Source: Patescibacteria group bacterium (GTDB lineage: Bacteria; Patescibacteriota; JAHJAL01). From it: a stretch of DNA of 64,000 bases. The stretch's first letter is position 1, and every line of letters starts with the position of its first letter. The translations under genes were made by a program, and so were the position numbers. Below the pieces are notes generated by a model. The model saw nothing but the letters and a program-made list of their open reading frames with translations, had not been told where the DNA came from and did not search any database. The stretch spans positions 222,132 to 286,131 of the forward strand of contig JBMORM010000009.1 of assembly GCA_049322675.1 (NCBI GenBank). Direction: 5' to 3'. Below, piece after piece: positions 1 through 64,000 of this stretch.

Positions 1-1
1 G

Positions 2-3000
2 TATTTGAATGGAAACGGCAGTTATCTGCTTGCCAATGACGAAAAAAGTTTGCATCCGACGAGCGCTTTCACCTGGGAAGGTTGGGTTTGGAAAGATCCG
101 GCGGTCAGCAACAGACAAGCCGAAGAACCGATTTTGGCCAGCAAATACGATGGTGGAAACAATGGTGAATTTGTCGTTTATTACAACAAAAATAATAAAT
201 TGCAGTTGAGAGTGGCGGATGGCAGCAGCAATGCATTGTCCAACGAATCGAGCCTAGTCAGTCCGCTCAATTGGCATCATGTGGTGGTAACTTTTGATAG
301 CGGAGTGGTCAAATTTTATATCGACGGAGCATTGGACATGACTCAAACTTTGTCTGTAACCAATTTGACGAAACCGCCATACAATAATAATCCGACAACA
401 ATGTCAGATTTGTATTTGGGCAACGATTGGCAATTAACAAAGGGCGCTTTTGTCGGTTACTTTGATGAAGTGGCTTATTACACCAGGGCTTTGACTTTTG
501 AAGAAATACAAAATCATTTTTCGATTACTGAAACTGGAGAAAATGGGGTGACAGTCAACAATCAGGACACTCTCGCCTACCCGACCGCGGGTTTGATAAC
601 AACCAGTAATAACGCGCAAGAATTGATGAATTTAAATTTTGACGAAACTTTGGCGGATAGCCACGGAGCGACACCAACAACAATGATTGAAACTAGCTGG
701 CAGAGACCGACTTTGAATCAAATATCATATGGCGGGAATACGAATAATAATATTGTTTTGGATTTGGGTGTTTCCGGTAATTGGGATGATGCCGGTTTGC
801 ACACTCCGGAAATAATAAGAGAGGGCAATACTTATAAAATGTGGTATGCCGGAACCGATGGAACCAACTATCGGATTGGATTAGCCACAAGTTTTGACGG
901 AATAACTTGGACAAAATTTAACGGGAATAATTGTACGGGGACAACCGGCAATGGCTGCGTATTTGATATTTCCAGCAGTGGTTTTGATAGCCAATATTTG
1001 ATGTCTCCAAGTATTATCAAAGATGGGAATGGTTATCACATGTGGTATTCGGGATACAACGGCGGTTGGGGAATTGGATATGCCACAAGTGCAGATGGTG
1101 TTAATTGGATGAGACAAAATAGCGGCAATACTGTATTAAGTCTGGGCGGGGCGGGAAGCTGGGATAATTTAGTCGTTGCTCATCCAAGTGTAATGAAAGA
1201 AGGCACTTTGTATAAAATGTGGTATGAAGGTAGCGGTTCTAATTACCTGATTGGATTAGCGACCAGTACGGACGGAGTGAATTGGACGAAGTATGATAAT
1301 GCAAATGATGCGGCTTGTGGATACAGCGAAGCAAATGATGACGGATGTCTTGTTGGTTTGGGAGCAAGTGGAGAATTTGATTCTACTCATCTACAAACGG
1401 TAAATATACAAAAATATCAGAAAAAATACTATTTATTTTACAGTGGAGACTCGGCAGGCAGTTTTACTCATAAATTGGGTCTGATGACTAGCGACAACGG
1501 TATTGATTGGACCAGAGAAAATGATGGTGATCAAATAATGGATTGGGGAACAAGTGGTGCTTGGGACGACTTCTCTCTTCGATCTCCAGCAGCAATAATA
1601 CAAAATAATCAGATGATGATTTTTTATGCCGGCAATGATTCTACTGATCAACGCATCGGGCTGGCGACGATGGATTTTGATCCGGGGCGGTTTGGGAAAT
1701 CGCTTTATATCGGCAACAATGATCAATATATTTATTCTTTGAATGATAAAATTAACCGCCGAGCGGGAACGATCAGTTTCTGGGCCAAGTTGGACAATGT
1801 TGCTGATGGTTTGCATGAAGTGTTCAATATTTTTGACAAAGACAATGGTCAAGACGGACTCTATCTGGCCATGCAAAATAATCAAATCGCTGTCGGATTG
1901 AATGGAGAACAAAACATTTTGACAGGCAAGGCGGATTTGACCAACAATTATTGGAACCAGGTGACATTGAGTTGGGAAAAACCAAGCGCCAACAATAAAA
2001 ATTTAAGATTATATGTCAATGGACAACTGATTGACAGTGTTGCTTTTGCTAGTCCGATTTCTAGTGGTTATGACAGTATCCAGTTGGGTGGCAATCCGGC
2101 TGAAAGCCGAGATTATCTCAAAGGCAATTTGGATGATTTTAGAATATATAGTCAGGCCGTCGGGGATGATGCAGCCAAAGAATTATATGAAGGGTCTTGG
2201 GGAAATTCCAGTAAAAGAAACCAAGACTTTGATAGCAATAGCGCAACCGTGAATCCGATCAGTGAAGGCACGATTGAATTTATTTATACTTCCGATTGGA
2301 GCTCGGCCGGAGATAACAACGTGAGAGTTTTGGCTGATAGCCTAGGCGGAGATGGTGCAAAATATGGTTCACAATATCAAAATAGTCAGACCGCTTTCAA
2401 CCGGTTGAGGATTTGGAAAGATGAGGGAACGGAGGCAAACACTAGTGATAGATTACATTTTGGAATACTGGACAATGACGGTGATTTGTACGAAATATAT
2501 ACCAATGAGACGATTGATTTTGCTCAAGGGACAAGTTACAAGATTGCCGCTATGTGGGACTTGGACAACAATGATCTGACTACGGGCGGAAGTAATATTA
2601 TGCGCCTGATAGTGGATAATGCAGTAGTGGCCGGTGACAATTTTACGACCGGAACCACCGCCAACAAGAAAAAAAATGGAAGCGACACAAGTAACACAGA
2701 ACCAATAATAGTGACCGCTGCACCAGAGAGATTTTATATCGGTAGCGGCAAACCAAACAAACAGACCAACCGATTGGCCAATCCAAGTTTTGAAGAAAAA
2801 ACCGGCAGTGATCCGAGCAATTGGAATAAAACCGGCACGATTAATTTTGATCAAACCGGCAGTAATAGTAAATTTGCCGCTTCGGCTGTATCGATCACCG
2901 GACCGGATACGACAAATAAATTGTCACAAACGATTTCGGGCGCAATACCGGGAACATATACTTTGTCCTGGTGGAGTAAGGGCACTACGGCAACCGCTAC

Positions 3001-4633
3001 TCAAAAAGTATATATTTCTTATCCGAGTAGCAATCAAACGGTCAACAATGATCCGGGAACAAATTATGTTTATAATCAAACGACTTTTACCACGACAGCA
3101 ACCGGCAATGTAACGGTAGAATTGTCGGCTGATGCGGGCGAGACTGTTTGGTTTGATGGTTTGACACTGGTGAGAAGTAGATTGGACGAAAACTACCAAA
3201 ACACTTCGAGCATATATAGCGATTTTAAAACGACCAATTTCTTGATGAGTCAGGAAGAATTGAACGCGGAAACTTTGGCACAAACATATAATACAACCAA
3301 TAAAAACGCTTCTCTAGCGGGTGAGACAAACAATGTTGAAGCGATCGCAGTAAAGAAGGTAAACACCAATGCGACGGCTGCCGACGACATTCTGTTTGTG
3401 GGAACCAAAGGATATTATTCCGAAGGAGCGGTAACACAAATCACTTTTGGCACAACCGATCAGAGAACCAATGAATACAGGCAGACAAGCGCGGGAACCG
3501 GTCTTACTTCCAATCGCATCAATTCGTTGTCATATAGTCAGGTCAGAAACAACTTGGCAGTAGCGACCGATGATGCCGGCATTTTCGGATTTTTGGAAGA
3601 AACTCCGGCCGTGATAACGATCACATCTCCGATTGGCGGCGAAGAATGGGAGGGAGGCAGCAGTCACAATATTACCTGGATTACCGACGGTGTTTGCGAT
3701 CATGTGGATATTGATTTGTCCACTGATTCGGGAACGACATTTAACCAAAGTATTGTCACATCGTTGGCCGATGCTGGCAGTTATACTTGGGATCCGATTG
3801 CCAGCGTCAACTCCGATCAGGCCAGAGTCAGAGTGGAGTGCGAAGACATTATGGGAAATATCTTGGCCAGTGATATTTCCGCCAATGATTATGTGATCGA
3901 TAGTACCAAGCCGACGGTGACTTTGAATGCAATCAGCAATCCAAATGGCGACAATGTGATATATGGACGAGGTACGGCTAGTGATACCGGTGGCGCTACC
4001 AGCGTCAGCCAGATTCAATACAAAATTGATAGCAATGATTGGAATACCGCCTTGATAACCGCAAATCCCGGCACAACCAATGTCGAATATGACTTTAGCA
4101 CTACGGCTTTGGGCGGGGGCGAGCATACGATATATGTCCGCGCCAAAGACTCGAGTTTGCCGGGTGGAAATGAAACTGATCAAACGATGTCGGCCAGCCG
4201 CAGTTTTAACGTCGATGAATTGAGTGTCAATTTTTCCAAAACATCTTTTGATGCCAATCTGGATGTCGGTGACACTGGTATTTTCAATGATTCTTTGACA
4301 ATCACAGTTTCCGGTTTTGGCACAGCCTACAATATTGGTATCAAAGCCAATGATGTACCTACCCACAATATTTACGATTCAGAAATTATTCCATTTTATA
4401 CCGGCAACGACAACTGGAGCAGTAACACCAAGGGATTTGGTTGGAGATATCAGGGTTACAACAATGGTTATTACAATGCTTTCCCACTAACAGATTATCA
4501 GGTTTTTTATACAGGCAAAGCTAATACTAACGGTGTACCGACCCAAGTTGATTTTAAAGCGGTGGCGGATTGGACGGTGGACGCAGGAACGTATAATAGC
4601 AGCGTGAGCGTGATTGTGACACCTAGGTATTGA
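2..4633 (+). CDS. Giant extracellular multidomain protein 1. It is 5'-truncated by the window edge, with at least 1542 aa visible. Domains in order: LamG/ConA-like; five-bladed beta-propeller (GH43/GH130-like fold); LamG-like; CBM4/9-like; Ig-like; conserved C-terminal module.
   Basis: The ORF is open from the window start in frame 2 and ends at TGA 4631-4633. LamG-type motifs are present (…FTWEGWVWKD…, …LDDFRIYSQAV…). The blade motif G.WD..HP..…Y.MWY.G…IGLATS.DG..W is repeated five times. The C-terminus …SVSVIVTPRY is homologous to the C-termini of the four downstream giant genes. Confidence 0.85.
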   Translation, partial: YLNGNGSYLLANDEKSLHPTSAFTWEGWVWKDPAVSNRQAEEPILASKYDGGNNGEFVVYYNKNNKLQLRVADGSSNALSNESSLVSPLNWHHVVVTFDSGVVKFYIDGALDMTQTLSVTNLTKPPYNNNPTTMSDLYLGNDWQLTKGAFVGYFDEVAYYTRALTFEEIQNHFSITETGENGVTVNNQDTLAYPTAGLITTSNNAQELMNLNFDETLADSHGATPTTMIETSWQRPTLNQISYGGNTNNNIVLDLGVSGNWDDAGLHTPEIIREGNTYKMWYAGTDGTNYRIGLATSFDGITWTKFNGNNCTGTTGNGCVFDISSSGFDSQYLMSPSIIKDGNGYHMWYSGYNGGWGIGYATSADGVNWMRQNSGNTVLSLGGAGSWDNLVVAHPSVMKEGTLYKMWYEGSGSNYLIGLATSTDGVNWTKYDNANDAACGYSEANDDGCLVGLGASGEFDSTHLQTVNIQKYQKKYYLFYSGDSAGSFTHKLGLMTSDNGIDWTRENDGDQIMDWGTSGAWDDFSLRSPAAIIQNNQMMIFYAGNDSTDQRIGLATMDFDPGRFGKSLYIGNNDQYIYSLNDKINRRAGTISFWAKLDNVADGLHEVFNIFDKDNGQDGLYLAMQNNQIAVGLNGEQNILTGKADLTNNYWNQVTLSWEKPSANNKNLRLYVNGQLIDSVAFASPISSGYDSIQLGGNPAESRDYLKGNLDDFRIYSQAVGDDAAKELYEGSWGNSSKRNQDFDSNSATVNPISEGTIEFIYTSDWSSAGDNNVRVLADSLGGDGAKYGSQYQNSQTAFNRLRIWKDEGTEANTSDRLHFGILDNDGDLYEIYTNETIDFAQGTSYKIAAMWDLDNNDLTTGGSNIMRLIVDNAVVAGDNFTTGTTANKKKNGSDTSNTEPIIVTAAPERFYIGSGKPNKQTNRLANPSFEEKTGSDPSNWNKTGTINFDQTGSNSKFAASAVSITGPDTTNKLSQTISGAIPGTYTLSWWSKGTTATATQKVYISYPSSNQTVNNDPGTNYVYNQTTFTTTATGNVTVELSADAGETVWFDGLTLVRSRLDENYQNTSSIYSDFKTTNFLMSQEELNAETLAQTYNTTNKNASLAGETNNVEAIAVKKVNTNATAADDILFVGTKGYYSEGAVTQITFGTTDQRTNEYRQTSAGTGLTSNRINSLSYSQVRNNLAVATDDAGIFGFLEETPAVITITSPIGGEEWEGGSSHNITWITDGVCDHVDIDLSTDSGTTFNQSIVTSLADAGSYTWDPIASVNSDQARVRVECEDIMGNILASDISANDYVIDSTKPTVTLNAISNPNGDNVIYGRGTASDTGGATSVSQIQYKIDSNDWNTALITANPGTTNVEYDFSTTALGGGEHTIYVRAKDSSLPGGNETDQTMSASRSFNVDELSVNFSKTSFDANLDVGDTGIFNDSLTITVSGFGTAYNIGIKANDVPTHNIYDSEIIPFYTGNDNWSSNTKGFGWRYQGYNNGYYNAFPLTDYQVFYTGKANTNGVPTQVDFKAVADWTVDAGTYNSSVSVIVTPRY
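746..1685 (+). other. Five-bladed beta-propeller region (GH43/GH32/GH130-like fold), possibly non-catalytic.
   Basis: Five units of about 55-60 aa: NWDDAGLHTPEIIREGNTYKMWYAGTDGTNYRIGLATSFDGITW; …SPSIIKDGNGYHMWYSGYNGGWGIGYATSADGVNW; …SWDNLVVAHPSVMKEGTLYKMWYEGSGSNYLIGLATSTDGVNW; …KYYLFYSGDSAGSFTHKLGLMTSDNGIDW; …AWDDFSLRSPAAIIQNNQMMIFYAGNDSTDQRIGLATMDFD. No obvious catalytic DP or DPR acid motif is visible. Confidence 0.5.
2762..3179 (+). other. CBM4/9/22-like carbohydrate-binding beta-sandwich inside giant protein 1.
   Basis: NPSFEE…WNKTG…GTYTLSWWSKG…VWFDGLTLVR matches the N.sFE…W…G.Y.ls.w.k…d.v.l pattern typical of CBM_4_9. Confidence 0.4.
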
Positions 4634-4637
4634 ACAC

Positions 4638-4747
4638 AAATTTCCAATTTCCAATTCTCAATTTCCAAACAATATTTGGTTAAGACATTAAAAAGAAATA
4701 ATGAAATATAGAAATAATTTAAATTGGAAAATGGAAATTGGAAATTT
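4638..4747. repeat. Intergenic element of 110 nt with perfect 16-bp terminal inverted repeats (AAATTTCCAATTTCCA … TGGAAATTGGAAATTT). It is built from four direct TTTCCAA-type heptamers and three inverted TTGGAAA heptamers around a 78-nt AT-rich core. It could be a MITE-like element, a long hairpin terminator, or an operator.
   Basis: Read directly. The left arm 4638-4653 is the exact reverse complement of the right arm 4732-4747. The heptamers TTTCCAA TTTCCAA TTCTCAA TTTCCAA lie at 4641-4668 and TTGGAAA ATGGAAA TTGGAAA at 4724-4744. The element sits between the stop of giant gene 1 (4633) and the ATG of giant gene 2 (4771). Confidence 0.6.
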
Positions 4748-4770
4748 AAATAAAAAAATATTTTAAATAA

Positions 4771-7700
4771 ATGACGAAGCAAAAACACAAATCTAAATTA
4801 TATCTTTTCAGTCTGGGCTTGTTGCCGTTGTTGATGATGGGCAATATTTCCGGGGAAAATTTATTGAAAAATATTGCCGGTACTTCCGAACCAAAAGCGA
4901 TTATAGCTCAAACCGGTTTGTTGGCTGACGGGTATTACCGATACAAAGACGATTCAATCGGAGTAGAGTTTGGCGATCGAAACAATGGCGAAACTCAGTC
5001 AGTTACCTTTTTGTCAGCACCTACGACAGAAAAAAACGATAATTATTCGCGACCAAAAAGTATTTCCTGGAAGATAATTGATCCTGATGATAAAAATGCG
5101 GGATGGTTGGAAAAATTGACTACCAAAATTGCCAATAATTTGGGTGGTAGATTTGCTAGCACAAATTGGAAAATTGATGGAGACCAAGCTGTTTTGTACG
5201 AAGTGCTGCCGGATGTTGATTTGCGTTATAAAATATTGCCCGGATTGGGGTTGAAGGAAGAGTTGATTGTAAAAGGGACAAAAGAGCAGGTGGAAGAGAA
5301 ATACTCTTTCGATTTGGTAACCGAACAAGGCTTGAAATTGCAAAAAGCTAGTGAAGACAATCAATACAATTTGGAAGTAGATTCATATTATTTCACGGAC
5401 ACTAGGGACAATTATGTGGCTCACTTTTTGCCACTTACCATTTATGACTCCAATGGACAAAGTAGCAATGAGGCTTCTTTGGATATAACAAATAATGGGG
5501 GTAATGATTACAAAATTACAATAACCCTCGATCATGACTGGTTGTATAACGTCGATCGACAATATCCGATTTTTATCGATCCGACGATCGTCCATGACGA
5601 TTTGACTGATTTTAATACCGGTAACGCTATGAATCGAGTAGAAGCCGTCGCCGGACCAAAAGTGCAGTTGTCCAATCAAGAATTGGCGGCCGGTGCTTCA
5701 ACTATTGGTTTGTGGCATATGAATGAAACTTCCGGTTCCACGGTTACTGATTTTTCCGGTAATAGTAACAATGGCACGGCCACAGGGACCACTATCATTG
5801 ACGGCAAATTGAACAAGGCAAGAAGTTTCAATGGTACTAGTGATTTGATAAATTTAGGTAAAAATCCATCAGTCAAAGGTTCTTCACAAGTCACAATTGA
5901 AGGCTGGATTTACCCGACCAGTTTAACAAATTATTTTCCAATTTATTTCGAATCAAATAATACCAGTGGTTATACCAGGTTGATGCTTCGAGTAGGTACC
6001 GATGGTTCGTTGAATATGGGTGGACGTGATACTGACGGCACCCCTGCTTATGTGACTTTCGCCACTAGCGCAACCGGTCTGATTACAACAAACAAATGGT
6101 ATCATGTGACTGGTGTTTACAATGCAGATACAGATATTCATAAAGTTTATATAAATGGTACCGATGTTACTAGTTCGGGAAATGTGACGGCGGCCACTTT
6201 TCCAAATACTGTTCCGACAGACAATATTTTTCTTGGATTTGTTACCGGAGGAACTTATGCCAGTGGTACTTTGGACGAAATTAGATTAATTAAACGAGCA
6301 TTATCTACAGAAGAAATTAAAGCTGATGCCGGTCTGAGACCTTATGGTGTTTATACTTCCGATGTGCTTGATCTGGAATCGGTCAATCCTACATTTAATA
6401 ATATCAATTGGACGGAAAACGGCGTGCGAACCGGCGATGGTGAAACTGATTTATCAACAACTAGTTTGGTTGCACAGTGGAATTTCAATGAAACTAGTGG
6501 CACGACTGCTTCAGTTAGCGCTGGTAGTTGTGGCAGTAATTGCAATGGCACTTTGACTAATATGACGACTACCGGACAAGATGCCAGCGCCACTTCCGGT
6601 TGGACCGCAAATAATAAAAGATGGGGAGCAGGTGCCTTGATGTTTGACGGTACGGATGATTATGTAGTAGGGATTGGAAATTCAGGCATGTCTGGTAACC
6701 CCACTTTTACTTTGGAGGCATGGTTTAAGCCAAATATATTAAACGATGCTACAATAGTTGGATTCGGAGATGGTAACACTTCTTTAGGTGCTGGTTCAAT
6801 GTTTTTGGGGGCAAATGGTTCACTATCATTAGCAACAGCTGGATCGAATAATGCAACTACTAGCACTGGAATAATAAAATCCGGACAATGGTATCACGTA
6901 GTAATAGTAAAAATTCCAGGTGCTATTAATTCAACCACAAAAATATATATTAATGGAATTGAATATCCGGTTACTGGATCAACTAGTACGCCAAACATTA
7001 CTAATCTGCCGGTTGTCTTCGGTAAATTTCCAAACTACAGCGGCTATTATTTTAATGGCACTATTGACTCCAGTCGGATTTATTCTCGCGCTCTCTCAGT
7101 CGATGAAATTTTGTCCAATTATCAAGCCGGCAATGTCCAATTTCAAACACGCACGGGAACGGACAATACACCGGATGATGGATCATGGGAAGACTGGCGA
7201 GCAGCGGGTAGTGGCGTAGAAACACAAATATTAAATATTGATACCGATAGTAGCAATTGGAACACAGACGAGATTGACGTTACTAATATTGTCAAAACTA
7301 ATGACACTGTCGTCAAACAAGAAGGCTCTGGTTCGCTAAAAATATCTACCGGCGCTGCCCAAGCTGACGCCAATACGGTTGGCTTGTGGCACTTGGACGA
7401 AACCGGTGGATCAGGTGCATATATCAAAGATGGCAGTGGCAATAGCAATCATGGCACACCGACCGGTACTAGTGTTACAAGTGGAATTAGTGGCAAAGCG
7501 AGAAGTTTTAATGGTAGCAATGACTATATTTCCATCCCCAACCCTTCCAGCGGTTTAACTTCTGGCGGAACAAAAACCATTAGTGCTTGGATCAAGACCA
7601 GTTCAACCCGAGGAGTAATTTTTAATTCATATGATGGGACCAATGGCTATCAAATATATGTTGATACATCTGGTAATCTCACTCTATATAGCAATGGCGG

Positions 7701-10700
7701 TGGGGTTCTTGTTACCTCTAGCAAAGTAAATGATAATTTATGGCATCATGTGGCCGCTGTGTGGGACGGGACAAACGCCTATATTTATCTTGATGGTGTT
7801 CAGAAAATTTCTGGAGCCAGAACTATCACTACAAATGTTACTTCGCAAGTTCAAATTGGAGTTCAATGTAATGGAAGCTGTCCAACTAGCGCAGATTACT
7901 ATTTTAATGGTTATATTGATGAAGTAAAAATTTCCAATGTCGCCCGAACCGCCGATGAAATTGCCGAAACCTACCGCATGGGTCGCGATCACCGTTTGGA
8001 TCGCACGATTTCTTCTACTGATTTGTCAGAAAAATCGTCATTACCCTTCTATATCGCCGCTGACAAACCGGGAACCTATTTGGAAACTACTATCGGCGAG
8101 TCCGCTTTTGCCAATAATGTATCAGATAGCAATACGGTTGGTTTGTGGCATTTAGAAGAACAGTCTGGCAGCGGAGCATATATAAAAGATAGTTCATCTT
8201 ATGCCAACCATGGCACTCCAACCGGGACTACTGTATCTGATGGTAAAATTGGTAAAGCTAGAAGTTTTAATGGCAGTAGTGATTATATAAATTTGGGCAA
8301 CAATTCATCTTTATCGTCTGACACTCAAACAATTTCTTTTTGGTTGGCAAACAAAGGCACAAATAAAACGGCATATATTATTGACAGAAGTCCCAATTCT
8401 GACTCATGGGGTACGTTTGGAATTGTATATTATTCCAGTCAACTATATGTTACCGCCGATGGAGAACATCAGGTCGTAATACCGTATAGTTCTCTCAGTA
8501 ATGGAGATTTTCTGACATTTACTTTTAATTACCCAACTGTCAATTTTTATTTAAATGGTAAATTATACAATACCTTAACTTTTTCTAACCATTTTAATGC
8601 AGGCAGTAGCTATGCGACATCAATTGGTAGAGCCGGAGAATATAATAATTATTTTTTTGACGGCGCTATTGATGAAGTCCGCATTGATAATGTTGTTCGA
8701 ACCGCCGACGAAATCCGCCAAGCGTATGAAATCGGTAGTCGTACTCATGCGGTTACAATTGACTTTGCCGCCGGATTGGATAGTGGTGATTTGATTTCTG
8801 GTTCTTCCGACACTTCATTTACTATCGACGCTACCACCAAGGGTTTAAGTCAAAAAGGCGCCAATCTTTATGTTGGCGATAAAATCATCGTTCGTGAAAA
8901 TTATGATGGCACCGAATATGTTGCTCAAGGTTTAGTAAATTCGGTGGATATATCTACCGGCGCTGTGACGGTTAGTACGTGGGATAGCGGATCAACTTTT
9001 CCAAGTAGCGGTTTTACCGTCAAGGCGGATGTTTTTAAATGGCAACGAGAATATTTTGATATCACTTCTTCGATGTCGTCTCAACGTAATGCCGTTACTC
9101 ATATTACCACTCGTTTTACCAACGGCTCGGAAGGACGAACTATATGGTTGGACGATTTTAAATCCGTATCCAACTATTTAACCAATCCTATTGGCAGCAC
9201 TATTACTTCTAGTCCCCATCGCTATTTTCAGTATCGTTTGATTCCGACTACTACCAATATTCAAACCACTCCGTCAGTTGCGGCGATAACTTTGGATTAC
9301 GAAAAATCCAACATGACTATTTCCGGTGGTTCAACCACTCAAACTTCGTTGAACAATAATAACAAGCAATCATTCAATATTACAGTTGGAGGGGTGACTT
9401 GTGATGAAGTAGATACGACTGTAACTGCCCAGGTTTCTTGGAACCAAATCGATTGGTATGAAGTCGATCAGACAATTTCGCCGGTAAACAATCTGAATAT
9501 CACAAAAGATATGAATTTGACTACCATGAACGGTTATCCCACGGCTGAGGGAAATGTCACGATTTATGTTCGCGCCGAAACAGAAACAACAACAAGCAAC
9601 ATCGAATCTTTGATAATATTAAAAGATACTATCAATCCGATAGTGGCAACTATTACTAGCGTCGCGAGCGATGTAAATTTACCATTCAATGACACTACCA
9701 ACGACGGGAGTACTTTGGTTGTTTATACTGCTGCAAGTGATGCCAACACCTGCAAATGGGATGAAAGCGACTTGACTTATGGCGCAATGTCACATTATTG
9801 CGAGTCGACCACTAACTGTACTTTAAATTTGACCGGATATGGCGATAAAGATGTATATATGCGATGTAAAGACAATGCGGGTAACGAAAACAACGATCTA
9901 CTCTCCCCTGCTCCGACTTTTTCTTACACCATCGGTGGTATCAGCATGGATTCGGCTGGTACAGATGAGACGTTTTTGAATAACAATAATAAAAATAATT
10001 TTGGCCTCAAAGGCAATAACATAATTTATGAAGCTACCGGAGAAAATGTCGTTTTGCAGGGATCTTGGAATCAGACTGATTGGTACGATGTAACGACAGT
10101 GGCCAGTCCGGTCAATGGAGAAACTGTATCAGGAGCGGCAGACGTGGCTAGTTGGAATGGCTATTCGGCTGATGGAGATGTCACTGTTTATCTGCGTGCC
10201 AAAGGTGGGACAAGCGAATATAGCGAAATTAGATCTTTTCTAACAACAAAAGACACGACGGAAGCGGGCGTAACCGGGATTGTCAGTGTGGCTGGCGATA
10301 GCGATGTGCCGTTTGTTGATCCGACTAACAATTTGAATACCCAAGTTTTATATACCGCATCGGCGGACGCCGCCAGTTGCAAATGGGACACCAATAGTGC
10401 TTTGACTTTTACGGAAATGGCCAATACTTGCGAGAATACGAGCAGTTGTACTTTGGATTTGGAAGGTCGGGGCAATCATACTGTGTATTTTAAATGCCAA
10501 GACATACATGGCAACAATCAGACCAATAATTATGCTTTGACTTACAGCATCAATTCTGCCAGCGAACAACCTTTGGGTTGGTTGCAAACTCGGACGGTCA
10601 AGATCGATCCGGCAACGCCGCTGGCCGATTATCAAGTGCGGGTGGAATTGACGCCGACTACTTTTGATTATGATAATACCAAATCGGACGGCAGCGATAT

Positions 10701-13700
10701 CAAATTTTATGATGACAACGATAATAAGTTGGAATACTGGACAGAAGAGTGGAACAATCGCGGCACTTCGGTTTTTTGGGTCAAGGTGCCGGTTGGCGAA
10801 ACGGAAAAAATATATTTGTATTATGGTAACTACTCGGGCACAAACGAATCCAATTACGACGATGTTTTTAGTAAAAATTATAATACAAGTGGTTTGGTCG
10901 CCGGTTGGCATTTGGACGATGTCGTCACCAGCAGCACGGTTGCAGACTATTCCAGTAACAACAATACAGGAACTTTGACCAATGGACCAATTTGGCAAGA
11001 GACCGATGGCGGTGGTTGGGCCGATCAGAGCGATCAACATTTTGGTACCGGCTATCACTTGTCTTTTGATGGCAATGATGATTATATCAATGTTCCTCAT
11101 TCGACTAGTGTCGATCCCCAAACTGCCTGGACTTTGGAAACTTGGGTCAATAGGAATTATCTGAGTTCACAACATAGTTTGATCGAAAAATATGCTTGGA
11201 CCAGCGGGACTGGCGGATACGCTATGAGAATTACGGCTGACAATAAGTTGAATGGATTTATCGTCAATGGAACGGCGGCGCAAGGGTGCACGGGTACGAC
11301 CAATATTATGAACGGAGAGTGGTATCACGTCGCTGTCACTTTTGATAGTGCTACTGATTCGATAAGATGCTACGTTAATGGTTTATTGGATGGTTACAAT
11401 AGTGCTGCAACGTACAATCCGATGTCTTCATCTTCTGCTTCTTTAAAAATTGGAGCAAGGGGCAATGATGCCGGATCAGTATTAAATGGGTATTTGGACG
11501 AACCAAGAATATATAGTCGCGCTTTATCAAGCGACGAGGTACGATCTCAATTTGAACGCCGACAATATGGCGCAAATGGCCCGCAAACTATATTGGGCGG
11601 CTCGAGATTGGTTAGCGAAAGTCGCGCCGGTCAAACCGACTGGCTGGATAGCAATTGGAATTACCGCACCGGTTTGACCGTCTTCAACAACAACAATGTT
11701 GATGCGTTAGATGATTATCAAGTGGTTTTCAATTTGGATACCAAATACTTGGTTGACAGCGGCAAAGTATTGAGCAGCGGCAATGATTTGAGATTCACTG
11801 ATAGCGATGGATTGACTTTGCTTGATTATTTTATCCACACCGATCTTAATAATGTGAATACTAAAATATTTATCAAAATACCGGAAGTTGGTGCCGATAG
11901 TCAGAAGAAAATATATATGTATTATGGCAATCCGTCGGCAGAAGCGGCTAGTTCCGAAAGTGCCTTGGATTTTTATGACGACTTTGAAGATGGGATTATC
12001 AATTCAACGAAATGGCCCACTCAATCAATAGGAAGTTATATTACCGAAGAAAACGGTCAAATGAAGATGACCGGAATCCGTGCCGGTAATTATTATCTAC
12101 AAAGTCCGGCTATTTCTTCTGCAAATCTTAATGCAGTTATCGAAGCTCAAACCAGTACACCTACTTTGCCGACAAATTGTTGGTCGCCAGTTTCTTGGTG
12201 GAAATCCACCAGCGCCGGTTTGAGTATTATCGAGTGTCCAGGTTCAATTTTGGACAACAATGATTATGCTTGGCACAATGGTTTGTTGGATAGTGCCCGG
12301 ACAGGGAAGAATGTTTCAGAGACTCATATAAATCAATTGAAAATAAAGGATAATTTTAATACTTCTCTTCAAACCAAATTTTTGGATAGCTATTTTTCGG
12401 ATTGGACGGCAAATTATTTTGACAATTCGCAAGATAGTTATTTTATTAGACTGGGAGCTCGGGCGGATAATTATGATCCTGGTTCCATCCAAACTATGGA
12501 TGGTCGGATAGACTGGGTACTGGCGCGTAGATATACTGAACCGGAACCACGAGTCGGAGCGTATAAAGTAGCCTACACCAGCAAAAAAGGAAATATTGAG
12601 AGCGAGACTTGGTACGGCACGATTTATGTTGAAGAACCAGTAATAGTAAATCCGGGTGCAACTTTGACGATTCAACCGGGAACGATCATCAAATTTAATA
12701 CAGACACATATTTGTTGGCGGAAAACAGCACAATCAATGCGATAGGTCTAAGTTATGATCCGATTTATTTTACTTCGGTCAACGACAATAACCGCGGGAC
12801 AATTATGGACAATTCAACCGGAAATCCGGTGGCGGGTGACTGGATGGGAGTTTATGCGATAGGAAATGGGGATAATATTATGAAATTTTGCGATGTGGCT
12901 TACGGCGGAAAGACCAATGAATTGGGGGGGATAAATTATCGCGGGATGGTCAACGTACGTGAAGACAACATGATGATTGCCAATACGGTTTTTAATAATA
13001 GCGCCAATGCCGATATTTTTGCTTATCAGGCCGATCCGTATATTTATCGCAATAATTTGGGCGACAGTCCATATGGTTTGTATATTAATGCCAATAATCA
13101 AATTATTACTCATGCCATCGAATACAATAGTTTCGCAAATACGACCGAGGCGGCTGTATATGTCGATAATTTGCCGAATACCGACACCGACTCGGGCCCG
13201 GGTTTGGTTTTGCGCAATAACGATATCGACGAGACCAATACCGGATTTTATATCAAAAATATGTCCGGCGATAGTATCAGGGACAACAATGCTGAAAATA
13301 CGATTGATACCAGACAAAACGCTTTCAAAAATCAGACCGGATATATGTGCTACTTTGATGTCGCTGCGGGTGACTGCAAATTTGATCGGACGAGTGGCGG
13401 CGAAATTTTGTTTGATATCAATAGTGCAATTTTGGAAATACCAAATGGTAACGAACACTGGATGGCCGGTAGTACGCAAACTGTTTCTTGGAATTTCAAC
13501 AATGGCAGCAGCAACGGAAGTTATGTGGATATTTATCTTTCGCCCAACAATGGAGAAGAATTTGATTTTACCGTGGCCGCCAATCTAAGATGCGATGGAT
13601 CGGGATCCGGTCCGGGTTGCAATGGCACAAGCGGATCATACAGCTGGTTGGTATCGGGCGTGCCAAACAATGAAAAAAGATTAAAGATAGTTTTGAGAGA

Positions 13701-14685
13701 TAGCGCCGGAAATAGTTTGGTGGAAGATATTTCGGACAAAAACTTTCAAATCAACTTGATTACGGATGAATTGTCGGATGTCCAAGCGGGAGCGGGAGCA
13801 AAACACACTATCAAATTTGCGATTCCTTTTGACTGGCCGGAGTTGGTCAATGACAGTTTCAAAATTTCTTTCCCGGCGCAGTTTGATTTGAACGAATTAA
13901 ACGCCGGCGATATCGCGGCCTCTGGCGGAGATGTGGTTTGGGGAAGTCCGGTTATCAATAGCTTGAGTAACACTATCGCAATTCCATTCACCGGAACATT
14001 GGATGATACGGATGGTTTGATTACTTTTGGATTGGGAAGTGAGAGCAGTAGGATAATCAATCCAGAGGAAAATGGATCATATCGACTAACTATTACTCTT
14101 CATGATAATCAAACCGGTGCCAATCCGGCGATCAGACGACTTTCAACCAATATAAATATCAATGATGATTTAGCTTTTGCTTTCCATGTACCAGCCACGT
14201 TGCAACTTTCTATTCGGGATATTACTGATACTACGGATATTGATCGTTTGAGATTCGAAAATCCTATGGCCAATACTATCCTGGATGTAAGTCATTTGAT
14301 CAAAGTATCAACCAATGCTCACAATGGTTATTCGGTGACAATATCCGAGGATCATGATTTGACCAGTCCGTCCGGGGCGATAATTCCTGATTTTGTCGGC
14401 AGCAACGAACAACCTCAACCTTGGATCGCTCCGCCGGGAGGAACAGTCAATGGCTATTATGGATACCACACGGACGACACTGATTTGTCTTCCGGGACAG
14501 CGGACCGGTTTGCGCTGGCGGACAGATGGGCGGCGGCGATAACTGATCCCAAGGAAATAATCTACTACCCCACTTCGACTCAAGATCAAACCAACACTAT
14601 GACTTTCCGCTTACAATTTACTCCAAAACAAGTGTCGGGTCATTATCAACATACTGTTTTTTACACAATCACTCCAAATTATTAA
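4771..14685 (+). CDS. Giant secreted multidomain protein 2 (3304 aa). Domains in order: signal peptide; conserved N-terminal module; about 5 LamG/ConA-like modules; two four-Cys modules; two DUF2341-LamG pairs; ConA-like glucanase-like domain; right-handed beta-helix; Ig-like; conserved C-terminal module.
   Basis: ATG at 4771 and a signal-peptide-like N-terminus MTKQKHKSKLYLFSLGLLPLLMMGNISG. The LamG motif VGLWHL(D/E)E.GSGAYIKD.SGN.NHGT…GKARSFNGS.DYI recurs. The C-terminus is …TVFYTITPNY, followed by a TAA stop. Confidence 0.9.
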   Translation: MTKQKHKSKLYLFSLGLLPLLMMGNISGENLLKNIAGTSEPKAIIAQTGLLADGYYRYKDDSIGVEFGDRNNGETQSVTFLSAPTTEKNDNYSRPKSISWKIIDPDDKNAGWLEKLTTKIANNLGGRFASTNWKIDGDQAVLYEVLPDVDLRYKILPGLGLKEELIVKGTKEQVEEKYSFDLVTEQGLKLQKASEDNQYNLEVDSYYFTDTRDNYVAHFLPLTIYDSNGQSSNEASLDITNNGGNDYKITITLDHDWLYNVDRQYPIFIDPTIVHDDLTDFNTGNAMNRVEAVAGPKVQLSNQELAAGASTIGLWHMNETSGSTVTDFSGNSNNGTATGTTIIDGKLNKARSFNGTSDLINLGKNPSVKGSSQVTIEGWIYPTSLTNYFPIYFESNNTSGYTRLMLRVGTDGSLNMGGRDTDGTPAYVTFATSATGLITTNKWYHVTGVYNADTDIHKVYINGTDVTSSGNVTAATFPNTVPTDNIFLGFVTGGTYASGTLDEIRLIKRALSTEEIKADAGLRPYGVYTSDVLDLESVNPTFNNINWTENGVRTGDGETDLSTTSLVAQWNFNETSGTTASVSAGSCGSNCNGTLTNMTTTGQDASATSGWTANNKRWGAGALMFDGTDDYVVGIGNSGMSGNPTFTLEAWFKPNILNDATIVGFGDGNTSLGAGSMFLGANGSLSLATAGSNNATTSTGIIKSGQWYHVVIVKIPGAINSTTKIYINGIEYPVTGSTSTPNITNLPVVFGKFPNYSGYYFNGTIDSSRIYSRALSVDEILSNYQAGNVQFQTRTGTDNTPDDGSWEDWRAAGSGVETQILNIDTDSSNWNTDEIDVTNIVKTNDTVVKQEGSGSLKISTGAAQADANTVGLWHLDETGGSGAYIKDGSGNSNHGTPTGTSVTSGISGKARSFNGSNDYISIPNPSSGLTSGGTKTISAWIKTSSTRGVIFNSYDGTNGYQIYVDTSGNLTLYSNGGGVLVTSSKVNDNLWHHVAAVWDGTNAYIYLDGVQKISGARTITTNVTSQVQIGVQCNGSCPTSADYYFNGYIDEVKISNVARTADEIAETYRMGRDHRLDRTISSTDLSEKSSLPFYIAADKPGTYLETTIGESAFANNVSDSNTVGLWHLEEQSGSGAYIKDSSSYANHGTPTGTTVSDGKIGKARSFNGSSDYINLGNNSSLSSDTQTISFWLANKGTNKTAYIIDRSPNSDSWGTFGIVYYSSQLYVTADGEHQVVIPYSSLSNGDFLTFTFNYPTVNFYLNGKLYNTLTFSNHFNAGSSYATSIGRAGEYNNYFFDGAIDEVRIDNVVRTADEIRQAYEIGSRTHAVTIDFAAGLDSGDLISGSSDTSFTIDATTKGLSQKGANLYVGDKIIVRENYDGTEYVAQGLVNSVDISTGAVTVSTWDSGSTFPSSGFTVKADVFKWQREYFDITSSMSSQRNAVTHITTRFTNGSEGRTIWLDDFKSVSNYLTNPIGSTITSSPHRYFQYRLIPTTTNIQTTPSVAAITLDYEKSNMTISGGSTTQTSLNNNNKQSFNITVGGVTCDEVDTTVTAQVSWNQIDWYEVDQTISPVNNLNITKDMNLTTMNGYPTAEGNVTIYVRAETETTTSNIESLIILKDTINPIVATITSVASDVNLPFNDTTNDGSTLVVYTAASDANTCKWDESDLTYGAMSHYCESTTNCTLNLTGYGDKDVYMRCKDNAGNENNDLLSPAPTFSYTIGGISMDSAGTDETFLNNNNKNNFGLKGNNIIYEATGENVVLQGSWNQTDWYDVTTVASPVNGETVSGAADVASWNGYSADGDVTVYLRAKGGTSEYSEIRSFLTTKDTTEAGVTGIVSVAGDSDVPFVDPTNNLNTQVLYTASADAASCKWDTNSALTFTEMANTCENTSSCTLDLEGRGNHTVYFKCQDIHGNNQTNNYALTYSINSASEQPLGWLQTRTVKIDPATPLADYQVRVELTPTTFDYDNTKSDGSDIKFYDDNDNKLEYWTEEWNNRGTSVFWVKVPVGETEKIYLYYGNYSGTNESNYDDVFSKNYNTSGLVAGWHLDDVVTSSTVADYSSNNNTGTLTNGPIWQETDGGGWADQSDQHFGTGYHLSFDGNDDYINVPHSTSVDPQTAWTLETWVNRNYLSSQHSLIEKYAWTSGTGGYAMRITADNKLNGFIVNGTAAQGCTGTTNIMNGEWYHVAVTFDSATDSIRCYVNGLLDGYNSAATYNPMSSSSASLKIGARGNDAGSVLNGYLDEPRIYSRALSSDEVRSQFERRQYGANGPQTILGGSRLVSESRAGQTDWLDSNWNYRTGLTVFNNNNVDALDDYQVVFNLDTKYLVDSGKVLSSGNDLRFTDSDGLTLLDYFIHTDLNNVNTKIFIKIPEVGADSQKKIYMYYGNPSAEAASSESALDFYDDFEDGIINSTKWPTQSIGSYITEENGQMKMTGIRAGNYYLQSPAISSANLNAVIEAQTSTPTLPTNCWSPVSWWKSTSAGLSIIECPGSILDNNDYAWHNGLLDSARTGKNVSETHINQLKIKDNFNTSLQTKFLDSYFSDWTANYFDNSQDSYFIRLGARADNYDPGSIQTMDGRIDWVLARRYTEPEPRVGAYKVAYTSKKGNIESETWYGTIYVEEPVIVNPGATLTIQPGTIIKFNTDTYLLAENSTINAIGLSYDPIYFTSVNDNNRGTIMDNSTGNPVAGDWMGVYAIGNGDNIMKFCDVAYGGKTNELGGINYRGMVNVREDNMMIANTVFNNSANADIFAYQADPYIYRNNLGDSPYGLYINANNQIITHAIEYNSFANTTEAAVYVDNLPNTDTDSGPGLVLRNNDIDETNTGFYIKNMSGDSIRDNNAENTIDTRQNAFKNQTGYMCYFDVAAGDCKFDRTSGGEILFDINSAILEIPNGNEHWMAGSTQTVSWNFNNGSSNGSYVDIYLSPNNGEEFDFTVAANLRCDGSGSGPGCNGTSGSYSWLVSGVPNNEKRLKIVLRDSAGNSLVEDISDKNFQINLITDELSDVQAGAGAKHTIKFAIPFDWPELVNDSFKISFPAQFDLNELNAGDIAASGGDVVWGSPVINSLSNTIAIPFTGTLDDTDGLITFGLGSESSRIINPEENGSYRLTITLHDNQTGANPAIRRLSTNININDDLAFAFHVPATLQLSIRDITDTTDIDRLRFENPMANTILDVSHLIKVSTNAHNGYSVTISEDHDLTSPSGAIIPDFVGSNEQPQPWIAPPGGTVNGYYGYHTDDTDLSSGTADRFALADRWAAAITDPKEIIYYPTSTQDQTNTMTFRLQFTPKQVSGHYQHTVFYTITPNY
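10573..10840 (+). other. DUF2341 domain, copy 1, in giant protein 2.
   Basis: LGWLQTRTVKIDPATPLADYQVRVELTPTTFDYDNTKSDGSDIKFYDDNDNKLEYWTEEWNNRGTSVFWVKVPVGETEKIYLYYGNYSG matches the DUF2341 pattern W.yR..i.i………DG.D.rF.d…..L.ye.E.w………WVKvP………IY.YYGN. A LamG module follows immediately. Confidence 0.6.
11641..11940 (+). other. DUF2341 domain, copy 2, in giant protein 2.
   Basis: WLDSNWNYRTGLTVFNNNNVDALDDYQVVFNLDTKYLVDSGKVLSSGNDLRFTDSDGLTLLDYFIHTDLNNVNTKIFIKIPEVGADSQKKIYMYYGNPSA. Confidence 0.6.
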
Positions 14686-14769
14686 GAAGTATAATGGTAG
14701 GGGAAGAAATTTTTAATTTTTAAATATGTTTTGTTGGACTATCAAGATGAAAAACAAAATAAAATAAAT

Positions 14770-17700
14770 ATGAAAATCCCAAAAATAAAAAAATTGCTCC
14801 AGTTTACTCCCATGGTATTGTTGTGCCTGGCTTTGGTGGTGGTACTGATTTTGAAGGTGAGAATTCCGACGACTTCGAAAGAGATTTCGGTCAACACCAA
14901 AGAACAAACCCAGTCAATGACGGACAAACAGGCCGAGTCGGACCAAAGTCCGACTGCGGGCAAGAAAAAGATGTCGGTGACAACCAATATCAGCAAGATT
15001 GAGATTGCCCCGGTGGTTGACGAAAAACAGCAAAAATACTTGTACAATGAGGCGGTGGAGGCAATTATCAATGTCGATCGAATCAGAAATGACGACTCCA
15101 CTTTGCCGTCAGACAATGCTTTCAGTAAAAAGAAAGACAAGCAATATTGGTGGGATTTGATCAATTGGTTTGGCAAAGAAGTAGTCGAAGCCAAAAATGA
15201 TGATTTTACCCTAAAAAATTATTTGGATGCCAATCAAATCAGAACCGAAGTGCAGCTAACAGAGGAGCAAAAAGATTTTGCCGTTTCTTTGGAAGTGCCC
15301 AACAGTAAAACAGTAACTTCGTCACGCGGTGATTTTATCCAATACGAATTTGATCAAAGTACAGTTGTCCAGTACCAGTTGAAAAATAATCGTTTGAAAG
15401 AAAATATTATTTATAATTTTAAACCGGCGGAGAATTATTTTTATTTCAATATTGACCGGGCGGACAATCTGGAGATAATTCCTAAGCCCGATGGAGAAAT
15501 TATTATTCAAACCAAAGATGAACCGCGACATATCGTTGCGACCGTGATGGCGCCGACAGTGGTGGATCGCAAAGGCAAAGTGGGAAAAATTAGCTTGGAA
15601 TATTCAGAAAATCGATACAAGTATATTATTGACCAGGCTTGGTTGGATCAGGCTAATTACCCGGTGGTAATAGATCCTTCTTTGCAACTTGGAGCGGTAT
15701 TGTATTATACCGGCGGGACGGTAAATGTCGAATGGCATGGTGACGGTTCAGACTACCGTGATACCGGCGTATTTTTGTATAAAGACGAAGTATCGTTGTA
15801 TTCGCCGATTAATCAATATTTGATCAGTAATATTGATTACGGGGATTGCAATCCGGCGGTAGGTGTTTTTCAGCTTTGCAATAAAGGAACAACCAGTTTT
15901 AATCTAGGCGATCAATATGTCGGCCAGGAATTGAAATTTGGAAATAAAGTCTATCAGAGTGACATAATTTATTACACCGGTCCCGCCAGTCGCAATCCGG
16001 ATAATCAAGTTCACACCATTATAGTCTATGAAGAAAGTTTTAATGCATATGTTATCAGATTTCTTCGAAATCATCCGACAAAAAATGGGATGTGGTATGG
16101 TCCGTCTGTCGATATTTGGCTGACCGGCGGATTATCCGATTCGCCACCGCCAGTTGATCCGACTCCCACCACTTCCCCCGAACCGATTTTGTCCAATCTG
16201 TCCTGTGTCAGCAACAGCGGACAGATAACCGTCAATTTTGACACTACCGGTTTTGGTTCCACTGCAACTTATGCCATAAAATTTGTCGGAAATGGTACGC
16301 AGTATCTCCAGTCAAACAACACTTTGGGCGATACGGAAGTCTGGAGAACTAAAGGAGAATGGGGAAATAATATCCGCGTAACCGGTTTGACCGCCGGCAC
16401 GGATTATACAGTTTCAATTTCCGCCAAACCGGATGGAGCCGGTACGGCGTTGGCTTATGGACCGACTAAAAATACCACCGAGATTTGTTCTCAGGATACT
16501 TTCAATGATTCAGGACAAGTTTGCGGTGATGGCGTAATCCAATTTCCAGAAGAATGCGATGACGGTAATACCAATGACGGAGATGGTTGTGACCGCAATT
16601 GCACCAATGAACCAGCGGCAGTAACCGATCCGCCGACAGTTGACATCAAGGCTAACGGTTCAGATAGTCCTTCGACATTGCCAAACAACAGCACGGTCAC
16701 CTTGTCTTGGACTTCAAGCAATGCCACTTCTTGTACTGCTTCCGGCAGCTGGTCGGGTGATAAGGCGACAAACGGAAGTGAAAACCAAGGCCCGCTCACT
16801 ACTGGCACCTATACATATGTTATTCAATGCACCAACTCGGCCGGCAGTCGCTCGGATAGTGTTACTATCACGATTTTTTCTCCTCCATGTGACATTACTT
16901 ATACATATTCTACAACAAATACAGATGTAAATACTGTTTCTAATCATTGGCATGGGACTGTATGTATTAATAGAAATTTATTTATCGCTGGTTCCAATAC
17001 TTTGACTATAGATCCAGGCACGGTAATAAAATTTTATGTTGGCAATGCCAATGAAAGATGGCGTATTTTAAATTACGGTACTCTAAATGCTATCGGTACT
17101 GAAGATAATCCAATTTATTTTACGTCTTTTCGAGACAATTCTATCGGTAATATTGTACCTGGAGGATCAGGGACGCCTCAAAAAGGAGAATGGAATGAAT
17201 TGAATTTCAACGCCTATGGTGATAGTTATCAGGGCATTGGTGAACTAAACAACGTAGTAATCAGATATGCAACTACCGGTATCAATGATTATGTTCATAC
17301 TGCCTTTAGTACATCTCCCCATAAACCCGAACCAATTTTGAGAAATATTATTATAGAAAACTGTTCCGGCGATGGAATATATATTGAACGCAGTCATCCA
17401 ATACTTGAGAATGTTACTATCAGAAATAACGGCGGTAATGCAATTTATCTCAATTTGTATGGTTATTCAAATTCTAATGGTCGTGCCAATGTAAATTTTC
17501 TTGGTAATAATGTTGCTATAAATAATAAATTAGATGGAATATATGTTAATAATCATGCACTTTCGTCAACTGCAATATTGGAAAATATTACTTGGAATAA
17601 TGACTTCCCTTATTATTTAGCACAAAATTTTAATATTGAACGCGATGCGATTTTATCTATTGAAAAGGGAACTGTTATTAAATCTGCTGATGATGTCACA

Positions 17701-20700
17701 TTCACTGTTTGGGGTACATTGGTAGCTATTGGCACAGTTGACGAACCGGTATATTTCACTTCTGCCTATGATAACACAACTCCAGATGGTGATATTACAC
17801 CAACAAATGGAGAAGATAATATCCCTACTAAAGGCGATTGGGCGCAACTTATTTTTCTAGCCAATCGTAATGATGCTGATCAAGCCAATGGCGAATTGAA
17901 TAATGTGATTATTCGTTATGCTGTAAATGGAATCAACGATTATGTTCATACCACTTATGTGAGTTCACCGGATAAGCCAGAACCAATATTGCGTAATATT
18001 CTAATAGAAAACTGTTCTGGCAGTGGTGTCAATATTGATCGCAGTCATCCAATATTGGAAAATATTACTATAAAAAATTGCTACAAAGCTATTAATCTTG
18101 ATTTGTATGGCATCACTAGTTCTGATGGTCGTGCCAACGTTCGTTTTCTAGGCAAGATAGTTGCTGAAAATAATGAATATAATGGTGTGTATGTTTACAA
18201 CCGAGCCCATTCTCCAGCTGTAATTCAAGAAAATATTTCCTGGGACAATAATTTACCTTATTATCTAGGTGGAAGCTTAACAATCAATCCTGGAATATCT
18301 TTGACATTAAGTCCGGGAACCATTATCAAGATTGGTTCTGGATACAAAATAGAAAATCGCGGCTTGTTGTATGCTGTTGGCTCTTCTGAACAACCAATAT
18401 TTTTTACTTCAGCCAAAGACAATACTACACCGGATGGTGATATCACTCCGAAAAACACCACAGATAATAATCCAACCAAAGGTGATTGGAATGAAATAAT
18501 GTTCAATGCATATAATAATAATTATCAAGGTGCGGGAGAATTGAACAATGTCATTATCCGTTATTCCACTAATGGGATAAATGATTATACCCATATTCTT
18601 TATCAGTCTTCGCTTCCAAAACAAGAACCAGTATTAAGAAATATTACAATAGAAAAATGTTCAGCTAGTGGCATTTCAATCCAACGGAGTCATCTTATTA
18701 TAGATAATGCTAGTATTAGTGATTGTGATGGAAACGCAGTTAGTTTAGATATGTATGGTTTTGATTTTTCTGATGGTCGAGCAAATATTAGTTTTACTGG
18801 CACCACTTCTGTATCTGGTAACGGTCTAGACGGTATTTATGTGTTTCATTCTACGAATAATATTATTTCATTAGCAGAAGATATAACATGGGAAGGCACT
18901 ATTCCTTACTATGTTTCAGAAACAATCGAAGTGCCATATCTATATAAAATGACTATTCAGCCAGGTACAATATTAAAATTTGGTTCGGCGGCAGATCTTC
19001 ATGTTTTAGGCCGCTTAAATATCGGTGATCAAAACAATATAGACATTCGGCCGGTTTATATGACATCTATCAAAGATGATAGCTCGGAAACTGGAGGCGA
19101 TATCCAAAACAATGCTGGCAATGATCCAAGTAAAGGTGATTGGGGTAAATTAATATTCGACGCATATAATAATTATAATATTGGCGCGGGAGAAATTAAT
19201 AATTTAATAATTAGATATGCCACCATAGGCATACAAGATTATGTCCATCATTTAAATGCAAACGATTTACCAAAACAAGAACCGGTATTAAAAAATATTA
19301 TTATTGAAAATTGTTCATCGCATGGAATTTCTGTCGATCGCAGCCATCCGATATTTGAAAATTTAATAATTCGAAACAATAATAGTAACGCCGTTAATTT
19401 AGATATGTATGGTTTGAGTTCATCAGATGGAAAAGCCACGATAAATTTTGTTGGAAACGTTGTAGCTGAAAATAATGGTTTAGATGGAATATATATTTTT
19501 AATAGTGCACACGAACCAACGGTAATTATTGAAAATGTAAACTGGGACAATGATTTACCATATTATATCGCAAATAATCTTTCAGTTTATTCTAGTTCTA
19601 CTTTAAATATTGAAAGTGGAACAGTTATAAAGTTTGGGCCAAGTAAGTCATTAACAATTAATGGAAAATTAAACTTAAACGGTACATCCGAGAAACCTAT
19701 TTATTTGACATCATCAAAGGACAATAATACACCAGATGGAGATATAACTCCGCTCAATTTTTCTGATAATACGCCAGCCAAAGAAGACTGGGGCGGAGTT
19801 TTGTATTCTGGAAGTAGCGCTGGTGGCAAGGTATATAACACTACTTTCCGTTATGGCGCAGGTGGTACGGGCAATTATGACTATGAGTTGGCTTTTGATG
19901 GAGTTACTGCTAATACAGTAGAAGTCAAAAACAGTAATTTCAATTTTACCAATCGCGGTCTTTATGCCAATAATTCTAAATTAAGTATTCATGATAATAT
20001 TTTTGATTCTTCGTCTGATTACGGAGTGGTGATCAATAATCCGCCGACAGGATTTGTGTTTGATCGAAACGAAATCGCCCATTCTGATACCGGAATATGG
20101 ATCACCGCCGCTTCCAATGGTTTGACTTTGAGCAACAACAATATTCACGACGTCTTGACCGGAGTTTTGGGGCAAAATATTTCGACCAATGGCGTGTTGA
20201 TGACGGGAAATTATATCGATGCCAGCAATTATCTTATTCGCAACAATAGTTCACCTTTTGTTTCCGGTAGTTGCGCTTCCCCATCAACCAGCACAACAAT
20301 CAACGCTTGCGTAGCCAACAATTGGGGCAGCTATCCGGTTAGCGATTATCCGACGGGCAAGATTTACAAAAATCCCGGAAATATCTTGTACAACAATTAT
20401 GGAGTACAATTGACAGCGCCAAATGGAGGAGAAAGATGGAGTCCGCGTAGCCGACATAATATTATTTGGACTACCTACAATACCGGCGGCAATAGTCGTT
20501 ACGCTGATTTGCATTATTCTTTTGACGGCGGAACAAATTGGACTTTGATCGCAGAGAATATTGATCATCAAGGCGGAGCCACCATCTTTGGTACTTACGA
20601 TTGGTTGATTCCTGACACCGTTTCGGCTCAGACCTTGGTCAAAGTAGATATCAAAGATCTAAATGAAACCATAATAGCCAGCGATGTTTCCAATAGTTAT

Positions 20701-21681
20701 TTTGTGATCGGATACGGCGACCCTCAGCTTTCGGATACGATTTCTACCGCCCACACCGGCCGACCGGCACATCACACCATATTGTACACCAATGATATTA
20801 CCAACAGTTACCCGGTCAGTGACGGAAGTCTCAAATTTGATTTGGCGGACGAATTTGATTTCACGGGACTGACTATAGCTGATTTGAGTATTAGAGGCGG
20901 TGATGTGAGCTGGGGAGTGCCGACGTTGGATCCGATATCTAGATCGATTATTTATTCCTTTAGCGGCAATCTTAGTAAAAATGATGGTTCGATAATTTTG
21001 ACGATCGGCGATACCAATTTACCGCTCAATCCGACTTTGGCGGGAGATTATCGTTTGACGGCGGGAATTTACCAAACAACAGACGGAACGGGTAATCCGG
21101 TGGAAGAAGTGGAAACTTTGATTAATATCAATGATGGATTGACGATCGAGGTGGATATCCCGACAACCCTGGAATTTGCCATCAATCCCCTACCTTCCGG
21201 GTCAAATGTCAACGGCGCAGCTACCAATGTTGCCACTGCCGCTTCGGCAATCGATTATGGGCGCGTGACCGGCGGCGAAAACAAAATCGCCGCGCACGAA
21301 CTCGTCTTTTCCACCAATTGCGCTGATGGTTATTTGGCACAGATAAAATATAGTGGGCCATTTAGCGGACCGGTGGCGATCAATGATTGGACGGGGACAA
21401 ATAGCGAACCAACAGTTTGGTTGGCGCCCAATAATAATGGATATTTTGGTTATACTACCGATAACGCGACGCTAAAAAACGGCCAGGCAAACAGATTTGT
21501 CAGCGGGGGCGGAAATAAATGGTCCAGATTTACCACCGATTTCAACGAGGTGGCAGCCGACAGCGAACCGGTAGAAAATCAGACGACAAAAGTCGGTTAT
21601 CGCTTCAATCTGGCCAACAATTTTGGTACCAGCGGAGTTTATCAGACCGAAATCATGTATTTGGTAACAACCAGTTACTAA
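14770..21681 (+). CDS. Giant multidomain protein 3 (about 2303 aa from ATG 14770; the ORF track opens at TTG 14731). Domains in order: N-terminal membrane anchor or signal; divergent N-terminal module; Myxococcus-type Cys-rich repeat; five tandem right-handed beta-helix units; PbH1-like repeats; Ig-like; conserved C-terminal module.
   Basis: MKIPKIKKLLQFTPMVLLCLALVVVLILKV is a hydrophobic anchor. Five units of about 216 aa are each built from …PGT(V/I)IKF…NAIGT.D.PIYFTS..DN…GDW…GELNNV(V/I)IRYA..GINDYVH………PEPILRNI.IENCSG.GI.I.RSHPI.EN..I.N……L.LYG…S.GRANV.F.G.. . The C-terminus …EIMYLVTTSY precedes a TAA stop. Confidence 0.88.
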   Translation: MKIPKIKKLLQFTPMVLLCLALVVVLILKVRIPTTSKEISVNTKEQTQSMTDKQAESDQSPTAGKKKMSVTTNISKIEIAPVVDEKQQKYLYNEAVEAIINVDRIRNDDSTLPSDNAFSKKKDKQYWWDLINWFGKEVVEAKNDDFTLKNYLDANQIRTEVQLTEEQKDFAVSLEVPNSKTVTSSRGDFIQYEFDQSTVVQYQLKNNRLKENIIYNFKPAENYFYFNIDRADNLEIIPKPDGEIIIQTKDEPRHIVATVMAPTVVDRKGKVGKISLEYSENRYKYIIDQAWLDQANYPVVIDPSLQLGAVLYYTGGTVNVEWHGDGSDYRDTGVFLYKDEVSLYSPINQYLISNIDYGDCNPAVGVFQLCNKGTTSFNLGDQYVGQELKFGNKVYQSDIIYYTGPASRNPDNQVHTIIVYEESFNAYVIRFLRNHPTKNGMWYGPSVDIWLTGGLSDSPPPVDPTPTTSPEPILSNLSCVSNSGQITVNFDTTGFGSTATYAIKFVGNGTQYLQSNNTLGDTEVWRTKGEWGNNIRVTGLTAGTDYTVSISAKPDGAGTALAYGPTKNTTEICSQDTFNDSGQVCGDGVIQFPEECDDGNTNDGDGCDRNCTNEPAAVTDPPTVDIKANGSDSPSTLPNNSTVTLSWTSSNATSCTASGSWSGDKATNGSENQGPLTTGTYTYVIQCTNSAGSRSDSVTITIFSPPCDITYTYSTTNTDVNTVSNHWHGTVCINRNLFIAGSNTLTIDPGTVIKFYVGNANERWRILNYGTLNAIGTEDNPIYFTSFRDNSIGNIVPGGSGTPQKGEWNELNFNAYGDSYQGIGELNNVVIRYATTGINDYVHTAFSTSPHKPEPILRNIIIENCSGDGIYIERSHPILENVTIRNNGGNAIYLNLYGYSNSNGRANVNFLGNNVAINNKLDGIYVNNHALSSTAILENITWNNDFPYYLAQNFNIERDAILSIEKGTVIKSADDVTFTVWGTLVAIGTVDEPVYFTSAYDNTTPDGDITPTNGEDNIPTKGDWAQLIFLANRNDADQANGELNNVIIRYAVNGINDYVHTTYVSSPDKPEPILRNILIENCSGSGVNIDRSHPILENITIKNCYKAINLDLYGITSSDGRANVRFLGKIVAENNEYNGVYVYNRAHSPAVIQENISWDNNLPYYLGGSLTINPGISLTLSPGTIIKIGSGYKIENRGLLYAVGSSEQPIFFTSAKDNTTPDGDITPKNTTDNNPTKGDWNEIMFNAYNNNYQGAGELNNVIIRYSTNGINDYTHILYQSSLPKQEPVLRNITIEKCSASGISIQRSHLIIDNASISDCDGNAVSLDMYGFDFSDGRANISFTGTTSVSGNGLDGIYVFHSTNNIISLAEDITWEGTIPYYVSETIEVPYLYKMTIQPGTILKFGSAADLHVLGRLNIGDQNNIDIRPVYMTSIKDDSSETGGDIQNNAGNDPSKGDWGKLIFDAYNNYNIGAGEINNLIIRYATIGIQDYVHHLNANDLPKQEPVLKNIIIENCSSHGISVDRSHPIFENLIIRNNNSNAVNLDMYGLSSSDGKATINFVGNVVAENNGLDGIYIFNSAHEPTVIIENVNWDNDLPYYIANNLSVYSSSTLNIESGTVIKFGPSKSLTINGKLNLNGTSEKPIYLTSSKDNNTPDGDITPLNFSDNTPAKEDWGGVLYSGSSAGGKVYNTTFRYGAGGTGNYDYELAFDGVTANTVEVKNSNFNFTNRGLYANNSKLSIHDNIFDSSSDYGVVINNPPTGFVFDRNEIAHSDTGIWITAASNGLTLSNNNIHDVLTGVLGQNISTNGVLMTGNYIDASNYLIRNNSSPFVSGSCASPSTSTTINACVANNWGSYPVSDYPTGKIYKNPGNILYNNYGVQLTAPNGGERWSPRSRHNIIWTTYNTGGNSRYADLHYSFDGGTNWTLIAENIDHQGGATIFGTYDWLIPDTVSAQTLVKVDIKDLNETIIASDVSNSYFVIGYGDPQLSDTISTAHTGRPAHHTILYTNDITNSYPVSDGSLKFDLADEFDFTGLTIADLSIRGGDVSWGVPTLDPISRSIIYSFSGNLSKNDGSIILTIGDTNLPLNPTLAGDYRLTAGIYQTTDGTGNPVEEVETLININDGLTIEVDIPTTLEFAINPLPSGSNVNGAATNVATAASAIDYGRVTGGENKIAAHELVFSTNCADGYLAQIKYSGPFSGPVAINDWTGTNSEPTVWLAPNNNGYFGYTTDNATLKNGQANRFVSGGGNKWSRFTTDFNEVAADSEPVENQTTKVGYRFNLANNFGTSGVYQTEIMYLVTTSY
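16521..16611 (+). other. Myxococcus-type cysteine-rich repeat (TIGR02232-like).
   Basis: CGDGVIQFPEECDDGNTNDGDGCDRNCTNE matches C.GDG…..EeCDDGN..dGDGC…C. Confidence 0.55.
16990..20250 (+). repeat. Five tandem in-frame repeats of about 650 nt encoding right-handed parallel beta-helix (pectate-lyase/CASH-like) units.
   Basis: Unit starts lie near 17017 (PGTVIKFYVG), 17665 (KGTVIKSADD), 18313 (PGTIIKIGSG), 18961 (PGTILKFGSA) and 19621 (SGTVIKFGPS). The units are about 50-60% identical at protein level, and a related single unit occurs in giant gene 2 near 12650-13330. Confidence 0.7.
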
Positions 21682-21697
21682 GCCCATTTTGGGAGTA

Positions 21698-21726
21698 TTG
21701 ATAAATATTTGTTTTGGTGATATAAT
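21698..21726 (+). promoter_or_regulatory. Sigma-70-like promoter for giant gene 4: TTGATA, a 17-nt spacer, then TATAAT.
   Basis: TTGATA lies at 21698-21703, the spacer aatatttgttttggtga at 21704-21720 and TATAAT at 21721-21726. This is about 95 nt upstream of ATG 21822. Confidence 0.5.
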
Positions 21727-21821
21727 AATAGGATTTATCTAAAGGATAGGTATGATTGATTGTACCTTGTTGATAATTAGATAAATCAGTTAGAAAAACA
21801 AAAATCACATACAAATTTTTT

Positions 21822-24800
21822 ATGAAATTTTTTCACAAAAAATTTACAAAACAAATACTGGTCTTATTGGCTGTCTTTGTCATATCTTTCGGCAAAGATA
21901 TTTCTCTGGCGCAGTCCGTTGAAAATAATATACAGATCGAGACAAGTAATCCGATCCTGGACAACAGTCTTTACAAGATTGAGAACCTGGATTTTTTGGT
22001 GGAATTGGGTGATAAAGAAAATAACAATGATGACCTGGTTAGTTTTAAGGCTTTTCCCAAAAAAGAAATTGCGGACGGTTTATTTGGCCGCCTGTCCAAT
22101 TGGGCGACTGTTCGACAAAAAGGTATATCGTTTGAGTTGATAAAAACAACTGATCAAAGCATGGTTGAGTCGGAAATTGCTGCTTTGGATCAGGAATTTA
22201 TACAAGAAAATGACCAATCCGGTGTCGCCGCCCAAGTCGGCGGATTTTTCAATGGTCTGATCGATCAGTTTTGGAAAAATGTTGATGACTTGGCCAATAT
22301 CGGGCGTAAAACAGATGATTTGATTTGGGAAGAAAATGACAACACGACCACGGTTGTCAATCCGATTTTGGATAAAGATATTAGTTTGGAATACCAAGCT
22401 TTGGAAAATGGCTTGAAAGAAAATATTATTATTAACGGCAGTGAAGGCGAGGTTTTTGATAGTTATTTATACAAATTGAATCTTGATCCCGGGGTGATAT
22501 TGCACCGGGTGCAAAGTGATAGTCCTTTCGGTTTGCCGCAAGGAACCTATTATTTTACGGATGAAAATAATAATTATATCGCCCATTTTTTGCCGATGGT
22601 GGCTCTTGATGCCAATGGGTTGGAAACAAAAAATATTGAAATGGAAATTACACCCGTAGGGACAGGTCGCGACCTGTCCCTACAAAATGGTTCGCCCCTA
22701 CAATACGCAATCGTCATCACCGTGGATAAAAATTGGCTGACGGATACAGCGATTCAATATCCGATTAAAATCGACCCTTCGATCGTGCATGATACCAAGG
22801 CGGAGTTTGACGCAGGAATTTTAAATCGATTGCAAAGTACTTCTGCCGATCGAGTGGAACTTAAACACCATGAACTATCGCATGATGAGTCCACGGTTGG
22901 TCTATGGCACATGAACGAATCGAGCGGACAATCTATTTATGATTATGGCGGAGTGGCTAATAATACCGGTCAACTCGGTTCGACTACCGGCAGCGACACC
23001 AATGATCCGACTTGGAATACGACCAGTCAAAAACTGGGAGCAAGTGCTTTGTCTTTTGACGGTGTAAATGATTTTGTAACTATCCCAGATTCATCAACTT
23101 GGTATTTTGCCAAAAATAATTTTACTATTTCTGCTTGGTTTAAGACTACCGGTGGAGATAACGAAAAAATATATTATCAAGGAGATTCAGGTGGTACTCC
23201 AAGTACAATTTCTTCATTTATTCAAATTAGCTCCGGGGGTATTGTTCAATTTGTTCCTGACTATGCCACTTATCCGAGTCAACATACACTATCTTCGAAC
23301 CGAACAGTAAATGACGGTACATGGCACAATGTTACCGTTGTTCGAAATGGTATCATATTTGATATGTATATTGATGGTCAAAAGGAAAACAGTCTTACTC
23401 TGGATTATTCAATGATTGACAGTAGTTACCCGCTCACAATTGGCGCAATGTATAACGGAGTTTATAATCCTTTCAATGGTTCCATCGACGAAGTTCGTAT
23501 TTCCAATCGAGCACTTTCTCCGGAAGAAATCAAAGCCGACGCCCAATACAGTCCTTATGGCGTCTATACTTCATCGGTTATGGATTTGGGAACAAGCGAG
23601 CCGACCTGGCAAAACTTCTCCTGGACTGAATCCGGAGTCCGCACCAGTCAAGTAGAAAATGATATAGATACCACCAATCTCGTTGCCCAATGGAATTTTA
23701 ATGAGACCAACGGAACGACAGCAGTAAGTAGCGGCAGTTGCGGAACTTCATGCAATGGCACGCTCAATAATTTCGCCAATACTTCCGCTCAAGACGCAAC
23801 ACCAATGTCCGGCTGGACCTATGAAAATCGTTTGAAATATGGTGCTGACGGTGATGGATCGCTGATGTTTGATGGGGTGGATGATTATATTGATGCTGGA
23901 AATAATTTGGCTTTGCAAATTACTGGAAATATCACAATCGAGGCATGGATTTATCCAACCCAACTAAATGATACCAACTATTATATTATTGGTGCAAAAC
24001 AAGGTCCTAGTGGTTATTATGGTTATCAACTCTACATAGGAAATGGCACCAAACCGTATGCATTATTCGGTTTGTCAAGTAATGGAACAGACTGGAACGC
24101 TTCAATGCAAGGATCCCAAGTGCTCCAATCTGGCAAATGGTATTATATTGTCGGTTCATATGACGGCTCAAATATCAGAACATATATAAATGGGGTCTTA
24201 GATTCAACAAGACCATATACAGGTAGTATCTATAATACAAATACAAATTTTACTATCGGCAAAAGTTTGCAAGGTACAAATGCTAATTTTAATGGTATTC
24301 TTGAATCCCCCAAAATCTACTCCCGGGCTCTTTCCGCAGATGAAATTAATTCCAACTATCAAGCCGGCAATATTGAATTTCAAACTCGTACCGGTACCGA
24401 CACTACACCGGAAGATGGCGGGTGGGAGGAGTGGAAATCGACAGGAACTGCGGCAGAAATGTCAGTACAAAATTTTAATAGTACATTAAATACTATTGAT
24501 CCCGATCCGTATACTACTCTGTTGCTACACGGCGAAGGAATAAATGGTTCACAAACATTTGTTGACTCAGCTATTAGTCCAGCTAGTTCTTTTGAAGTAG
24601 TCGGCAATGCACAAAATTCTACTGCGCAAAAAAAATTCGGCTCTAGCAGTTTATATTTTGATGGATTTGCTGATGAACTGGATGTTCATAGTAATGCCAA
24701 TATTGTTCATTTTGGAAGTGGAGATTTTACGATTGACACTTGGGTGCGATTTTCTAGTTGGGCAACTGGATACCGGCGTAATTTTTTCGTCGATTGGCAA

Positions 24801-27800
24801 GATGGAAGCAATAATATATTTTTAATTCAGCAAGAAGATAATAAATTAAATTTTAGTTTCTTTGGCGGAGGTGTATATACAAATATTACTTCAACAACAA
24901 CCTGGGTTCCAAACAGTAACCAATGGTATCACGTGGCTTTAACTAGAAATGGCTCCTCATGGCGATACTTTATCGATGGTACACAACTCGGATCAACAAT
25001 TACTAATTCTTTAGCAATCGACAACTGCAATGGCTATATTGCTCTGGGCAATAGAAATTTAAATGATTCACATTTGGAAACATACATAGATGAATTGAGA
25101 GTAAGTAAAGGTATCGCTCGCTGGACAGCCAATTTTACTCCACCGAAATATGCTTACAATACCGGAATCAATCAAATTTCTAACAAGATTGATACAACTG
25201 TAAAAACCGAGGGAACGGGGAGTGAAAGATGTTTGATTGGACAAACGCAGCCGGATGTCAACACTGTCGGACTTTGGCACATGGAAGAAACCAGTGGCAC
25301 GGGTGCTTATATCAAAGATAGTTCCGGTAATGGCAATCACGGTACACCCACAAATACTACGCCGGTAGATTCAGTTAGTGGTCAGGGAAGAAATTTTAGC
25401 GGTAGCAATGGTGATAATATTTCAATTCCGGGTATGACTTGGACACCGACTACTTTTACGGTGGATTGGTGGTTGTATCCAGAATCGTGTACGAATTACA
25501 ATCAGCAAATAAGATCAGTAAGCGGTTGGGGAGGGTTTCTATTCCACACCGATAGCAATTGTGCGGTATATGTGGGTACTGATGTCAATTATCGTTTTAC
25601 ACCAACAGAATTATCAACCAATACTTTATCCTTGAATCAATGGCAACATTTTGCCTATGTATATGATGGTAGTAAAGGGTATTTTTACAAAAATGGTCAA
25701 TTGTTAGCCGGACCAAAAGTACAAAACACATCAACCGCTTGGAACGGTTTTTATATCGGAGATCCTTCTAATACTATTGACGGCACAATTGACGAAGTCC
25801 GAATTTCCAATGTTGCTCGCACTCCGGAAGAAATTGCCGAAGCTTACCGTATGGGCGCAAATTATCACATCACTCGTTCTCTTTCATCCAACATTGATTT
25901 GGCAACGACTAATAACAAATTGCCAATCCAAATTGCTTCCGATCGACCGGGCACTTCACTCATGTTGACTTTAGGCGAATCGGCTTATGCCAACAACGAA
26001 TTGGATACAAATACATTGGGGTATTGGTCCATGGAAGAAAATTTTTCCGGCGGCACGAATGCTATGCGCGAATGTACTGATGCCGATCCGATTGGAACTG
26101 CGTGCGGCGGTGGCAAAAAATTTGCGACAGGTTTGGTGGCAATGCCAGCTGGTTGTGCCAATAGTTTAAATGAACCCAGCTGTACCAGTCCAGATACGTT
26201 AGTAAATAACAAAACATGGGATAATCCTCTTCAAGGAATTGGGGAAAATGCCTACAGTACAACCGATGGTTTATCGAATACAAATAATTTGTATAATTCA
26301 AATCCACCTGCTAATCCAGCCGGCGATTATTGTCACGATTTAATAAAATCTGGCTATAGTGATTGGTATTTGCCGGCACAATCGGAATTGCAAAGCTTGT
26401 ATAACCAACGAACTACTATTGGCGGTTTTATGGCTACTCAATACTGGTCATCCACTGAGTACAATGAAGCATCACATCAATATGCTTATTATGTTAGTTT
26501 TCTCAATGGTTCCTCTAGTTTTGCTGGTAAAAATGCTGGTTATGAATATCGTTGTATTCGTCAATATAATGGCGAGCAACAAAAGATAAAAGATAGTAGT
26601 CCATTAAATCTTTCTGGTCAAGCAGTAGGCACTTCGCCGACACAAGGAAAATTTGGTAAAGGTAGATATTTCAATGGAACAAGTGATTACATCCGCACCG
26701 AAGACCCAAATAGTATATTGGAAGGCAATACTTTTACTATCGAAGCTTGGGTAAATCCATCTTCCTTAACTGGTGGAACCAATAGTCATAGAATCGCAGG
26801 CAAAATCGGTAATGACACATCAAATTGTGGATACGGATACAATATCAATCTTGACGATACTGATTATTTTAAAATAACTACCGATCCCACAGGGTGTGGC
26901 AATACCCAATCAGTAATGGGAAAAACTAAACCAGTTCCAGGACAGTGGTATTACGTTGTAGGTACATACAATGGCACAGTTTCAAAAATATATGTAAATG
27001 GAGTACTTGAGAATTCTGCAAGCGTATCAACTATAAATGATTTTCCAAGTTATTTCTTGATTGGTGCTCAACTTCAAGAACAAACAACAACATACGTTGA
27101 TTTCTTTGAGGGAGCAATAGATGAAGTCCGCTATTCCAACATTGTCCGCACCCCCAACGAAATCCGCCAAGCTTACGAAGCCGGCTTGCGTTCCCACCCC
27201 ATCACCATCGACTTTGGCGCTCAGCTGGATAGTGGAAATTTAATCACCGGTTCGGGTGACTTGTCATTTACTGTTGATGCCACCAAAAAAGGTTTGCCAA
27301 CTAAAGGTGAAAACCTGTTTGTCGGCGACAAAGTTATTATCAAAGAAAATTATAATGGTACAGAATATTTAGCTCAGGGCACAGTAACGAGCGTCAATAA
27401 ATCTACCGGTGCGGTGACGGTGGCGGCTTGGGATAGCGGATCAACTTTTTCATCCAGCGGGCAGACTGGTTTTTCCGCCAATGCTGATGTTTTTAAATGG
27501 CAAAAAGAAATTGCCAGTATTTATGGTAGTTTGGCTGGTCACAGGGACGAGTTGAATAAAATCAGTTTGCGGATACTGGACGGAAATCAAGGGCAAAACA
27601 TCTGGTTGGACGATATGAAAGTATCCACGCCACTTATGACCAATCCGACCACTAACACTATTCAATCCACTCCAAATCGCTATTTTCAATACAGATTTTT
27701 TGCTCATACTACCGACACCGATCCGACCCCGGGAGTTGATGACGTCGAGTTGGATTACAGTACGATCGAAATGACCGGTGCTTCCACTTCGGAAAGTTAT

Positions 27801-30800
27801 ATTAACACAAATAATAACACGGCTTTCAATATTCAATGCAATGGCGTGACTGATTCCGGCACGGGCGACAATGTAACTTGCGAGGCTTCTTTTAATCAAA
27901 CCAACTGGTATTCGGTTGGTTCCGCCACTACTCCCCTATCCAATCAGACCGTCCAAGGCACACCGGATATTTCCAGCTGGACCGGATATCCGAGCGGCGA
28001 CGGTTCGGTAACTATTTACGCTCGCGCGCACAATACGACCAATGATACATATTCTGATATTTACAATTTTAGTGTGAACAAAGACGTGAGTCGGCCAACT
28101 GTAACTTCCATAACTTCAGTAGCTGGCGACACAACTTCTTTGTATAGCGATGGAACAGATGATAGTTCGACGCTGGTTGTTTATGCAACTTCAGCTGACG
28201 CCACGAGTTGTCGTTGGTCAGCGACCGACCAAACATACACGGCCATGACAAACACTTGTACTTCAACTACAAATTGCACTTTAAATTTAGGCGGTAAAGG
28301 TCAGAAAGATGTTTATATTGGATGCATCGATGCAGCAACCAATTATTCGCAACCCAATTATCATCTGACTTATTATATCGATGTTGATCCAGATATTGTG
28401 GCGCTTGATGCCGGTCCAAGTTCGTCCGACCGTACCAGTTTAACTTCCGATCAGTGGTTTAATTATTCGCAAACGGGATCCGATGATCAGATTTCATTTA
28501 GTTGGACTGATCCGAATTCACCTTCGGATGACTATTTCTATTATCTGGAAAATGACTCCTCAGTAAATGCCATTTCCAATACCAATCTGGTAGGTTGGTG
28601 GAATTTTGAAGATGATACAATCACGTCTGCGCTCGATCATAGTGGACAAGCCAATCATGCCACTTTATATGGCACTTCCACTACTTCCGGTAATTTGGGA
28701 CTATCCAGAAGTTTCAATGGCACAAGTGATTATGTACACGACAATGCTTTGGCTGCATCAATTCCCGGTAATTTGACAGTAACCGGTTGGATCAAAGCTT
28801 CAACTATTCCATCCTACCAAGAGCGCATTATTGATCTGGCCCAAGCCGGTGATGCCGGATTGCAAGTATGTATCGATACTAGTGGAAATATTTTGTTGGA
28901 AAATTCCGGTGGTCCGTCGGGTGTGGTTTATGGTGGCAACGCGACCGACAATAACTGGCATCATTTTGCCGTCACCCGTTCCGGCACGACTTATGAATTT
29001 TTTGTTGATGGAGTATCAAAAGGCACCACTTCAGGTTCCGCACCTACATATACACAAATGTATTTTGGTCGTCGTCAAACCGGAGGAGATTTTTACAACG
29101 GTCAAATCGACGATACCAAAATATTCACCAGAGTGTTGTCATCTACCGAAATTGGAAATGAATATCGTATACGTTTAACCCAAAATAATTATTTAGATAG
29201 TCAAACCGTTACCGAAGGTACTTTTTTCAAACACGTTCGCCCAATCAATGGCGTGGATAGCTGGGGAAATGAACTACAATTTATTACAAAATACGACAAA
29301 ACCAATCCCACTCTTTCAGCTTCCGGTAATTCTGAACAATGGTATTCATCAAATCCCACCATAACATTAACTACCGTTGACAACCATTCAGGATTGAATT
29401 ATTCCAAATATTCCTGGGACAGTGATGATACAACCTGCCGATCAAGTGGTACAAATTTTAGCAACAGCGATAATATAAATATCCCTACAAATGGAACTCA
29501 TGTTCTGTATTTATGCAATCAGGACATCGTAAACAATCAAAATAGTTGGAATGGTATTTACAAACTGGACAACACTACACCTGATCTAATTTCTATTGAT
29601 GCCGGACAGTCTTCGGCTGACCGTACTTCTTTGACTTCCCATACGTGGTTTGGTTATGCCGACACCGGATCGGATGATCAGGTCTCGTTTAGTTGGACTG
29701 ATCCGGCCAGTCCCTCTGATGATTATTTTTATTACTTGGAAAATGATTTCTCAATCGTCGCTTTCAATGAGTCCAATTTGGCTGCTTGGTGGAGTTTTGA
29801 AAATGACAATACTACTACTGCCTGGGATCATTCATCAAATAACAATGATGGTACTTTCGATGGATCAGCATCTTCAACCGGCCAGTTGGGTAGTAGTCGT
29901 TATTTTGATGGTAGTGATGATAAAATCCAAATAACTGATCACAATACACTCAAGCCGGCAACTAATCTAACAGTTTCTGCTTGGTTTAGAACTCAGGATA
30001 AAAGTATCGCTTCCCAACAAATTATTTCCAAAACCAGGCATAGTGGCTATAGTTTAAGCTTATCCAATACTCAACTATGCTTTGCGGTAAGTGATGGATA
30101 CAATTCATACAAATATGCGTGTATTTCCAACGCAGCTATAAATAATGATACATGGTATCACGTAGCGGGCACTTATGACGGCTCAAATGTAAAACTATAC
30201 CTCGATGGACAATTTCAAACACAAACTGTCATGACGACCAATATCTATTATATGGACTCGGTATTGTGTATCGGCGCCGAGGCGGGTACTCTGGGAAATA
30301 TTTGTGAAAATTACTACTTTAAAGGTGATATTGACGAAGCCAAAATATATACTAGAACTTTAACCGATACAGAAATTAACAATGAATATTCGCGTCGTTT
30401 AACTACTAGTCCATATCTCGACAATCAACTGGTCACCGAAGGTACATATTACAAACACATTCGACCATTTTCCGGCGCGGACACTTGGGGCAGTGAACAG
30501 CAATTTATTGAAAAATATGACAAGACGGCGCCGACGATTGATTCGATTACTTCCATTGCCGGAGATACGACCCTACCCTATTTTGACACCACCGATGACA
30601 GTAACACTTTGGTTGTTTATACCAGTTCAGATAATTTGAATATTGTTGATCAATGCAAATGGAGCACCAGCGATGAAATATATTCAGTGATGCCCAATGT
30701 ATGCAGTAATTCGACAAATTGTAATTTAAATCTGGCTGGAGATGGCGCCAAGACGGTTTATATACGCTGCCGAGATAACATTGGAAACGAAGCTTCAAGT

Positions 30801-32696
30801 TCTTATGTTTTAAATTATACGATCGATTCCACTCCGCCAGCCGTTTTGTCTATCACATCGGTGACCGGCGACACGACCGCGCCATACAAAGATAATACCG
30901 ACAATGCCAACACAGGAGTGATTTATACTGCTTCGGCTGATGCAGTGGCCTGTCGCTGGAGTCAAACTGACCAGAATTACGAAAGCATGACCGATACTTG
31001 CTCTGACACCAGTAACTGTACTTTGAATCTCACTGGTGAAGGAGCTCATAGCGTCTTTATGCGCTGTATTGATGTTGCTGGTTTGAGTTCGACTACTTCT
31101 TACGCCCTGGATTACTCAATAGACGCAACTCCCCCAACGATAAATTCAATCACTTCGGTGGCAGGTGATACAGCGGCAACATATTACGACACTACTGATG
31201 ACAGCGCGACTCAAATATTGTTCGACGTGACAGCTGACACCAATGAATGCAAATGGAGTACGTCAGATCAAAGTTATGACAGTATGCCCAATACTTGCAG
31301 TACGCCGGGAAATTGCACGGCCAATCTGGCCGGACAAGGGGCCAAAACAGTTTATCTCCGCTGCAAAGATGACGTGGACAACAAGATGACGACTTCGACT
31401 CAAGTTGACTATGTTATTGACTCAATTGCGCCGGGCGTACTTTCAATCACTTCGGTCGCCAATGATTTTATCGCGCCATATTTGGATACGACTATTCCTT
31501 ATGGACAAGCGCCGGTAGTTTATGTTGCTTCCGCTGATGCCACCACTTGTCGCTGGAGCGTCAACAATGTGGAATATGACAGCATGACTAATACTTGTAC
31601 GAGTACATCAAATTGCACTATTACCCATAGTGGAGATGGCGGCAAAAGTATTTTCTTCAGATGCACTGATGAAGCCGGAAACAAATCGCCAAATTCATAT
31701 CAATTGGATTTTGAAGTGGATGAAAATATTGACGGTGGCGGAATACGAGCGGAAGAAACATCCTCGCAACCAAACGATCCAACCAACTTCTTTATTACCT
31801 TCACTCCAAAACTAGTCACTCCGGCGGCAGTAAATGGAAGTATTAGAATCAGGTTGGAGAGCGAATACGACTTGTCCGCTTTGACTCACGATGATGTCTT
31901 TGCGGCGGGTGGAGATGTGATTTGGACCGATGATGAATTGATTTATCCGGATAACAATATAATCGTTTTCCCATTTACCGGAGATTTGAGCAATGACGAT
32001 GGTCAACTTTCTTTGACAATAGCCAATTTGCAGACAATCAACCCCGGCAGCACAGGTTCGTTCTTTGTTTCCTATGATATTTTTGATAATCCGGCGGGAA
32101 CAGGAACATCTTTGGAATCGGGTGATGGTTTGGTACATCTAAATTATATTGTTATCGTTACCGCTTCGGTGCCTTCTTTCTTGGAAGCGACAATTAATCC
32201 AGTAGGAGTTGGCGAAAATATTAACGGGAATATTACCAATATTGCAACTAATAATGGGCAAGTGGTGGACTTTGGAACATTTGCAGGCGCCGACGACCGA
32301 ATCGCCGCCCACGATATCGCCATTTCTACCAATGCCAATAGCGGCTACCAAGTTTCAATTGAATACGATCATTCGCTCGCAGCGGGAACGAATTTTGTGC
32401 CTGACTTTGTCGGCACCAATGCCAATCCATTGAATTGGCAAACTCCGCCGGGAAGTGGGATTGAAGCATATTTTGGCTATACTACTGAGGATAATAGTTT
32501 ATGGGGCACACCAACCAACCGGTTTGCCGGAGGAAAATGGTCAGGATTTACTACCGAGCCGCAAGAAGTAATTTACGAAAACCATACGGTTGACAATCAA
32601 ACAACTAGAATCGGTTATCGGTTGCAGATTAGCGGTCAACAGGGGGTGGGTTTCTACAATAGCAATATTTCATATATCATAACTTCAACATATTGA
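21822..32696 (+). CDS. Giant secreted multidomain protein 4 (3624 aa). Domains in order: signal peptide; conserved N-terminal module; about 7 LamG/ConA-like modules; embedded DUF1566 (Lcl-C) domain; a duplicated block of about 1 kb; five four-Cys modules; conserved C-terminal module.
   Basis: MKFFHKKFTKQILVLLAVFVISFGKDISLAQS is signal-peptide-like. The LamG motifs are as in giant gene 2. The C-terminus …NISYIITSTY precedes a TGA stop at 32694-32696. Confidence 0.9.
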   Translation: MKFFHKKFTKQILVLLAVFVISFGKDISLAQSVENNIQIETSNPILDNSLYKIENLDFLVELGDKENNNDDLVSFKAFPKKEIADGLFGRLSNWATVRQKGISFELIKTTDQSMVESEIAALDQEFIQENDQSGVAAQVGGFFNGLIDQFWKNVDDLANIGRKTDDLIWEENDNTTTVVNPILDKDISLEYQALENGLKENIIINGSEGEVFDSYLYKLNLDPGVILHRVQSDSPFGLPQGTYYFTDENNNYIAHFLPMVALDANGLETKNIEMEITPVGTGRDLSLQNGSPLQYAIVITVDKNWLTDTAIQYPIKIDPSIVHDTKAEFDAGILNRLQSTSADRVELKHHELSHDESTVGLWHMNESSGQSIYDYGGVANNTGQLGSTTGSDTNDPTWNTTSQKLGASALSFDGVNDFVTIPDSSTWYFAKNNFTISAWFKTTGGDNEKIYYQGDSGGTPSTISSFIQISSGGIVQFVPDYATYPSQHTLSSNRTVNDGTWHNVTVVRNGIIFDMYIDGQKENSLTLDYSMIDSSYPLTIGAMYNGVYNPFNGSIDEVRISNRALSPEEIKADAQYSPYGVYTSSVMDLGTSEPTWQNFSWTESGVRTSQVENDIDTTNLVAQWNFNETNGTTAVSSGSCGTSCNGTLNNFANTSAQDATPMSGWTYENRLKYGADGDGSLMFDGVDDYIDAGNNLALQITGNITIEAWIYPTQLNDTNYYIIGAKQGPSGYYGYQLYIGNGTKPYALFGLSSNGTDWNASMQGSQVLQSGKWYYIVGSYDGSNIRTYINGVLDSTRPYTGSIYNTNTNFTIGKSLQGTNANFNGILESPKIYSRALSADEINSNYQAGNIEFQTRTGTDTTPEDGGWEEWKSTGTAAEMSVQNFNSTLNTIDPDPYTTLLLHGEGINGSQTFVDSAISPASSFEVVGNAQNSTAQKKFGSSSLYFDGFADELDVHSNANIVHFGSGDFTIDTWVRFSSWATGYRRNFFVDWQDGSNNIFLIQQEDNKLNFSFFGGGVYTNITSTTTWVPNSNQWYHVALTRNGSSWRYFIDGTQLGSTITNSLAIDNCNGYIALGNRNLNDSHLETYIDELRVSKGIARWTANFTPPKYAYNTGINQISNKIDTTVKTEGTGSERCLIGQTQPDVNTVGLWHMEETSGTGAYIKDSSGNGNHGTPTNTTPVDSVSGQGRNFSGSNGDNISIPGMTWTPTTFTVDWWLYPESCTNYNQQIRSVSGWGGFLFHTDSNCAVYVGTDVNYRFTPTELSTNTLSLNQWQHFAYVYDGSKGYFYKNGQLLAGPKVQNTSTAWNGFYIGDPSNTIDGTIDEVRISNVARTPEEIAEAYRMGANYHITRSLSSNIDLATTNNKLPIQIASDRPGTSLMLTLGESAYANNELDTNTLGYWSMEENFSGGTNAMRECTDADPIGTACGGGKKFATGLVAMPAGCANSLNEPSCTSPDTLVNNKTWDNPLQGIGENAYSTTDGLSNTNNLYNSNPPANPAGDYCHDLIKSGYSDWYLPAQSELQSLYNQRTTIGGFMATQYWSSTEYNEASHQYAYYVSFLNGSSSFAGKNAGYEYRCIRQYNGEQQKIKDSSPLNLSGQAVGTSPTQGKFGKGRYFNGTSDYIRTEDPNSILEGNTFTIEAWVNPSSLTGGTNSHRIAGKIGNDTSNCGYGYNINLDDTDYFKITTDPTGCGNTQSVMGKTKPVPGQWYYVVGTYNGTVSKIYVNGVLENSASVSTINDFPSYFLIGAQLQEQTTTYVDFFEGAIDEVRYSNIVRTPNEIRQAYEAGLRSHPITIDFGAQLDSGNLITGSGDLSFTVDATKKGLPTKGENLFVGDKVIIKENYNGTEYLAQGTVTSVNKSTGAVTVAAWDSGSTFSSSGQTGFSANADVFKWQKEIASIYGSLAGHRDELNKISLRILDGNQGQNIWLDDMKVSTPLMTNPTTNTIQSTPNRYFQYRFFAHTTDTDPTPGVDDVELDYSTIEMTGASTSESYINTNNNTAFNIQCNGVTDSGTGDNVTCEASFNQTNWYSVGSATTPLSNQTVQGTPDISSWTGYPSGDGSVTIYARAHNTTNDTYSDIYNFSVNKDVSRPTVTSITSVAGDTTSLYSDGTDDSSTLVVYATSADATSCRWSATDQTYTAMTNTCTSTTNCTLNLGGKGQKDVYIGCIDAATNYSQPNYHLTYYIDVDPDIVALDAGPSSSDRTSLTSDQWFNYSQTGSDDQISFSWTDPNSPSDDYFYYLENDSSVNAISNTNLVGWWNFEDDTITSALDHSGQANHATLYGTSTTSGNLGLSRSFNGTSDYVHDNALAASIPGNLTVTGWIKASTIPSYQERIIDLAQAGDAGLQVCIDTSGNILLENSGGPSGVVYGGNATDNNWHHFAVTRSGTTYEFFVDGVSKGTTSGSAPTYTQMYFGRRQTGGDFYNGQIDDTKIFTRVLSSTEIGNEYRIRLTQNNYLDSQTVTEGTFFKHVRPINGVDSWGNELQFITKYDKTNPTLSASGNSEQWYSSNPTITLTTVDNHSGLNYSKYSWDSDDTTCRSSGTNFSNSDNINIPTNGTHVLYLCNQDIVNNQNSWNGIYKLDNTTPDLISIDAGQSSADRTSLTSHTWFGYADTGSDDQVSFSWTDPASPSDDYFYYLENDFSIVAFNESNLAAWWSFENDNTTTAWDHSSNNNDGTFDGSASSTGQLGSSRYFDGSDDKIQITDHNTLKPATNLTVSAWFRTQDKSIASQQIISKTRHSGYSLSLSNTQLCFAVSDGYNSYKYACISNAAINNDTWYHVAGTYDGSNVKLYLDGQFQTQTVMTTNIYYMDSVLCIGAEAGTLGNICENYYFKGDIDEAKIYTRTLTDTEINNEYSRRLTTSPYLDNQLVTEGTYYKHIRPFSGADTWGSEQQFIEKYDKTAPTIDSITSIAGDTTLPYFDTTDDSNTLVVYTSSDNLNIVDQCKWSTSDEIYSVMPNVCSNSTNCNLNLAGDGAKTVYIRCRDNIGNEASSSYVLNYTIDSTPPAVLSITSVTGDTTAPYKDNTDNANTGVIYTASADAVACRWSQTDQNYESMTDTCSDTSNCTLNLTGEGAHSVFMRCIDVAGLSSTTSYALDYSIDATPPTINSITSVAGDTAATYYDTTDDSATQILFDVTADTNECKWSTSDQSYDSMPNTCSTPGNCTANLAGQGAKTVYLRCKDDVDNKMTTSTQVDYVIDSIAPGVLSITSVANDFIAPYLDTTIPYGQAPVVYVASADATTCRWSVNNVEYDSMTNTCTSTSNCTITHSGDGGKSIFFRCTDEAGNKSPNSYQLDFEVDENIDGGGIRAEETSSQPNDPTNFFITFTPKLVTPAAVNGSIRIRLESEYDLSALTHDDVFAAGGDVIWTDDELIYPDNNIIVFPFTGDLSNDDGQLSLTIANLQTINPGSTGSFFVSYDIFDNPAGTGTSLESGDGLVHLNYIVIVTASVPSFLEATINPVGVGENINGNITNIATNNGQVVDFGTFAGADDRIAAHDIAISTNANSGYQVSIEYDHSLAAGTNFVPDFVGTNANPLNWQTPPGSGIEAYFGYTTEDNSLWGTPTNRFAGGKWSGFTTEPQEVIYENHTVDNQTTRIGYRLQISGQQGVGFYNSNISYIITSTY
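26070..26570 (+). other. DUF1566 (Legionella Lcl C-terminal domain family) inserted within giant protein 4.
   Basis: …DYCHDLIKSGYSDWYLPAQSELQSLYNQRTTIGGFMATQYWSSTEYNEASHQYAYYVSFLNGSSSFAGKNAGYEYRCIRQY matches the DUF1566 pattern yC..L..gGy.dWRLPt..EL.sL…….g.f….YWSST…….aw.v.f.nG…..k….yvRCVR. Confidence 0.6.
28380..30540 (+). repeat. Intragenic tandem duplication of two blocks of about 1 kb (28380-29340 and 29575-30540). Each block encodes an Ig-like domain (…DRTSLTS..WF.Y..TGSDDQ.SFSWTDP.SPSDDYFYYLEND), a LamG module and a C-terminal …TEGT(F/Y)(F/Y)KH(V/I)RP..G.D.WG.E.QFI.KYDKT.PT.
   Basis: The two protein segments DPDIVALDAGPSSSDRTSLTSDQWF…KYDKTNPT and TPDLISIDAGQSSADRTSLTSHTWF…KYDKTAPT align along their full length. 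Confidence 0.65.
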
Positions 32697-32698
32697 TA

Positions 32699-35600
32699 AT
32701 GATGAAAAAAATAAAAACAAAAAATGAAAGATGGTTTGATCGAATACTGACAAGTACAGCCTTGATCTTTTGTTATGGATTAAGCCTGATTTCAACCGTT
32801 ACTGCCAACGAAGATAGTGATTGGATGGCGACTAGTTGGGGCAGCAATTTCAACTACCAGTATCAAGATGAAAATTTTGTTGCCAGCGTGGGCGACAAAT
32901 TGACGGATACGCCGGACACAATAACTTTGCAGGTCAAAAATCCGGAACCGGGCGAGTCTTGGTGGGAAAAGTGGCAAACCGAGGATTACAAAACGATGAC
33001 TTTGACTTTGCTCGACGGTGAGCAGATAACCAATGACCCGACTGACCAATCGATGAGCGACGCGGAAGACAAGGCGCAAGAATTGGAAGAACAGCGCAGT
33101 TCCCTCTTGAACAAAGTGGGTAGCTGGATCGATCTTGATCCGAGCAGCGAATTGTATAAAACTGATGACGATCAACTGATGAATCAGAATGTAATTGATG
33201 ATGTGGACAGTGAATATACTATTTGGCCGGATTATGGAATCAAAGAAAATTTGATTGTCAAAGGAACCAATGGCCAGGCGACAAATACTTTTTATTATCA
33301 ATTGAAACTGGATGAGGGAATAGAATATTTTTCCACCGATGATGGTAATCCATTTAATTTACCGGAAAATACTTATTACTTTGTGGATCAAAAGGGAAAT
33401 TACCTGGCGCACTTTTTGCCAATTTTGGTTTATGACTCCAATCACAATCTAACCAACCAAGTTAATCTGGAAATAAATCCGACTTCCGATGAACAAATTT
33501 TGATGGTAAAAGTGCAAGTAGATTACGCCTGGATGATCGACAGTGACCGCCAATATCCAATTATTATCGATCCGACGATTGTTCATAATACCAATACTGA
33601 TTTTGGCAATGGTCGGGCAATTGATCGGATGAGTTTGAACGACAATATACTGTCAAACGCCGAAATGCCTACTGCCACCGACTCTAGCGTAGTTGGCCTC
33701 TGGCACATGGACGAGGAAAGTGGAACTAGTGTCAATGATTATTCCGGTAACAATATTACCGGCACTTCCGTCAATACCACTGTCGAAGATGGCAAATTTG
33801 GCAAGGCAAAATATTTTAATAATATAAATACTTACGTACAAATTCCGGCTTCTTCTGCGTTTAACTTTGGCACCAATGATTGGACTTTCGAGACCTGGAT
33901 TAAACCTTCCTCATTTGAGGCTTGCGATACGATTTATTCACAAAATAACCCATACACGATATTACGATTTGATTGCGAAAGAGGGGGATCTTATTGGGAA
34001 ATTTATAACAATGGTGTCCAGTACGATTTGCCGGCTCATGGGATGGTTGCCGGAAATTGGTATCATGTGGCCGTAGTAAGAAGTAATAATTTTGTCTATC
34101 TGTATCAAAACGGGAATTTACTTTCGTTTGTTTCCGTCGGTAGCAATTCGACCAATTTGAGCGGAGCGATTTGGCGAATCGGTAATTCTACTTGGAATGG
34201 AGAATATTTTCATGGCGACATTGATGAGTTTGTGGTTCGTAATCGGTCTCTGACGCCTGAACAGGTCAAGTTAGAAGCCCAGAAAAAATCCTATGGCTTG
34301 TACGATTCTTCCGTCCTTGATTTGGGATCTGACTTTTCCAAATATGACAAAATTTCTTGGGAAGAACAGGGGGTGCAGACGGGAAATGGCGAAACGCCCT
34401 ACTCTACCGAAGGTTTAGTCACACAGTGGAATTTCAACGAAACTAGCGGCACAACCGCTTACAATAATGCCGGAAGTTGCGAGGGAACTTGCAATGCTAC
34501 TTTGAGCAATATGACGACAACCAGTCAAGATGCCGCACCCAATTCCGGCTGGACGGCGAACAATAAAAGATGGGGTGGCGGAGGATTGATGTTTGATGGC
34601 AGTAATGATTTTATTTCTATCAGTCACAATTCCAATTTTAATTTAACCAGTAGCTGGACGGTGGAAACTTGGATAAAACGGACGGGGCCAACTACCACCA
34701 ATAGTGATGGCAGCATCTGGAAATTTATTGTCAGAAAAGGTACATACAATACATTTGGATTGTTGTATGATCCGACCTCGGGAAAAGTATATTCAAATAT
34801 ATACAACGGTTCAGCCTGGAAAAACTCGACTTCGCAATCCGTATTGGATATCGGCCAATGGCACCATATAGTGGGCGTATATGAGGGTAACGATTCGGGT
34901 ACATTGAAAATATTTTTTGACGGAGTGTTGGAAAATACAACGACCGGAGTGGGAACACCATCGACCAATACTGATCCTTTGTCGATCATCGGCACATCAA
35001 ATATTTCATCAGTATCAACATATTGGCCGGCGATACTTGATTCGACCAGAATTTATTCCCGCGCGCTTGCCGGTGACGAAATTTTGTCCAATTACCAAGC
35101 CGGTAATATTGAACTGCAAACCAGAAGCGGGGAAACGGCCGATCCAGATGATGGCAGTTGGGAAAATTGGAAACCGGCGGGGAGTGGGACAGAAACGACT
35201 TTGGATAATAGTGATAATTTATATCAATATAATACAACTGATTCCGGTTTAGTTAGTTATTGGCCAATGGATGAATTGACTGACTCAAGTGTTGAAGATG
35301 TCAAAGGAACAAACAATGGGACAGCGACAGGGACAAAAATTATCGATGGAAAATTTGGTAAGGCAAGAAGTTTCAATGGGACAACTAGTGATTATATTTC
35401 CATACCTCATAGTGCGGATTTAGATTTTGAAAGAACCAGTACGTTTTCTATTTCGTCTTGGTTTAAATCCAATACAACTGGTTATGAAAGCATTGTTTCT
35501 AAAACTGACAGTGCATACAAGGGGTGGACATTGTTTAAATTGGCAAATAGTGACCCAAATCGACCAAACTCGGTTTGTTTGATTTTGACCAATGTAAATG

Positions 35601-38600
35601 CCACAAGCGACATGTTTGCTTGTACTCCGGCAAATTCAATATCAGCCGGCAACACATATCATATTGCCATGACATATGCAGGTAATTCCGATGCTTCCGG
35701 AGTAAAAATATACTTCAATGGCATTAGCCAAACAGTTACTTCATTCAGAAACAATCTAACAGGAAGTATTCAAAATAGTAGTCCAACTTTGATTGGCAAA
35801 CATGCTTATGCCGGAGGTAATTATTATCTCAATGGTTGGATGGATGAATTGAGAATATATAATATTGTTTTATCTTCTTCTCAAGTAACAAATCAATACA
35901 ACGAAGGAATAAATGCTTTAGGGCAAACTGCTGTTCAAAATAAATCCAGCCAAAATATCAAAGCTGAAGGCACAGCTTCGCAAAAAATATCTACCGGTGT
36001 GCCACTCGTCGATGCCAACACCGTCGCCCTCTGGCATTTGGATGAAACCGGCGGCACTGGTGCATATATCAAAGATAGTTCAGGAAATGGTAATAATGGA
36101 ACACCAACCGGTACTACCAGTGTAGTTGATGGTATCAGTGGCAAGGCGAGAAATTTTAATGGAACAGTAAATGATTATATTTCCATTCCATCATCTACTT
36201 CATTAAATATTAGTAGTAACATCACAATTGAAGCATGGTTATTCCGAAATGCTGCCGGTATTCAAAGAATTGTTACGAAAACTGTTGGGAATGGTGCAGC
36301 TAATAATCCTTATGATTTTGGTATTTATACAGATGACAAATTATATTTTGTTAGGGCGAGTAGTACTACACCCCAATCTTTTTTCTCTACCAACACAGTT
36401 CCAGTTAATAGTTGGTCTCATGTTGCAGTAACGGTAAATAACAATGCGTTATCTTTCTATGTTAATGGCATCGCTTCCGGTACTGGAACATTTACAATAA
36501 CACCAACAACGAACTCTAACCCAGTCTTAATTGGAACAAGAAATGATGGAGGAATTTTTAATGGGAAAATAGATGAGGTACGTGTTTCAAATATCGCCCG
36601 ATCTGCCGACGAAATCGCCGAAGCTTATCGCATGGGTCGCGAACATCGGATTACTCATTTATTGGATACTAATATTGATTTGTCTAATAATTCCAAACTG
36701 CCTTTTTATATCGCTGCTGATAAACCAGGAAATTATCTGCAAACCACGATCGGAGAATCCGCTTTTGCGAACAATGAACCAGATACAAATACAGTTGGCT
36801 TGTGGCATTTGGAAGAAGCGACCGGCAGTGGAGCGTATATTAAAGATAGCAGTAGTTATAGCAACAATGGGACGCCGGCGGCCAAAACTATTTTTGATGG
36901 CAAAATTGGCAAGGCGGTTTATGGTGCCAATATCAGTATGAGCAATGAAGCAAATTTCCGTTTCGAACGCACGCAACCATTTAGTATCAGCGGATGGATC
37001 AAGATTGCTACTCTCAGTTCCGGACGAGGATATCAAAATATTTTTGCAAAAATGCTGGGCACCAGCCCATATACCGGCTATCATTTATTGGTAGCTGATG
37101 GCGCTGATTCTGCTGTCACCGGCGCCGGTATTTTGCGATTTGGTTTGATAAATACTTGGACTACCAATACCTTGCTCATTCAGACCAACAATCGAGTAGA
37201 TGATAGTCAATGGCACTATGTCGTCGCAACCTATGATGGCACCAGCAGCGCTTCGGGAGCGAAAATATATATCGATGGTGCGCTAGTGCCCACGACCACC
37301 AAATACAATTCTTTAACAGCATCAATTGTTAACTCTTCTGCCAGTCCATATATATCAACCAGCAGTTACGGTGGGGTTGATGAAGTCCGAATTGATAAGG
37401 TTGTTCGAACAGCTGATGAAATCCGCCAAGCCTACGAAATCGGCAAACGCACCCACTCCGTCACCATCGACTTTGCCGCCGGTTTGGATAGTGGTAATTT
37501 AATTTCAAACAATAGCGATCAATCATTTACGATCGACGCCACCAATAAAGGTCTGAGTCAAAAAGGATCAAATCTTTTTGTGGGCGAAAAAGTAATTGTG
37601 CGAGAAAATTATGATGGTACGGAATATATCGCCCAAGGTTTGGTTAATTCGGTGGACGTTTCTACGGGAGCTATTGATGTGACAAGTTGGGATAGTAATT
37701 CAACTTTCCCTAGTATTGGCTTTTCTGTAAATGCCGATGTTTTTAAATGGCAAAGAGAATACTGGGATTTGACCGGTATTATGGACAATCAAATTGATAG
37801 TGCCAATCGTCTAACTATTCGTTTGGCCGATGGCGCTGAGGGACGTAATGTTTGGTTTGATGATTTTAAAACCGTCGGCAGTTATTTGTCTGATCCGACC
37901 GGCAGTTTGCTCAATTCTACCTCCAACCGTTACCTGCAATATCGAGTTATGTCTTCGACTACCGATACCAAAGTCGCTCCCAGCCTCTCTTCTGTTACTA
38001 TTAAACGACCACCAACGATTGACGAGGACAACGAGTCTATCTTGGCGATCAATGAGGGATTAAATCGTTGTAAAATAACGAGTGATCCGCTGATTAAACT
38101 AAAAAATATGGAACCGGCCAATGATCCATATTTGGTTGGGCATTGGAAAATGAATGAAACCAACGGATCGACGGTAGCTGATAGTAGTGGCAATGGCAAT
38201 AATGGCACAGCGACAGGAACCAGTATCGCTGACGGTGTTATGGATAAAGCGAGAGTGTTCAATGGCAGTAGTGATTTTGTGAGTATCGCAAATCAAGTTC
38301 TGAAACAAACACCAAATCTTTCTTTTGAGGCTTGGTTTAAACAAAATTCCACTTCAACTTATCAAAATATAATCTGGGCCACGCCGGCAGGTCCCGGGAG
38401 TGGAATCGCTTTGAATGTTGATCGTAGGGTAATTTTTCAATTGGATTTGGTGACCGGAGATTATCGTGCTTATCAGACCAACACCAATGCATATGAATTG
38501 AATACATGGAATCATGTGGTTGGTACATATAGCAACGGAATTTTTAAAATATTTTTAAATGGAAATGAACAAATAATATCACTTGCGGGAGGTACTGGAT

Positions 38601-41600
38601 CAGGCGATTTTGTCGGTGAGACCAATTATTTCATTGGGCATGAAACAAGCGGTAATTACTTTAAAGGAATGATTGACGAAGTGTCAGTATTTAACAAAAA
38701 TTTGACTCCAGAGGAGATCAAAGCACATGCCCAAAAACGTCCTTACGGAACCTACACTTCCAAAGTATTGGATTTGATAAATAATCCTCAATTAAATAGT
38801 TTAACCTGGGGTGAACTGGGAGTTCAAACCGGTAGTGGTGAAACACCTAAAGATGCCACCGGACTCGTTGCACAGTGGAATTTCAATGAGACCAGTGGAA
38901 CGACCGCCACCAACAATGCCGGTTCTTGTGGAGCGGCTTGCAATGGTACTTTAACAAATATGACAACAAGTGGACAAGATGCATCAGTTAACTCTGGTTG
39001 GACTGCTAATAACAAGAAATGGGGAGCAGGGGCGGCGATGTTCGATGGAAGTGATGATTATATAAATATTGGATCAACAAGTAATCTTGCCGTAACTAAT
39101 TTTTCCTTGGAAACTTGGGTCAAAACAAACACAACCGCACTTAGTGTTATTCTTGGAAAAAAATCAAATAGCACGGGTGGATGGTATGCATATAGATTAG
39201 CGACATATAGTGGAAAAATAAATGTCAGAGTACAACAGTCAGCTACGCCAAGTTTTTTGGATTTGGATTCCAATTTTAGTCAAATAAATAACAACGAATG
39301 GCATCATGTAGTAGTAACTTTTGATAGTGACAATAAAGTCAGAATTTATATTGACGGAAAACTGGATATTACCAGTAGTACCGGAAATGCCATTTATTAT
39401 GCCAATCAAGTTAGTGATTTTATGATTGGAACAGATGTAGATGGTACAAAAAGACTAAATGGTACTATTGACTCAACCAAAATCTATTCCCGCGCCCTTT
39501 CCGCCGACGAAATCCTTTCCAACTATCAGGCCGGCAATATCGAATTGCAAACTCGCAGCGGCGCCACGGCCGACCCCAATGATGGTTCATGGCAAGAATG
39601 GCGACCGGCCGGAAGTGGGACGGAAACAACTTTGGTAAATAACGAGAATGATAGCAGTAATTGGTCCTGGAATTCAGTCGCTGCCTATATGCCCAAATCC
39701 AAGTCTGACGATTCTGTGGTTAGACTAAATGGTAACACCTCAACCAAATTACAAACCGGCATTTTACAATCCGATGCCAACACTATTGCTCTCTGGCATC
39801 TAGACGAAACCGGCGGAGCTGGAGCGTACATCAAAGATAGTAGCGGTAATGGTAATGATGGCACACCAAGTGGAACAACTGTAATTGACGGAATAATTGG
39901 CAAAGCGAGAAGTTTCAATGGGACAAGTGATTATATTCAAAAAACTTCTGTTCCTGCACAATCTATATATTCCTTTGATATGTGGTTTAAACCACAAAAT
40001 ACAATTACCAGTAGTTCGGCCTGTATGACTTTGATGCAAATGCGTACGGGGGCAACTGGAGATTATTTTGCTTTGCAAACCGGGTCTTGTACTTCTTCTT
40101 TAACCAATGAAACTATTACAATTTTTCACGATACTCCTGGCAGAACCGGTGTTTTGAATGTGAATATTTCGAATAGTTGGCATCACATAACCGTAAATTG
40201 GGATAGTAGTATAAATGAATACAGAATATATTTGGATGGAGTTGTTCAAACAACCAATTCAGGCACTGATGGGAAAGCAGCATTTTTCAATGATCCTGAA
40301 AGAATACAAATCGGGGCATATATGTATTCCGGAACCTACTCCTCGTATTTTGCTGGACTAATCGACGAAGTACGTATTTCAAGTGCTGCCCGTACTCCCG
40401 AAGAGATCGCCGAAGCCTATCGAGCCGGCGCCAATCATCACCTCACTCGAGATTTAACTTCCGCTCAAAATCTTTCGAATAATAACAAAATATCTTTCAA
40501 TGTAGCCGCCGACCAACCAGGCACTTATCTACAAACCATGATCGGTGAATCCGCTTTTGCCAACTACGAACCCGACGCCAATACCGTGGGTTTATGGCAT
40601 TTGGAAGAAGCGACCGGATCTGGAGCGTATATAAAAGATAGTTCTAATTCAGGAAATAATGGGACGCCAACCGGAACTACATTTATTGATGGAAAAATTG
40701 GGAAAGGTAGAAGTTTCAATGGCAGTAGTGACTATATTTCAATAAGCAACAATTCCAATTTAAATCTATTAAGTGAAGATTTTGTAATTGATGTCTGGGT
40801 AAAACCTAGTACCGTTACCGGCACTCAGGAAATTATCAGTAAAAGAAATGGCGCCGTGGCCGAAGGATTTGTAATCCGACGAGAATCCGGAGTTTATAAT
40901 TTTTGGGCTACTTCCAATGGTTCGAGTTGGGATATTTCATATGGCAAGTCACTTGGAGCTGCTTCAGCTAATACTTGGTCTTATCTTGTTGTAACCCGAC
41001 AAGGTAACAACTTTTATTTCTATAACAATGGAATACAAACCGATAGCCTAACCTCGAGTGCAGCAATTCAAACAAATACCAGAAATATAAATATAGGAAG
41101 GGATGGTTCAGGACAATATTTTTCCGGTGTTATTGATGAAGTAAGATTAAAAAAAGGTGCAGGTGTTACCGGTGGACAAATTCGTCAAGCCTACGAAGTG
41201 GGCAAGCGCTCGCACAATGTCACGATTGATTTTGCCGCTTCATTGGATAGTGACAACTTGATTATCGATAGCAATGATAAATCATTTACGATCGATGCTA
41301 CTACCAAAGGTTTAAGTTACCCGGCGGAGAATTTGTTCTCCGGTGATAAGATTATTGTCCGCGAAAATTATAATGGTACCGAATATATCGCCCAAGGTAC
41401 CGTCAATGGTGTTGACCAAGATAGCGGCGCTGTCACGGTTAGCTCGTGGGATAGTGGCAGCACATTCCCGAGTGGCGGTTTTACCGTCAATGCTGATGTT
41501 TTCAAATGGCAGACAGAATACATGGATATTAGTCAAATTGCCAATGAAGACAAAGATGCCATGAGCCAAATCTCTTTGCGTTTGACCAATGGTAGTGGCG

Positions 41601-44600
41601 GACGCAATATCTGGCTCGATGATTTTGAATCGATAAACAATTATTTGACTGATCCGACCGGGAGCGCTATTGCCTCCACCAGTAATCAATATTTACAGTA
41701 TCGCGCCATTTTAACATCCAATGACACCTTGCTTACTCCGTCTTTCAACGATATTAGTTTGGATTATTCACCTCAACAATCTTCGACTTTGAGCAGTGTG
41801 TCCTCATCGGCGGCTTATTTAAATAATTTAAATAAAAATAATTTCCCGATTACCTGTCAGGGAGTGACTGCCAGTGAACCGGACTTGACGATCACCTGTC
41901 AGGCATCTTTGAATCAGAGTAATTGGTACGATGTGACCAGTGCGAATAGCCCATTGTCCAATGCCGATCTAACGGGAAATGTGGATTTTGCCGGATGGAC
42001 CGGTTATCCGGAAGCGGACGGAGAATTGACTATTTACGCTAGAACTTCCGACGGCACTTATGCAAGTCAAATAGTAAATTTTGTCGTGAATAAAGATACC
42101 GTCGATCCAGCTATTAACACTATCAACAGTGTCGCCGGTTGGACTACCACGCCTTATTTTGACAATACCGATGATGGTAATACTGAGATCATTTTTGAGA
42201 CTAGCCCCGATACTCATAGTTGCCGCTGGGACGAAAATGATTTGAGTTTTACCGCTATGACCAATACTTGTACCGCGGTTGGGGATTGTCAAATCGATTT
42301 GACCGGTCAAGGAGCTAAAACGGTTTATATCAGCTGTGATGACACGGCCGGAAATATTTTGCACCCTTCACAAACTGTAAATTATACGATCGACAGCATT
42401 GCTCCGACTACCACTCCAACTTGTAGTCCAGCGGATAATACTTATTTCAAAGACAACTTGGCGGTGACTTGTGTCAGTGGTGAAGGTGGAGATTTGGTGC
42501 GATATACTAGCGACGGTACGGATCCGACCATTTCCTCCGATCAATGGTTTAACACCAATATCAACAACACTAGCGATCTCAAATTTATTTCCTGCGACTT
42601 GGCCGGCAACTGTCTGACGACTTTTAGTCAGTATCATTATATTTTGGATAATGTGGCGCCGCCGGCGCCGATCATAAATAATGAACCGCAATACACGGCG
42701 GGGACGACAAACGCAGTTAGTTCCAACACTGTTACCGATACAGGTGTTGGCGGGGTACAATATGAATTTTGCGCTGACAATACTCGATCAATGGATATAA
42801 ATTTGGCTTTAAATAAAACGGCAACAGCTTCGTGGACTTACACCACTCAAACCCCGGCACTCGCGGTCAATAATAACACTAATGATTTTTGGGGATCAGG
42901 TGGTTATCCGCCAGCTTGGATCAGGATCGATTTGGGCAGTAAACAAAATTTTAATCAATTGAAGCTCTTGCCACAAGGTTCGCCGACCGGTACGGTATAT
43001 TATCATATTCAGGGATCAGATGACGGCAACAATTTTACTACTATCATGGCCAACGCCTCAGCCAACACAGCCGGACCGACCTGGTCAACGCATAATTTTT
43101 CGATGCAGTCATATCGTTATGTCAGAATATATTGCAATGATTGGGCCAACTCATGGGTAGGCATTCGAGAAATTGAGATATACAATACCGCTGATCAGCC
43201 TACGGCAAGCTGCATATCGTCAGGCTGGAAAGATGTGTCAAATAATATTTTCGAAAATTTATTGGACAGTACCAAATACTATTATTTTGTTCGATCTAAA
43301 GACGCTTTAAACAATTTATCCGCTTGGAGCGCTTCGGTCAATTCGATTCAGGACAATGTCAAACCGGAAATTACGGGTATAAATTCTGTGGCGGGTGATA
43401 GTTTGGCGCCTTGGGCCGACAAGACTGATGATGGGGAAACGATTGTCAATTTTTCCAGTTCGGCGGATACGGCTGACTGTTTCTGGAATACCGATGACGT
43501 GGCTTACGAGGAGATGGCCAATTTGTGCGCTACTACTTCTGCTTGTACTTTGGACCAAGTCGGAGAAGGAAACCATACTGTCTTTATACGTTGCAGCGAT
43601 ATCGCCGGCAATACGATGGATAGTTCTTTGGTATTAAACTATGCCATTGATACTATTGCCCCGACCACGGCGCCAACGTGTATACCAGCCGACAATACAT
43701 ACTTTTACGATCAATTGGTTGCAGGATGCACGCCTGGTTTTGGCGGAACACTGGTTCGTTATACCAACAATGGAAATACACCGGGAGAGTTGTCCACGAT
43801 TTGGGAAAATGATCAAACGATCAATGCTACTACCACTTTTAAATTAATTTCGTGCGACGATGCCAACAATTGTTTTAATGAACATTCAACATACACATAC
43901 AATAAAGACACTTCTCCACCACCCACACCGGTAATGACGGCGGAACCACAATTGTCGCCCGGAACGACAAATACAGTCACCAGCAATACAGTTAACGACA
44001 CTGGTGTCGGTGGAGTCAATTATCAATTTTGTTTCAGTAATAGCGACTCGACAGAAAATTGTAATAGTTCGGCGTGGTTAACTACCAATTCATACACCTT
44101 TACCAATTTGGCTCATGAGGTAAAATATTATTATTTTGTCCGGAGTAAGGACGCTTTGAATAATACCAGTGTTTGGAGCGGCAGCACGTCGTCAACTCAG
44201 GACAATGTGGCTCCGGCGATTTTGTCGATTGAAAATATCGGTGGGGACGATACTTCACCGTATTTGGATAGTACGGACGATGGAGTAACGGTGGCCAATT
44301 TTATTTCCAGTCCGGATGCGGCTTCGTGTAGATGGGCAACCGTGGATGCAGATTATGATTTGATGGTTCACAATTGCAGCAGCACTGGTAGTTGCACTTT
44401 TAATCTCACCGGCCCTTCGACCAAAATGATATATTTGCGCTGCAAAGATACAGCGGGTAATAAAATGAATTATTCGACATTGATGATGTATGATGTCGAT
44501 ATTATCCCGACTATCAATAGTATTACTTACGTCGAGGATGACGCCAATGCGCCATATTTTGATTTGACAGACAATGGGGAAACGACGATTATCTTTGGCA

Positions 44601-47600
44601 CTTCCAACGATGCGACGGCTTGTCGATGGGATATAGCCGACAGAGAATATAGCCAGATGATCAATAATTGCAGCAGTACAGAAGAATGTACAGTTAATCT
44701 AACAGGACAAGGCGCTAAAACGGTTTATTTGCGTTGCGTTGATAACCAAAATCAATCGACAGTAAATGCTTTTGAAGTAAATTATACGATTGATTCGATC
44801 GCTCCGACGACGGCGCCAACTTGTACACCGGAATCACAAATGTTTGGCGGATCAATATCGGTAAATTGTCTTGCCGGAGAAGGAGGAAACATTATTCGAT
44901 ATTCCAACGATCCCAATGATTTGGTTGATTCATCCTCGAGTGCATGGTCCGATCGGGCCATTACGACAACCACCAATTTACAATTGATTAGTTGTGACGA
45001 GGCCAATAACTGTTTTCTGGAAGCTAGTCAGTACGATTACACCAAGGATGGCACTCCACCCCCTACTCCACTTATGATTACTGAACCAACTTATACGCGA
45101 GGGACTTCCAATACGATTCGTTCACAAACAGTAACCGATGGTGGCATTGGCGGCACGATTGAATATCAATTTGGCTGGAATTTGACCGGAACTGCCGGTA
45201 GCGGAATGACAGTTACAAGCGACTGGACAACAACCTCGGAAGCGATTTTCGGAAATTTGGCCGACAATACATATTATTATTTTGTTCGGGCTAGAGATGT
45301 TTTTGAAAATACAAGCGCGTGGAGTAGTCCGGTAGCTTCGATTCAAGATAATTTGGCGGCGACTTTGACGGAAATCAATTCGGTCGCTGGCGACACAACT
45401 CCCAATGAATGGGGAGACAACACAGATGATGCTTATACGGATGTTATTTACACAGCTGATCCCGATGTTTCTGACTGCAAATGGAGCGAAGAAGATCAAA
45501 CTTATGGAGCCATGCCCAATACCTGCAATAGCGTCAATCGCTGCATTTTGAACCTGACCGGCGAAGGCGAACATAATATATATTTGCGTTGTGCCGACAA
45601 AGCTGGAAATGCTGACGCGGTTTCTTATAATCTACAATATTTTATCGATACCGCGCCGCCGACTGCCAAACCGACATGCACGGCGACCGGAGTGATCGAC
45701 GGATATTTCGCAACAAGTGTAAATGTGACGTGCAGTCCGGGGACGGGAGGAGACGAAGTACGTTATACCACTGACAACACTATCCCCACCTGGCAATCAA
45801 CATTTTGGAATAATCGCAGTTTTAATCAAACAACTACTTTGAAGGCGATTAGTTGCGACTGGGCCAATAATTGTTTTGATGAAGTGGAAACCAACGTATA
45901 TACCCAAGATTTGGTAGCGCCGCCCTTGCCAGTCATGAACGCCGAACCGGCTTATACCGCCGGATTGACCAATCTGGTCAGTGGGACGACGGTAACAGAT
46001 GTTTTGCCGGGCGTTGGTTTGGTGACATATCAATTTAAAATGAAATATTATGATGGCAGCAGTTGGGCGGAATCAGCCACGGCTTGGCTGGACCAACCGG
46101 AATACAACTTTACTGGTTTAACCCATGGTCGCACATACTATTATGCCGTCCGGGCTCGAGATGGTTTAAATAATTTACCGCCGGACAACGCTTGGAGTAG
46201 CGAAGTTTCTTCTACGCAGGACAATAATTATCCGATGGTAACCGGAGTCAATTATGTAGTCGAAGATTACGATTTGCCTTATGTTGATGAGACGGATGAT
46301 AGCAACACTTATATCGAATACACTACTAGTGATTCACCAGTGACTTGCCGATGGAGTGATACCAATGAGAGTTATGGCGACATGGAAAATACTTGCGAGA
46401 ATACGAGCGGATGCACATTGACCTTGAATAATATTGGTGACAAAACAGTTTATATGCGTTGTACTGACGCAGCTAATAATCAGTCACCCACGTCATATCG
46501 TCTGGATTATCGCGTGGATCCCAATGGCGATGGCCGTCCGCCCCAAATTACCACTATCAATACCGTGGCCGGTGATAATACTAGTCCGTATTTTGATCAA
46601 ACAGACAATAGTCAAACTCTGGTGGAATATACCGCGACGACTGATGCCACCACTTGTCACTGGGGAACGGTCGAAGGAACATATAATGATTTGCCCAACA
46701 CTTGTACGAGTGTCAGTAATTGTAATTTGAATTTGGCTGGCAATGGTACCAAAACTATATATATGCGCTGTATCGATGGTGCCGGCAATAGACAGCGCAG
46801 TTCACGATTATTGGTTTATACTATTGATTCCTTACCGCCGACGGTCAATCTGGTGAGTGTGGCCGGCGACACGTTTGCTCCGTATTATGACACATCGGAT
46901 GACAATAACACGGTTATAAATATTAATAGTAATGATAATTTGACCGGAGTGCAAAACTGCCGCTGGGACGAAAATGACCAAAGTTATGGAGCGATGGCGA
47001 ATAATTGTGAAAATAATAATCAATGTAATTTTTCGACATACGAAGGAGAAAGTAATCACACGGGTTATATTCGTTGTACAGACAATATTGGTAATGCGAT
47101 GAGTAGTTCACAGACGGTTACTTTTGGTATTGACCAAACAGAACCGACGGTCAATAGTATCGTTGACGTGGCCGGAGATACCAGTACTCCGTATTATGAT
47201 CGAAGCAATAACACTGATACGGTGATTAATTTTAATTCATCAGACAATTTTTCCGGGGTGGCTGATTGCCGCTGGTCAACTACTGATATCGGTTATGACA
47301 ATATGTATTCGGGTGGCGAACCTGCTTATTATCGTAACTGCTCGACGAGCAGTTGCGCAGTGGGAAGTGATTACATTTACAATTCTTTCTGGGGTGAGGG
47401 CAATCATACAGTTTACTTGCGTTGTATTGATATTGCCGGCAATCGTACCTCAACCTCCTATCCAGTCAATTTGACAATCGATTCCATACCGCCAACCGTC
47501 AATTCAATAATTAGCGTAGAAAATGATCTGACAGCACCGTATTTTGATTATACTGACAATGCTTTGACAGAAATAAAATATAGCGCCAGCGATAATGCGC

Positions 47601-50600
47601 TGGGTATTGCCGGTTGTCGCTGGGATACAAATAATGTCAATTATGAAGTTATGGGACAAGACTGTGATATCAATGATGCTACTTGTGACATCAATGAGTC
47701 TGGTCAGGGTTGGCATAATGTTTTTCTCAAATGTATTGATCTGGCCGGAAATACCAATAGTTATAATACTTATGAATACAATGGCAATTTTGATGAAACA
47801 ATATTGGTTCCAGCCCTGCGAGCCAATTACTATATCGATACTTCAGCTTCCAATATCATAATTGATTCCGTAAATGGGCGGACCGATACTCAACATTATG
47901 ACGACAATACTGATGATGGGCAGACGGTGATCAATTTTCACAATGTTACCGCCTTGGACAGTAATACGGCAGCGGAAGATATTGCCGAATGTAAATGGGA
48001 TAGCGAGGACAAAACATATACAGAAATGACCCAGGTTTGTGCTTCGACTACTAGTTGCGTCAGTAATCTAACCGGGGAAGGAAACAAAACAATATTTATA
48101 CGCTGCAAGGATAATCAAGATAATATGACCGCCAGCAAACAAGTTGATTACAAAATTGACCTGACTCAACCACAGATAACCAATTTGATATCAGTAGCAG
48201 GTGATACGACAGTGCCATATTATGACACCAAACCGGATGACTTTTACTCTCAAGATTCTTGGCACAATCTATCAACAGCGATTTTTACAACTTCCGATAA
48301 TTTGGCCGGGGTCCAGACTTGTCGTTGGGATACAAGTGATAAAAATTATGACACGATGAGCAACGAATGTAATTCGGCCAGCAGTTGCGCAGTCAATATT
48401 GCCGATCAGGGCGTGCACAACGTATATGTCCGCTGCCGTGACTGGGCGGGGAATCCAATGAGTTCATCACTGAATTATGAATATACATACGATGTTCAGG
48501 GACCAACGATCAGTTTAAATGTCGTGGAAAATGATATGACTTTGCCATATTTTGACTATACCGACAACGGAAATACGGCGATTGATTTTGCAGTTGATGA
48601 TAATGTTTTGGGAGTAGCCGGTTGTAAATGGGATCACAACACAAGTAATTACAATTTGATGACTTACACTTGCGCCAATTTGGGATTGTGTATTTTTGAC
48701 ACAATGGGCGAAGAAGAACAGACGAATTATATTTCTTGTATCGACGAAGGTGGAAACGCTTCCAGTCAAACAGTAAATTATTGGATTGACACTCGCCCAC
48801 CGATAATTACCAGTATTACTTCGGTCGCTGGTGACACAACAGCCAATGATTACAATGACAATACTGACAATAGAGATACTTTGGTGATTTTTAATACCTT
48901 GGCTGAAGATACAGCTGAATGTAAATGGAGCCAAAATAATCTAGCCTACGATAGTATGAGTAATGTTTGCGAAGGAGCTGATCGCTGTCGTCTAAATTTG
49001 ACGGGCGACGGGGAAAAGACAGTTTATCTACGATGCAAAGATCAGCAAAATAAAAAAGCGATTGCGCCCTATGTTTTGTCTTACAATATTGATACCACAC
49101 CGCCAAACATAACTAGTATTACTCATGTGGCTTCGGATTATTCCGCTCCCTATTTTGATCCCAACATGGATTTTATAACTCCGATTAGTTTTTCATCTTA
49201 TGACAATGTTTCAGGAATCGAATCTTGCCAGTATCATATGGGTGATGCATTTTACAAATATAGTTGCGACAACAACAATCTGTGTACTGTCAGAGAATTT
49301 ACCGGTATTTCCAATCGTTATGGCAGTCATACGGCTTATATCAAATGCAAAGACTACGCTCAAAACGAGATGGTGGATTATTATCCGGTAAATTACACGA
49401 CAGATTATTACGGTCCGGATATCGACTTGATTAGTATCGCCGAGGACACTACAGCCCCATATTATGACACCTCCGATGATGGAAATACAGTGGTAAGGAT
49501 TGAAACCAGCGACTTGGCGGGGGCGACAGCTTGCCGGTGGGGTATCAATCCCGATCCAGTCCACTTGTTGGATTACAAGCCAAACTACAGTCAGTTGGAT
49601 AATATTTGCGAATCAACCGAACAATGCACTTTGTATTTGATGGGACAAGGAACGAAAACTATTTATATGCGGTGCATAGATAGCTTGGGTAATCAGACTA
49701 GTAGCAATGATAGTGAAAATCGGCCGTTTGTTTTTAATTACACCATTGATAGTTCAGCCGACGGGACTCCGCCGCGAATTAGCAAAATCAATTCAGTAGC
49801 CGGAGACACAACCGCAGTTTATTACGATAATTCCGACAATCAGGATACGGTGATCAGTTATCAAGTGGACGCTGATACCAATAACTGTAAATGGGATGTA
49901 GCAAATTTGAGTTATGACAATTTGGCCAATATTTGCGAAAGCACCAATACATGCAATTTGAATTTGGCGGGAGAAGGAGCGAAGAAAGTATATTTCAAAT
50001 GTATAGATAACGCCGGCAATAAAACTATTAATCCATATATTTTGCGTTACACGATCGACATCACCGCTCCCACTGTTTTAGATATAGTTACTATTGCCAG
50101 TGACCCCAATAATCCATATTTTGACAATACCGACGACGAACAAACTTTATTGCTTTACCACGCCAGTAGCGATACGGCGACCTGCAAATGGAGCACCAAC
50201 AACCAATCATATGCCGCCATGCCCAATACTTGCGCCTCAACCGAACAATGCAATTTTAACCTAAGTGGTTGGGGAGAAAAAAATGTCTTTATGCGCTGTA
50301 TAGACCATGCCGGCAATATTGGCTTATCTTCATACGCTATTAGTTATACTTTGGATGCCGGCGCCGATGGTACGCCGCCGATAATCCAATCCATTGATTC
50401 GGTTGCGGGTGATGAAACGCCAACTTATTATGACAGTAGCGACGATAGCAATACCGAGGTTTTATTTACTGCTTCACCCGACTCCACTCAATGTAAATGG
50501 AATACACTGGATGTCCCTTATGAACAAATGCAAAACTTCTGTGAATCAACCGGACAATGTATTCTCAATGTGAGCGGGCGCGGAGCAAAGACCGTGTTTA

Positions 50601-52021
50601 TAAAATGTATGGATGATGCCGGCAATATGGCGGTCAATTCGTATGTCTTGAATTATATTATTGAGACTATGACGCCGAGAATAACGGCAGTAACGGCGGT
50701 GGCCGGCGATATGAATTATGTTTATGTGGACCCGACCGATGACGGACAAACTTTGGTGGAATATGAAACTACAGAGGGGACAACTGAATGTAAATGGGAT
50801 GTTTTGGATACAAATTACGATAACATGAATAATACCTGTCAAAATACGGAAAGATGCTTACTGAATCTAATCGGGGGCGGCAGTCAAAAGGTTTATATGA
50901 GGTGCAAAAATGCGGCCAATATGAAGTCAGATACATCTTTTAAATTGAATTACGAAATCGGGCAACCGGCAACTGATGAAAATCACTCATCAATTACCGC
51001 CCAAATAAAGGATTCTATCCCCCGCCATCCCAACACGGTAACGGTTTACTATAATCCTGCTTTTGAAAACGCAGTCAGTGACGGATCAATTAAATTAATT
51101 TTGTCAGATGAATTTGATTTATCAGGTATAACCAAAGATGATGTCATGGCTTTGGGTGGAGGGGTGGAATGGGTTAACAACGAAGTAATAACCGCAGCGG
51201 GGGAACAGATTGCCAGGAATGAAACATTGTGGGATAAATTGGCCAAGATGATAGCTCAACCACAAAATGCTCAAGCGGATGGAGAAAATTCAATCATCTT
51301 TCCATATGTTGGCGACTTGGACGGAGACAATAGTGATTTGCAATTTATTATTGGCAATGCCAATAAAATAATAAATCCGTTCACGGCCGGCACTTATCAC
51401 GTAACACTAGAAGTCAGAGATGAAGCCGGGGAAGTGATCGAGACATTGGAGGCGATGATCGCGATTAGCGAAGAGGTAAATGTAACCGCGAGTATACCGT
51501 CGATATTAACTTTTTCGATCAATCCAGTGGATAGCGGCGAGGCGGTCAATAATAATATAACTAACCAGCCGACTTTAACATCAGATAGTGTCAATTTTGG
51601 CGTTTTCCAAGCGGCTGATGACCGAATCGCTGCTCATGATTTGAACGTTTCTACCAACGCCGCCAATGGTTATATAGTGACAACACAGTACACTGGGGCT
51701 ATGACCGGTAACGCCGGTATGATGGCAGATTTCATTGGCACCAATTTGAACCCGCAAACATGGTCAAATCCGACCGGTTTGGGTGTGGAGAGTTATTTTG
51801 GATATACAACCACTGACTTTTCTTTGTCGCAAGTTCCAACAGACCGTTTTGCGAGCAATAACTGGGCGGCATTTTCTGTCATTCCTGCCGAAGTTGCTTC
51901 CAATAATCAATCAGTAAATGAAGAAATTACCAGAATCGGTTACCGGTTGCAAATCACCGACAAACAACCAGCCGGGGTTTACAACACGTCAGTTACATAT
52001 ATTTGCACTTCGATTTATTGA
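32699..52021 (+). CDS. Giant secreted multidomain protein 5 (about 6440 aa). Domains in order: signal peptide; conserved N-terminal module; about 9 LamG/ConA-like modules; four cycles of four-Cys, CHB_HEX_C-like and FN3-like modules with one F5/8 discoidin insert; about 15 further tandem four-Cys modules; conserved C-terminal module. Its start overlaps the stop of gene 4.
   Basis: ATG lies at 32699 and 32702. The ORF track opens at TTG 32693, which forms a TTGA overlap with the TGA stop of gene 4 (32694-32696). The N-terminus MMKKIKTKNERWFDRILTSTALIFCYGLSLISTVTA is signal-like. The C-terminus …SVTYICTSIY precedes a TGA stop. Confidence 0.9.
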   Translation: MMKKIKTKNERWFDRILTSTALIFCYGLSLISTVTANEDSDWMATSWGSNFNYQYQDENFVASVGDKLTDTPDTITLQVKNPEPGESWWEKWQTEDYKTMTLTLLDGEQITNDPTDQSMSDAEDKAQELEEQRSSLLNKVGSWIDLDPSSELYKTDDDQLMNQNVIDDVDSEYTIWPDYGIKENLIVKGTNGQATNTFYYQLKLDEGIEYFSTDDGNPFNLPENTYYFVDQKGNYLAHFLPILVYDSNHNLTNQVNLEINPTSDEQILMVKVQVDYAWMIDSDRQYPIIIDPTIVHNTNTDFGNGRAIDRMSLNDNILSNAEMPTATDSSVVGLWHMDEESGTSVNDYSGNNITGTSVNTTVEDGKFGKAKYFNNINTYVQIPASSAFNFGTNDWTFETWIKPSSFEACDTIYSQNNPYTILRFDCERGGSYWEIYNNGVQYDLPAHGMVAGNWYHVAVVRSNNFVYLYQNGNLLSFVSVGSNSTNLSGAIWRIGNSTWNGEYFHGDIDEFVVRNRSLTPEQVKLEAQKKSYGLYDSSVLDLGSDFSKYDKISWEEQGVQTGNGETPYSTEGLVTQWNFNETSGTTAYNNAGSCEGTCNATLSNMTTTSQDAAPNSGWTANNKRWGGGGLMFDGSNDFISISHNSNFNLTSSWTVETWIKRTGPTTTNSDGSIWKFIVRKGTYNTFGLLYDPTSGKVYSNIYNGSAWKNSTSQSVLDIGQWHHIVGVYEGNDSGTLKIFFDGVLENTTTGVGTPSTNTDPLSIIGTSNISSVSTYWPAILDSTRIYSRALAGDEILSNYQAGNIELQTRSGETADPDDGSWENWKPAGSGTETTLDNSDNLYQYNTTDSGLVSYWPMDELTDSSVEDVKGTNNGTATGTKIIDGKFGKARSFNGTTSDYISIPHSADLDFERTSTFSISSWFKSNTTGYESIVSKTDSAYKGWTLFKLANSDPNRPNSVCLILTNVNATSDMFACTPANSISAGNTYHIAMTYAGNSDASGVKIYFNGISQTVTSFRNNLTGSIQNSSPTLIGKHAYAGGNYYLNGWMDELRIYNIVLSSSQVTNQYNEGINALGQTAVQNKSSQNIKAEGTASQKISTGVPLVDANTVALWHLDETGGTGAYIKDSSGNGNNGTPTGTTSVVDGISGKARNFNGTVNDYISIPSSTSLNISSNITIEAWLFRNAAGIQRIVTKTVGNGAANNPYDFGIYTDDKLYFVRASSTTPQSFFSTNTVPVNSWSHVAVTVNNNALSFYVNGIASGTGTFTITPTTNSNPVLIGTRNDGGIFNGKIDEVRVSNIARSADEIAEAYRMGREHRITHLLDTNIDLSNNSKLPFYIAADKPGNYLQTTIGESAFANNEPDTNTVGLWHLEEATGSGAYIKDSSSYSNNGTPAAKTIFDGKIGKAVYGANISMSNEANFRFERTQPFSISGWIKIATLSSGRGYQNIFAKMLGTSPYTGYHLLVADGADSAVTGAGILRFGLINTWTTNTLLIQTNNRVDDSQWHYVVATYDGTSSASGAKIYIDGALVPTTTKYNSLTASIVNSSASPYISTSSYGGVDEVRIDKVVRTADEIRQAYEIGKRTHSVTIDFAAGLDSGNLISNNSDQSFTIDATNKGLSQKGSNLFVGEKVIVRENYDGTEYIAQGLVNSVDVSTGAIDVTSWDSNSTFPSIGFSVNADVFKWQREYWDLTGIMDNQIDSANRLTIRLADGAEGRNVWFDDFKTVGSYLSDPTGSLLNSTSNRYLQYRVMSSTTDTKVAPSLSSVTIKRPPTIDEDNESILAINEGLNRCKITSDPLIKLKNMEPANDPYLVGHWKMNETNGSTVADSSGNGNNGTATGTSIADGVMDKARVFNGSSDFVSIANQVLKQTPNLSFEAWFKQNSTSTYQNIIWATPAGPGSGIALNVDRRVIFQLDLVTGDYRAYQTNTNAYELNTWNHVVGTYSNGIFKIFLNGNEQIISLAGGTGSGDFVGETNYFIGHETSGNYFKGMIDEVSVFNKNLTPEEIKAHAQKRPYGTYTSKVLDLINNPQLNSLTWGELGVQTGSGETPKDATGLVAQWNFNETSGTTATNNAGSCGAACNGTLTNMTTSGQDASVNSGWTANNKKWGAGAAMFDGSDDYINIGSTSNLAVTNFSLETWVKTNTTALSVILGKKSNSTGGWYAYRLATYSGKINVRVQQSATPSFLDLDSNFSQINNNEWHHVVVTFDSDNKVRIYIDGKLDITSSTGNAIYYANQVSDFMIGTDVDGTKRLNGTIDSTKIYSRALSADEILSNYQAGNIELQTRSGATADPNDGSWQEWRPAGSGTETTLVNNENDSSNWSWNSVAAYMPKSKSDDSVVRLNGNTSTKLQTGILQSDANTIALWHLDETGGAGAYIKDSSGNGNDGTPSGTTVIDGIIGKARSFNGTSDYIQKTSVPAQSIYSFDMWFKPQNTITSSSACMTLMQMRTGATGDYFALQTGSCTSSLTNETITIFHDTPGRTGVLNVNISNSWHHITVNWDSSINEYRIYLDGVVQTTNSGTDGKAAFFNDPERIQIGAYMYSGTYSSYFAGLIDEVRISSAARTPEEIAEAYRAGANHHLTRDLTSAQNLSNNNKISFNVAADQPGTYLQTMIGESAFANYEPDANTVGLWHLEEATGSGAYIKDSSNSGNNGTPTGTTFIDGKIGKGRSFNGSSDYISISNNSNLNLLSEDFVIDVWVKPSTVTGTQEIISKRNGAVAEGFVIRRESGVYNFWATSNGSSWDISYGKSLGAASANTWSYLVVTRQGNNFYFYNNGIQTDSLTSSAAIQTNTRNINIGRDGSGQYFSGVIDEVRLKKGAGVTGGQIRQAYEVGKRSHNVTIDFAASLDSDNLIIDSNDKSFTIDATTKGLSYPAENLFSGDKIIVRENYNGTEYIAQGTVNGVDQDSGAVTVSSWDSGSTFPSGGFTVNADVFKWQTEYMDISQIANEDKDAMSQISLRLTNGSGGRNIWLDDFESINNYLTDPTGSAIASTSNQYLQYRAILTSNDTLLTPSFNDISLDYSPQQSSTLSSVSSSAAYLNNLNKNNFPITCQGVTASEPDLTITCQASLNQSNWYDVTSANSPLSNADLTGNVDFAGWTGYPEADGELTIYARTSDGTYASQIVNFVVNKDTVDPAINTINSVAGWTTTPYFDNTDDGNTEIIFETSPDTHSCRWDENDLSFTAMTNTCTAVGDCQIDLTGQGAKTVYISCDDTAGNILHPSQTVNYTIDSIAPTTTPTCSPADNTYFKDNLAVTCVSGEGGDLVRYTSDGTDPTISSDQWFNTNINNTSDLKFISCDLAGNCLTTFSQYHYILDNVAPPAPIINNEPQYTAGTTNAVSSNTVTDTGVGGVQYEFCADNTRSMDINLALNKTATASWTYTTQTPALAVNNNTNDFWGSGGYPPAWIRIDLGSKQNFNQLKLLPQGSPTGTVYYHIQGSDDGNNFTTIMANASANTAGPTWSTHNFSMQSYRYVRIYCNDWANSWVGIREIEIYNTADQPTASCISSGWKDVSNNIFENLLDSTKYYYFVRSKDALNNLSAWSASVNSIQDNVKPEITGINSVAGDSLAPWADKTDDGETIVNFSSSADTADCFWNTDDVAYEEMANLCATTSACTLDQVGEGNHTVFIRCSDIAGNTMDSSLVLNYAIDTIAPTTAPTCIPADNTYFYDQLVAGCTPGFGGTLVRYTNNGNTPGELSTIWENDQTINATTTFKLISCDDANNCFNEHSTYTYNKDTSPPPTPVMTAEPQLSPGTTNTVTSNTVNDTGVGGVNYQFCFSNSDSTENCNSSAWLTTNSYTFTNLAHEVKYYYFVRSKDALNNTSVWSGSTSSTQDNVAPAILSIENIGGDDTSPYLDSTDDGVTVANFISSPDAASCRWATVDADYDLMVHNCSSTGSCTFNLTGPSTKMIYLRCKDTAGNKMNYSTLMMYDVDIIPTINSITYVEDDANAPYFDLTDNGETTIIFGTSNDATACRWDIADREYSQMINNCSSTEECTVNLTGQGAKTVYLRCVDNQNQSTVNAFEVNYTIDSIAPTTAPTCTPESQMFGGSISVNCLAGEGGNIIRYSNDPNDLVDSSSSAWSDRAITTTTNLQLISCDEANNCFLEASQYDYTKDGTPPPTPLMITEPTYTRGTSNTIRSQTVTDGGIGGTIEYQFGWNLTGTAGSGMTVTSDWTTTSEAIFGNLADNTYYYFVRARDVFENTSAWSSPVASIQDNLAATLTEINSVAGDTTPNEWGDNTDDAYTDVIYTADPDVSDCKWSEEDQTYGAMPNTCNSVNRCILNLTGEGEHNIYLRCADKAGNADAVSYNLQYFIDTAPPTAKPTCTATGVIDGYFATSVNVTCSPGTGGDEVRYTTDNTIPTWQSTFWNNRSFNQTTTLKAISCDWANNCFDEVETNVYTQDLVAPPLPVMNAEPAYTAGLTNLVSGTTVTDVLPGVGLVTYQFKMKYYDGSSWAESATAWLDQPEYNFTGLTHGRTYYYAVRARDGLNNLPPDNAWSSEVSSTQDNNYPMVTGVNYVVEDYDLPYVDETDDSNTYIEYTTSDSPVTCRWSDTNESYGDMENTCENTSGCTLTLNNIGDKTVYMRCTDAANNQSPTSYRLDYRVDPNGDGRPPQITTINTVAGDNTSPYFDQTDNSQTLVEYTATTDATTCHWGTVEGTYNDLPNTCTSVSNCNLNLAGNGTKTIYMRCIDGAGNRQRSSRLLVYTIDSLPPTVNLVSVAGDTFAPYYDTSDDNNTVININSNDNLTGVQNCRWDENDQSYGAMANNCENNNQCNFSTYEGESNHTGYIRCTDNIGNAMSSSQTVTFGIDQTEPTVNSIVDVAGDTSTPYYDRSNNTDTVINFNSSDNFSGVADCRWSTTDIGYDNMYSGGEPAYYRNCSTSSCAVGSDYIYNSFWGEGNHTVYLRCIDIAGNRTSTSYPVNLTIDSIPPTVNSIISVENDLTAPYFDYTDNALTEIKYSASDNALGIAGCRWDTNNVNYEVMGQDCDINDATCDINESGQGWHNVFLKCIDLAGNTNSYNTYEYNGNFDETILVPALRANYYIDTSASNIIIDSVNGRTDTQHYDDNTDDGQTVINFHNVTALDSNTAAEDIAECKWDSEDKTYTEMTQVCASTTSCVSNLTGEGNKTIFIRCKDNQDNMTASKQVDYKIDLTQPQITNLISVAGDTTVPYYDTKPDDFYSQDSWHNLSTAIFTTSDNLAGVQTCRWDTSDKNYDTMSNECNSASSCAVNIADQGVHNVYVRCRDWAGNPMSSSLNYEYTYDVQGPTISLNVVENDMTLPYFDYTDNGNTAIDFAVDDNVLGVAGCKWDHNTSNYNLMTYTCANLGLCIFDTMGEEEQTNYISCIDEGGNASSQTVNYWIDTRPPIITSITSVAGDTTANDYNDNTDNRDTLVIFNTLAEDTAECKWSQNNLAYDSMSNVCEGADRCRLNLTGDGEKTVYLRCKDQQNKKAIAPYVLSYNIDTTPPNITSITHVASDYSAPYFDPNMDFITPISFSSYDNVSGIESCQYHMGDAFYKYSCDNNNLCTVREFTGISNRYGSHTAYIKCKDYAQNEMVDYYPVNYTTDYYGPDIDLISIAEDTTAPYYDTSDDGNTVVRIETSDLAGATACRWGINPDPVHLLDYKPNYSQLDNICESTEQCTLYLMGQGTKTIYMRCIDSLGNQTSSNDSENRPFVFNYTIDSSADGTPPRISKINSVAGDTTAVYYDNSDNQDTVISYQVDADTNNCKWDVANLSYDNLANICESTNTCNLNLAGEGAKKVYFKCIDNAGNKTINPYILRYTIDITAPTVLDIVTIASDPNNPYFDNTDDEQTLLLYHASSDTATCKWSTNNQSYAAMPNTCASTEQCNFNLSGWGEKNVFMRCIDHAGNIGLSSYAISYTLDAGADGTPPIIQSIDSVAGDETPTYYDSSDDSNTEVLFTASPDSTQCKWNTLDVPYEQMQNFCESTGQCILNVSGRGAKTVFIKCMDDAGNMAVNSYVLNYIIETMTPRITAVTAVAGDMNYVYVDPTDDGQTLVEYETTEGTTECKWDVLDTNYDNMNNTCQNTERCLLNLIGGGSQKVYMRCKNAANMKSDTSFKLNYEIGQPATDENHSSITAQIKDSIPRHPNTVTVYYNPAFENAVSDGSIKLILSDEFDLSGITKDDVMALGGGVEWVNNEVITAAGEQIARNETLWDKLAKMIAQPQNAQADGENSIIFPYVGDLDGDNSDLQFIIGNANKIINPFTAGTYHVTLEVRDEAGEVIETLEAMIAISEEVNVTASIPSILTFSINPVDSGEAVNNNITNQPTLTSDSVNFGVFQAADDRIAAHDLNVSTNAANGYIVTTQYTGAMTGNAGMMADFIGTNLNPQTWSNPTGLGVESYFGYTTTDFSLSQVPTDRFASNNWAAFSVIPAEVASNNQSVNEEITRIGYRLQITDKQPAGVYNTSVTYICTSIY
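42090..46230 (+). repeat. Four tandem cycles of three module types in giant gene 5. A is a four-Cys module of about 100 aa (…SVAGDTT.PY.D.TDD..T…YT.S.DA..C.W…D..Y..M.N.C.S…C.L.L.G.G.K.VY.RC.D.AGN). B is a CHB_HEX_C-like module (IAPTTAPTC.P…..VRYT.DG..P……KAISCD.ANNCF). C is an FN3-like module (…YYYFVR.KDALNN.S.WS).
   Basis: The A modules start near 42090, 43370, 44210/44510 and 45360. The B modules start near 42400, 43660, 44800 and 45650. The C modules start near 42650, 43900, 45050 and 45900. Confidence 0.6.
42812..43185 (+). other. F5/8 type C (discoidin) domain inserted inside the first FN3-like module of giant protein 5.
   Basis: NKTATASWTYTTQTPALAVNNNTNDFWGSGGYPPAWIRIDLGSKQNFNQLKLLPQGSPTGTVYYHIQGSDDGNNFTTIMANAS……YRYVRIYCNDWANSWVGIREIEIY fits the discoidin pattern …A.A.DG…T.W………WI.vDLG….i..V.l………y.i..S.DG..Wt…. 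Confidence 0.55.
46230..50950 (+). repeat. In-frame tandem array of about 15 copies of the four-Cys A module in giant gene 5, with a period of about 300-330 nt.
   Basis: Copies start near 46240, 46540, 46850, 47150, 47500, 47850, 48180, 48510, 48810, 49110, 49430, 49790, 50080, 50390 and 50690. Each ends …(V/I)Y(M/L/I)RC.D.AGN…… Y.ID. with conserved C.W, NTC, C.LNL and RC cysteines. Nucleotide identity between copies is only moderate, so the array is old or under diversifying selection. Confidence 0.7.
51030..52021 (+). other. Conserved bipartite C-terminal module of about 330 aa (beta-sandwich-like domain plus a terminal domain of about 170 aa). The same module is found at 13775-14685 (gene 2), 20815-21681 (gene 3), 31775-32696 (gene 4) and, for the terminal half only, at about 4213-4633 (gene 1). 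It is a candidate surface-anchoring or sorting module.
   Basis: The shared pattern is L.F.INPV..G…NG..TN……FG…..DDRIAAHDL..STNA.NGY.V…………DF.G.N..P..W..P.G….YFGYTT.D..L…..RFA…W..F…..EV……TTR.GYRLQI…..GVY…V.YI.TS.Y-stop. All five proteins end in a [TS].Y tripeptide. Confidence 0.6.
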
Positions 52022-52071
52022 TCAAAATTTTATACAATTGAATTGTTTTTATTTTAATAATAAAAAATAAA

Positions 52072-53664
52072 ATGTCGATATTTAATCTCTTCAAACCAAA
52101 ATCCAAACGCAACCCGGTTGTTTTGTTGATACTGGATGGCTGGGGTCATGCGACTGCGTGGGGCGGAAACGCGATTACGATGGGCGATACCAGAAATTTC
52201 AATTATTTATTTCAAAATTATCCCAATTTTTTACTCAGGGCGGCTGAAGATGCGGTCGGATTACCAACCACTTTGCCCGGCAATTCGGAAGTCGGTCATG
52301 TAGCGATTGGGGCCGGGAAAGTGGTGCATCAGCATTTGTTGATAATAAATAAGGCCCTGGAAGACGGATCGTTTTTTACCAATCCGGCATTTTTGGAAGG
52401 GATGAAAATTGCCAAAGAAAATAATAGCAAACTTCATATTTTGGGTATGCTTTCCAAAGGAACATTGGTTCATGGTGATATTGACCATGTTTATAACTTG
52501 GTGAAGTTGGCCAAAGATCAGGGTTTGAGCAAAGTGTATATTCACGGCTTTAGTGACGGTCGCGATTCACCTCAGAGAGACGGGTTTGAACAGACCTTTC
52601 GACTAAAAGAAAAATTAGCGGCATTGGGGGTGGGACAAATCGCGACGGTAACCGGAAGATATTTTGCCATGGACCGAAATAAACGATATGAAAGGACGCA
52701 GAGGACTTTTGAAGCGATGACCGAGGGCAAGGGTAAAAAATATAAAAATGCCGAGGATGTTTTTAGTGAAAATTACGCCAACGATGTCACGGATGAGTAT
52801 ATTGTGCCGTCAGTAGTGACTGACGAGCAAGGACAACCGATCGCCAAGATTGAAAATGGCGACGTAGTAATATTTGCCAATTTCCGGGCGGACCGTACTA
52901 GGCAAATTAGCAAGGCATTATGCAATGATGATTTCAACGGATTCAACCGCAGAGTCAGACCCAAAATTCATTTTGTTTCCATGGCTTTTTTCTCGCCGAA
53001 TCTGCCACAAAATATTGCTTTTAGGATAAATCCATCGGGACAGTGCTTGGCAGAGGTAATATCGGGAGCCGGACTAACTCAGTATCACATCGCCGAGTCG
53101 CAAAAATATCCGCATGTGACTTACTTTATAAATGGTGGAAAGGAAGAACCTTTTCAAGGCGAGTCGCGCCAGATGATTCCCTCGCGCGAAGATGTTACTT
53201 ACGATCGAATTCCTCGCATGAATATTGATAAGGTGACAAAAATTTTGGTTGATCAGATAACAAGTAAATTGTATGACAGTTATATTGTCAATTTTGCAAA
53301 TCCGGATATGGTTGGTCATACCGGCGATTTGTCAGCTACAATCGAAGCTTGCGAAGCGACGGATGAATGTTTGGGTGAAGTATGGGAGGCAGTAAAAAAA
53401 ATGAACGGTACCCTGATAGTTACCGCCGACCATGGCAATGCCGAACAAATGGTTGACATCAAGACAGGACGACCTGATCCCGAACATACCACCAACAAGG
53501 TACCATTTATCGTCGCCGACTGGGAGGGAAAATATCAAAAAAATGCAAAATTGCCTTCGGATTATGTTACGGAATTAAAGGATGTGGCACCAACTATGTT
53601 GCATCTTTTGGGTCTGGAAAAAGGAGAAGGAATGACTGGAACTAATCTTGTCGAAAAAAAATAA
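52072..53664 (+). CDS. gpmI: 2,3-bisphosphoglycerate-independent phosphoglycerate mutase (iPGM).
   Basis: The 530-aa product carries the iPGM hallmarks LLILDGWGH, SEVGHVAIGAG, HGFSDGRD, ADHGNAE and PDMVGHTG. ATG is at 52072 and a TAA stop follows. Confidence 0.9.
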   Translation: MSIFNLFKPKSKRNPVVLLILDGWGHATAWGGNAITMGDTRNFNYLFQNYPNFLLRAAEDAVGLPTTLPGNSEVGHVAIGAGKVVHQHLLIINKALEDGSFFTNPAFLEGMKIAKENNSKLHILGMLSKGTLVHGDIDHVYNLVKLAKDQGLSKVYIHGFSDGRDSPQRDGFEQTFRLKEKLAALGVGQIATVTGRYFAMDRNKRYERTQRTFEAMTEGKGKKYKNAEDVFSENYANDVTDEYIVPSVVTDEQGQPIAKIENGDVVIFANFRADRTRQISKALCNDDFNGFNRRVRPKIHFVSMAFFSPNLPQNIAFRINPSGQCLAEVISGAGLTQYHIAESQKYPHVTYFINGGKEEPFQGESRQMIPSREDVTYDRIPRMNIDKVTKILVDQITSKLYDSYIVNFANPDMVGHTGDLSATIEACEATDECLGEVWEAVKKMNGTLIVTADHGNAEQMVDIKTGRPDPEHTTNKVPFIVADWEGKYQKNAKLPSDYVTELKDVAPTMLHLLGLEKGEGMTGTNLVEKK

Positions 53665-53702
53665 TTAAGATAAAATTAATACTGTCTTAATATTTTTTTA
53701 AT

Positions 53703-53731
53703 AATTGATAGGGTGACACTATCAATTTTTT
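53703..53731 (+). terminator. Rho-independent terminator downstream of gpmI.
   Basis: AATTGATAG (53703-53711), a 7-nt loop GGTGACA, then CTATCAATT (53719-53727) form a perfect 9-bp stem, followed by a run of six T residues. Confidence 0.6.
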
Positions 53732-53750
53732 ATGCCAAGTGAAGGAGTGT

Positions 53751-54866
53751 ATGTTGCAGGATTATTTTAGTTCGGAAAAAAAAGATGAAGCATTTGTTGA
53801 TTCGGAAGATTATTTATCCAAATTAACTGATTACTTGGATCGAGAAAGAGAAAGCGTCGGTCTAGAAAAAAGGTTTGGGCTTGAGTTGTTCAAGCCGTGC
53901 AAAGAGATATTTTTGTTGGATTCCAATGATACTACTCAGGATTTTTTTCGGGATGTACAGGATCAATTTTCCAAACAGGTTGAGGTAAAAATATTTAGTC
54001 ATAAGGACGATTTTTTTGATGAATTGAATAGGCGAGTTGTTTTACCTTCTCACATATTTTTTTCTTCTCGTCACAGCGACCGAGAATATGATTCTGAGTT
54101 TCTAGCAGAATTTTTGCTTGAGTTGAGGGATCATTTTCGCGGTATGGAAAAACAAGGGTTAAAAAATGAAGATCGGCCGGAAATAATTTTTCTAAGTTCA
54201 GTAAAAGAAATTAGACAAGATGTAATACAAGAAAATCATGACGACATTGTTGACCATGTTATGTCAAAAGATTTTAGTTCAATCTGGCTAGCAGTCGAGA
54301 AATCAGGGAAAATCGAAGAAATCAGGGAAAATATCGATAAACTAGCTTTTGCCAGGGGTGGAGAGAAACTATCAGAAGGGCGTGACAATCTTGAAGAAAT
54401 AAATGACTTGAATGTGATTTATATTGACGATGATCACGATGTATTGAGTTCTTTGGAAAGATGCGGCGTCACGCGTAGCGATGAAATCGGTGAGGCAAAT
54501 TGCGTCGGATTTGATAGAGGGATAGACGCTTACAATTATTTTAAAAAAATAAAAGAAAGATTAAATGGTGGATTTTCCAGCAAGAAGTTTTTTATTATAC
54601 TTGATGGCAATCTAAAAAAGGACAAAAAATTGAAAAGTGGCGATTTGTTTTTTAACGAATTAAAAAAATTACTCAAAGACGACATTGACAATATTACTTT
54701 TATAGCAAATAGTGGCGACACCACCTGGAATATTCAGATGAAATACCAACATGGTTTTTTGAACAGCAAGAGGGGCATGCCAAAAGATGTGATGGGTTCT
54801 TTTGATTTGATTGTGGAAGAGATGGAGAAGTCAAAAAATGGTGGTAAAGACAGAGATTTGCTATAG
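53751..54866 (+). CDS. Acidic orphan protein (about 371 aa). The C-terminal half looks like a CheY-like receiver (REC) domain and the N-terminal half may be a second degenerate REC-like domain. There is no output domain.
   Basis: ATG 53751 is preceded by GAAGGAG (53741-53747); the ORF track opens at GTG 53739. REC landmarks occur in order in aa about 225-360: NVIYIDDDHDVL (acidic pair), FFIILDGNL (phospho-acceptor Asp position), ITFIANSGDTT (Ser/Thr position) and FLNSKRGMPKD (Lys position). Terminators lie on both sides. Confidence 0.45.
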   Translation: MLQDYFSSEKKDEAFVDSEDYLSKLTDYLDRERESVGLEKRFGLELFKPCKEIFLLDSNDTTQDFFRDVQDQFSKQVEVKIFSHKDDFFDELNRRVVLPSHIFFSSRHSDREYDSEFLAEFLLELRDHFRGMEKQGLKNEDRPEIIFLSSVKEIRQDVIQENHDDIVDHVMSKDFSSIWLAVEKSGKIEEIRENIDKLAFARGGEKLSEGRDNLEEINDLNVIYIDDDHDVLSSLERCGVTRSDEIGEANCVGFDRGIDAYNYFKKIKERLNGGFSSKKFFIILDGNLKKDKKLKSGDLFFNELKKLLKDDIDNITFIANSGDTTWNIQMKYQHGFLNSKRGMPKDVMGSFDLIVEEMEKSKNGGKDRDLL

Positions 54867-54893
54867 CCAGCCCAAGATAATATAATAATAGTT

Positions 54894-54934
54894 GCAGTCG
54901 CTAAAAATCCCCCTTTATTAGCGGCTGCTTTTTT
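54894..54934 (+). terminator. Rho-independent terminator downstream of the receiver-like gene.
   Basis: GCAGUCGCUA (54894-54903) pairs with UAGCGGCUGC (54919-54928) as a 10-bp stem with one G·U pair, followed by TTTTTTGTGTG. Confidence 0.55.
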
Positions 54935-54990
54935 GTGTGTTAAAAATATGGTATGAATGACTTGCAATATATTTTTATCGCGAGGAAAAA

Positions 54991-55173
54991 ATGAGCGAGA
55001 AAAATAACGTTTTTGGACCAACATTTTGGCAACGCGGGGTCAATCTTTTGTCGATCGTGGTTTTGTTGACCATATCGGCCGTGATAATCTGGTTTTTATT
55101 GAATCTGGCTACCGGAAACATTTATTTAAATAATGCCGGAAGGGACCAACAGAGAGTAGAAAGTCTTCGATAG
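54991..55173 (+). CDS. Small putative single-pass membrane protein (60 aa).
   Basis: AGGAAAAAATG RBS-like context; hydrophobic segment LLSIVVLLTISAVIIWFLLNLA; no recognisable family; could be spurious. Confidence 0.3.
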   Translation: MSEKNNVFGPTFWQRGVNLLSIVVLLTISAVIIWFLLNLATGNIYLNNAGRDQQRVESLR

Positions 55174-55185
55174 TTTTTGATTTTT

Positions 55186-58100
55186 TTATTGTTTTCTCCC
55201 CTGGTGCCTCTCCCACTTACCCCATTTTTTTTCGTAGGTATTTTTGTTTTTATTCCATAGTCTTTGATATTCTACGGATTGAATTTTGCCAAAGGAGGCG
55301 CCGCCGACATGGTGAATAAAAACATCATCGCAGCACATTACTTTTAGGCCAATTTGTCTCATTTTGTTGGCCAGATCATCGTCTTCAAACCAGCCACGCT
55401 CGTATTCTTCGCTAATGAGACCCACTTTTTCCAGGTTGGTTTTTTTGGCCATTGTACAAAACAGGGCGGTTACTTTTATGTCAAATACTTCTCCCGAATG
55501 TTGCCGACAATAATCGTCGGCAAAAATCTGCATTTGATTGAGATCCTGATAATCCACCGCGATTCTGGCCTCATTGCCGATATTGTTGGTCACCGGTCCC
55601 AACAAACCAAGTTTTGGTTCCCGTTGAAAATGCGACAATAATCCATACAACCAATTGTTGGTTACCACGGTGTCGTTGTTTAAAAAAACGATATATTCGC
55701 CATGGGCAATCTTGATTCCTTGGTTGTTGCCGATGGCAAACCCCTTATTGTCTATATTTAAAATAAGCTTTAGGTTGGAGTGCTTTTGGCTTAATGCTTG
55801 GAGATACTGCGGCGTGCCATCTTGGGAATTGTTGTCCACGACTATTATTTCCAGATTCGGATAGCGAGAGTAACGGAAAATACTGTCCAGACAGACTTTG
55901 GTAAGTTCTAGGTTGTTGAAAGTTACGACGATGATTGACACTTTGGGAAAAAGGTCAGTTATTTTTTGAGACAAAACTTCGACCCGTTGATCCCAGGAAT
56001 TGTTTTTGGCGATTTCGATTCTTTTTTGCGCGATCATTTCATTTTTTTCTGATAAAGCCTGTTTAATATTAGCGATAAATTCCGCGGGAGTATTGGAAAA
56101 ATAACAAATGTCCTGATACTCTTTCAATTCGGGCAGAGCCACCGTCACGACCGGTTTGCCGCTGCACATATATTCATAAAATTTAACCGGATTGGTGGCC
56201 AAGGTCAAATTATTGATTAAAAAGGGGATCAGACAGACATCGAAATGATATAGATATTTGGGCAGTTGATCATATTTTATTTCGCCGAGCAAATGAACGT
56301 TCTTGAGATTGGCAAGCGGCGACAAATTGGCGCCGCGGGTATTGCCAATCAAGACGAAGTTGTAATCGGGGTATGCCCGAGCGCAAGCAGCAACCAATTG
56401 GCTATCAAACCAGGAAGAAATAGCGCCATAATAGCCAATGATCGGGTGTTTAAGTTTGATTAATTGATTGGGTGATAATTTATGGAAATGATCAAAACCG
56501 GCGGCGTTTTTTGAGAGAACAACATTTTTGTTTAACAGTTTGGCTTTGGCAAACAAGGAATCGGAACTGGTCAGTACCAGGTCTGAAGTGGTGAGCAGTT
56601 TTTTTTCATCAGCCAGGACGGACGGCGAATCAGTGAAACCCGCATGTTCATCCATGCAATCATAGATAATTTTATTGTTTTCCAATTTTTCAACCAAAGA
56701 AATCCAAAAGGGCTGGTCGATTTTGCTAATCGTAGAATTGATGTAATATTTCTTTTTGACCAAATTGATGGAGCGTAAAAGGAGATTGATATCATCCGGA
56801 TCAGTTAAGGAAGAATTGTATATATCCAAATCGCGGGTGGCGGCCAAGGTTACCAGAAATATTCGATCGGATATTGGTTTGACCTGAATTTTTGATAGCA
56901 GCTCGACATCGCTCTCATCCGGCTGCGCGAGATTGTTGGTGGTACGAAAATAAAAGATACGAAAACCCATATCGGCCAAACGACAGGCGATTTGTTGGGG
57001 ACGTTGGAAACGATGTTCCCAGTCAATAATAGGGAAAACAAAAATGTCGCCAAGATGATCAGAAAATAACCCATTTTGATAATCATCGGTCTGGGGCAGA
57101 GTGCGCCCAAAGTCAATTTGAAATGGATTGGGGTCGGTTTTTAGATTGAGAAAATATTTGTAATACCAGGGGCGCAAGAGATTTTTGATCGAATCGGGCA
57201 GATGCGGGGCGACGGTTTGAATATTTTTTTTGGTACGGACGAGCAAGTTGTTTTTTTGGGATTTGACAAAGTCCAGTGATTGACGCAAAGGCTTGGTAGA
57301 ACGCCAAAAAAAGGCGTTTTCCAATAACTGTATTTTTTCTTTTAATTCTTGGTTTTGTATCTTCAGACAATCATTTTCGGCTTGGACAGTTTTGGAAGCA
57401 ATACTATTGATCAAATTTTTTCTGGGAGAAGGCGGGATATTTTCCAACAAGTTTAGATAAGATTGCCGATAGTGCTGATAATCTTTAATAACATTGCCTT
57501 GCAAGATTTGTTTTTGAAAATAAAATTCCGCTTGGATATATTTTTCAATCGAATCGAGCGGGATGGATAACGCCTCGAGGGCATCGGAAAAACTGGTATT
57601 TTGAGGGGTGAGATAGTCGTGGTTTTGGAAATAGAAAGAGGAAAGTGCGCGGAAAAAAATATAGTTGATGGGAATAGGAAACTCAAATGTCCACTCATAG
57701 TCGGACAGATAAAAAGTTTGGTTGGACCGGTCAAAGAAAAAATTATCAAAGTTTAGATCGAGACAGCCATAAGCCAGACATGGTTCTGTTTGGGGCCAGT
57801 CGGAACCAAAGAGACGAATGTAACTGTCAGAAGGTTTGACGTCGTAGATGAGATGCCCAGAGAATAATTTTTTGTACCTTTTTAGCAAAGACAAAAAATC
57901 CTCTTGGTGATGACTTTTCCAGGCGAGCTGTAATAGAGAAAATAAGCTCGGGTGTGGGTTGTAGGCGAATTTTATTCCTGAAGGAGTGAGGATAGGTGGC
58001 AAAATTTCGTAGGGTAAATTGTTTTTCTTTAAATACTCATATTTACCAACTAAGCCGGAAACAAATTTTTTGGCGGCCAAGGTAGCGGCTTGTTTGCAAA

Positions 58101-58188
58101 CAAAAAGTTGTCCGTTTTCTTTGACTACCGACGTTTCAAGCTGATATTGTTTTTTTCGCAAAGGATTATAACGAACGTATATTTTCAT
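55186..58188 (-). CDS. Multidomain glycosyltransferase (1000 aa): N-terminal small-molecule-kinase-like domain, coiled coil, GT4 (group 1) domain and C-terminal GT2 domain. It is likely a polymerase or terminating enzyme of an ABC-transporter-dependent glycan pathway.
   Basis: GT2 motifs: VSIIVVTFNNLELTKVCLDSI…EIIVVDNNSQDGT…YIVFLNNDTVV. GT4 C-terminal motif: NPVKFYEYMCSGKPVVT. The kinase-like motifs YGCLDLNFDNFFFD (HGDLxxxN-like) and SDYEWTFEF (IDxE/DFG-like) lie at aa about 143-175. A coiled coil IQNQELKEKIQLLEN is present. The start overlaps the upstream methyltransferase stop by 4 nt. Confidence 0.8.
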   Translation of the reverse strand: MKIYVRYNPLRKKQYQLETSVVKENGQLFVCKQAATLAAKKFVSGLVGKYEYLKKNNLPYEILPPILTPSGIKFAYNPHPSLFSLLQLAWKSHHQEDFLSLLKRYKKLFSGHLIYDVKPSDSYIRLFGSDWPQTEPCLAYGCLDLNFDNFFFDRSNQTFYLSDYEWTFEFPIPINYIFFRALSSFYFQNHDYLTPQNTSFSDALEALSIPLDSIEKYIQAEFYFQKQILQGNVIKDYQHYRQSYLNLLENIPPSPRKNLINSIASKTVQAENDCLKIQNQELKEKIQLLENAFFWRSTKPLRQSLDFVKSQKNNLLVRTKKNIQTVAPHLPDSIKNLLRPWYYKYFLNLKTDPNPFQIDFGRTLPQTDDYQNGLFSDHLGDIFVFPIIDWEHRFQRPQQIACRLADMGFRIFYFRTTNNLAQPDESDVELLSKIQVKPISDRIFLVTLAATRDLDIYNSSLTDPDDINLLLRSINLVKKKYYINSTISKIDQPFWISLVEKLENNKIIYDCMDEHAGFTDSPSVLADEKKLLTTSDLVLTSSDSLFAKAKLLNKNVVLSKNAAGFDHFHKLSPNQLIKLKHPIIGYYGAISSWFDSQLVAACARAYPDYNFVLIGNTRGANLSPLANLKNVHLLGEIKYDQLPKYLYHFDVCLIPFLINNLTLATNPVKFYEYMCSGKPVVTVALPELKEYQDICYFSNTPAEFIANIKQALSEKNEMIAQKRIEIAKNNSWDQRVEVLSQKITDLFPKVSIIVVTFNNLELTKVCLDSIFRYSRYPNLEIIVVDNNSQDGTPQYLQALSQKHSNLKLILNIDNKGFAIGNNQGIKIAHGEYIVFLNNDTVVTNNWLYGLLSHFQREPKLGLLGPVTNNIGNEARIAVDYQDLNQMQIFADDYCRQHSGEVFDIKVTALFCTMAKKTNLEKVGLISEEYERGWFEDDDLANKMRQIGLKVMCCDDVFIHHVGGASFGKIQSVEYQRLWNKNKNTYEKKWGKWERHQGRKQ

Positions 58189-59075
58189 ATTTGGGCAAAG
58201 ATTAAGTAGGAGTTGGCAAAAAAAGGAAATTGAGCGTTGTCGATAAGATTGTGTTGAACAGTTTTTTCATTGAATAATACTTCTCTGGTTCGGGCAAAAT
58301 CTGGGGTGGGATAGAGATTAGATTTTGGCAAATGATTGGCAGAAGGCAAATATTGATCAGAAAATATTTCTTCCGGCAATTTGTAATCCGGCAAGGGATA
58401 ATAATATTCCAAATGAGAAAAACCGGCTTGGGTAAACAAATTATTTAATTCCATTTTTGAAAAAGTAATAATATCCTTTTGATAAGGATATCCTTCGATT
58501 GATTCAAAAAAATGACCGGTGTGATCTTCTGCACAACCTGACCAGTATTTTAAACCAAATTTATTTTCAATCGCCAAAATAAAGGTTCCGCCAGGATTTA
58601 GATGTTTTTTGGCGGCGAGTAAAAAATCCAGATAAGAATTTTGGGAATCGATATATTTGCCGGAATATTCCAAGACGCCGATAGCGGTGATGTAATCGTA
58701 GGTGTCGGGAAGTTTTGACGAAATAAAGTTGTCGGAAATGATTGAAAGATTGGATTCGTTTGGAAAACGATTTTTAATAATCTCCGCCCGTCTTGAACTA
58801 AGCTCAACGGCGGTAACTGCCAATTTTTTGTCCAAAAATAATCCGGTTAGGGCACCACAGCCCGCTCCGATCTCCAATAATTTTTTTCCCGGGGTAAAAT
58901 CATACCAAGATAGAAGATGATGACGAACGGGAGAAAGGTGGTAGCGCAGGGCCCAGACGGGATTGTGTTCGATAATTTCTTGAATTTTGTTCGACTGATT
59001 TGGTTGCTTAAACAACGAGAGCAATTCATCTTCGACTGGACCGTCGGAATAGATTTGGGTTTTCTTATTGGTCAT
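58185..59075 (-). CDS. Class I SAM-dependent methyltransferase.
   Basis: The protein is 296 aa. Motif I is LLEIGAGCGALTGLF, followed by downstream acidic and GGTFIL motifs. Confidence 0.75.
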   Translation of the reverse strand: MTNKKTQIYSDGPVEDELLSLFKQPNQSNKIQEIIEHNPVWALRYHLSPVRHHLLSWYDFTPGKKLLEIGAGCGALTGLFLDKKLAVTAVELSSRRAEIIKNRFPNESNLSIISDNFISSKLPDTYDYITAIGVLEYSGKYIDSQNSYLDFLLAAKKHLNPGGTFILAIENKFGLKYWSGCAEDHTGHFFESIEGYPYQKDIITFSKMELNNLFTQAGFSHLEYYYPLPDYKLPEEIFSDQYLPSANHLPKSNLYPTPDFARTREVLFNEKTVQHNLIDNAQFPFFANSYLIFAQI

Positions 59076-59126
59076 TGAGACAAAATATTTTTATAATACA
59101 GGGGGGTAAATATTTTTTATTAATTT

Positions 59127-59975
59127 ATGAAAGAAACAATATTATCGATTGTTGTCGTTATTTACAATATGAGAAGAGAGATCGAAAGAACTCTGCACTC
59201 ATTAAGTATAGAATACCAGCGCGGGATAGACAAAAATGACTATGAGGTACTGGTGATTGACAATGGGTCGCGGCAAAGGTTGGAGGCGGATTTTTTTTCC
59301 GGATTCAAGGCGAATATCAAGTATCACTACCTGGAAAATGCCAACAGTTCGCCGGCGGCAGCGATGAATTTTGGTGCAAAGAAGGCGGAGGGTCAATATT
59401 TGGGATTGATGATCGACGGGGCCAGGTTGCTTACTCCGGGGATTTTGGCAAAAGCAAAAAATATTTTGTTGGCAAATGAGATGGCGACGGTCACAGTTTT
59501 GGGTTGGCATCTCGGTCCGAAGTTACAAAAAGATTCGGTACTGGATGGTTACAATCAGACAATCGAAGATGAGTTATTGAAAAAAATTGATTGGCCGAAC
59601 GATGGTTACAAATTATTTGATATCGCGACCAGGGCCGGTTCAAATATGGACGGGTGGCAGGGACAAATTGCTGAGAGTAATTGTTTTTTTGTAAGCAAGA
59701 AAAGATATGATGAGTTGGGCGGGCTGAACGAAAAATTTGTCACCGCCGGCGGGGGAATCGTGAATTTGGATTTTTACAAACGGGCGGTAGAGAGTCCGGA
59801 TGGAAAAAATTTTGGCTTGATAGACGAAGGGACTTTTCACCAGATACACAGCCAGGCGATTTCGAGCAATGCTTCGATACAAAAAAATAATCCTTTTCGG
59901 GATTATTTGGTTGAATACAAAAAAATCTATGGCTACGATTATGTTGTGCCAACGGTCAAATACGAATATCATTGA
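59127..59975 (+). CDS. Family 2 glycosyltransferase (282 aa), encoded on the opposite strand from the surrounding cluster.
   Basis: LSIVVVIYNMRREIERTLHSL…YEVLVIDNGS…LGLMIDGARLL is a typical GT2 N-terminal core. A possible -10 TATAAT at 59092-59097 lies upstream. Confidence 0.75.
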   Translation: MKETILSIVVVIYNMRREIERTLHSLSIEYQRGIDKNDYEVLVIDNGSRQRLEADFFSGFKANIKYHYLENANSSPAAAMNFGAKKAEGQYLGLMIDGARLLTPGILAKAKNILLANEMATVTVLGWHLGPKLQKDSVLDGYNQTIEDELLKKIDWPNDGYKLFDIATRAGSNMDGWQGQIAESNCFFVSKKRYDELGGLNEKFVTAGGGIVNLDFYKRAVESPDGKNFGLIDEGTFHQIHSQAISSNASIQKNNPFRDYLVEYKKIYGYDYVVPTVKYEYH

Positions 59976-59982
59976 TAATCGG

Positions 59983-60849
59983 TTAATCGATCTTGCGACC
60001 AAGCAAACGATAATATTTGTCCCGCATCTTCCAAAATTTGGATGATTTCATAGTGGCGATTTCTTTTTGTAATTGCCTGATTTGGACTTTGATTTTTTGG
60101 TCGTTGGCGGCGCTTTCTTTCACGATTTTTTGAATAGTATCTTGATATTGATTGACAAGTTTATGACGGCTTTCGATTTGATGTTTCTCTTTTAAAGAGT
60201 AATTTTTATAATAATCTTCCAGGTCGAGAGCGATAAAATCGGCGAGAGGACTTTTTTGACCCAAAAAGACCACTCCCAAGCCGTGGGAGTGGGAAAATTG
60301 GTAGGTTGAATATTTCTTTTGAAGTATTTTCCAAAGTTTGTAAACACCGAAATCTGATCTTTTTTCCACGATGTCATGGAATAAAATTATTCCGTTGGCG
60401 GACATTTTGGGAAGCCAGGTTTGATAGTCATGGGCAACGGCTTCGTAGGTATGATAACCGTCGATATGCAACAAATCAATGCCGGAGTCGGCAAATTTGG
60501 GGACGACCTTGTCAAATGTTTGTTTCAAGAGAGAAGTATTCAACTTGGGATAATAGGTTGAGTTGATATTTTTTACTTGGGAAAATATTTTTTGATCATA
60601 TTGGCCGGTATGTTTATCACCTTGCCAGGTGTCAATGCCGTAGATTTTGGTTTTTAGTTTTAAATCTTTGATCGCTTGGCAAAAAGAAAAAAAGGAAATT
60701 CCCCGGGCAACACCAAGTTCGACAATCACTTTGGGCTTGATATTGGCGACCAGATCATAGGCAAAATATATATGTCCCAACCAAGGATATGATGGTTGGT
60801 TGAGAATTTGTTGATATTCGAAGATAGGATGATATAGTCGCCAATTCAT
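59983..60849 (-). CDS. Class I SAM-dependent O-methyltransferase of the TylF/MycF/CmcI-like family, with a C-terminal coiled coil.
   Basis: VIVELGVARGISFFSF…IYGIDTW…DLLHIDGYHTYEAVAHDYQTWLPKMSANGIILFHDI. The C-terminal tail …QKIKVQIRQLQKEIATMK is a predicted coiled coil. Confidence 0.65.
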   Translation of the reverse strand: MNWRLYHPIFEYQQILNQPSYPWLGHIYFAYDLVANIKPKVIVELGVARGISFFSFCQAIKDLKLKTKIYGIDTWQGDKHTGQYDQKIFSQVKNINSTYYPKLNTSLLKQTFDKVVPKFADSGIDLLHIDGYHTYEAVAHDYQTWLPKMSANGIILFHDIVEKRSDFGVYKLWKILQKKYSTYQFSHSHGLGVVFLGQKSPLADFIALDLEDYYKNYSLKEKHQIESRHKLVNQYQDTIQKIVKESAANDQKIKVQIRQLQKEIATMKSSKFWKMRDKYYRLLGRKID

Positions 60850-60859
60850 AAGAAAATAT

Positions 60860-61447
60860 TTATAAGGATAGGATTTTTTTAGCTAAATAATTTTTTAATT
60901 TTTTCTTAATTTTTTCCGGGAGATTATAATCAGGTTTTTGCATAACGATCAGGCTATCTTTCCAGGTGTTATCCGGATCATTATTCCAGTCGGTGGCAGC
61001 CGATAATACTTTGAAATCGGAATATTTGGCGATGGCGGTTAGGCCGTCGGAGAAAAAGCGATAACAATCAACCGGATAGCGGTGAGCCGGGCCGGATGAT
61101 GGGGCGATTAGACAACATAATCCATGGTTTTTCAAGACTCGATGAATTTCCATGATGGTAATCCAAAAATATTCGATATGCTCCAGAGCTTGACCGGAAA
61201 TTATGACATCGTATGAATTGGAGGGAATCTCTTGCCAGTTGTAAATATCGGCTACCACCAAATCGACATTTTTGCCGGCGGTAACGTCCAAACCGGTGTA
61301 TTGCCATTTTGGTTGATCGAACAATTGTTTGTAAGATCCATTTACATCCTGACTGCCGACATCCAAAATCCGAAGGGACTGATCGATTTTATCCGACAGA
61401 AATTTATCGACAAAGGATTTCATTTTTTGCAAAGAAGAAGAGTGCAT
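60860..61447 (-). CDS. SAM-dependent methyltransferase of the Methyltransf_11-like family.
   Basis: 195 aa; LRILDVGSQDVNGSY…YDVIISGQALEHIEY…LKNHGLCCLIAP. Confidence 0.65.
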   Translation of the reverse strand: MHSSSLQKMKSFVDKFLSDKIDQSLRILDVGSQDVNGSYKQLFDQPKWQYTGLDVTAGKNVDLVVADIYNWQEIPSNSYDVIISGQALEHIEYFWITIMEIHRVLKNHGLCCLIAPSSGPAHRYPVDCYRFFSDGLTAIAKYSDFKVLSAATDWNNDPDNTWKDSLIVMQKPDYNLPEKIKKKLKNYLAKKILSL

Positions 61448-61456
61448 GTTGAGAGA

Positions 61457-62632
61457 TTAATAAATTTTTATTTCATGCGAAAAATCGACCAAACCATGGG
61501 AATCAAAGGCAGAGTTTTTGATATGAAAGAGAGCGCAGTTGTCCTGAAGCAGAAAAAAATTGCTTTTGGTTTGATCGCAGATAGACAGGGAAATAGAGAA
61601 GGTACCGGAAGCCAGGGTTTGGTTGATGATAAATTCAACCGATATTTTTCCCGGCTTGATCCGGCCGGTGTCGATTTTTTGCAAGGCGGTATTGGTAACA
61701 AAAATATTGTGATTATCACTATCGCGCACAAAGAGACCAAAGATCGGTTTTTCCAGCGGGGAGGCAACGTCAAAATCACAGCTGATTTTGATCGGTTTGC
61801 CCGACTCAAAAACCGGTTGAGAGTTGTTTTTATCATCTCGTATTTCAACCCGCAGCAGTTTCAACTCGGCCGAGGTGACCAAAATATTATCGCGTTTGAT
61901 AGAACGAACCTCTACTTCTTGCCGATAACGCGAGAGCACATTACCCACTGAGTCATCATGTTTGAGAGTCCCCTGCTCCAACCAAAGACATCGGTCGCAG
62001 ATTTTTTCAATATTGGACAAGCTGTGACTGACGAATAAGACCGTTTTTTTCTTGGACTTGAATTCATAAAATTTTTTGAAACATTTTTTTTGAAAATCAA
62101 GATCCCCTACCGCCAAGACTTCATCAAGAAGAAGAATGTCAAAATCGGCTTGGATGGCAATAGAAAAAGCCAGGCGGACAAACATGCCTGAAGAGAAATT
62201 TTTGATTTTTGTGTCCAAAAATTTTTCCAATTCAGCGAAGCCGATGATTTCGGGTAATTTTTTGGCAATCTGTTTTTGGTGAAGACCAAGCAGGGTGCCA
62301 TAAAGAAAAATGTTTTCGTAAGCGGTCAATTGGGGTTGAAAGCCGACACCCAGTTCAAGAAAGGGACTGAGACGACCGGCGGTCTTGATCGAGCCGGAAG
62401 TAGGAGCATAGATGCTGGCCAAGATTTTCAACAAAGTGCTTTTGCCACTACCATTGCGGCCGATAATGCCGACAAATTCACCGGCTTCGACGGAAAAACT
62501 AATATCATCCAATACGGTCAACAATTCTTGATTGCTTTTAAAACTAGCTAGTAGACTTTGTTTCAATGTACTGTGCCGCTCGTGATTGATGACAAATTGC
62601 TTAAATAAATTTTTGACTTCAATGATGGGCAT
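61457..62632 (-). CDS. wzt: Polysaccharide-export ABC transporter ATP-binding protein (Wzt/TagH family) with a C-terminal Wzt_C-like carbohydrate-binding beta-sandwich domain.
   Basis: Walker A GIIGRNGSGKSTLLKIL, signature FSSGMFVRLAFSIA and Walker B ILLLDEVLAVGD identify the ATPase. A C-terminal extension of about 150 aa (…KLLRVEIRDDKNNSQPVFESGKPIKISCDFDV…ISLSICDQ…) follows the NBD. Confidence 0.85.
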   Translation of the reverse strand: MPIIEVKNLFKQFVINHERHSTLKQSLLASFKSNQELLTVLDDISFSVEAGEFVGIIGRNGSGKSTLLKILASIYAPTSGSIKTAGRLSPFLELGVGFQPQLTAYENIFLYGTLLGLHQKQIAKKLPEIIGFAELEKFLDTKIKNFSSGMFVRLAFSIAIQADFDILLLDEVLAVGDLDFQKKCFKKFYEFKSKKKTVLFVSHSLSNIEKICDRCLWLEQGTLKHDDSVGNVLSRYRQEVEVRSIKRDNILVTSAELKLLRVEIRDDKNNSQPVFESGKPIKISCDFDVASPLEKPIFGLFVRDSDNHNIFVTNTALQKIDTGRIKPGKISVEFIINQTLASGTFSISLSICDQTKSNFFLLQDNCALFHIKNSAFDSHGLVDFSHEIKIY

Positions 62633-62651
62633 GGGGGAAGTTGTGTTAAAT

Positions 62652-63251
62652 TTAAGAGTAAAATAACTGCTTTAGAGCGACGATTTGCGGGGACAATTCA
62701 AGAAAGTATTCTTCGGCGGTTTGGTCGTGAAAATATTTACCGGTGGTTTTACTGATATAAAGGTGACGCATAGGTAGGTGAATATCGATTGGTCCATGCG
62801 GCTGGCTAGTGAGAGTGTACTCTCTTTTGTTTTCAATTTGATCGATTTGGCCATCTGGCTGAAGGAGCGTCCAGTAATCAATATAATAAAAATCTTTTTG
62901 GCCGCCATATTTGTTGGCGAGGTCGATATAGAATTTTTCCATCAAAGCAGCAATTTGTTCTGGGGTTAAATCTTTTTCATTTTTTTCTCCCAAAGCGACG
63001 CGGCGGACATGAGTCGGATCAAAATCTTCGCCGGAGAAAAAGACGGCAGTGTCTTGGCTGAGTACTGGATATGGATATTGGTCAACATATGGAAGAATTT
63101 TTTTCTGGGAATTTTCTCGGCCATCACGACCATTTTCTTCTACTTCGATATAATCCGGGACAAATTGGATTGGTAAATTGGGATCAAGGCGGGAAAACAA
63201 TTTTTGCAAGCGAGTTAGTTTTCCTTGGTTGGATGAAGCGAAGTAGAGCAT
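62652..63251 (-). CDS. Hypothetical protein (199 aa) with weak Ham1/RdgB (ITPase/non-canonical NTP pyrophosphatase)-like N-terminal motifs.
   Basis: MLYFASSNQGKLTRLQKLF matches the Ham1 start (ivfATgN.gKl.E). IEVEENGRDGRENSQKKI and PVLSQDTAVFFSG loosely match the E..G.tf.ENA..KA and DDSGL.vdaL.G blocks. The match is weak and needs a profile search. Confidence 0.3.
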   Translation of the reverse strand: MLYFASSNQGKLTRLQKLFSRLDPNLPIQFVPDYIEVEENGRDGRENSQKKILPYVDQYPYPVLSQDTAVFFSGEDFDPTHVRRVALGEKNEKDLTPEQIAALMEKFYIDLANKYGGQKDFYYIDYWTLLQPDGQIDQIENKREYTLTSQPHGPIDIHLPMRHLYISKTTGKYFHDQTAEEYFLELSPQIVALKQLFYS

Positions 63252-63266
63252 ATTAACAATTTATAA

Positions 63267-63343
63267 TTTTCAATTTTTAATTTTCAAATGGAAAAAGCAG
63301 TAAATTTAATATTTTTTTTAAATTTGCTTAGAAATTGGAAATT
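63267..63343. repeat. Second, degenerate copy of the TTTCCAA/TTGGAAA heptamer element, lying in the wzm to Ham1-like intergenic region.
   Basis: TTTTCAA TTTTTAA TTTTCAA ATGGAAA lie at 63267-63294 and TTAGAAA TTGGAAA at 63328-63341. The 13-mer GAAATTGGAAATT (63331-63343) is identical to 4734-4746. The arrangement on the + strand is the same as in the first copy at 4638-4747. Confidence 0.5.
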
Positions 63344-63346
63344 CTT

Positions 63347-64000
63347 TCAGATCTGTTCGGCGAATTTTTTTTGTTGGGTTTGGAAGAGAAAGAGGCCAGT
63401 GACGAAGATTAGCAAGACTAGGGCAAACTGCGGCCAGGGGTAATACCAGTTTGGTTGATGGGAGAAATCCAGAAAGACGGCGCGGAAATCGGTGATGATC
63501 TGAGCGAGGGGATTTAGCATAACCAAGTTTAGATATTGCGCCGGAATGAGGCTGAGAGCATAGATGATCGGAGTCAGATAAAATAAAATTTGCAAAAATA
63601 ACTCCCAGATATAGTTGAAGTCACGCCAATAAACAAACAGAACAGACAAAATCAAAGCGGAGCCGAAGCTCAATAGCCACAATTCAAGGATATAGAAGAC
63701 AATCAAAAACGTTTTGGCTTGAAAAACATCAACTTGAAAATAGGACATGAGCAGGATTAAAACAAGGAGGTTGAAAAATAAGTTGATCAAAGCGTTCAAG
63801 GAAGTAACAATGACGACAATGATACGCGGAAAATAGATTTTTTTGATCAAATGGCTTTTGCTGACTACCGCTTGCATACCGTTGGTAGTGGTTTCAGCAA
63901 AAAAACTCCAAAGCATGATGCCGATCAGGAGATAATTGGCAAAATTTTCGATATTACCGCCGAGTTTGAGCATTTTGCCGAAAACGATGTAGAGCACCAG
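63347..64000 (-). CDS. wzm: ABC-2 type polysaccharide-export permease (Wzm/TagG-like). It is 5'-truncated, so the N-terminus lies beyond the window end.
   Basis: Multi-TM protein. …VFGKMLKLGGNIENFANYLLIGIMLWSFF… corresponds to the post-TM1 conserved region of ABC-2 permeases, implying about 50 missing N-terminal residues. The stop is at 63347. Confidence 0.7.
   Translation of the reverse strand: MVLYIVFGKMLKLGGNIENFANYLLIGIMLWSFFAETTTNGMQAVVSKSHLIKKIYFPRIIVVIVTSLNALINLFFNLLVLILLMSYFQVDVFQAKTFLIVFYILELWLLSFGSALILSVLFVYWRDFNYIWELFLQILFYLTPIIYALSLIPAQYLNLVMLNPLAQIITDFRAVFLDFSHQPNWYYPWPQFALVLLIFVTGLFLFQTQQKKFAEQI

Follow-up and report, generated by a model that had tools for sequence, protein, structure and literature searches.

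Four of the five giant genes lying in tandem in a 64,000-nt stretch of Patescibacteria DNA (the window, taken at its whole length) end in a module that is homologous to the pilins of Pam pili, representing a divergent sister clade of these pilins and not a rule-based member of their family, as judged by profile comparisons. Pam pili of Ca. Mycosynbacter amalyticus, with the proteins PamA, PamB, PamE and PamT, were described by Troman et al. (bioRxiv 10.64898/2026.03.03.709456; families NF058581 and NF058579), who do not mention giant lectin–pilin fusions. The fusion of giant lectin arrays to a Pam-type pilin is what is new here, the Pam pilin type itself being already known. In our opinion, these four giant proteins are probably plugged into host-contact Pam fibres or assembled like them.

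The array of giant genes and its domains

Five + strand ORFs fill 81% of the window (52,020 of 64,000 nt) and encode about 17,200 aa in total. Their coordinates confirm the tandem arrangement and the sizes proposed in a previous sequence-only reading of this DNA. Gene 1 (5..4633, open to base 2) is 5'-truncated and encodes at least 1542 aa with two LamG modules (aa 2–168 and 570–723). The product of gene 2 (4771..14685), 3304 aa long, contains a signal peptide, an N-terminal module (N-module), five LamG modules, two four-Cys repeats, two DUF2341 domains and the pilin module, and is 100% identical to the public protein P0046 on the Logan contig SRR32167788 (SRR32167788_208695). Gene 3 (14770..21681, or from 14731 with a TTG start) encodes 2303 aa from ATG or 2316 aa from TTG; the ATG at 14770 is the likely start, and the same 2303-aa call was obtained on the Logan contig L017. 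Its product begins with a hydrophobic segment that is an anchor or a signal, followed by a divergent N-module; LamG is absent, a beta-helix is only weakly indicated, and the protein ends in the pilin module. Tandem repeats of about 650 nt with low GC are located in the gene at 17.2–19.7 kb. Gene 4 (21822..32696; 3624 aa) combines a signal peptide, the N-module, seven LamG modules, Lcl_C, five four-Cys repeats and the pilin module. Gene 5 (32693..52021) encodes 6442 aa from TTG, with a signal peptide, the N-module, nine LamG modules, discoidin, CHB_HEX_C, 20 four-Cys repeats and the pilin module. It is followed on the same strand by the iPGM gene (52072..53664), which marks the 3' end of the array in relatives too (66–70% identity in the contigs L021 and L004).

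The translational coupling of genes 4 and 5 through a TTGA overlap, suggested earlier, holds only in part: the overlap exists, but the ATG codons at 32699 and 32702, 3–6 nt past the stop of gene 4, are likelier starts of gene 5 than TTG. UGA is a sense codon in Gracilibacteria and Absconditabacteria; such a code was rejected for this DNA, the ORFs being intact under table 11 and genes 1, 4 and 5 terminating at TGA.

Both non-coding elements noticed previously were found again. An inverted repeat of TTTCCAA heptads (4638–4664 / 4721–4747, assigned to neither strand) lies between genes 1 and 2; it has 27-nt arms, 89% complementary, and a 56-nt spacer (dG -26.4, fold z -4.35), and is unique in the window. 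Gene 4 has its own predicted sigma-70-like promoter on the + strand (21698–21726, TTGATA-17-TG-TATAAT, 11/12 match), followed by a leader of about 95 nt with a perfect 11-nt inverted repeat (21732–21742 / 21777–21787). The search of the whole window against Rfam gave no family, so that neither this leader nor the repeat upstream of gene 2 is a known RNA element.

The N-module is common to the products of genes 2, 4 and 5, at 32–34% identity over more than 1300 aa, as was claimed for three genes, and that of gene 3 is weakly similar to it. The products of genes 3–5 each have one hydrophobic segment, at the N-terminus, with no other in the protein, and an acidic composition, both features being in keeping with an extracellular location; that of gene 2 has a shorter signal-like h-region at its N-terminus. 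The proposed signal peptide or anchor in four genes is predicted here as well. The view of the array as lectin-rich modular secreted proteins from a lineage of ultra-small bacteria is supported, the homologues being named 'Patescibacteria group bacterium'.

Matches to Laminin_G_3 (Pfam) number two, five, none, seven and nine in genes 1–5, that is, exactly 23, where about 23 had been estimated, and a purpose-built LamG HMM maps the same copies. The nine modules of gene 5 form a block at aa 376–2826. Pfam also recognizes several of the other domains that had been named: DUF2341 in gene 2, Lcl_C (= DUF1566) in gene 4 (aa 1497–1580), and F5_F8_type_C (discoidin, aa ~3377–3494) and CHB_HEX_C_1 in gene 5; support for the beta-helix and FN3-like domains is weak, and the sole trace of the beta-propeller and CBM-like domains is a marginal, partial Glyco_hydro_130 match in gene 1.

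The four-Cys module occurs in 27 copies of about 103 aa, each with exactly four Cys residues, 20 of them in gene 5, five in gene 4 and two in gene 2. Four copies are contiguous in gene 4 (aa 2900–3302), and in gene 5 contiguous Ig-like repeats (46220..50968, + strand, aa 4510–6092) form a stalk that ends directly before the pilin module. The structure model of the repeat (pLDDT 96) folds like PKD, FN3 and BIg domains in Foldseek searches, with a match to SiiE (2yn3). The module described as novel is thus real, but its fold is an ordinary Ig/PKD/FN3-like one, its novelty being confined to the sequence family.

No Pfam family covers the N-module, the four-Cys repeat or the pilin body. No whole-protein match to a curated surface family, S-layer or other, was found, Pfam and NCBIfam giving per-domain matches only; assignment to a single well-characterised family, the outcome named earlier as contrary to the proposal, was thus not obtained in profile searches. 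Giant LamG-rich proteins stand out in the genomes of CPR bacteria, where their only annotations are 'hypothetical' and 'CUB domain-containing'.

An orthologous array is present in JAEAMF010000148.1 (80% identity for gene 2, 56% for gene 3, 52–62% for gene 4 and 58% for gene 5), and further ones are found in CALKWM010000038.1 and Ga0180430_10000051. The gene order of the window is kept in JAEAMF010000148.1 and CALKWM010000038.1, and the Ga0180430 array, like the contig L004, ends at iPGM. In the comparative check recommended earlier, gene content differs among the orthologous arrays. At the DNA level, the closest match between paralogues reaches 83% identity over 104 nt, and most matches lie at 65–75%. 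Active cassette recombination or gene conversion in the array was rejected, there being no inter-paralogue DNA repeat above 83% identity. Content does vary among relatives, but the term 'diversifying family' is not supported as a statement about active recombination.

The C-terminal pilin module

The last ~320 aa of the products of genes 2–5 are similar to each other at 30–41% identity (profile E 1e-90 to 1e-114), and the only family matching them, over their last 148 aa, is NCBIfam NF058581 (CPR_Pam_pilin_C). On the + strand, the module is located at 13729..14682 in gene 2 (aa 2987–3304; NF058581 E 4.4e-5, module profile E 6e-90), 20719..21678 in gene 3 (last ~320 aa; E 2.2e-3, profile E 2e-99), 31581..32693 in gene 4 (aa ~3254–3624; E 5.6e-6, profile E 2e-109) and 50942..52018 in gene 5 (E 2.4e-9). 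The NF058581 matches of genes 3–5 span nearly the whole model (3–148 of 148 in gene 3, 2–148 of 148 in gene 4) and reach the last residue. All four scores, 18–37.5 bits, are under the curated 55-bit cut-off, and the proteins are therefore not called Pam pilins under NCBI's rule; undoubted pilin-operon proteins of Roizmanbacteria reach only 38–41 bits.

In gene 5, the module consists of a predicted beta-sandwich NTD, a conserved linker, VNVTASIPSILTFSINPV, and a truncated-Ig CTD. The inter-domain linker (consensus VxVTAxVPxxLTFxIxPV), with its alternating hydrophobic residues, is kept in genes 2–5 and belongs to the best-conserved stretches. This fits the statement that conservation in Pam pilins is highest in the donated linker and the groove of the CTD (Troman et al., bioRxiv 10.64898/2026.03.03.709456). 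The shared C-terminal module, which had been noticed but left anonymous, can now be read as a complete Pam-type pilin body with NTD, linker strand and truncated-Ig CTD, and this ties the array to the pilus system described in 2026.

The statement that all five genes share this module is robust for genes 2–5 but overstated for gene 1. The C-terminus of gene 1, ending in ...AGTYNSSVSVIVTPRY, resembles the pilin CTD only marginally: a weak alignment over its last 75 aa was obtained, and only with a deeper profile of 173 CTD sequences (8.1 bits, E 9e-5 for one target). It gave no match to the 27-sequence module profile, even with filters off, no NCBIfam match and an hhalign probability of 5%, and no homologues of it were found in a search of 5.8 billion proteins.

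An AF2 model of the gene 5 module has a mean pLDDT of 81, with 89–97 in the CTD and about 75–80 in the eight-stranded NTD, the linker being of low confidence or self-docked in this monomer model. [quoted passage not shown] The Foldseek check recommended earlier returned donor-strand-exchange pilin folds: CfaB, PapG, CsuE, TasA and PapA, and further a TasA-like protein, CsuA/B, FimA, the pilin domains of FimH and PapG, and CfaE. Strand-exchange pilins, and not generic Ig domains, dominate these matches. When PDB sequences were searched with the module profile, only insignificant matches to the CfaA chaperone came up (E 0.2), and the PDB copies searched yielded no chains or structures of PamA and PamB.

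An exhaustive profile search collected 4274 relatives of the module, most of which are pilins of 340–540 aa. Fusions of 1,000–6,400 aa make up at least 22 of the 150 best-scoring of these 4274 matches, and in each of these 22 proteins the module ends at the C-terminus or within seven residues of it, as it also does in every fetched locus. In pilin-sized relatives, which are complete proteins of 350–520 aa, the signal peptide is directly followed by the same body, and the alignment spans this whole body, whereas a large insertion separates the two in the giants. NF058581, the only recurrent family, is matched, under the cut-off, by 69 of 100 pilin-sized relatives.

Operons with pilin-sized relatives include a PamT-like protein (NF058579, E 9e-12). 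Proteins of 305–350 aa, in which a beta-rich body stands between a signal peptide and a TM helix at the C-terminus, alternate with the pilin-sized genes, and this is the architecture of PamC/PamD (Troman et al., bioRxiv 10.64898/2026.03.03.709456). Neighbours of this kind, membrane-anchored PamC/D-like chaperones, PamT or PamR, adjoin pilin-sized relatives in 14 loci, and among the loci fetched every pilin-sized one outside the giant clade has a chaperone-, PamT- or PamR-type neighbour. Related genome loci are labelled Roizmanbacteria, Levyibacteriota, Microgenomates and Saccharibacteria, with CPR in 8 of 11; the other three MAG loci are labelled 'uncultured Gammaproteobacteria', and two module-bearing contigs have 53–58% GC and non-CPR-like neighbours. 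A two-gene cassette of a membrane-anchored N-module protein and a small pilin was found in the contigs L006, L020 and L031.

Possible assembly of the giant proteins

We lean, with some reserve, towards the explanation that the giants are adhesins built into a Pam-like fibre, or placed at its tip, by donor-strand exchange. The array would then provide a bacterium of the Patescibacteria (CPR) with Sec-exported giant adhesins, each complete protein comprising a signal peptide or anchor, a conserved N-module of about 250 aa, a variable cargo and the C-terminal pilin body. The cargo consists of lectin-type domains (LamG arrays, discoidin, Lcl_C, DUF2341 and a putative beta-helix), and the four-Cys Ig-like repeats of genes 2, 4 and 5 form in genes 4 and 5 a stalk up to the pilin module. 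The pilin body may act as in PamA and PamB, where the open CTD takes the linker strand of a neighbour subunit, and its own linker could be donated to another subunit. Such an exchange would hold the lectin array non-covalently within the fibre or at its tip, and the differing cargoes of the paralogues may give differing specificities to glycans or host surfaces. An appendage of 6442 aa at a pilin rise of 5 nm is sterically awkward except at the tip or in sparse positions, which counts against the fibre model.

Homologues of PamC/D-like chaperones, PamT and PamR are absent from the window and from the 10 kb around any giant-type locus; within the 64-kb window, neither tblastn nor HMM searches found chaperone homologues, and no usher or chaperone family gave a match. 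It is conceivable, if rather unlikely, that the pilin modules of the giants polymerise together or with small pilins of the same clade independently of PamC/D, giving a bottle-brush fibre or a lectin-array surface coat, as TasA or archaeal threads do, instead of canonical Pam decoration. Against such self-assembly, chaperone genes could lie in other parts of the genome, and the only sequence-family match of the module is to a chaperone-assisted Pam system. We would also give a low probability to a further reading: a clade of Patescibacteria would build strand-exchange fibres without dedicated chaperones, the giants being subunits or an ordered tip complex, with the products of genes 2–5 laid down like the tip fibrillum of the P pilus and each link bearing thousands of lectin-domain residues. 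The giants might then have arisen by fusion of the two-gene cassette, the middle being inflated by lectin and Ig-like repeats.

The N-termini bear on another, comparably doubtful, explanation, namely that the proteins are free-standing surface fibrils with an N-terminal membrane anchor, whose C-terminal module is an Ig-like cap or a wall- or host-binding domain. The array would then consist of ordinary giant adhesins like SiiE or BIg-repeat adhesins, with no strand exchange. The N-terminal segment of gene 3 looks like a signal anchor (KD 2.69, without an obvious AXA site), and the small N-module proteins are anchored at the N-terminus, but genes 4 and 5 have typical cleavage motifs (SLA↓Q and VTA↓N). 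The folds of classical giant adhesins, namely SiiE BIg, PKD and FN3, are also those that the stalk repeats resemble, and the sub-threshold scores with the pilin family NF058581 also agree with this explanation. It leaves unexplained, however, why whole pilin-sized proteins in pilin–chaperone operons consist of this same module, why its extreme C-terminal position is constant and its terminal strand invariant, and why strand-exchange pilins dominate the fold matches.

Secreted host-cell-wall-degrading enzymes or toxins, of the kind suggested for the giant genes of predatory Omnitrophota (giant genes discussed in bioRxiv 10.1101/2023.11.21.568195), are highly improbable: the weak partial Pfam matches, i.e., Glyco_hydro_130 in gene 1 (marginal, 27.4 bits over 50 aa), sialidase N-terminal, trans-sialidase C-terminal and clostridial neurotoxin receptor-binding domains, all fall on LamG/ConA-like lectin folds or are fragments, and a glycosidase or toxin function was rejected, no catalytic domain exceeding the curated Pfam or NCBIfam thresholds in ~17,200 aa.

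Related systems and biological meaning

Compared by sequence family and described architecture, Pam pilins and the giants have in common the signal peptide, a CTD matching NF058581 and relatives in pilin, chaperone and PamT-like operons. The giants differ in scoring under the family cut-off, as a divergent sister clade, in carrying 2,000–6,100 extra lectin or Ig-like residues between the signal peptide and the pilin body, and in lying as five genes in tandem without the chaperone, PamT and PamR of Pam operons nearby. Their clade resembles the 'PamA_LM' matches in Microgenomatia, obtained by a language model only (Troman et al., bioRxiv 10.64898/2026.03.03.709456).

FimH, PapG, CsuE and CfaE also combine an N-terminal lectin or receptor-binding part with a C-terminal incomplete-Ig pilin domain that a strand of the neighbour completes; in the giants such a domain is predicted. 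Adhesins of the FimH/PapG type belong to diderms, contain about 300 aa with one lectin domain and no donor strand, and need an outer-membrane usher, whereas the giants have up to nine LamG and other modules, keep the donor linker, and are expected to lack both usher and outer membrane. The giants would thus follow, by analogy, the same two-domain logic at a 10- to 40-fold larger scale. TasA, TasA-like proteins, archaeal threads and bundling pili form donor-strand fibres without chaperones, but their subunits are small, single-domain and free of cargo, and these families show no sequence-family match to the giants. In modular type IV pilins, such as PilB of S. sanguinis, a pilin is likewise fused to an adhesive module and the fibre binds; the pilin fold and the assembly machinery are different there, and PilB is, according to the abstract of PMC8179133, bimodular with one functional module on the pilin. 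SiiE, BIg/RTX adhesins and the Omnitrophota giant genes are similar in size, tandem Ig-like stalk repeats or occurrence in ultra-small or predatory bacteria. Unlike SiiE and RTX adhesins, the giants lack both a type 1 secretion signal and RTX repeats, would be anchored through the pilin module, and belong to another lineage with another domain set.

A central question about ultra-small episymbiotic CPR bacteria is how they locate their hosts and stay attached to them. Pam pili were structurally identified only in 2026, and their host-binding determinant was stated by the authors to be unknown (Troman et al., bioRxiv 10.64898/2026.03.03.709456). With the relatives collected here, the Pam-like pilin family comprises at least 4274 sequence clusters, in which the giant-fusion architecture recurs, and the clade without an adjacent chaperone bears on the assembly of fibres in a monoderm-like envelope. 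The pilin body at the end of the giants provides a concrete link that can be tested, in which strand-exchange fibres may carry the lectin arrays as their adhesive cargo.

The C-terminal module of the giant genes

Five consecutive giant open reading frames (ORFs) of the plus strand span 81% of the 64 kb, as the sequence-only reading had described: gene 1 (5..4633, open to the window edge), gene 2 (4771..14685), gene 3 (14731..21681), gene 4 (21822..32696) and gene 5 (32693..52021). The C-termini of genes 2–5 have one consistent NCBIfam match, NF058581 (CPR_Pam_pilin_C, Pam pilus system pilin subunit), which stops at the last residue in all four (E 2.4e-9 to 2.2e-3), with scores under the 55-bit cut-off in every case. 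The match spans model positions 2–148 or 3–148 of 148 in genes 3–5; in gene 2, the best stretch covers positions 103–148, and a second stretch is also reported. This model goes back to work posted in 2026 (bioRxiv preprint 10.64898/2026.03.03.709456), in which the filaments of Ca. Mycosynbacter amalyticus, a CPR parasite, were solved. According to this work, in the pilins PamA and PamB one linker strand connects a nine-strand β-sandwich N-terminal domain (NTD) with a truncated Ig-like C-terminal domain (CTD), which is completed by the linker of a neighbour (donor-strand exchange); the operon also encodes a CTD-only tip pilin PamT, the membrane-anchored chaperones PamC/D and the anchor PamR, and the system has no usher.

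The last ~320 aa of genes 2–5, common to them at 30–41% identity, correspond to a whole mature pilin rather than to the CTD alone: pilin-sized homologues are made up of a signal peptide placed directly before the same body, with an N-terminal ...SDTLSxSR... motif, the NTD and the linker. The conserved linker VxVTAxVPxxLTFxIxPV is found both in these homologues and in the giants. For the gene-5 module, AlphaFold predicts an all-beta fold, with very high confidence in the CTD (pLDDT 89–97) and moderate confidence in the NTD; the structural neighbours of this model are mostly strand-exchange fibre subunits (CfaB, PapG, CsuE, TasA and PapA by Foldseek). The module had been attributed to all five genes; this holds for genes 2–5, and for gene 1 it is suggested by a weak 8-bit alignment of a 173-sequence CTD profile to the last 75 residues, ending exactly at the last one. 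BLAST, hhalign (probability 5%) and a 27-sequence profile with all filters off did not detect the module at the gene 1 C-terminus, which has no detectable homologues.

Domain content, paralogy and control elements

Pfam finds 23 Laminin_G_3 stretches (2, 5, 0, 7 and 9 in genes 1–5), equal to the number of LamG modules counted earlier, and a profile built from the window recovers the same 23 copies, successive copies in the tandem arrays being spaced roughly 240–290 aa from start to start. Pfam likewise recovered DUF2341 (gene 2), Lcl_C (gene 4), discoidin (gene 5) and CHB_HEX_C_1 (gene 5). The ~103-aa repeat with exactly four cysteines (27 copies: 20 in gene 5, five in gene 4 and two in gene 2) was regarded as novel, and indeed it has no Pfam family, but AlphaFold models it (pLDDT 96) as an Ig-like sandwich of seven strands, similar to PKD, FN3 and SiiE BIg domains. 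Judged by this model, the fold is a common one and the repeat is part of a stalk; the run of repeats in genes 4 and 5 stops immediately before the C-terminal module. The giants are acidic, and each complete protein has one N-terminal hydrophobic segment, with no further transmembrane-like stretches in the ~17,200 aa of genes 1–5. Gene 3 contains at 17200–19700 (aa ~830–1650) at least four tandem repeats of ~650 nt (~217 aa), 65–69% identical in DNA and low in GC (0.29–0.37 vs 0.41 for the window).

The first ~1,300–1,400 aa are common to genes 2, 4 and 5 at 32–34% identity, in accordance with the N-terminal module ascribed to three genes, and the ~250-aa N-module of gene 3 is a distant relative as well. 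Gene 1 has LamG modules and one internal segment in common with the others. DNA identity between paralogues reaches a maximum of 83% (over 104 nt) and is mostly 65–75%; the duplications within the array are old, and nothing points to recent gene conversion among the paralogues.

Gene 3 most likely starts with the ATG at 14770, and the resulting product of 2303 aa agrees with the call on an identical public contig. Genes 4 and 5 abut, but the overlapping TTG, earlier taken for a sign of translational coupling, is a less probable start of gene 5 than either of two ATG codons 3–6 nt beyond the gene-4 stop. Gene 4 does have its own promoter, a near-consensus extended −10 one (TTGATA-17-TG-TATAAT, 21698–21726), followed by a ~95-nt leader (21727–21821) that carries a perfect 11-nt inverted repeat (21732–21742/21777–21787) and matched no Rfam family. 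The inverted repeat noticed before gene 2 was also found (4638–4747). It is AT-rich, with 27-nt arms of 3–4 TTTCCAA heptads each, folds far better than shuffled sequence (z = −4.35), has no second copy elsewhere in the 64-kb window and no match in Rfam; it may bind a protein or act as an unusual terminator/attenuator.

Relatives of the array and of the module

On contig JAEAMF010000148.1, genes 2, 3, 4 and 5 all have orthologues, arranged as in the window (80%, 56%, 52–62% and 58% identity), and CALKWM010000038.1 has gene-2-like, gene-3-like and gene-4-like genes in order. In Ga0180430_10000051, the gene-2-like protein is 3573 aa long and has seven LamG; next come a 634-aa ORF, which overlaps by 4 nt the gene-3-like ORF after it, and a gene for a 3370-aa gene-4/5-like protein, followed by a reverse-strand ORF and the iPGM gene, the 3' neighbour of the array. 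In another contig (L004), a gene-4-like end is accompanied by an unrelated gene of 877 aa and by iPGM. Judging from these arrays, the locus and its iPGM boundary are conserved but gene number and cargo vary, a gene-5 orthologue being absent from two of three relatives. This supports the predicted variability of content, as old divergence rather than ongoing shuffling.

When 1.84 billion representatives were searched exhaustively by HMMER, the module profile matched 4274 of them at E≤1e-3 (864 at E≤1e-30). The best 150 of the 4274 are mostly proteins of 340–540 aa and include 22 giants of 1,000–6,399 aa, gene 2 itself among them, and in all 22 the module ends at the C-terminus or within a few residues of it. 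The giants are already public, without functional annotation; three are named by NCBI "CUB domain-containing protein" or "hypothetical protein" of Patescibacteria group bacterium. NF058581 was matched by 69 of 100 pilin-sized members, and no other family was recurrent. At 14 loci, each pilin-sized gene is followed by one whose product, of 305–350 aa, combines a signal peptide and a beta-rich body with a transmembrane helix at the C-terminus and a basic tail. Homologous to one another, these proteins fit the architecture described for PamC/D, and one such operon has a PamT-like gene.

The module-bearing loci are labelled Patescibacteria, Roizmanbacteria, Levyibacteriota, Microgenomates and Saccharibacteria, together with three MAGs labelled Gammaproteobacteria. 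The contigs of the latter (L009, L011 and L015, "uncultured Gammaproteobacteria") carry canonical pilin-chaperone-pilin-chaperone operons, which means either mis-binning or mislabelling or a distribution wider than the Pam preprint reports. Two high-GC contigs, L001 (0.53) and L005 (0.58), encode module proteins of 494 and 570 aa; the former has neighbours (chorismate-binding enzymes, an ECF transporter and YkuD) not typical of a CPR genome. Perhaps the family extends outside CPR; otherwise, these contigs are from unusual CPR. Another sequencing run contains a variant with 95% identity to the gene-5 C-terminus (P0001, 450 aa, on a 1.7-kb Logan contig), an indication that public data include closely related strains, which could be mined for population variation.

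Whereas the Pam system has chaperones, PamT and PamR in the pilin operon, no homologues of these were found in the window or up to 10 kb from any of the giant-type loci examined; the giant array is missing the chaperone neighbourhood by which the canonical system is defined. Small pilins of the giants' clade also have no adjacent chaperone and are preceded by a ~300-aa N-terminally membrane-anchored protein, whose gene overlaps that of the ~355-aa pilin (L006, 1791–3744; L020, 6540–8457; L031, 4393–6325). Homology to the giants' N-module extends over the C-terminal ~110 aa of the anchored protein (hhalign probability 91.7%, E 8e-7), so the giants hold both products of this two-gene cassette in one chain, with lectin and Ig-like repeats between them, and the cassette may be the ancestral unit of the fusions. 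PamT-like fusions of the linker and CTD only also occur, behind a Kelch β-propeller (L008, 4625–10390, 1921 aa) and behind propeller-like SKIYYVWQEY repeats (L012, 8603–10396, 597 aa).

Between iPGM and a surface-glycan cluster lies a gene for a 375-aa acidic protein (53739–54866) without a signal peptide, for which no Pfam or NCBIfam family and no tblastn match in the fetched loci were found. The cluster (55186–63997) comprises a 1000-aa GT1+GT2 fusion, a second GT2, three methyltransferases, Wzt with Wzt_C, and Wzm, and from this gene content is predicted to be an ABC-transporter-dependent polysaccharide pathway. In such systems, Wzt_C reads a terminal modification, here possibly a methyl cap. 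The product could glycosylate or coat the same surface as the giants.

Putative mode of action of the giants

According to the best-supported reading, towards which we lean slightly, the giants are adhesins exported via Sec, whose C-terminal Pam-type pilin body would join a Pam-like fibre or other giants by donor-strand exchange; the main support comes from sub-threshold sequence homology, predicted folds and gene context. They would occupy the tip or sparse positions along the shaft, and assembly could be performed by chaperones encoded elsewhere or proceed spontaneously, as in TasA and archaeal threads. The giants would present their lectin arrays on an Ig-like stalk, much as FimH and PapG present a single lectin domain on a pilin domain. 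It is less likely that the module is a mere terminal Ig-like domain of N-terminally anchored fibrils, since it exists as whole pilins in pilin-chaperone operons and its fold matches are dominated by pilins. Lytic enzymes are unlikely, because genes 1–5 have no catalytic domains at the curated thresholds of Pfam and NCBIfam.

Two-domain pilus adhesins have long been known, and Pam pili were described only recently. In the literature searched, no equivalent was found of a conserved tandem array in which thousands of lectin-module residues are fused to a complete Pam-type pilin, and the Pam preprint does not mention giant lectin-pilin fusions. The same preprint states that the mode of host binding by Pam pili is unknown, and the lectin-pilin fusion offers a testable hypothesis for host attachment in CPR.

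Follow-up and report, generated by a model that had tools for sequence, protein, structure and literature searches.

What kind of element is the 110-nt repeat that separates two giant genes in this Patescibacteria genome? It lies at 4638–4747 of the window, by which we mean the whole 64-kb stretch of DNA that was analysed. The original prediction offered three readings: a MITE-like mobile element, an operator co-regulating surface-protein and glycan loci, or a terminator or attenuator hairpin. Our main reading, to which we give a probability of about 0.55, is that 4638–4747 is a copy of a dispersed, DNA-level palindromic (foldback) intergenic repeat whose arms are heptanucleotide arrays. The element is best read as an AT-rich variant of the known, unexplained intergenic heptamer repeats.

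The sequence reads as first described. The outer ends of the element, AAATTTCCAATTTCCA (4638–4653) and TGGAAATTGGAAATTT (4732–4747), are exact reverse complements, and the arms lengthen to 27 nt (4638–4664 against 4721–4747) at 89% complementarity and enclose 56 nt. The 64-kb window has no other perfect inverted repeat of at least 16 nt with arms at most 130 nt apart, and none of 100 shuffles preserving local composition contained one. TRF reports period-7 arrays at 4639–4668 (AATTTCC × 4.3) and 4721–4746 (AAATTGG × 3.7). Exact TTTCCAA occurs three times on the + strand (4641, 4648, 4662) and twice on the − strand (4724, 4738); the count of four direct and three inverted heptamers given in the original prediction is reached with the variants TTCTCAA and ATGGAAA. 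The double unit TTTCCAATTTCCA, allowing up to two mismatches, occurs 19 times in the window against 6.0 expected, with 7 of the 19 falling within this element and a second site described below.

All features of the spacer lie on the + strand. The TGA stop (4631–4633) of giant surface-protein gene 1 (ORF 5–4633) precedes the element by 4 nt. The 5′ arm (4638–4668) is G-free and consists of the units AATTTCC, AATTTCC, AATTCTC and AATTTCC, its outer 16 nt forming the exact inverted repeat. An A-rich core or loop of 52 nt (4669–4720) pairs weakly with itself and has no similarity to related cores. The C-free 3′ arm (4721–4747; AAATTGG, AAAATGG, AAATTGG and AAATTT) pairs with the 5′ arm over the 27 nt. 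An A/T-rich spacer of 23 nt (4748–4770), with no T-run after the stem and no Shine-Dalgarno-like sequence, leads to the ATG of gene 2 at 4771, which is on the same strand as gene 1 and encodes a giant LamG surface protein. The locus thus has a tandem 7-nt array within 50 bp of a stop, co-directional genes and an inverted pair of arrays, as heptanucleotide repeats do elsewhere. A search for giant-gene orthologues with which to compare the gene 1/gene 2 junction returned a best match of 40% identity and no orthologous junction.

The arms recur in other genomes. Window positions 4638–4668 are identical over 31 of 31 nt to positions 5293–5323 of L128 (Patescibacteria CTOTU29514), the odd third unit AATTCTC included, and the outer arm matches positions 288–321 of L295, from a relative with 82% identity in Ham1, at 32 of 34 nt (94%). 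The L128 copy, which ends in T8, has a tRNA-Lys gene 14 nt upstream of it and a GT4 glycosyltransferase gene downstream; the L295 copy lies between Bac_transf and wzm. Both spacers are non-orthologous to the window site, and the Bac_transf-wzm site of another relative, L169, holds an unrelated 150-nt spacer. The window copy and these relatives have arms in common but not cores. Judged by sequence, then, the window arms are homologous to arms at unrelated spacers in other Patescibacteria. Because unit order is conserved between loci and between genomes, the arms act like one dispersed family rather than like separate products of slippage.

The opposing view is that the element is a purely local product, an array made by slippage followed by local inverted duplication or template switch, with neither dispersal nor function. 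Heptanucleotide repeats are the commonest long simple repeats of prokaryotic intergenic DNA (PMC4692102, PMC4679880), and slippage has been proposed as the cause (PMC4679880). Period-7 arrays of other units (such as ATTATTC, AATTAAT and ATTACGA) abound in the spacers of the relatives, and in orthologous wzm-Ham1 spacers arrays are gained and lost piecemeal in place, a turnover that slippage alone could partly explain and that counts to that extent against our main reading. We nevertheless consider a local origin quite improbable: the full 31-nt identity, double-substituted unit and all, at an unrelated locus of another genome is unlikely to have arisen independently, other genomes hold sharp-ended multi-copy families, and the window's other spacers have no lag-7 periodicity outside the element and the second site.

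That second site (63257–63343) lies between wzm and Ham1. The original prediction had called 63267–63343 a degenerate copy of the element. The 13-mer GAAATTGGAAATT is present at 63331–63343, and TRF finds a period-7 array, CAATTTT × 4.4, at 63257–63287; the site contains an inverted repeat of 16 nt (88%). On the (−) strand, which is that of the genes, the order is wzm stop, 3 nt, AATTTCCAATTTC, a spacer, (TTGAAAA/TTAAAAA)n, 8 nt and the Ham1 ATG. The stop-proximal arm (63328–63346, − strand) follows the wzm stop (63347–63349) as AAG and then AATTTCCAATTTCTAA; L169 likewise has the stop, 3 nt and AATTTCYAATTTC at this wzm end. The start-proximal arm (63257–63287, − strand; TTGAAAA, TTAAAAA, TTGAAAA and TTATAAA) is followed 5 nt on by the Ham1 ATG (63251–63249), or 8 nt with the partial unit TTG, and L295 carries a homologous TTAGAAATTAAAAATTGTTACAATG. 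The layout on the genes' strand, the 13-mer and the period-7 array bear the earlier description out in part, but the copy is decayed: the arms no longer pair because of G-to-A changes, the fold is no better than that of shuffles (z +0.7), and the core has no similarity to that of the main element. We infer that the same spacer layout arose earlier at 63257–63343 and has since decayed, so that the 64-kb window holds one full and one decayed copy. A short solo array of a related unit type (AATTTTT × 2.3; 14708–14723, + strand) lies 22 nt past the gene 2 stop and has no partner arm.

We scanned sequence collections with the TTTCCAA-type two-arm pattern, using the forward arrangement in species-representative genomes and the reversed one in metagenomes. 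The forward scan yielded 64 loci against about 1 to 5 expected by chance; about 59 of them contain heptad arrays, in CPR bacteria, Planctomycetota, Bacteroidota, Acidobacteriota and others. The reversed arrangement was found at no fewer than 120 metagenome loci. The genomes in which foldbacks were found number about 40. Magasanikbacteria carry nine copies of about 103 nt each with sharp common ends. Copies in Phycisphaerae have the exact ends ATTTCC...GGAAAT within GC-rich flanks, and there too the arms are common and the cores unrelated. The foldback architecture of the class therefore recurs in many phyla, sharp-ended and without target-site duplication: none was seen in the nine Magasanikbacteria copies, in eight Phycisphaerae copies, or in the flanks of the window (ACAC/AAAT), L295 (ATAC/CTTA) and L128 (CCAAA/TTTTT) elements. 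A search of about 190 loci for an autonomous element between arm pairs 0.5–3.5 kb apart turned up ordinary-looking genes only, judged by N-terminal sequences (for example adenosylhomocysteinase-like and PRPP-synthetase-like). Viral contigs gave no match to the two-arm patterns in either arrangement; their 102 single matches to the plain 16-mer are chance matches and uninformative. BLAST of the L295 element against plasmids gave no match, and a literature search for the exact 14-mers found none.

Among the three proposals the MITE-like one comes closest, in that the arm recurs at non-orthologous spacers, related families are multi-copy and sharp-ended, and the main element has terminal inverted repeats (exact over 16 nt, 89% over 27 nt). 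It does not qualify as a MITE in the strict sense, since no target-site duplication, transposase partner, autonomous insertion sequence or conserved core was found. The lack of a duplication, an autonomous partner and a transposase also counts against our main reading, as do the unrelated cores of the Phycisphaerae copies, which simple replicative spread does not predict.

The class has a marked gene context, its members nearly always lying close behind a stop codon. Flanks of forward-arrangement elements abut a gene 3′ end in 37 cases and a 5′ end in 18, and the median distance to the stop is 5.5 nt; the reverse arrangement gives 64 and 25. Co-directional spacers hold 56 of 70 elements and divergent spacers four of 70, against 16.5% divergent among background spacers. 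Genes downstream of class members are mostly housekeeping (for example dnaE, frr, der, hisS, dnaN and gcvP), with no enrichment of surface or glycan genes across the class. Two Acidobacteriaceae species retain the element at a shared gcvP locus.

This context bears on the operator proposal, in which a repressor would read contiguous 7-bp units in either direction and co-regulate the surface-protein and glycan loci. Such reading has a precedent in the ribbon-helix-helix omega protein of plasmid pSM19035, which binds WATCACW heptads in direct or inverted orientation; the element does have direct and inverted heptads, and both arrangements are found in nature. The units TTGGAAA, TTGAAAA and TTGACAT look like −35 boxes, and a promoter-like match built of −35-like heptads precedes Ham1 at the second site (1 against 0.7 expected). 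At the main element, however, a promoter- and terminator-consensus scan of 4500–4900 called no promoter-like site on the gene strand. The arms are not contiguous but 20–80 nt apart (56 nt in the main element), no regulator gene is adjacent, and class members are tied to 3′ ends, depleted in divergent spacers and dispersed behind unrelated housekeeping genes. A shared operator is therefore very improbable, and the element gives no ground for assuming that the surface-protein and glycan loci are regulated together.

The hairpin proposal fared better in part. Folding of the element region, as the original prediction had suggested, gives a stem of −26.4 kcal/mol (z −3.0 to −3.5 against shuffles), and the L295 and L128 elements form complete hairpins (dG −44, z −5.2 and dG −45, z −6.4, respectively). 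A functional RNA stem-loop between the giant cistrons, serving as terminator or attenuator, as a barrier to 3′ exonucleases or as an RNase III site that uncouples genes 1 and 2, would account for these folds, for the T8 that ends the L128 copy behind its tRNA gene, for the closeness of the class to stop codons and its avoidance of divergent spacers, and for the retention at gcvP in two Acidobacteriaceae species. On the other side, the stem of the main element is AU-rich with a loop of 56 nt and is followed by TTTAAATAAAAAAA, that is, UUU and then an A-rich run; the consensus scan called no terminator-like site there, while terminator-like sites made of an AT-stem plus a T-run do occur elsewhere in this genome. 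An intrinsic (Rho-independent) terminator finds no support, as there is neither a G+C-rich stem nor a loop of 3–8 nt nor a T-run. Gene ends with the element behind them are a small minority even in high-copy genomes (5 of 41 and 7 of 61, at loci picked for containing a copy), and pairing has been lost at the second site. Rfam gave no match over the whole window at the gathering score, nor in 4560–4830 with E up to 10; on a Magasanikbacteria copy it gave generic hairpin matches only, far below threshold. Isolated mismatches on the sense strand, counted across the class, are G·U in 19 cases and A·C in 22. The signature of the class is thus at the DNA level and not the RNA level, with no excess of G·U over A·C where a 2:1 excess was estimated to be detectable. 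What stands of the proposal is a real stem in a class found near gene 3′ ends, and an RNA function as the reason for the element is rather unlikely.

A related idea is a phase-variation switch of the hmw type, in which a change in unit number within the 5′ leader of gene 2 would alter the stem and hence gene 2 expression. The mechanism is documented in Haemophilus influenzae, where (ATCTTTC)n upstream of hmw1A forms part of a 5′-UTR hairpin processed by RNase III (PMC12721329). In both, a G-free heptad array (T/C-rich here) is the left arm of a long RNA hairpin before a very large surface-protein gene, here the giant LamG protein. Surface or glycan genes also follow the closest relatives and the second site (wzm at L295, the GT4 glycosyltransferase at L128, the Ham1-wzt-glycosyltransferase cluster), the L295 case being biased because that locus was picked through the glycan cluster. 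Logan contigs of 10 and 18 kb stop exactly at the main element and the second site, which fits a unit number varying in the population. The break is ambiguous, as the third contig end coincides with a 28-nt palindrome unrelated to the element, and for the same reason we do not take the assembly breaks as proof of multi-copy status.

There are differences from hmw as well. The hmw system has 10 or more units (at least 10–11 are needed), its own promoter and proven unit-number variation, whereas the main element has four units right behind another gene's stop, and its right arm is a true inverted array. With only 4 nt between the gene 1 stop and the array, a dedicated promoter would not fit, and the scan called none. 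Four contigs of one relative differed in no unit number at the array compared, and genes downstream are mostly housekeeping over the class as a whole. We doubt strongly that such a switch operates here.

Returning to the dispersed foldback repeat, its nearest counterparts are the intergenic heptameric repeats of Xanthomonas (GGGAATC) and Nostoc (GGGGATT) (Rehm et al. 2015, PMC4692102); the heptanucleotide excess was first noted by Mrazek et al. 2007, as cited there. In Xanthomonas, arrays prefer about four units, lie 0–50 bp from stops between co-directional genes, and form 70–75 inverted pairs per genome (PMC4692102). Our class agrees in unit structure (a G-run, an A-run and T/C; GGAAATT here), in having about four units 0–50 bp from a stop, in its preference for co-directional spacers and rarity between divergent genes, and in the frequent inverted pairing of two arrays. 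It differs in hosts (CPR, Planctomycetota, Bacteroidota, Acidobacteriota), in families whose unit order and sharp common ends are conserved from one locus or genome to the next, and in arms that can clamp unrelated cores. Because its AT-rich unit has no G-run beyond GG, the proposal of G-quadruplexes cannot be carried over to it.

Other families are less similar. REP/REPIN elements (PMC3116915, PMC3733652) are also intergenic inverted doublets of about 100 nt that fold as hairpins, with tens of copies per genome, no target duplication, enrichment at gene 3′ ends and imperfectly symmetric arms. They depend on the RAYT transposase, and the REP unit is an imperfect palindrome of 20–40 nt tagged GTAG or CGTC (PMC3733652). 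The main element shares the hairpin-forming inverted doublet with a spacer; it has no tagged palindromic unit, its arms being G-free or C-free tandem arrays that start AAATTTCC, carry no tag and cannot pair with themselves. The TAACTGA heptamer of Beggiatoaceae, Cyanobacteria and Bacteroidetes (PMC4679880) is, like ours, one specific heptad in spacers of distant phyla, with a distribution that suggests horizontal spread and no evident mechanism. Its unit differs, and it forms direct arrays immediately upstream of start codons, with one inverted case only.

Bacterial MITEs and intergenic palindromes of the Correia/NEMIS and ERIC type are non-coding, 100–150 nt long and bounded by terminal inverted repeats; they lie in transcribed spacers, where their RNA hairpins can be cut by RNase III or can alter mRNA stability. 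These terminal repeats are unique and non-tandem, the core is conserved, and Correia elements have a TA duplication. Our class shares the size range, the terminal inverted repeats and the intergenic location; it differs in having no duplication, heptad-built arms and variable cores.

For the dispersed foldback repeat we propose the following course. Slippage by 7 nt, to which the literature attributes the heptanucleotide excess, would create the arrays and alter them. The inverted pair may then spread or persist as a DNA-level palindrome by a duplication-free mechanism, surviving where it is least harmful, within the short gap that separates a stop codon from the following gene. Read-through RNA from gene 1 to gene 2 would carry a 27-bp AU-rich stem with a 56-nt loop, which could slow 3′ exonucleases or attract RNase III; such an effect would be a by-product or secondary use and not the reason for the existence of the sequence.

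A bolder version can be put forward tentatively, and we think it rather unlikely. It takes the class as a cross-phylum, duplication-less foldback family with same-heptad arms TTTCCAN/NTGGAAA (TTTCCGG in a mid-GC genome, GATTCCC in Xanthomonas) that clamp unrelated, locus-specific hairpin cores right behind stops. This would imply an undescribed heptad-specific machinery common to CPR, Planctomycetota, Bacteroidota and Acidobacteriota. Candidates would be a protein recognising units of 7 nt, or a templated process of arm extension or conversion; ordinary slippage or transposition would not suffice.

Intergenic heptanucleotide repeats have been known since the 1990s and 2000s, from cyanobacteria, a 2007 survey and, in 2015, Xanthomonas, and to our knowledge no mechanism or function has been agreed on. 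For the window taken alone, our result amounts to a modest addition to its annotation: the spacer between genes 1 and 2 holds a palindromic repeat. Such elements also have practical effects: short-read assemblies break at them, and in giant-gene loci they mark the junctions of operons. For the family, an AT-rich heptad foldback occurs in the ultra-small genomes of CPR bacteria, where each intergenic base is costly, and a TTTCCAA-type heptad forms foldbacks in very distant phyla, beside gene 3′ ends and without an RNA wobble signature. Should a dedicated mechanism exist, these elements would represent a new type of small DNA that is mobile or maintains itself.

The 137-nt spacer between giant genes 1 and 2 runs from the gene 1 stop (TGA, 4631-4633) to the gene 2 ATG at 4771, and reads TGA-ACAC-(AAATTTCC AATTTCC AATTCTC AATTTCC AA)-52 nt A-rich core-(AAATTGG AAAATGG AAATTGG AAATTT)-23 nt A/T-ATG. 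The heptamer element with perfect 16-bp inverted ends predicted here (4638-4747) is borne out, and is real and non-random. Its outer 16 nt are exact reverse complements (27 nt and 89% for the extended arms), and both arms are period-7 arrays, of 4.3 and 3.7 copies by Tandem Repeats Finder. No other perfect inverted repeat of at least 16 nt with arms no more than 130 nt apart exists in the 64-kb window, and none of 100 local-composition-preserving shuffles contained one. The double heptad unit, allowing up to two mismatches, occurs 19 times in the window against 6 expected.

As RNA the element folds into a 27-bp AU-rich stem with a 56-nt loop (dG -26.4 kcal/mol; z, the folding energy relative to shuffles, -3.0 to -3.5); as DNA its z is -5.0. 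There is no T-run 3′ of the stem, and an intrinsic terminator was rejected on that ground. A consensus scan called no promoter-like or terminator-like sites at the element on the gene strand, and Rfam gave no match to it. The scan needs three G-C pairs in a terminator and so misses two AT-stem hairpins with T-runs, at 52031-52056 after gene 5 (ACAATTGAATTGT followed by TTTTTATTTT) and at 53706-53733 after the phosphoglycerate mutase gene (TTGATAGGGTGACACTATCAA followed by TTTTTT). These look like the ordinary terminators of the organism; the main element is therefore not its usual terminator form.

The neighborhood (5..52021) holds five consecutive same-strand giant genes of >1542, 3304, 2316, 3624 and 6442 aa, LamG-type-rich, for which no close homologues were found, the best match reaching 40% identity along the first 600 residues of gene 2. 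The start codons read (4771, 21822, 52072, 59127 and 63251) have A/T-rich leaders and no Shine-Dalgarno-like purine run ahead of them. An extended -10-like motif (TGATATAAT, 21718-21726) occurs in the 140 nt between genes 3 and 4, so that gene 4, unlike gene 2, may have its own promoter.

The wzm-Ham1 spacer, which holds the second site (63257-63343), reads on the - strand, that of its genes, TGA-AAG-(AATTTCC AATTTCT AA)-core-(TTGAAAA TTAAAAA TTGAAAA TTATAAA TTG)-TTAAT-ATG. It had been taken for a degenerate copy, and the layout does agree, with a C-type array directly behind the stop and a G/A-type array directly ahead of the start at both sites; the cores, however, are unrelated, and the second site, its 3′ arm having lost GG, shows no folding advantage over shuffles (z +0.7). 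A third short array (AATTTTT, 2.3 copies) lies behind the gene 2 stop, and the remaining five window spacers carry no lag-7 signal. Orthologous wzm-Ham1 spacers were compared in relatives at 84%, 82% and 73% Ham1 identity. The stop, 3 nt and AATTTCYAATTTC are common to the window and locus L169, and TTRRAAA units with TTGTTAMWATG ahead of the start to the window and L295, from the 82% relative; the rest differs, so spacers in this lineage change fast while tending to retain an array of heptads at each end.

Each element marks the exact end of one of two Logan contigs from the same organism. A further end of these contigs falls within gene 4, in a perfect 28-nt palindrome unrelated to the elements, so such breaks mean 'hairpin or repeat' and not necessarily 'multi-copy'. 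That palindrome (GTAGGGACAGGTCG/CGACCTGTCCCTAC, 22656-22683) is in frame within the giant gene 4 coding sequence and single-copy in the window; by arithmetic the 18-kb contig ends inside it (4640 + 18043 - 1 = 22682), and its GTAG...CTAC ends are reminiscent of GTAG-tagged REP elements.

BLAST of the main element against the comparison loci gave two arm matches. In L128, from another Patescibacteria MAG, 31 nt (5293-5323) are identical to the arm, odd third unit AATTCTC included, and in L295 (288-321) identity is 32/34 (94%). Both belong to complete foldbacks of ~120 nt (dG -45 and -44, z -6.4 and -5.2, respectively), ~85% similar to each other across left halves and right ends; the window copy retains the outer stem around a different, non-pairing core. 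The L295 element is 8 nt from the Bac_transf stop on one side and 3 nt from the wzm ATG on the other, a position where the 84% relative carries 150 nt of unrelated spacer; that of L128 begins 14 nt past the 3′ end of tRNA-Lys and is followed by T8 and a 783-aa GT4 glycosyltransferase gene. One family, recognized by its arm unit order, is thus present in non-orthologous spacers of at least three genomes.

A scan with TTCCAATTTCC-N60-90-GGAAATTGGAA, one genome per species, returned 64 loci. Chance was estimated to give about one site at uniform composition (596 Gb x 31 gap lengths / 4^22) and a few more where the DNA is AT-rich. Of the 64, five are chance-like (two in Methanoregula, one in Flavobacterium, two in proteobacteria); the others are inverted heptad arrays. 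Hosts are CPR (Magasanikbacteria, one genome of which has nine sites, plus eight further lineages), Planctomycetota (18 loci among seven MAGs, flanks 60-70% GC), Bacteroidota (Saprospiraceae and others), Acidobacteriota, Stahlbacteria, Armatimonadota, Verrucomicrobiota and Bdellovibrionales. The reversed, G-first arrangement, with long NTGGAAA / TTTCCAN arrays, occurs at no fewer than 120 metagenome loci, and neither it nor the C-first arrangement (AATTTCC-type arm 5′) was found in viral contigs. The 7-nt period extends beyond the TTTCCAA unit. A 52% GC contig found through a LamG homologue (L297) has ACCGGAA / TTTCCGG arrays of ~4 units (16528-16556, 16651-16678, 17103-17131 and 18032-18048), one pair inverted and one array filling a convergent spacer, a GC-richer version of the theme. 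Differing units, some in inverted pairs, were also seen in relatives and other CPR (AATTAAT, ATTACGA/TCGTAAT, AAGTCAA/TTTGACC and TTGAAGA/AATCTTC; L173 8227-8298 and 9875-9899 / 10040-10064, L296 2640-2725, L167 6752-6815), and most of those with flanking genes read begin a few nt past a stop or end just ahead of a start.

Of the flanks of C-first elements, 37 lie within 30 nt of a gene 3′ end, compared with 18 that adjoin a 5′ end, and the median distance to the stop is 5.5 nt; the corresponding G-first numbers are 64 and 25. Spacers are co-directional for 56/70 elements, convergent for 10/70 and divergent for 4/70, against 16.5% divergent among background spacers. Only 5/41 and 7/61 gene ends, a small minority even in loci chosen for containing an element, bear one behind them, so the elements are no general terminator; of the hairpin terminator or attenuator once proposed, the folding stem stands, but neither a T-run nor frequent use at gene ends goes with it. 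On the sense strand, 19 isolated mismatches in the stems are G·U and 22 are A·C. Selection at the RNA level should favor G·U, which is not in excess, so the arms look maintained at the DNA level. A primarily RNA function for the main element is rather unlikely.

The nine Magasanikbacteria copies share sharp ends (AATTTCAAAATCC...GGAAATTTGACATT), to whose left end Stahlbacteria copies match by reading at 28/31 nt, and the eight Phycisphaerae copies share exact ends ATTTCC...GGAAAT. Within the former family the central ~50 nt can be inverted between unchanged outer ends (L104 7032-7136 against L120 4886-4990). Phycisphaerae cores are unrelated, GC-rich and self-pairing and lengthen the stem (total dG -54 to -100); those of 5_bin.122 (L105, L118, L125, L148, L155 and L163), mutually unrelated, are 35-55 nt, in hairpins of -54 to -72 kcal/mol that conserve a non-complementary third unit. 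Unrelated cores within shared ends are not predicted by simple replicative spread. A MITE-like element had been suggested, and the arm is indeed dispersed at non-orthologous spacers; the absence of target duplications in these copies and of a partner element rules against a MITE, and no transposase-like gene was seen between distant arm pairs (enclosed ORFs judged by reading, not Pfam scan). REP/REPIN was also rejected, the element having neither a palindromic unit nor a GTAG or CGTC tag (definitions in PMC3733652, PMC3116915). Two Acidobacteriaceae MAGs carry a matching foldback at an orthologous position ahead of gcvP (L122 1314-1426, L146 4305-4417), with perfect 28-nt arms extending past the heptads, so such elements can persist across species.

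The original prediction also offered an operator shared by the surface-protein and glycan loci. Such shared regulation is unsupported, since promoter context is absent and genes downstream of class members are mostly housekeeping, and a heptad operator, rejected for the same lack of promoter context, is very improbable. In H. influenzae the hmw1A 5′-UTR hairpin shows that a heptad hairpin can control a giant surface protein (PMC12721329), but the window element has only four units and leaves no space for a promoter, and its class shows no link to surface genes, so that similar phase variation is improbable.

Heptanucleotide units are, by the account of Mrazek 2007 in PMC4679880, the most abundant long simple repeats of prokaryotic spacers, with slippage across the 7-nt polymerase footprint as the proposed cause. 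Rehm et al. (PMC4692102) reported arrays of GGGAATC in Xanthomonas and of GGGGATT in Nostoc, preferably of ~4 units, 0-50 bp from stop codons, in co-directional and rarely in divergent spacers, with 70-75 inverted array pairs per Xanthomonas genome and no function established. The window element shares all these descriptive features, whereas its unit is AT-rich (GGAAATT), hosts differ, and window-type arms form dispersed, sequence-conserved families that can clamp variable cores; a purely local slippage product is an improbable reading. The main element is thus an AT-rich version of a known, still unexplained kind of intergenic heptad repeat. We consider it somewhat probable (about 55%) that a dispersed, DNA-level foldback repeat whose arms are heptanucleotide arrays has one of its copies here, tolerated immediately after the stop of gene 1; the RNA stem of this copy may possibly modify the fate of the gene 1 / gene 2 transcript.

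Follow-up and report, generated by a model that had tools for sequence, protein, structure and literature searches.

The giant gene 5 of an uncultured Patescibacteria bacterium encodes a protein in which 20 copies of a four-cysteine Ig-like module, 15 of them contiguous, are found between a LamG-rich N-terminal region and a C-terminal region homologous to Pam pilins. With a probability of roughly 0.65, the modules form a disulfide-stapled Ig rod joining a LamG/F5-8C head to a Pam-pilin-like base in a secreted giant protein. Members of the Patescibacteria are epibionts of very small size that mostly have not been cultured, and little is understood of their attachment to the host. The locus suggests the existence of three-part giant surface proteins consisting of a fast-evolving lectin-like head, a length-conserved Ig rod with predicted disulfide staples and a base homologous to Pam pilins.

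Layout of the giant protein and its module copies

The window, i.e., the whole stretch of DNA that was analysed, comprises 64 kb. An iterated HMM seeded with one module recovered 27 copies in it (per-domain E-values between 1e-27 and 1e-40), of which 20 lie in gene 5 (15 contiguous and five upstream); genes 4 and 2 contain five and two copies, respectively. The modules, all identified by the iterated HMM, and the remaining parts of gene 5 are located as follows:

32693..52021, + strand: giant gene 5, a single ORF of 6442 aa
32810..42094, + strand: LamG-rich N-terminal region of gene 5, with nine Laminin_G_3 stretches
42095..45649, + strand: five dispersed four-Cys modules of gene 5 (42095-42394, 43352-43651, 44201-44500, 44501-44794, 45347-45649)
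46220..50962, + strand: contiguous array of 15 four-Cys Ig-like modules of gene 5
46220, 46529, 46826, 47132, 47480, 47837, 48158, 48491, + strand: starts of array modules 1-8
48788, 49091, 49403, 49760, 50057, 50366, 50663, + strand: starts of array modules 9-15
50981..52018, + strand: Pam-pilin-like C-terminal region of gene 5 (aa 6097-6442), immediately following the array
28083..28382, + strand: isolated four-Cys module of gene 4
30519..31721, + strand: four tandem four-Cys modules of gene 4, directly abutting its Pam-pilin-like C-terminus
9625..9933, + strand: four-Cys module 1 of gene 2
10252..10554, + strand: four-Cys module 2 of gene 2

A preceding sequence-only reading had proposed 15-20 tandem copies in gene 5 at 46230-50950, and its counts and positions for genes 2, 4 and 5 all agree with the profile search within about 20 nt. 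The module is approximately 100 aa long, and each of the 27 copies contains exactly four Cys, with a spacing of 16-6-16 in 21 of them. The Cys and GDTT motifs noted before are likewise recovered in the consensus, D...P.I..I.SVAGD.T.PY.D.TDD..T...(12)...C.W...D..Y..M.N.C.ST..C.LNL.G.G.KTVY.RC.D.AGN....SY...Y.ID. A corresponding codon-level DNA pattern (C-x-W / Y / C / C / G / C-x-D) matched 17 times in the window and not at all in 100 shuffles. The amino acid identity between copies is 39.5% on average and ranges from 25 to 55%.

At its N-terminus, the gene 5 protein carries a hydrophobic signal- or anchor-like segment (MKKIKTKNERWFDRILTSTALIFCYGLSLISTVTANE), and one of the ATGs at 32699 and 32702 is probably the true start. 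The product is most likely a surface or secreted giant protein. Its fastest-evolving part is the LamG-rich region, which shows 59.8% identity and many indels in comparison to the ortholog P0001; the lectin-like LamG/F5-8C head probably binds the host or a substrate. Further downstream, an F5/8 type C domain (42821-43174), CHB_HEX_C_1 and Fn3-like segments alternate with the five dispersed modules. Within the contiguous array the modules are packed head-to-tail, with linkers of 0-3 residues at the junctions and a single exception of 16 aa. Fifteen such domains almost without linker, together with the five interleaved ones, would be expected to yield a stiff rod of fixed length, which probably serves as a spacer between the head and the C-terminal module. 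As an Ig-like domain usually measures 4-5 nm in length, the 15-module part might extend over roughly 60-70 nm.

Fold, cysteine pairing and family placement

The AlphaFold2 model of the module is a seven-strand beta-sandwich with a pLDDT of 97.4, and all its Foldseek matches in the PDB are Ig-like stalk or adhesin domains (e.g., SiiE BIg, PKD, SraP and intimin) at TM scores of 0.5-0.64. The pairing of the cysteines was addressed by their co-occurrence in 568 modules from 134 proteins, with counts uncorrected for shared ancestry. On this basis, C1 and C4 were both present in 550 modules, both missing in 14 and present singly in only four, while for C2 and C3 the respective uncorrected numbers were 306, 245 and 17. 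All other Cys pairs were uncorrelated across the 568 modules. This retention or loss of C1 with C4 and of C2 with C3 implies two disulfides, so that each module probably contains a predicted long-range bond between the strands at residues 40-46 and 73-83 (C1-C4) and a predicted short staple between cysteines six residues apart (C2-C3). That these bonds actually form is suggested by the co-variation, and the natural pairwise loss of cysteines provides a clean and testable disulfide map. In addition, the conserved residues D1/D16/D23/D26-27/D83/N87 might constitute a possible Ca2+ site. Together with the near-linkerless packing, the model, its fold matches and the joint loss of Cys pairs bear out the earlier proposal of a disulfide-stabilised Ig-like stalk module.

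Disulfides of this type could also serve a mechanical purpose. In a rather improbable alternative to a purely rigid rod, the modules would act as shock absorbers that partially unfold under load while the disulfides limit their extension, comparable to disulfide-containing Ig domains of titin or to isopeptide-locked pilins of Gram-positive bacteria. Given a long-range bond between C1 and C4, extension would spare about 38 of 100 residues, the paired cysteines are strictly conserved, and attachment under shear appears plausible for an epibiont-type organism. However, such behaviour would be compatible with the stalk model rather than exclusive of it.

With regard to its family, the module most likely belongs to the Big_13 / OmpL47-type Ig-like domains of bacteria as a remote branch with two predicted disulfides, and its fold is not new. 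An Ig-like beta-sandwich of this lineage would have gained two disulfide bonds. The Pfam model Big_13 (PF19077) reached 18.3 bits on the C-terminal half of gene 5, i.e., below its gathering threshold of 27, and gave weak matches to seven of the 27 single modules (best E 4e-4). When the module alignment was compared by hhalign to 39 Big_13 repeats of P0026, the probability was 94.3% (E 1e-7), with the aligned part restricted to columns 60-100 of 100. A transitive link comes from relatives with a single C..C disulfide that the module profile retrieved, since they exceed the Big_13 threshold with 74-83 bits over overlapping residues. The seven-strand model, its BIg, PKD and SiiE matches and the 15 contiguous copies also correspond to Big_13 in fold and tandem arrangement. 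The OmpL47-type model NF047446 reached 99.7 bits in sum over aa 3001-6442 of gene 5 (cut-off 40); in the best stretch, positions 3-67 of the 68-position model align end to end with module residues ~26-100. On gene 4 its total was 29.9 bits, under the cut-off, and none of the individual copies reached the cut-off, with 11 of 27 matching at E<10 (best E 3.2e-7).

Both Big_13 domains and the module are beta-sandwiches of ~85-100 aa that occur in long tandem arrays, and they share the C-terminal pattern G.G...V.v...D.AGN....l.f.vD as well as the D...P junction. In contrast to Big_13, the module has four invariant Cys, an N-terminal third of its own (SVAGDTT.PY.D.TDD) and a C1-C2 segment of 16 residues that includes Y..M.N.C and has no counterpart in usual Big_13 repeats, e.g., those of P0026. 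The NF047446 model, for its part, lacks the Cys pattern and the first 25 residues of the module. A cadherin or Ig-set identity was rejected, as no such family was among the Pfam matches even at E<=10 and the resemblance is one of generic fold only. The same applies to HYR, for which no model matched and whose Cys positions presumably differ from those of the module, where a Cys precedes D.AGN. The previous statement that the family could not be recognised therefore holds insofar as single modules match no Pfam or NCBIfam model at its cut-off and a PDB sequence-profile search with the module yielded no relatives, but the summed NF047446 score and the links to Big_13 place the module, most likely, on a distant branch of an already known family of bacterial Ig-like domains.

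A word-index homology search with the 27-module alignment yielded no result at E<=1e-5, which reflects a limitation of the word index, since exhaustive HMMER searches with the module then found 1,550 cluster representatives at E<=1e-3, including ordinary Big_13 proteins matched via the C-terminal 40 columns. At least one four-Cys module was present in 74 of the best 150 of these 1,550 matches. The module-bearing proteins belong mainly to CPR bacteria, but also to DPANN archaea and Nitrospirota. A literature search found no description of the four-Cys module, which has no dedicated curated model; a profile of its own would improve the annotation of 'hypothetical' giants.

Conservation of the array

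No other part of the gene 5 protein is as well conserved as the array. The ortholog P0001, which is 70% identical overall, contains the same 20 modules in strict 1:1 order, and over the array the two proteins are 84.8% identical with no indels. Nucleotide identity between the copies in the window averages 50% with a maximum of 60%, near-identical stretches shared by copies do not exceed about 20 nt (90% identity), and Tandem Repeats Finder run over the window did not detect the array at the DNA level. The module copies are old. The sequence-only reading had regarded the gene 5 array as a substrate for unequal recombination, and had named a match to a bacterial Ig domain with no length variation among strains as evidence against its claims; this is largely what was found.

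It is consequently very improbable that the array is a contingency locus in which unequal recombination alters stalk length or antigenicity between strains: copies with at most 60% of their bases in common, no detectable DNA-level repeat and an ortholog of identical module number and order all speak against it. The idea holds for the module family in general, given recent duplications in some relatives. A homolog of gene 4, P0002, has nine modules, apparently by repeated duplication of a two-module block, a Falkowbacteria locus contains 298-bp copies that are 95% identical as well as an array of 15.6 copies at 73%, and a further locus (L015) has 5.7 copies at 64%.

When gene 5 and P0001 are compared module by module, corresponding modules are 83% identical, whereas non-corresponding ones are 38% identical. 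This high conservation of each module could equally reflect module-specific binding surfaces, as would be expected if the modules had position-specific jobs. Instead of a passive spacer, the array would then be a multivalent binding array in which every module offers its own ligand surface, e.g., for glycans of the host cell wall or for proteins, and gains avidity. Ligand binding is known for Ig-like domains of MSCRAMM and SraP-type adhesins, which are among the fold matches, and the upstream copies are interleaved with CHB_HEX_C and F5/8C domains of carbohydrate-binding type. Nevertheless, we consider this reading unlikely. The residues common to the copies and the family are those of the core, the Cys, and acidic residues in loops of a kind usually seen at structural sites; the domains with a clear lectin-like character (LamG, F5/8C) are located elsewhere in the protein; and no pocket or binding motif was identified in the modules.

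Pilin-like C-termini and comparison with known systems

In the proposed stalk, the rod would connect the head to a C-terminal module that is homologous to whole Pam pilins and is also found at the ends of three further giant genes:

13702..14682, + strand: Pam-pilin-like C-terminal region of gene 2 (aa 2978-3304)
20665..21678, + strand: Pam-pilin-like C-terminal region of gene 3 (aa 1979-2316), a gene without four-Cys module
31680..32693, + strand: Pam-pilin-like C-terminal region of gene 4 (aa 3287-3624)

The model NF058581 (CPR_Pam_pilin_C) matches over its full length at the extreme C-terminus of genes 2-5, with scores of 23.5, 17.2, 21.9 and 36.6 bits, respectively, all below the cut-off of 55. 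A profile built from the C-termini of the giant proteins retrieves the bona fide Pam pilins P0168-P0171 (E 5e-9 to 9e-5), which themselves reach 132-176 bits on NF058581, and hhalign aligns both groups over 213 columns up to the last residue (98.4% probability, E 4e-15). Judged by these profile comparisons, the ~340-aa ends of genes 2-5 are homologous to the newly described Pam pilins of CPR bacteria. The same architecture was found in 12 other giant proteins. The model of the gene 5 C-terminal region is of moderate quality (pLDDT 67), its matches to chaperone-usher subunits have TM scores of only ~0.2, and a PDB sequence-profile search with this region yielded only insignificant matches to the CfaA chaperone (E about 0.3). 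The C-terminus of gene 1 could not be shown to be Pam-like (hhalign probability 5%), with only its last 18 residues (G.Y...T..Y) resembling genes 2-5.

Downstream of the giant genes lie genes for iPGM, glycosyltransferases and an ABC transporter, and the gene 2 protein has an identical counterpart, MFZ5391908.1, in a Patescibacteria group MAG. Pam chaperone genes of the PamC/PamD type, pam operon genes and an ATP synthase neighbourhood were absent from the window, outside of which the region upstream of gene 1 lies; the genuine Pam pilin P0171 adjoins ATP synthase genes. Gene 7 (53739-54866) encodes an acidic, apparently cytoplasmic protein without family match. As it shows no sign of a chaperone either, it was rejected as a pilus chaperone.

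Through donor-strand complementation, the C-terminal module would probably attach the giant protein to the surface of the cell or to a pilus of the Pam type; the pilin-like base offers a concrete hypothesis for the anchoring of giant proteins. More tentatively, and with doubt prevailing, genes 2-5 might encode 'mega-pilins', i.e., complete Pam-type modules (NTD-like end, donor linker, acceptor CTD) with N-terminal extensions of 2,000-6,100 residues that would be built into, or attached onto, the Pam pili of CPR bacteria through donor-strand exchange, with disulfide-stapled Ig arrays as ~60-nm side arms or tip fibrils showing LamG lectin heads to the host cell. If true, this would be an undescribed display of giant adhesins in bacteria without outer membrane, and the four-Cys module would be a shaft element typical of CPR/DPANN.

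The Pam pilins PamA and PamB of CPR bacteria are 350-500 aa long (Troman et al., 2026, bioRxiv 10.64898/2026.03.03.709456). Their homology to the C-termini of genes 2-5 covers the NTD end, the linker and the CTD and continues to the final residue. Both groups occur in CPR hosts, have a signal-like segment at the N-terminus and share the theme of paired cysteines. In contrast to Pam pilins, genes 2-5 carry the large additional region ahead of the pilin module. The terms giant, LamG and adhesin are not mentioned by Troman et al. (2026), and a literature search found no description of giant Pam-pilin fusions.

Regarding the rod itself, the closest counterparts are the SiiE-type BIg stalks of RTX and related adhesins, with SiiE being among the best fold matches; region II of MpIBP is presumably a comparable BIg stalk stiffened by Ca2+. 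Like the gene 5 array, SiiE-type stalks are built from Ig-like domains in tandem whose junctions carry conserved acidic residues; they act as extenders between anchor and ligand-binding domains, a role that the array probably shares. However, these stalks rely on Ca2+, contain no Cys and often have repeats that are nearly identical at the DNA level, whereas the gene 5 copies are only ~40% identical and are predicted to be stapled by disulfides.

Module inventory of the giant genes

Five giant ORFs (genes 1 to 5) follow one another on the plus strand. Their tight same-strand packing, with gaps of 45-140 nt, looks like that of an operon; the TTG listed as the gene 5 start codon lies in a 4-nt overlap with the gene 4 stop (32693-32696), and the true start is likely an ATG at 32699 or 32702 (MMKKIK...).

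Giant ORFs, module copies (iterated HMM) and one further domain
5-4633, +, gene 1 ORF, 5′ end cut off by the window
4771-14685, +, gene 2 ORF
9625-9933, +, gene 2, first of two modules
10252-10554, +, gene 2, second of two modules
14731-21681, +, gene 3 ORF
21822-32696, +, gene 4 ORF
28083-28382, +, gene 4, single module
30519-31721, +, gene 4, four modules in tandem (gene total five)
32693-52021, +, gene 5 ORF, 6442 aa
42095-45649, +, gene 5, five modules outside the contiguous array
42821-43174, +, gene 5, F5/8 type C domain
46220-50962, +, gene 5, contiguous 15-module array

An HMM seeded with a single ~100-aa module and iterated to convergence found 27 copies in the window (domain E-values 1e-27 to 1e-40), 20 of them, including the 15 contiguous ones, in gene 5; the positions and counts of the sequence-only reading agree with these almost exactly. 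Linkers at most module junctions measure 0-3 residues. Every copy contains exactly four cysteines (C1 to C4), spaced 16-6-16 in 21 of the 27, and modules hold 80 of the 116 cysteines of gene 5. All or nearly all copies agree in the columns D1, D16, D23, T30, C43, W45, Y52, C59, C65, G71, C81 and D83, and a codon pattern derived from conserved residues matched 17 times in the window vs 0 times in shuffles.

Between 42095 and 46219, 5′ of the contiguous array, gene 5 modules alternate with Cys-containing CHB_HEX_C_1 domains (e.g., 45701-45865) and an Fn3-like segment (YYYFVR.KD...N.S.WS), forming a repeated three-domain supermodule. Gene 4 encodes an Lcl C-terminal domain at aa 1497-1580 (43 bits). 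It also gives a partial match to TafC family fimbrial protein (NCBIfam), which scores 162.7 bits, well short of the cut-off of 410, and overlaps a LamG domain.

Age and stability of the array

Copies share on average 39.5% of their protein sequence (range 25-55%) and 50% of their DNA (maximum 60%), the longest near-identical DNA stretch being ~20 nt at 90% identity. Tandem Repeats Finder, proposed by the sequence-only reading and run on the window, detected no array at the DNA level. That reading had also regarded the array as a substrate for copy-number variation by unequal recombination, which would make it a locus of recombinational variation. Comparison with P0001, a full-length gene 5 ortholog of 6399 aa (69.8% identity, one HSP), contradicts this for the gene 5 array: P0001 likewise has 20 modules, the best match of every gene 5 module is its positional counterpart (mean identity 83% on the diagonal, 38% off it), and the array aligns without gaps.

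Regions of gene 5 compared with P0001
LamG-rich N-terminal region: 59.8% identity, 131 gap positions
Mixed region with dispersed modules: 78.9% identity, 1 gap position
15-module array: 84.8% identity, 0 gap positions
C-terminal region: 74.9% identity, 0 gap positions

By these figures, the array is the most constrained, length-invariant part of gene 5, which fits a structural spacer and speaks against ongoing unequal recombination here. The gradient, from the LamG half with ~60% identity and many indels (44% at aa 1001-1500) to the array with 85% and none, suggests a conserved shaft that bears a quickly evolving binding head.

Among more distant relatives, module number differs. The four tandem modules of gene 4 correspond 1:1 to those of P0008, whereas P0002, a gene 4 homolog, and P0003 have nine modules each; in P0002 these appear to result from re-duplication of a two-module block. 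On the Falkowbacteria contig CAVZGV010000006.1 (locus L010, 4-657 and 1376-6070), 298-bp module copies occur at 95% identity, and 15.6 copies at 73%; locus L015 (1489-3187) contains 5.7 copies at 64%. These arrays are much younger than that of the window. On the same Falkowbacteria contig, the P0005 cluster is broken up into several ORFs of 227-2128 aa; frameshifts in that array, or faults in its assembly, may be the cause. Module expansion does occur in the family, and the window array is its old outcome, now frozen.

Pam-pilin-like C-termini and a model of the giant proteins

The last ~340 aa of genes 2 to 5 are homologous to one another.

Pam-pilin-like C-terminal regions
13702-14682, +, gene 2
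20665-21678, +, gene 3
31680-32693, +, gene 4
50981-52018, +, gene 5

All four match the full length of NCBIfam NF058581 (CPR_Pam_pilin_C) up to the stop codon, at sub-threshold scores (17-37 bits vs 55). When run against 5.8 billion sequences, their profile retrieved free-standing exported proteins of 352-399 aa (E 5e-9 to 9e-5), which score 132-176 bits on NF058581; one of these pilins adjoins the ATP synthase operon in a Saccharibacteria genome, the context reported for the pam operon (Troman et al., 2026, bioRxiv 10.64898/2026.03.03.709456). Profile-profile alignment (hhalign) with bona fide Pam pilins gave 98.4% probability (E 4e-15) over 213 columns, which begin at the end of the N-terminal domain and extend across the linker as far as the final residue. 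The region occurs in 12 of the best 150 module-bearing proteins, in all 12 at the terminus, and in genes 4 and 5 the four-Cys array immediately adjoins it. Its AF2 model is of moderate quality (pLDDT 67), the best PDB matches including chaperone-usher subunits (Saf, CsuE, PapG, CfaB) and TasA at low TM-scores. The C-terminus of gene 1 (3884-4630) shares the terminal motif G.Y.....V..T..Y stop; apart from this motif, no Pam likeness was detectable by hhalign (probability 5%).

The best-supported reading of gene 5-type proteins starts from an N-terminal signal or anchor segment, visible directly in the sequence, which would be followed by a lectin-like head that evolves fast and comprises LamG, F5/8C and CHB_HEX_C domains, a rod of fixed length made of disulfide-stapled Ig modules, and a pilin-like base. 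The rod would presumably be rigid and ~60-70 nm long, its conserved acidic residues could bind Ca2+, and the base might dock by donor-strand exchange. Three rivals remain, namely that the modules form a multivalent binding array, a mechanically extensible element or a locus of recombinational variation, the last being contradicted for this array. On its own the module is of moderate interest; the link to Pam-pilin-like termini raises it. The words giant, LamG and adhesin are absent from the Pam pilus preprint (Troman et al., 2026).

Downstream, a mostly minus-strand cluster for glycan synthesis and export (55186-64000) encodes a 1000-aa fused GT1/GT2 glycosyltransferase, methyltransferases, a second GT2, a Wzt-type ABC ATPase with Wzt_C domain and an ABC-2 permease. 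The cluster may serve to glycosylate surface structures; a modification on Ser356 has been reported for the pilin PamA. An apparently cytoplasmic, acidic 375-aa protein (53739-54866) matched no Pfam family and gave only a spurious NCBIfam match.

Distribution, fold and kinship of the module

Searched exhaustively with HMMER, 1.84 billion cluster representatives yielded 1,550 proteins at E<=1e-3, 58 of them at E<=1e-30. Carriers within Patescibacteria include Falkowbacteria, Magasanikbacteria, Parcubacteria, Staskawiczbacteria, Peribacteria and Saccharibacteria. The gene 2 protein has an identical counterpart, MFZ5391908.1, on a 373,927-bp contig of a Patescibacteria group MAG, and is also found in the Logan assembly of SRR32167788. 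Outside this phylum, Nitrospirota (P0011, a Kelch-repeat protein of 1919 aa) and DPANN archaea carry the module, the latter in giant proteins of Woesearchaeota (P0017, 6033 aa, C..C type) and Diapherotrites (P0024, 6710 aa, CCCC), which raises the question of CPR-DPANN transfer in common habitats. Across 185,579 species-representative genomes, the strict codon pattern matched 25 DNA stretches, mostly from Patescibacteria.

The AlphaFold2 model from the 27-copy alignment is all-beta with seven strands (pLDDT 97.4). Foldseek retrieved only generic Ig-like stalk/adhesin domains from the PDB (SiiE BIg, PKD, SraP, intimin D00-D0; best E 2.8e-3, TM-scores 0.5-0.64), which makes the fold class clear, though none of these is a close relative; a search of the PDB with the module sequence profile returned no relatives either. 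Among 568 module matches in the best 150 of the 1,550 proteins (raw counts, kinship ignored), C1 and C4 were both present in 550, both absent in 14 and single in 4, and C2 and C3 both present in 306, both absent in 245 and single in 17, with no correlation in cross-combinations. The commonest variants are CCCC (296 modules), C..C (~240 modules in 55 proteins) and.CC. (6 proteins). This pairwise presence or absence is good comparative evidence for putative C1-C4 and C2-C3 disulfides.

Single modules reached no Pfam cut-off, Big_13 being the sole recurrent weak match (7 of 27 copies, best E 4e-4). NCBIfam NF047446 (OmpL47-type domain) matches 11 of the 27 copies individually (best 3.2e-7) and, summed over gene 5, reaches 99.7 bits vs a cut-off of 40, the best stretch spanning the whole 68-position model. 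Through its last 40 columns, the module profile also retrieves classical Big_13 proteins such as P0026 (450 bits on Big_13), and hhalign of the module alignment against the 39 Big_13 repeats of P0026 gave 94% probability (E 1e-7), in columns 60-100 only. The module profile further retrieves one-disulfide (C..C) relatives that exceed the Big_13 threshold (74-83 bits), and in these the residues matched by the two models overlap. The NF047446, hhalign and C..C matches place the module as a probable remote two-disulfide branch of the Big_13/OmpL47-type bacterial Ig-like lineage. The Ig-like, disulfide-stabilised character proposed by the sequence-only reading is backed by the fold model and the cysteine pairing, whereas its recombination proposal fell for the gene 5 array; the family it did not recognise is probably a two-disulfide subfamily of a known bacterial Ig-like repeat, though one without a curated model of its own. 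From the Big_13/OmpL47-type lineage, the module differs in having its own N-terminal third and two predicted disulfides.

What the first reader, a model, noticed from the sequence alone, without database searches (positions are those of the whole stretch)
51030..52021. Conserved bipartite C-terminal module of about 330 aa ending in [TS].Y on all five giant proteins is a candidate anchoring or sorting domain
All five proteins terminate with the same module, which contains DDRIAAHDL, STNA.NGY, YFGYTT, TTR.GYRLQI and ends …Y.(I/V)T(S/P).Y followed by the stop. Conservation at the extreme C-terminus, with an aromatic final residue, suggests a cell-envelope anchoring or secretion-sorting function, analogous in role to WxL, SLH or T9SS CTD domains. 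I could not match it convincingly to any of those families.
Basis: seen in the sequence. Interest (0 to 1): 0.7.

Follow-up and report, generated by a model that had tools for sequence, protein, structure and literature searches.

The report
Pilus-subunit module on giant adhesins
The shared tail of these giant secreted proteins is a copy of the building block of the recently described "Pam" pilus of ultra-small (CPR) bacteria, so it probably plugs the giant sugar-binding proteins into a surface filament rather than acting as a wall-binding or sorting tag.

Summary
The module is real in four of the five giant ORFs (G2-G5: 29-44% identity over about 300 aa, family HMM E 1e-64 to 1e-82). G1 shares only the last 55-80 residues, weakly.

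It has two parts: a nine-strand beta-sandwich and a C-terminal pilin-like Ig domain (AF2 pLDDT 93-97). It is not specific to giant proteins. Most relatives are stand-alone secreted proteins of about 360 aa from Patescibacteria.

In 74 of 80 metagenome loci, the stand-alone genes sit next to a membrane-anchored two-Ig-domain protein. NCBIfam calls the C-terminal domain CPR_Pam_pilin_C (full-length matches, E 2.8e-9 to 2.2e-3, below the curated cut-off). Small neighbours in related loci are bona fide PamT.

A 2026 preprint solved Pam pili by cryo-EM. They have the same N-terminal domain, linker strand and truncated-Ig C-terminal domain, and assemble by donor-strand exchange with membrane-anchored PapD-like chaperones.

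Best reading: the giants are LamG-rich adhesins fused to a Pam pilin module, which attaches them to a pilus. "Sorting or wall-binding domain found only on large proteins" is not.

WxL membership failed every sequence test, but the Pam-type chaperones are homologous to WxL-interacting proteins.

The parts
50987..51466 (+). [quoted passage not shown] Carries a 28-aa insertion relative to G4.
   Evidence: Alignment with G4 and stand-alone pilins; boundaries mapped; AF2 model of the G4 equivalent has nine strands, pLDDT 93.
51467..51580 (+). G5 linker region containing the conserved strand V-N-V-T-A-S-I-P (family consensus IAVTASVDP). This is the candidate donor strand.
   Evidence: Strongly conserved block in A2/A5 consensus. 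It is unstructured in the monomer model, residues 1-12. The preprint states the donated linker is among the most conserved parts of Pam pilins.
51581..52018 (+). G5 C-terminal truncated-Ig pilin domain (Pam pilin CTD), ending ...TYICTSIY, then stop at 52019-52021.
31737..32693 (+). G4 module (NTD 31737-32141, linker 32142-32252, CTD 32253-32693).
   Evidence: Module HMM E 1.5e-78; NF058581 E 5.6e-6, full profile; AF2 model m990a32961fc2; coordinates.
20725..21678 (+). G3 module (NTD 20725-21129, linker 21130-21243 with diverged strand LTIEVDIP, CTD 21244-21678).
   Evidence: Module HMM E 1.6e-70; NF058581 E 2.2e-3, profile 3-148; coordinates.
13759..14682 (+). G2 module (NTD 13759-14160, linker 14161-14274 with diverged strand LAFAFHVP, CTD 14275-14682).
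   Evidence: Module HMM E 7.7e-64; NF058581 E 3.7e-5 in two stretches; coordinates.
4460..4630 (+). G1 C-terminal ~57 aa hairpin (...TQVDFKAVADWTVDAGTYNSSVSVIVTPRY). This is the only part of G1 that aligns with the module, and membership is doubtful.
   Evidence: hmmsearch domain i-E 6.6e-5; hhalign probability 21%; no NCBIfam hit; no PamT-like match.
4771..52021 (+). Bodies of the four giant carriers G2-G5. N-terminal signal or anchor sequences, then arrays of LamG/ConA-like lectin domains (5, 7 and 9 Laminin_G_3 stretches in G2, G4 and the first half of G5), DUF2341, F5/8 type C, CHB_HEX_C and sialidase-N-like domains.
   Evidence: Pfam scans; N-termini.

Best explanation
The module is a complete Pam-type pilin. 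Pam pili are the donor-strand-exchange pili recently described in CPR/Patescibacteria. [quoted passage not shown] In this window it is fused to the C-terminal end of at least four giant, Sec-exported, lectin-rich proteins.

Inferred mechanism:
- After export, the open C-terminal domain of a giant is capped by a membrane-anchored PapD/WxLIP-like chaperone.
- It is then completed by the linker strand of the next pilin subunit.
- This covalently-free but very stable strand insertion makes the giant a subunit of a Pam pilus, most simply the first (distal) one. Its adhesin array is thereby displayed at the tip or along the filament, and the filament is tethered to the membrane at its base.

Shown: homology to the Pam pilin family, the fold, the obligatory C-terminal position, and the operon coupling of stand-alone relatives with chaperone-like proteins and PamT.

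Inferred: that the giants are actually polymerised, and at which position in the filament.
For: - Sequence: NCBIfam CPR_Pam_pilin_C matches the C-terminal domain of G5, G4, G2 and G3 (E 2.8e-9, 5.6e-6, 3.7e-5, 2.2e-3). The match covers the whole 148-position profile in G5, G4 and G3, comes as two partial stretches in G2, and in all four ends at the last residue.
- Transitive link: the module HMM joins the giants (E 1e-64 to 1e-82) to stand-alone proteins. It also recovers loci whose pilins score 139.5 bits on that model (cut-off 55) and whose small first genes are PamT equivalogs (301.8 and 262.5 bits, cut-off 240).
- This matches the cryo-EM description of PamA/PamB: nine-strand NTD, linker, truncated-Ig CTD that takes the neighbour's linker, a single-domain tip pilin PamT, and chaperones PamC/D with a C-terminal TM helix (doi 10.64898/2026.03.03.709456).
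- Context: 74 of 80 metagenome loci with a stand-alone module gene have an adjacent gene for a protein with a signal peptide, two Ig domains and a C-terminal TM helix. The same holds in 5 of 5 looked-up contigs.
- Position: the module ends at the last residue in 262 of 270 relatives, and the last residue is Y or F in 260 of 265.
- Taxonomy: named hits are Patescibacteria, Roizman-/Gottesmanbacteria and Microgenomates. The window is from a Patescibacteria MAG. This agrees with the reported distribution.
- 43 of 265 relatives carry N-terminal extensions, 20 of them >=1000 aa. These include giants with the C-terminal domain only (P0174, P0186, P0204), which is the FimH/PapG-like tip-adhesin layout.
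Against: - The NCBIfam scores of the giants (18-37 bits) are below the curated cut-off of 55.
- No chaperone-like, PamT-like or stand-alone pilin gene lies in the 64-kb window.
- None lies next to giant relatives in four other contigs: L015, L016, L018, L019. Whether this genome has a pam operon is unknown.
- The linker strand is well kept in G4/G5 (VTASVP/VTASIP) but diverged in G2/G3.
- G1 cannot be placed in the family.
- No complex prediction or experiment was possible, so donor-strand insertion into the giants' C-terminal domain is inferred from homology only.
Confidence: 0.7

Rival explanations
1. Static surface anchoring in the manner proposed for WxL clusters. The C-terminal domain of each giant is permanently completed by a strand from a membrane-anchored WxLIP/PamC-D-like or PamR-like protein. 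The giants then sit singly on the cell surface and are not part of a filament.
For: - The partner proteins of stand-alone relatives are homologous to Firmicutes WxLIP (hhalign 96.6%, E 4.8e-10; 60 of 70 hit PF06030; profile hits solved EfmWxLIP1, E 0.005).
- For WxL, AF2 predicts a WxLIP strand completing the WxL sandwich (PMC10599100).
- The layout of a large protein with lectin domains plus a C-terminal acceptor domain parallels large WxL/CscC proteins (PMC9772566; Pfam LamG arrays).
- PamR is proposed to cap and anchor a terminal subunit.
Against: - The giants G2-G5 keep the whole pilin, with NTD and linker, not only the acceptor domain. That is unnecessary for mere capping.
- Relatives of the module are shown by cryo-EM to polymerise.
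- No partner gene lies near the giants.
Confidence: 0.2
2. One reading: a peptidoglycan/S-layer-binding domain or a secretion-sorting domain (WxL, SLH, T9SS-CTD-like), recognised by an export or attachment machine.
For: Strict C-terminal position with a conserved terminal aromatic residue. All carriers are secreted.
Against: - No Pfam match to WxL, SLH, T9SS CTD or any other family in 129 members.
- hhalign against a 45-sequence WxL profile gives probability <=3.3%.
- Most family members consist of nothing but this module, so it cannot be a tag for a passenger.
- The fold and the named family are those of a pilin.
- There is no LPXTG or hydrophobic tail: the proteins stop at ...T(S/P)xY.
Confidence: 0.05
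3. The giants polymerise with one another through their own linkers and C-terminal domains. They would form a separate, very thick adhesive fibre or surface coat that is independent of ordinary Pam pili.
For: Five carriers are encoded in tandem, four with a complete NTD-linker-CTD unit. G4/G5 keep a canonical linker. No stand-alone pilin lies nearby.
Against: - Thousands of residues per subunit attached to each NTD would crowd a filament with a 51-52 A rise.
- Linkers of G2/G3 are diverged.
- A chaperone would still be needed and none is nearby.
- There is no precedent.
Confidence: 0.05

Closest known systems
Pam pili of CPR bacteria (PamA, PamB, PamE, PamT; chaperones PamC/PamD; anchor PamR). 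Troman et al., bioRxiv 2026, doi 10.64898/2026.03.03.709456; NCBIfam NF058581 and NF058579.
   Same: Same domain plan: nine-strand NTD, conserved linker, truncated-Ig CTD at the extreme C-terminus. Same phylum. Significant full-length matches to the CTD model. Stand-alone relatives lie in operons with PamT and TM-anchored two-Ig-domain proteins.
   Different: Here the pilin is the last ~5-14% of proteins of 2,316-6,442 aa carrying lectin arrays. The genes form a tandem array away from any chaperone gene. The scores are below the curated cut-off. The preprint does not mention such fusions, adhesins or LamG domains.
Two-domain tip adhesins of chaperone-usher pili (FimH, PapG, CfaE, CsuE, CupB6).
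   Different: There is no outer membrane or usher in CPR. The adhesin part is 10-40 times larger. G2-G5 also keep an NTD and a linker, so unlike FimH they could in principle donate a strand as well.
WxL/Csc cell-surface clusters of Firmicutes (small WxL, large WxL/CscC, WxLIP = DUF916-DUF3324-TM).
   Same: Both have small stand-alone and large multi-domain proteins sharing a strictly C-terminal domain. Both have ConA/LamG-like lectin domains in the large proteins. Both have a partner with a signal peptide, two Ig domains and a C-terminal TM helix, and that partner is homologous between the two systems.
   Different: The module itself shows no detectable sequence relationship to WxL: no Pfam hit, hhalign <=3.3%, no dual WxL motifs. 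WxL proteins are described as peptidoglycan-bound, not filament-forming. In Firmicutes the large protein is inside the cluster.
TLP-1a/b pond-water fibrils (PDB 9IKJ/9IKK; CryoSeek, PMC11494351).
   Different: It is a single-domain protomer. The donor is an N-terminal extension from subunit n+4. It forms a tubular fibril and is attributed to a Flavobacteriales-like protein.

Membership tests
Pam pilin (CPR donor-strand pilus subunit) | Match to NCBIfam NF058581 CPR_Pam_pilin_C at the curated cut-off (55 bits). | tested here: not met
   G5 37.2, G4 26.5, G2 23.9, G3 18.1 bits; G1 no hit. E-values (2.8e-9 to 2.2e-3) are significant. G5, G4 and G3 cover profile 2/3-148 and G2 matches in two stretches. 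All four end at the C-terminus. This is a divergent subfamily rather than a non-member.
Pam pilin (CPR donor-strand pilus subunit) | Homology to proteins that do pass the curated models. | tested here: met
   One module HMM hits G2-G5 (E 1e-64 to 1e-82) and the pilins of loci L081-L100. A pilin from one of these loci scores 139.5 bits on NF058581, and the small first genes score 301.8 and 262.5 bits on PamT NF058579.
Pam pilin (CPR donor-strand pilus subunit) | Nine-strand beta-sandwich NTD, linker strand, truncated Ig-like CTD. | tested here: met
   [not shown]
Pam pilin (CPR donor-strand pilus subunit) | CTD groove filled by the linker of the next subunit (donor-strand exchange). | not testable with these tools
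Pam pilin (CPR donor-strand pilus subunit) | Encoded in a pam operon with membrane-anchored PapD-like chaperones. | tested here: not met
   True for stand-alone relatives (74 of 80 loci). There is no such gene in this window, nor next to giant relatives in L015, L016, L018 or L019. The rest of the genome could not be searched.
Pam pilin (CPR donor-strand pilus subunit) | Sec signal peptide and restriction to CPR. | tested here: met
   N-termini of G2-G5 are signal- or anchor-like. 201 of 237 relatives starting with M have a signal-like N-terminus by a crude rule. All named sources are Patescibacteria lineages.
WxL domain (Pfam PF13731) | Match to the WxL profile. | tested here: not met
   None of 129 members hits PF13731 even at E<=10. 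hhalign against 5- and 45-sequence WxL profiles gives probability 1.7-3.3%, with only a 10-residue local match.
WxL domain (Pfam PF13731) | Two Trp-x-Leu motifs 68-106 residues apart. | tested here: not met
   The module has G[YW][RQ]x and [YL]x[IA] strands only ~20 residues apart. This is a resemblance by eye only.
WxL domain (Pfam PF13731) | Strictly C-terminal, in clusters with WxLIP (DUF916-DUF3324-TM). | tested here: inconclusive
   The C-terminal position is met. The partner of stand-alone relatives is a WxLIP homologue. No WxL structure was available for a fold comparison (afdb50 unavailable).
Sortase / LPXTG, SLH, T9SS CTD anchors | LPXTG plus hydrophobic tail, or SLH / T9SS-CTD profile match. 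| tested here: not met
   The proteins end ...T(S/P)xY directly before the stop. No such Pfam hits were found.

The most novel reading that the evidence does not exclude
Giant lectin-array adhesins of CPR bacteria are loaded onto Pam pili through a fused pilin module. In addition, the Pam system and the WxL/Csc clusters of Firmicutes are two branches of one ancient, usher-less, membrane-anchored-chaperone donor-strand system of single-membrane bacteria. If so, WxL 'wall-binding' proteins would also be assembled by strand donation from WxLIP, and 'large WxL' proteins and these giants would be functional counterparts.
Probability: 0.35. Interest if true: 0.8.

Novelty: new variant of a known kind. 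Interest (0 to 1): 0.55.

Why it matters
CPR/Patescibacteria live attached to host cells, and how they recognise hosts is largely unknown. The preprint that defined Pam pili left open how the filaments bind the host.

A tandem set of interchangeable, 2,300-6,400-residue lectin-rich proteins, each ending in a pilin module, would be a direct candidate for the missing adhesins. It would also be a source of host-range variation.

The homology between Pam-type chaperones and WxL-interacting proteins gives a testable mechanistic hypothesis for the long-unexplained WxL clusters of enterococci, listeriae and lactobacilli.

Tried and rejected
- WxL membership: bona fide WxL and WxLIP genes were fetched from Bacillus, Virgibacillus and Listeria plasmids and a 45-sequence WxL profile was built. 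hhalign was negative. Motif resemblances seen by eye were not supported.
- Fold comparison with WxL: impossible.
- G1: tested against the module, the C-terminal-domain-only and the PamT-like profiles and by shuffling. Nothing beyond the terminal hairpin was found.
- Finding the window's own contig upstream of G1 failed. It is not in genome contigs or metagenome contigs, and the look-up of G2 returned only an 18-kb Logan contig.
- The TLP-1 fibril lead was followed. It is a structural neighbour only, attributed to a Flavobacteriales-like protein.

Full report
**Observation**

The window holds five co-directional giant ORFs: G1 5-4633 (truncated by the window edge), G2 4771-14685, G3 14731-21681, G4 21822-32696 and G5 32693-52021. 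They are followed by a phosphoglycerate mutase gene and a polysaccharide-export cluster.

The last ~305-350 residues of G2-G5 align colinearly at 29-44% identity. A family HMM hits them at E 7.7e-64 to 1.8e-82, always up to the last residue.

G1 is different. The HMM misses it. Only its last ~57 residues align (i-E 6.6e-5; hhalign 21%), and shuffling tests are significant only against G4.

**What the module is not**

Pfam finds nothing in the five tails or in 129 family members. PDB sequence searches find nothing.

**Relatives**

A first search found only nine relatives, several of them complete ~350-aa proteins with a signal peptide. A profile search found a large family of stand-alone 340-390-aa hypothetical proteins from Patescibacteria (Roizman-, Gottesmanbacteria, Microgenomates).

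An exhaustive HMM search found 2,746 clusters (E<=1e-3), 364 of them at E<=1e-30. Figures for the 270 sequences in hand:

| Feature | Count |
|---|---|
| Module ends at the last residue | 262 of 270 |
| Terminal residue Y or F | 260 of 265 |
| Protein <=420 aa | 222 of 265 |
| Protein 421-999 aa | 23 of 265 |
| Protein >=1000 aa | 20 of 265 |
| C-terminal domain only | 16 of 265 |

The module is thus a free-standing protein that is sometimes fused behind large proteins. It is not a tag peculiar to giants.

**Structure**

AF2 with a 129-sequence alignment gives a confident two-domain model of the G4 module (pLDDT 93.2). Domain 1 has nine strands and is followed by a conserved but unstructured linker.

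The G5 C-terminal domain modelled alone has pLDDT 96.7 and pTM 0.90. The whole model gives only generic tandem-Ig hits.

**Genomic context of relatives**

In every looked-up contig, the stand-alone genes are flanked by a ~300-330-aa protein with a signal peptide, two Ig-like domains and a C-terminal TM helix plus basic tail. Often a ~140-aa cupredoxin-like membrane protein follows.

In 80 metagenome loci fetched with a pilin alignment, 74 have this partner adjacent. Four of the six exceptions are contigs of <=2.4 kb.

Two operon types appear:
- (pilin-partner) x 2 plus the small cupredoxin-like protein.
- Small ~245-aa protein, pilin, pilin, partner.

**Identification**

NCBIfam release 20 names the C-terminal domain: NF058581 CPR_Pam_pilin_C, 'Pam pilus system pilin subunit'.

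| Protein | E-value | Bits |
|---|---|---|
| G5 | 2.8e-9 | 37.2 |
| G4 | 5.6e-6 | 26.5 |
| G2 | 3.7e-5 | 23.9 |
| G3 | 2.2e-3 | 18.1 |
| G1 | no hit | - |

G5, G4 and G3 match over essentially the whole 148-position profile, G2 matches in two stretches, and all four end at the C-terminus. All are below the 55-bit cut-off.

Pilins from the second operon type score 139.5 bits. Their small first genes are PamT equivalogs (301.8 and 262.5 bits; cut-off 240).

The source is a 2026 preprint (doi 10.64898/2026.03.03.709456). It reports cryo-EM of the filaments of Ca. Mycosynbacter amalyticus:
- PamA and PamB each have a nine-strand NTD, a linker strand and a truncated Ig-like CTD that accepts the neighbour's linker.
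- PamT is a single-domain tip pilin.
- PamC/D are PapD/FimC-like chaperones with a C-terminal TM helix.
- PamR is a membrane anchor.
- The system is CPR-specific and is found mainly in Saccharimonadia and Microgenomatia.

Every structural and contextual feature found independently here fits this description.

**The giants**

G2-G5 have signal- or anchor-like N-termini. They carry arrays of LamG/ConA-like lectin domains, DUF2341, F5/8 type C, CHB_HEX_C and sialidase-N-like modules. NCBI annotates them only as DUF2341 or LamG proteins of a Patescibacteria MAG.

The preprint does not mention adhesins, giant proteins, LamG or such fusions.

The best explanation is that these are adhesin-pilin fusions, in which the pilin module lets them be incorporated into a Pam pilus by donor-strand exchange. 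The most likely position is the distal (first) subunit, as with FimH and PapG. Because NTD and linker are retained, other positions are possible.

Caveats:
- No chaperone or stand-alone pilin gene is in the window or next to giant relatives.
- The linker is diverged in G2/G3.
- The rest of the genome could not be reached.

**WxL**

Genuine WxL and WxLIP genes were retrieved from plasmids and a 45-member WxL profile was built.

The module shows no detectable sequence relationship to WxL (hhalign <=3.3%). A fold comparison was not possible.

The partner proteins, however, are homologous to WxLIP:
- hhalign gives 96.6%, E 4.8e-10, over 160 columns.
- 60 of 70 hit Pfam PF06030 at E<=0.01, best 7.4e-8.
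- Their profile finds the solved EfmWxLIP1 at E 0.005.

For WxL clusters, a WxLIP strand is predicted to complete the WxL sandwich (PMC10599100). The large WxL proteins carry lectin-like domains ahead of a strictly C-terminal WxL domain (PMC9772566).

So the thing 'works like' a WxL cluster in several respects without the module being a detectable WxL domain. No paper in the library links WxL with Patescibacteria.

**Verdict**

The module belongs to a family that was named very recently. The giants are an undescribed architectural variant, a pilin fused to huge lectin arrays in a tandem set of five. They may be the adhesins of this pilus system.

Interest is moderate. The family itself is known, but the fusion and the chaperone-WxLIP link are new, testable leads.

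Noticed in passing
Related loci, e.g. L001 11157-12068, L002 9067-9987, L013 11099-12031; alignment A7 (70 sequences from L021-L098): The membrane-anchored two-Ig-domain proteins next to Pam-type pilin genes (presumably PamC/D-type chaperones) are homologous to Firmicutes WxL-interacting proteins (DUF916/DUF3324). 60 of 70 hit PF06030, hhalign gives 96.6%, and their profile hits solved EfmWxLIP1. The Pam preprint does not mention this link.
   Followed up: yes
L001 12070-12489, L002 11143-11565, L013 12035-12451, and 37 ORFs among loci L021-L076: A ~130-145-aa protein with an N-terminal TM segment and a weak Cupredoxin_1 match closes the (pilin-chaperone) x 2 operon type. Its function is unknown.
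   Followed up: partly
L069-L100 versus L021-L068: There are two operon layouts. One is pilin-chaperone-pilin-chaperone-cupredoxin-like. The other is PamT-pilin-pilin-chaperone. Only the second contains genes that pass NCBIfam's curated Pam cut-offs.
   Followed up: partly
window 3431-4630 (G1 C-terminus): G1 ends with Ig-like domains (weak Kre9_KNH and Big_7 hits) and a terminal domain that shares only its last hairpin with the module. It resembles neither the NTD-CTD pilins nor PamT, and may be a further divergent acceptor domain or be unrelated.
   Followed up: partly
L002 11811-13133 (-), L012 11799-13154 (-), L024 7217-8587 (-), L025 8250-9677 (-): Chaperone-like proteins of ~450 aa are encoded on the opposite strand beside a further pilin gene. 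They carry an extra C-terminal region with weak HTH-type Pfam hits, which is odd for an extracytoplasmic protein.
   Followed up: no
window 52072-53664; L015 5219-6817; L016 4812-6413; L018 5265-6866: The last giant gene is followed by the 2,3-bisphosphoglycerate-independent phosphoglycerate mutase gene in this window and in three related contigs. The giant array therefore sits at a conserved chromosomal position.
   Followed up: partly
window 55186-63997: A cluster on the - strand encodes a 1000-aa GT1-GT2 fusion, two methyltransferases, a GT2 (+ strand), and Wzt-like ABC ATPase and ABC-2 permease genes. This is a polysaccharide synthesis and export locus next to the adhesin array.
   Followed up: no
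[not shown]
   Followed up: partly
window 32693-32696 and 14685-14731: G4 and G5 overlap by 4 nt, and G2/G3 are 45 nt apart. This suggests that the giants are co-transcribed and partly translationally coupled.
   Followed up: no
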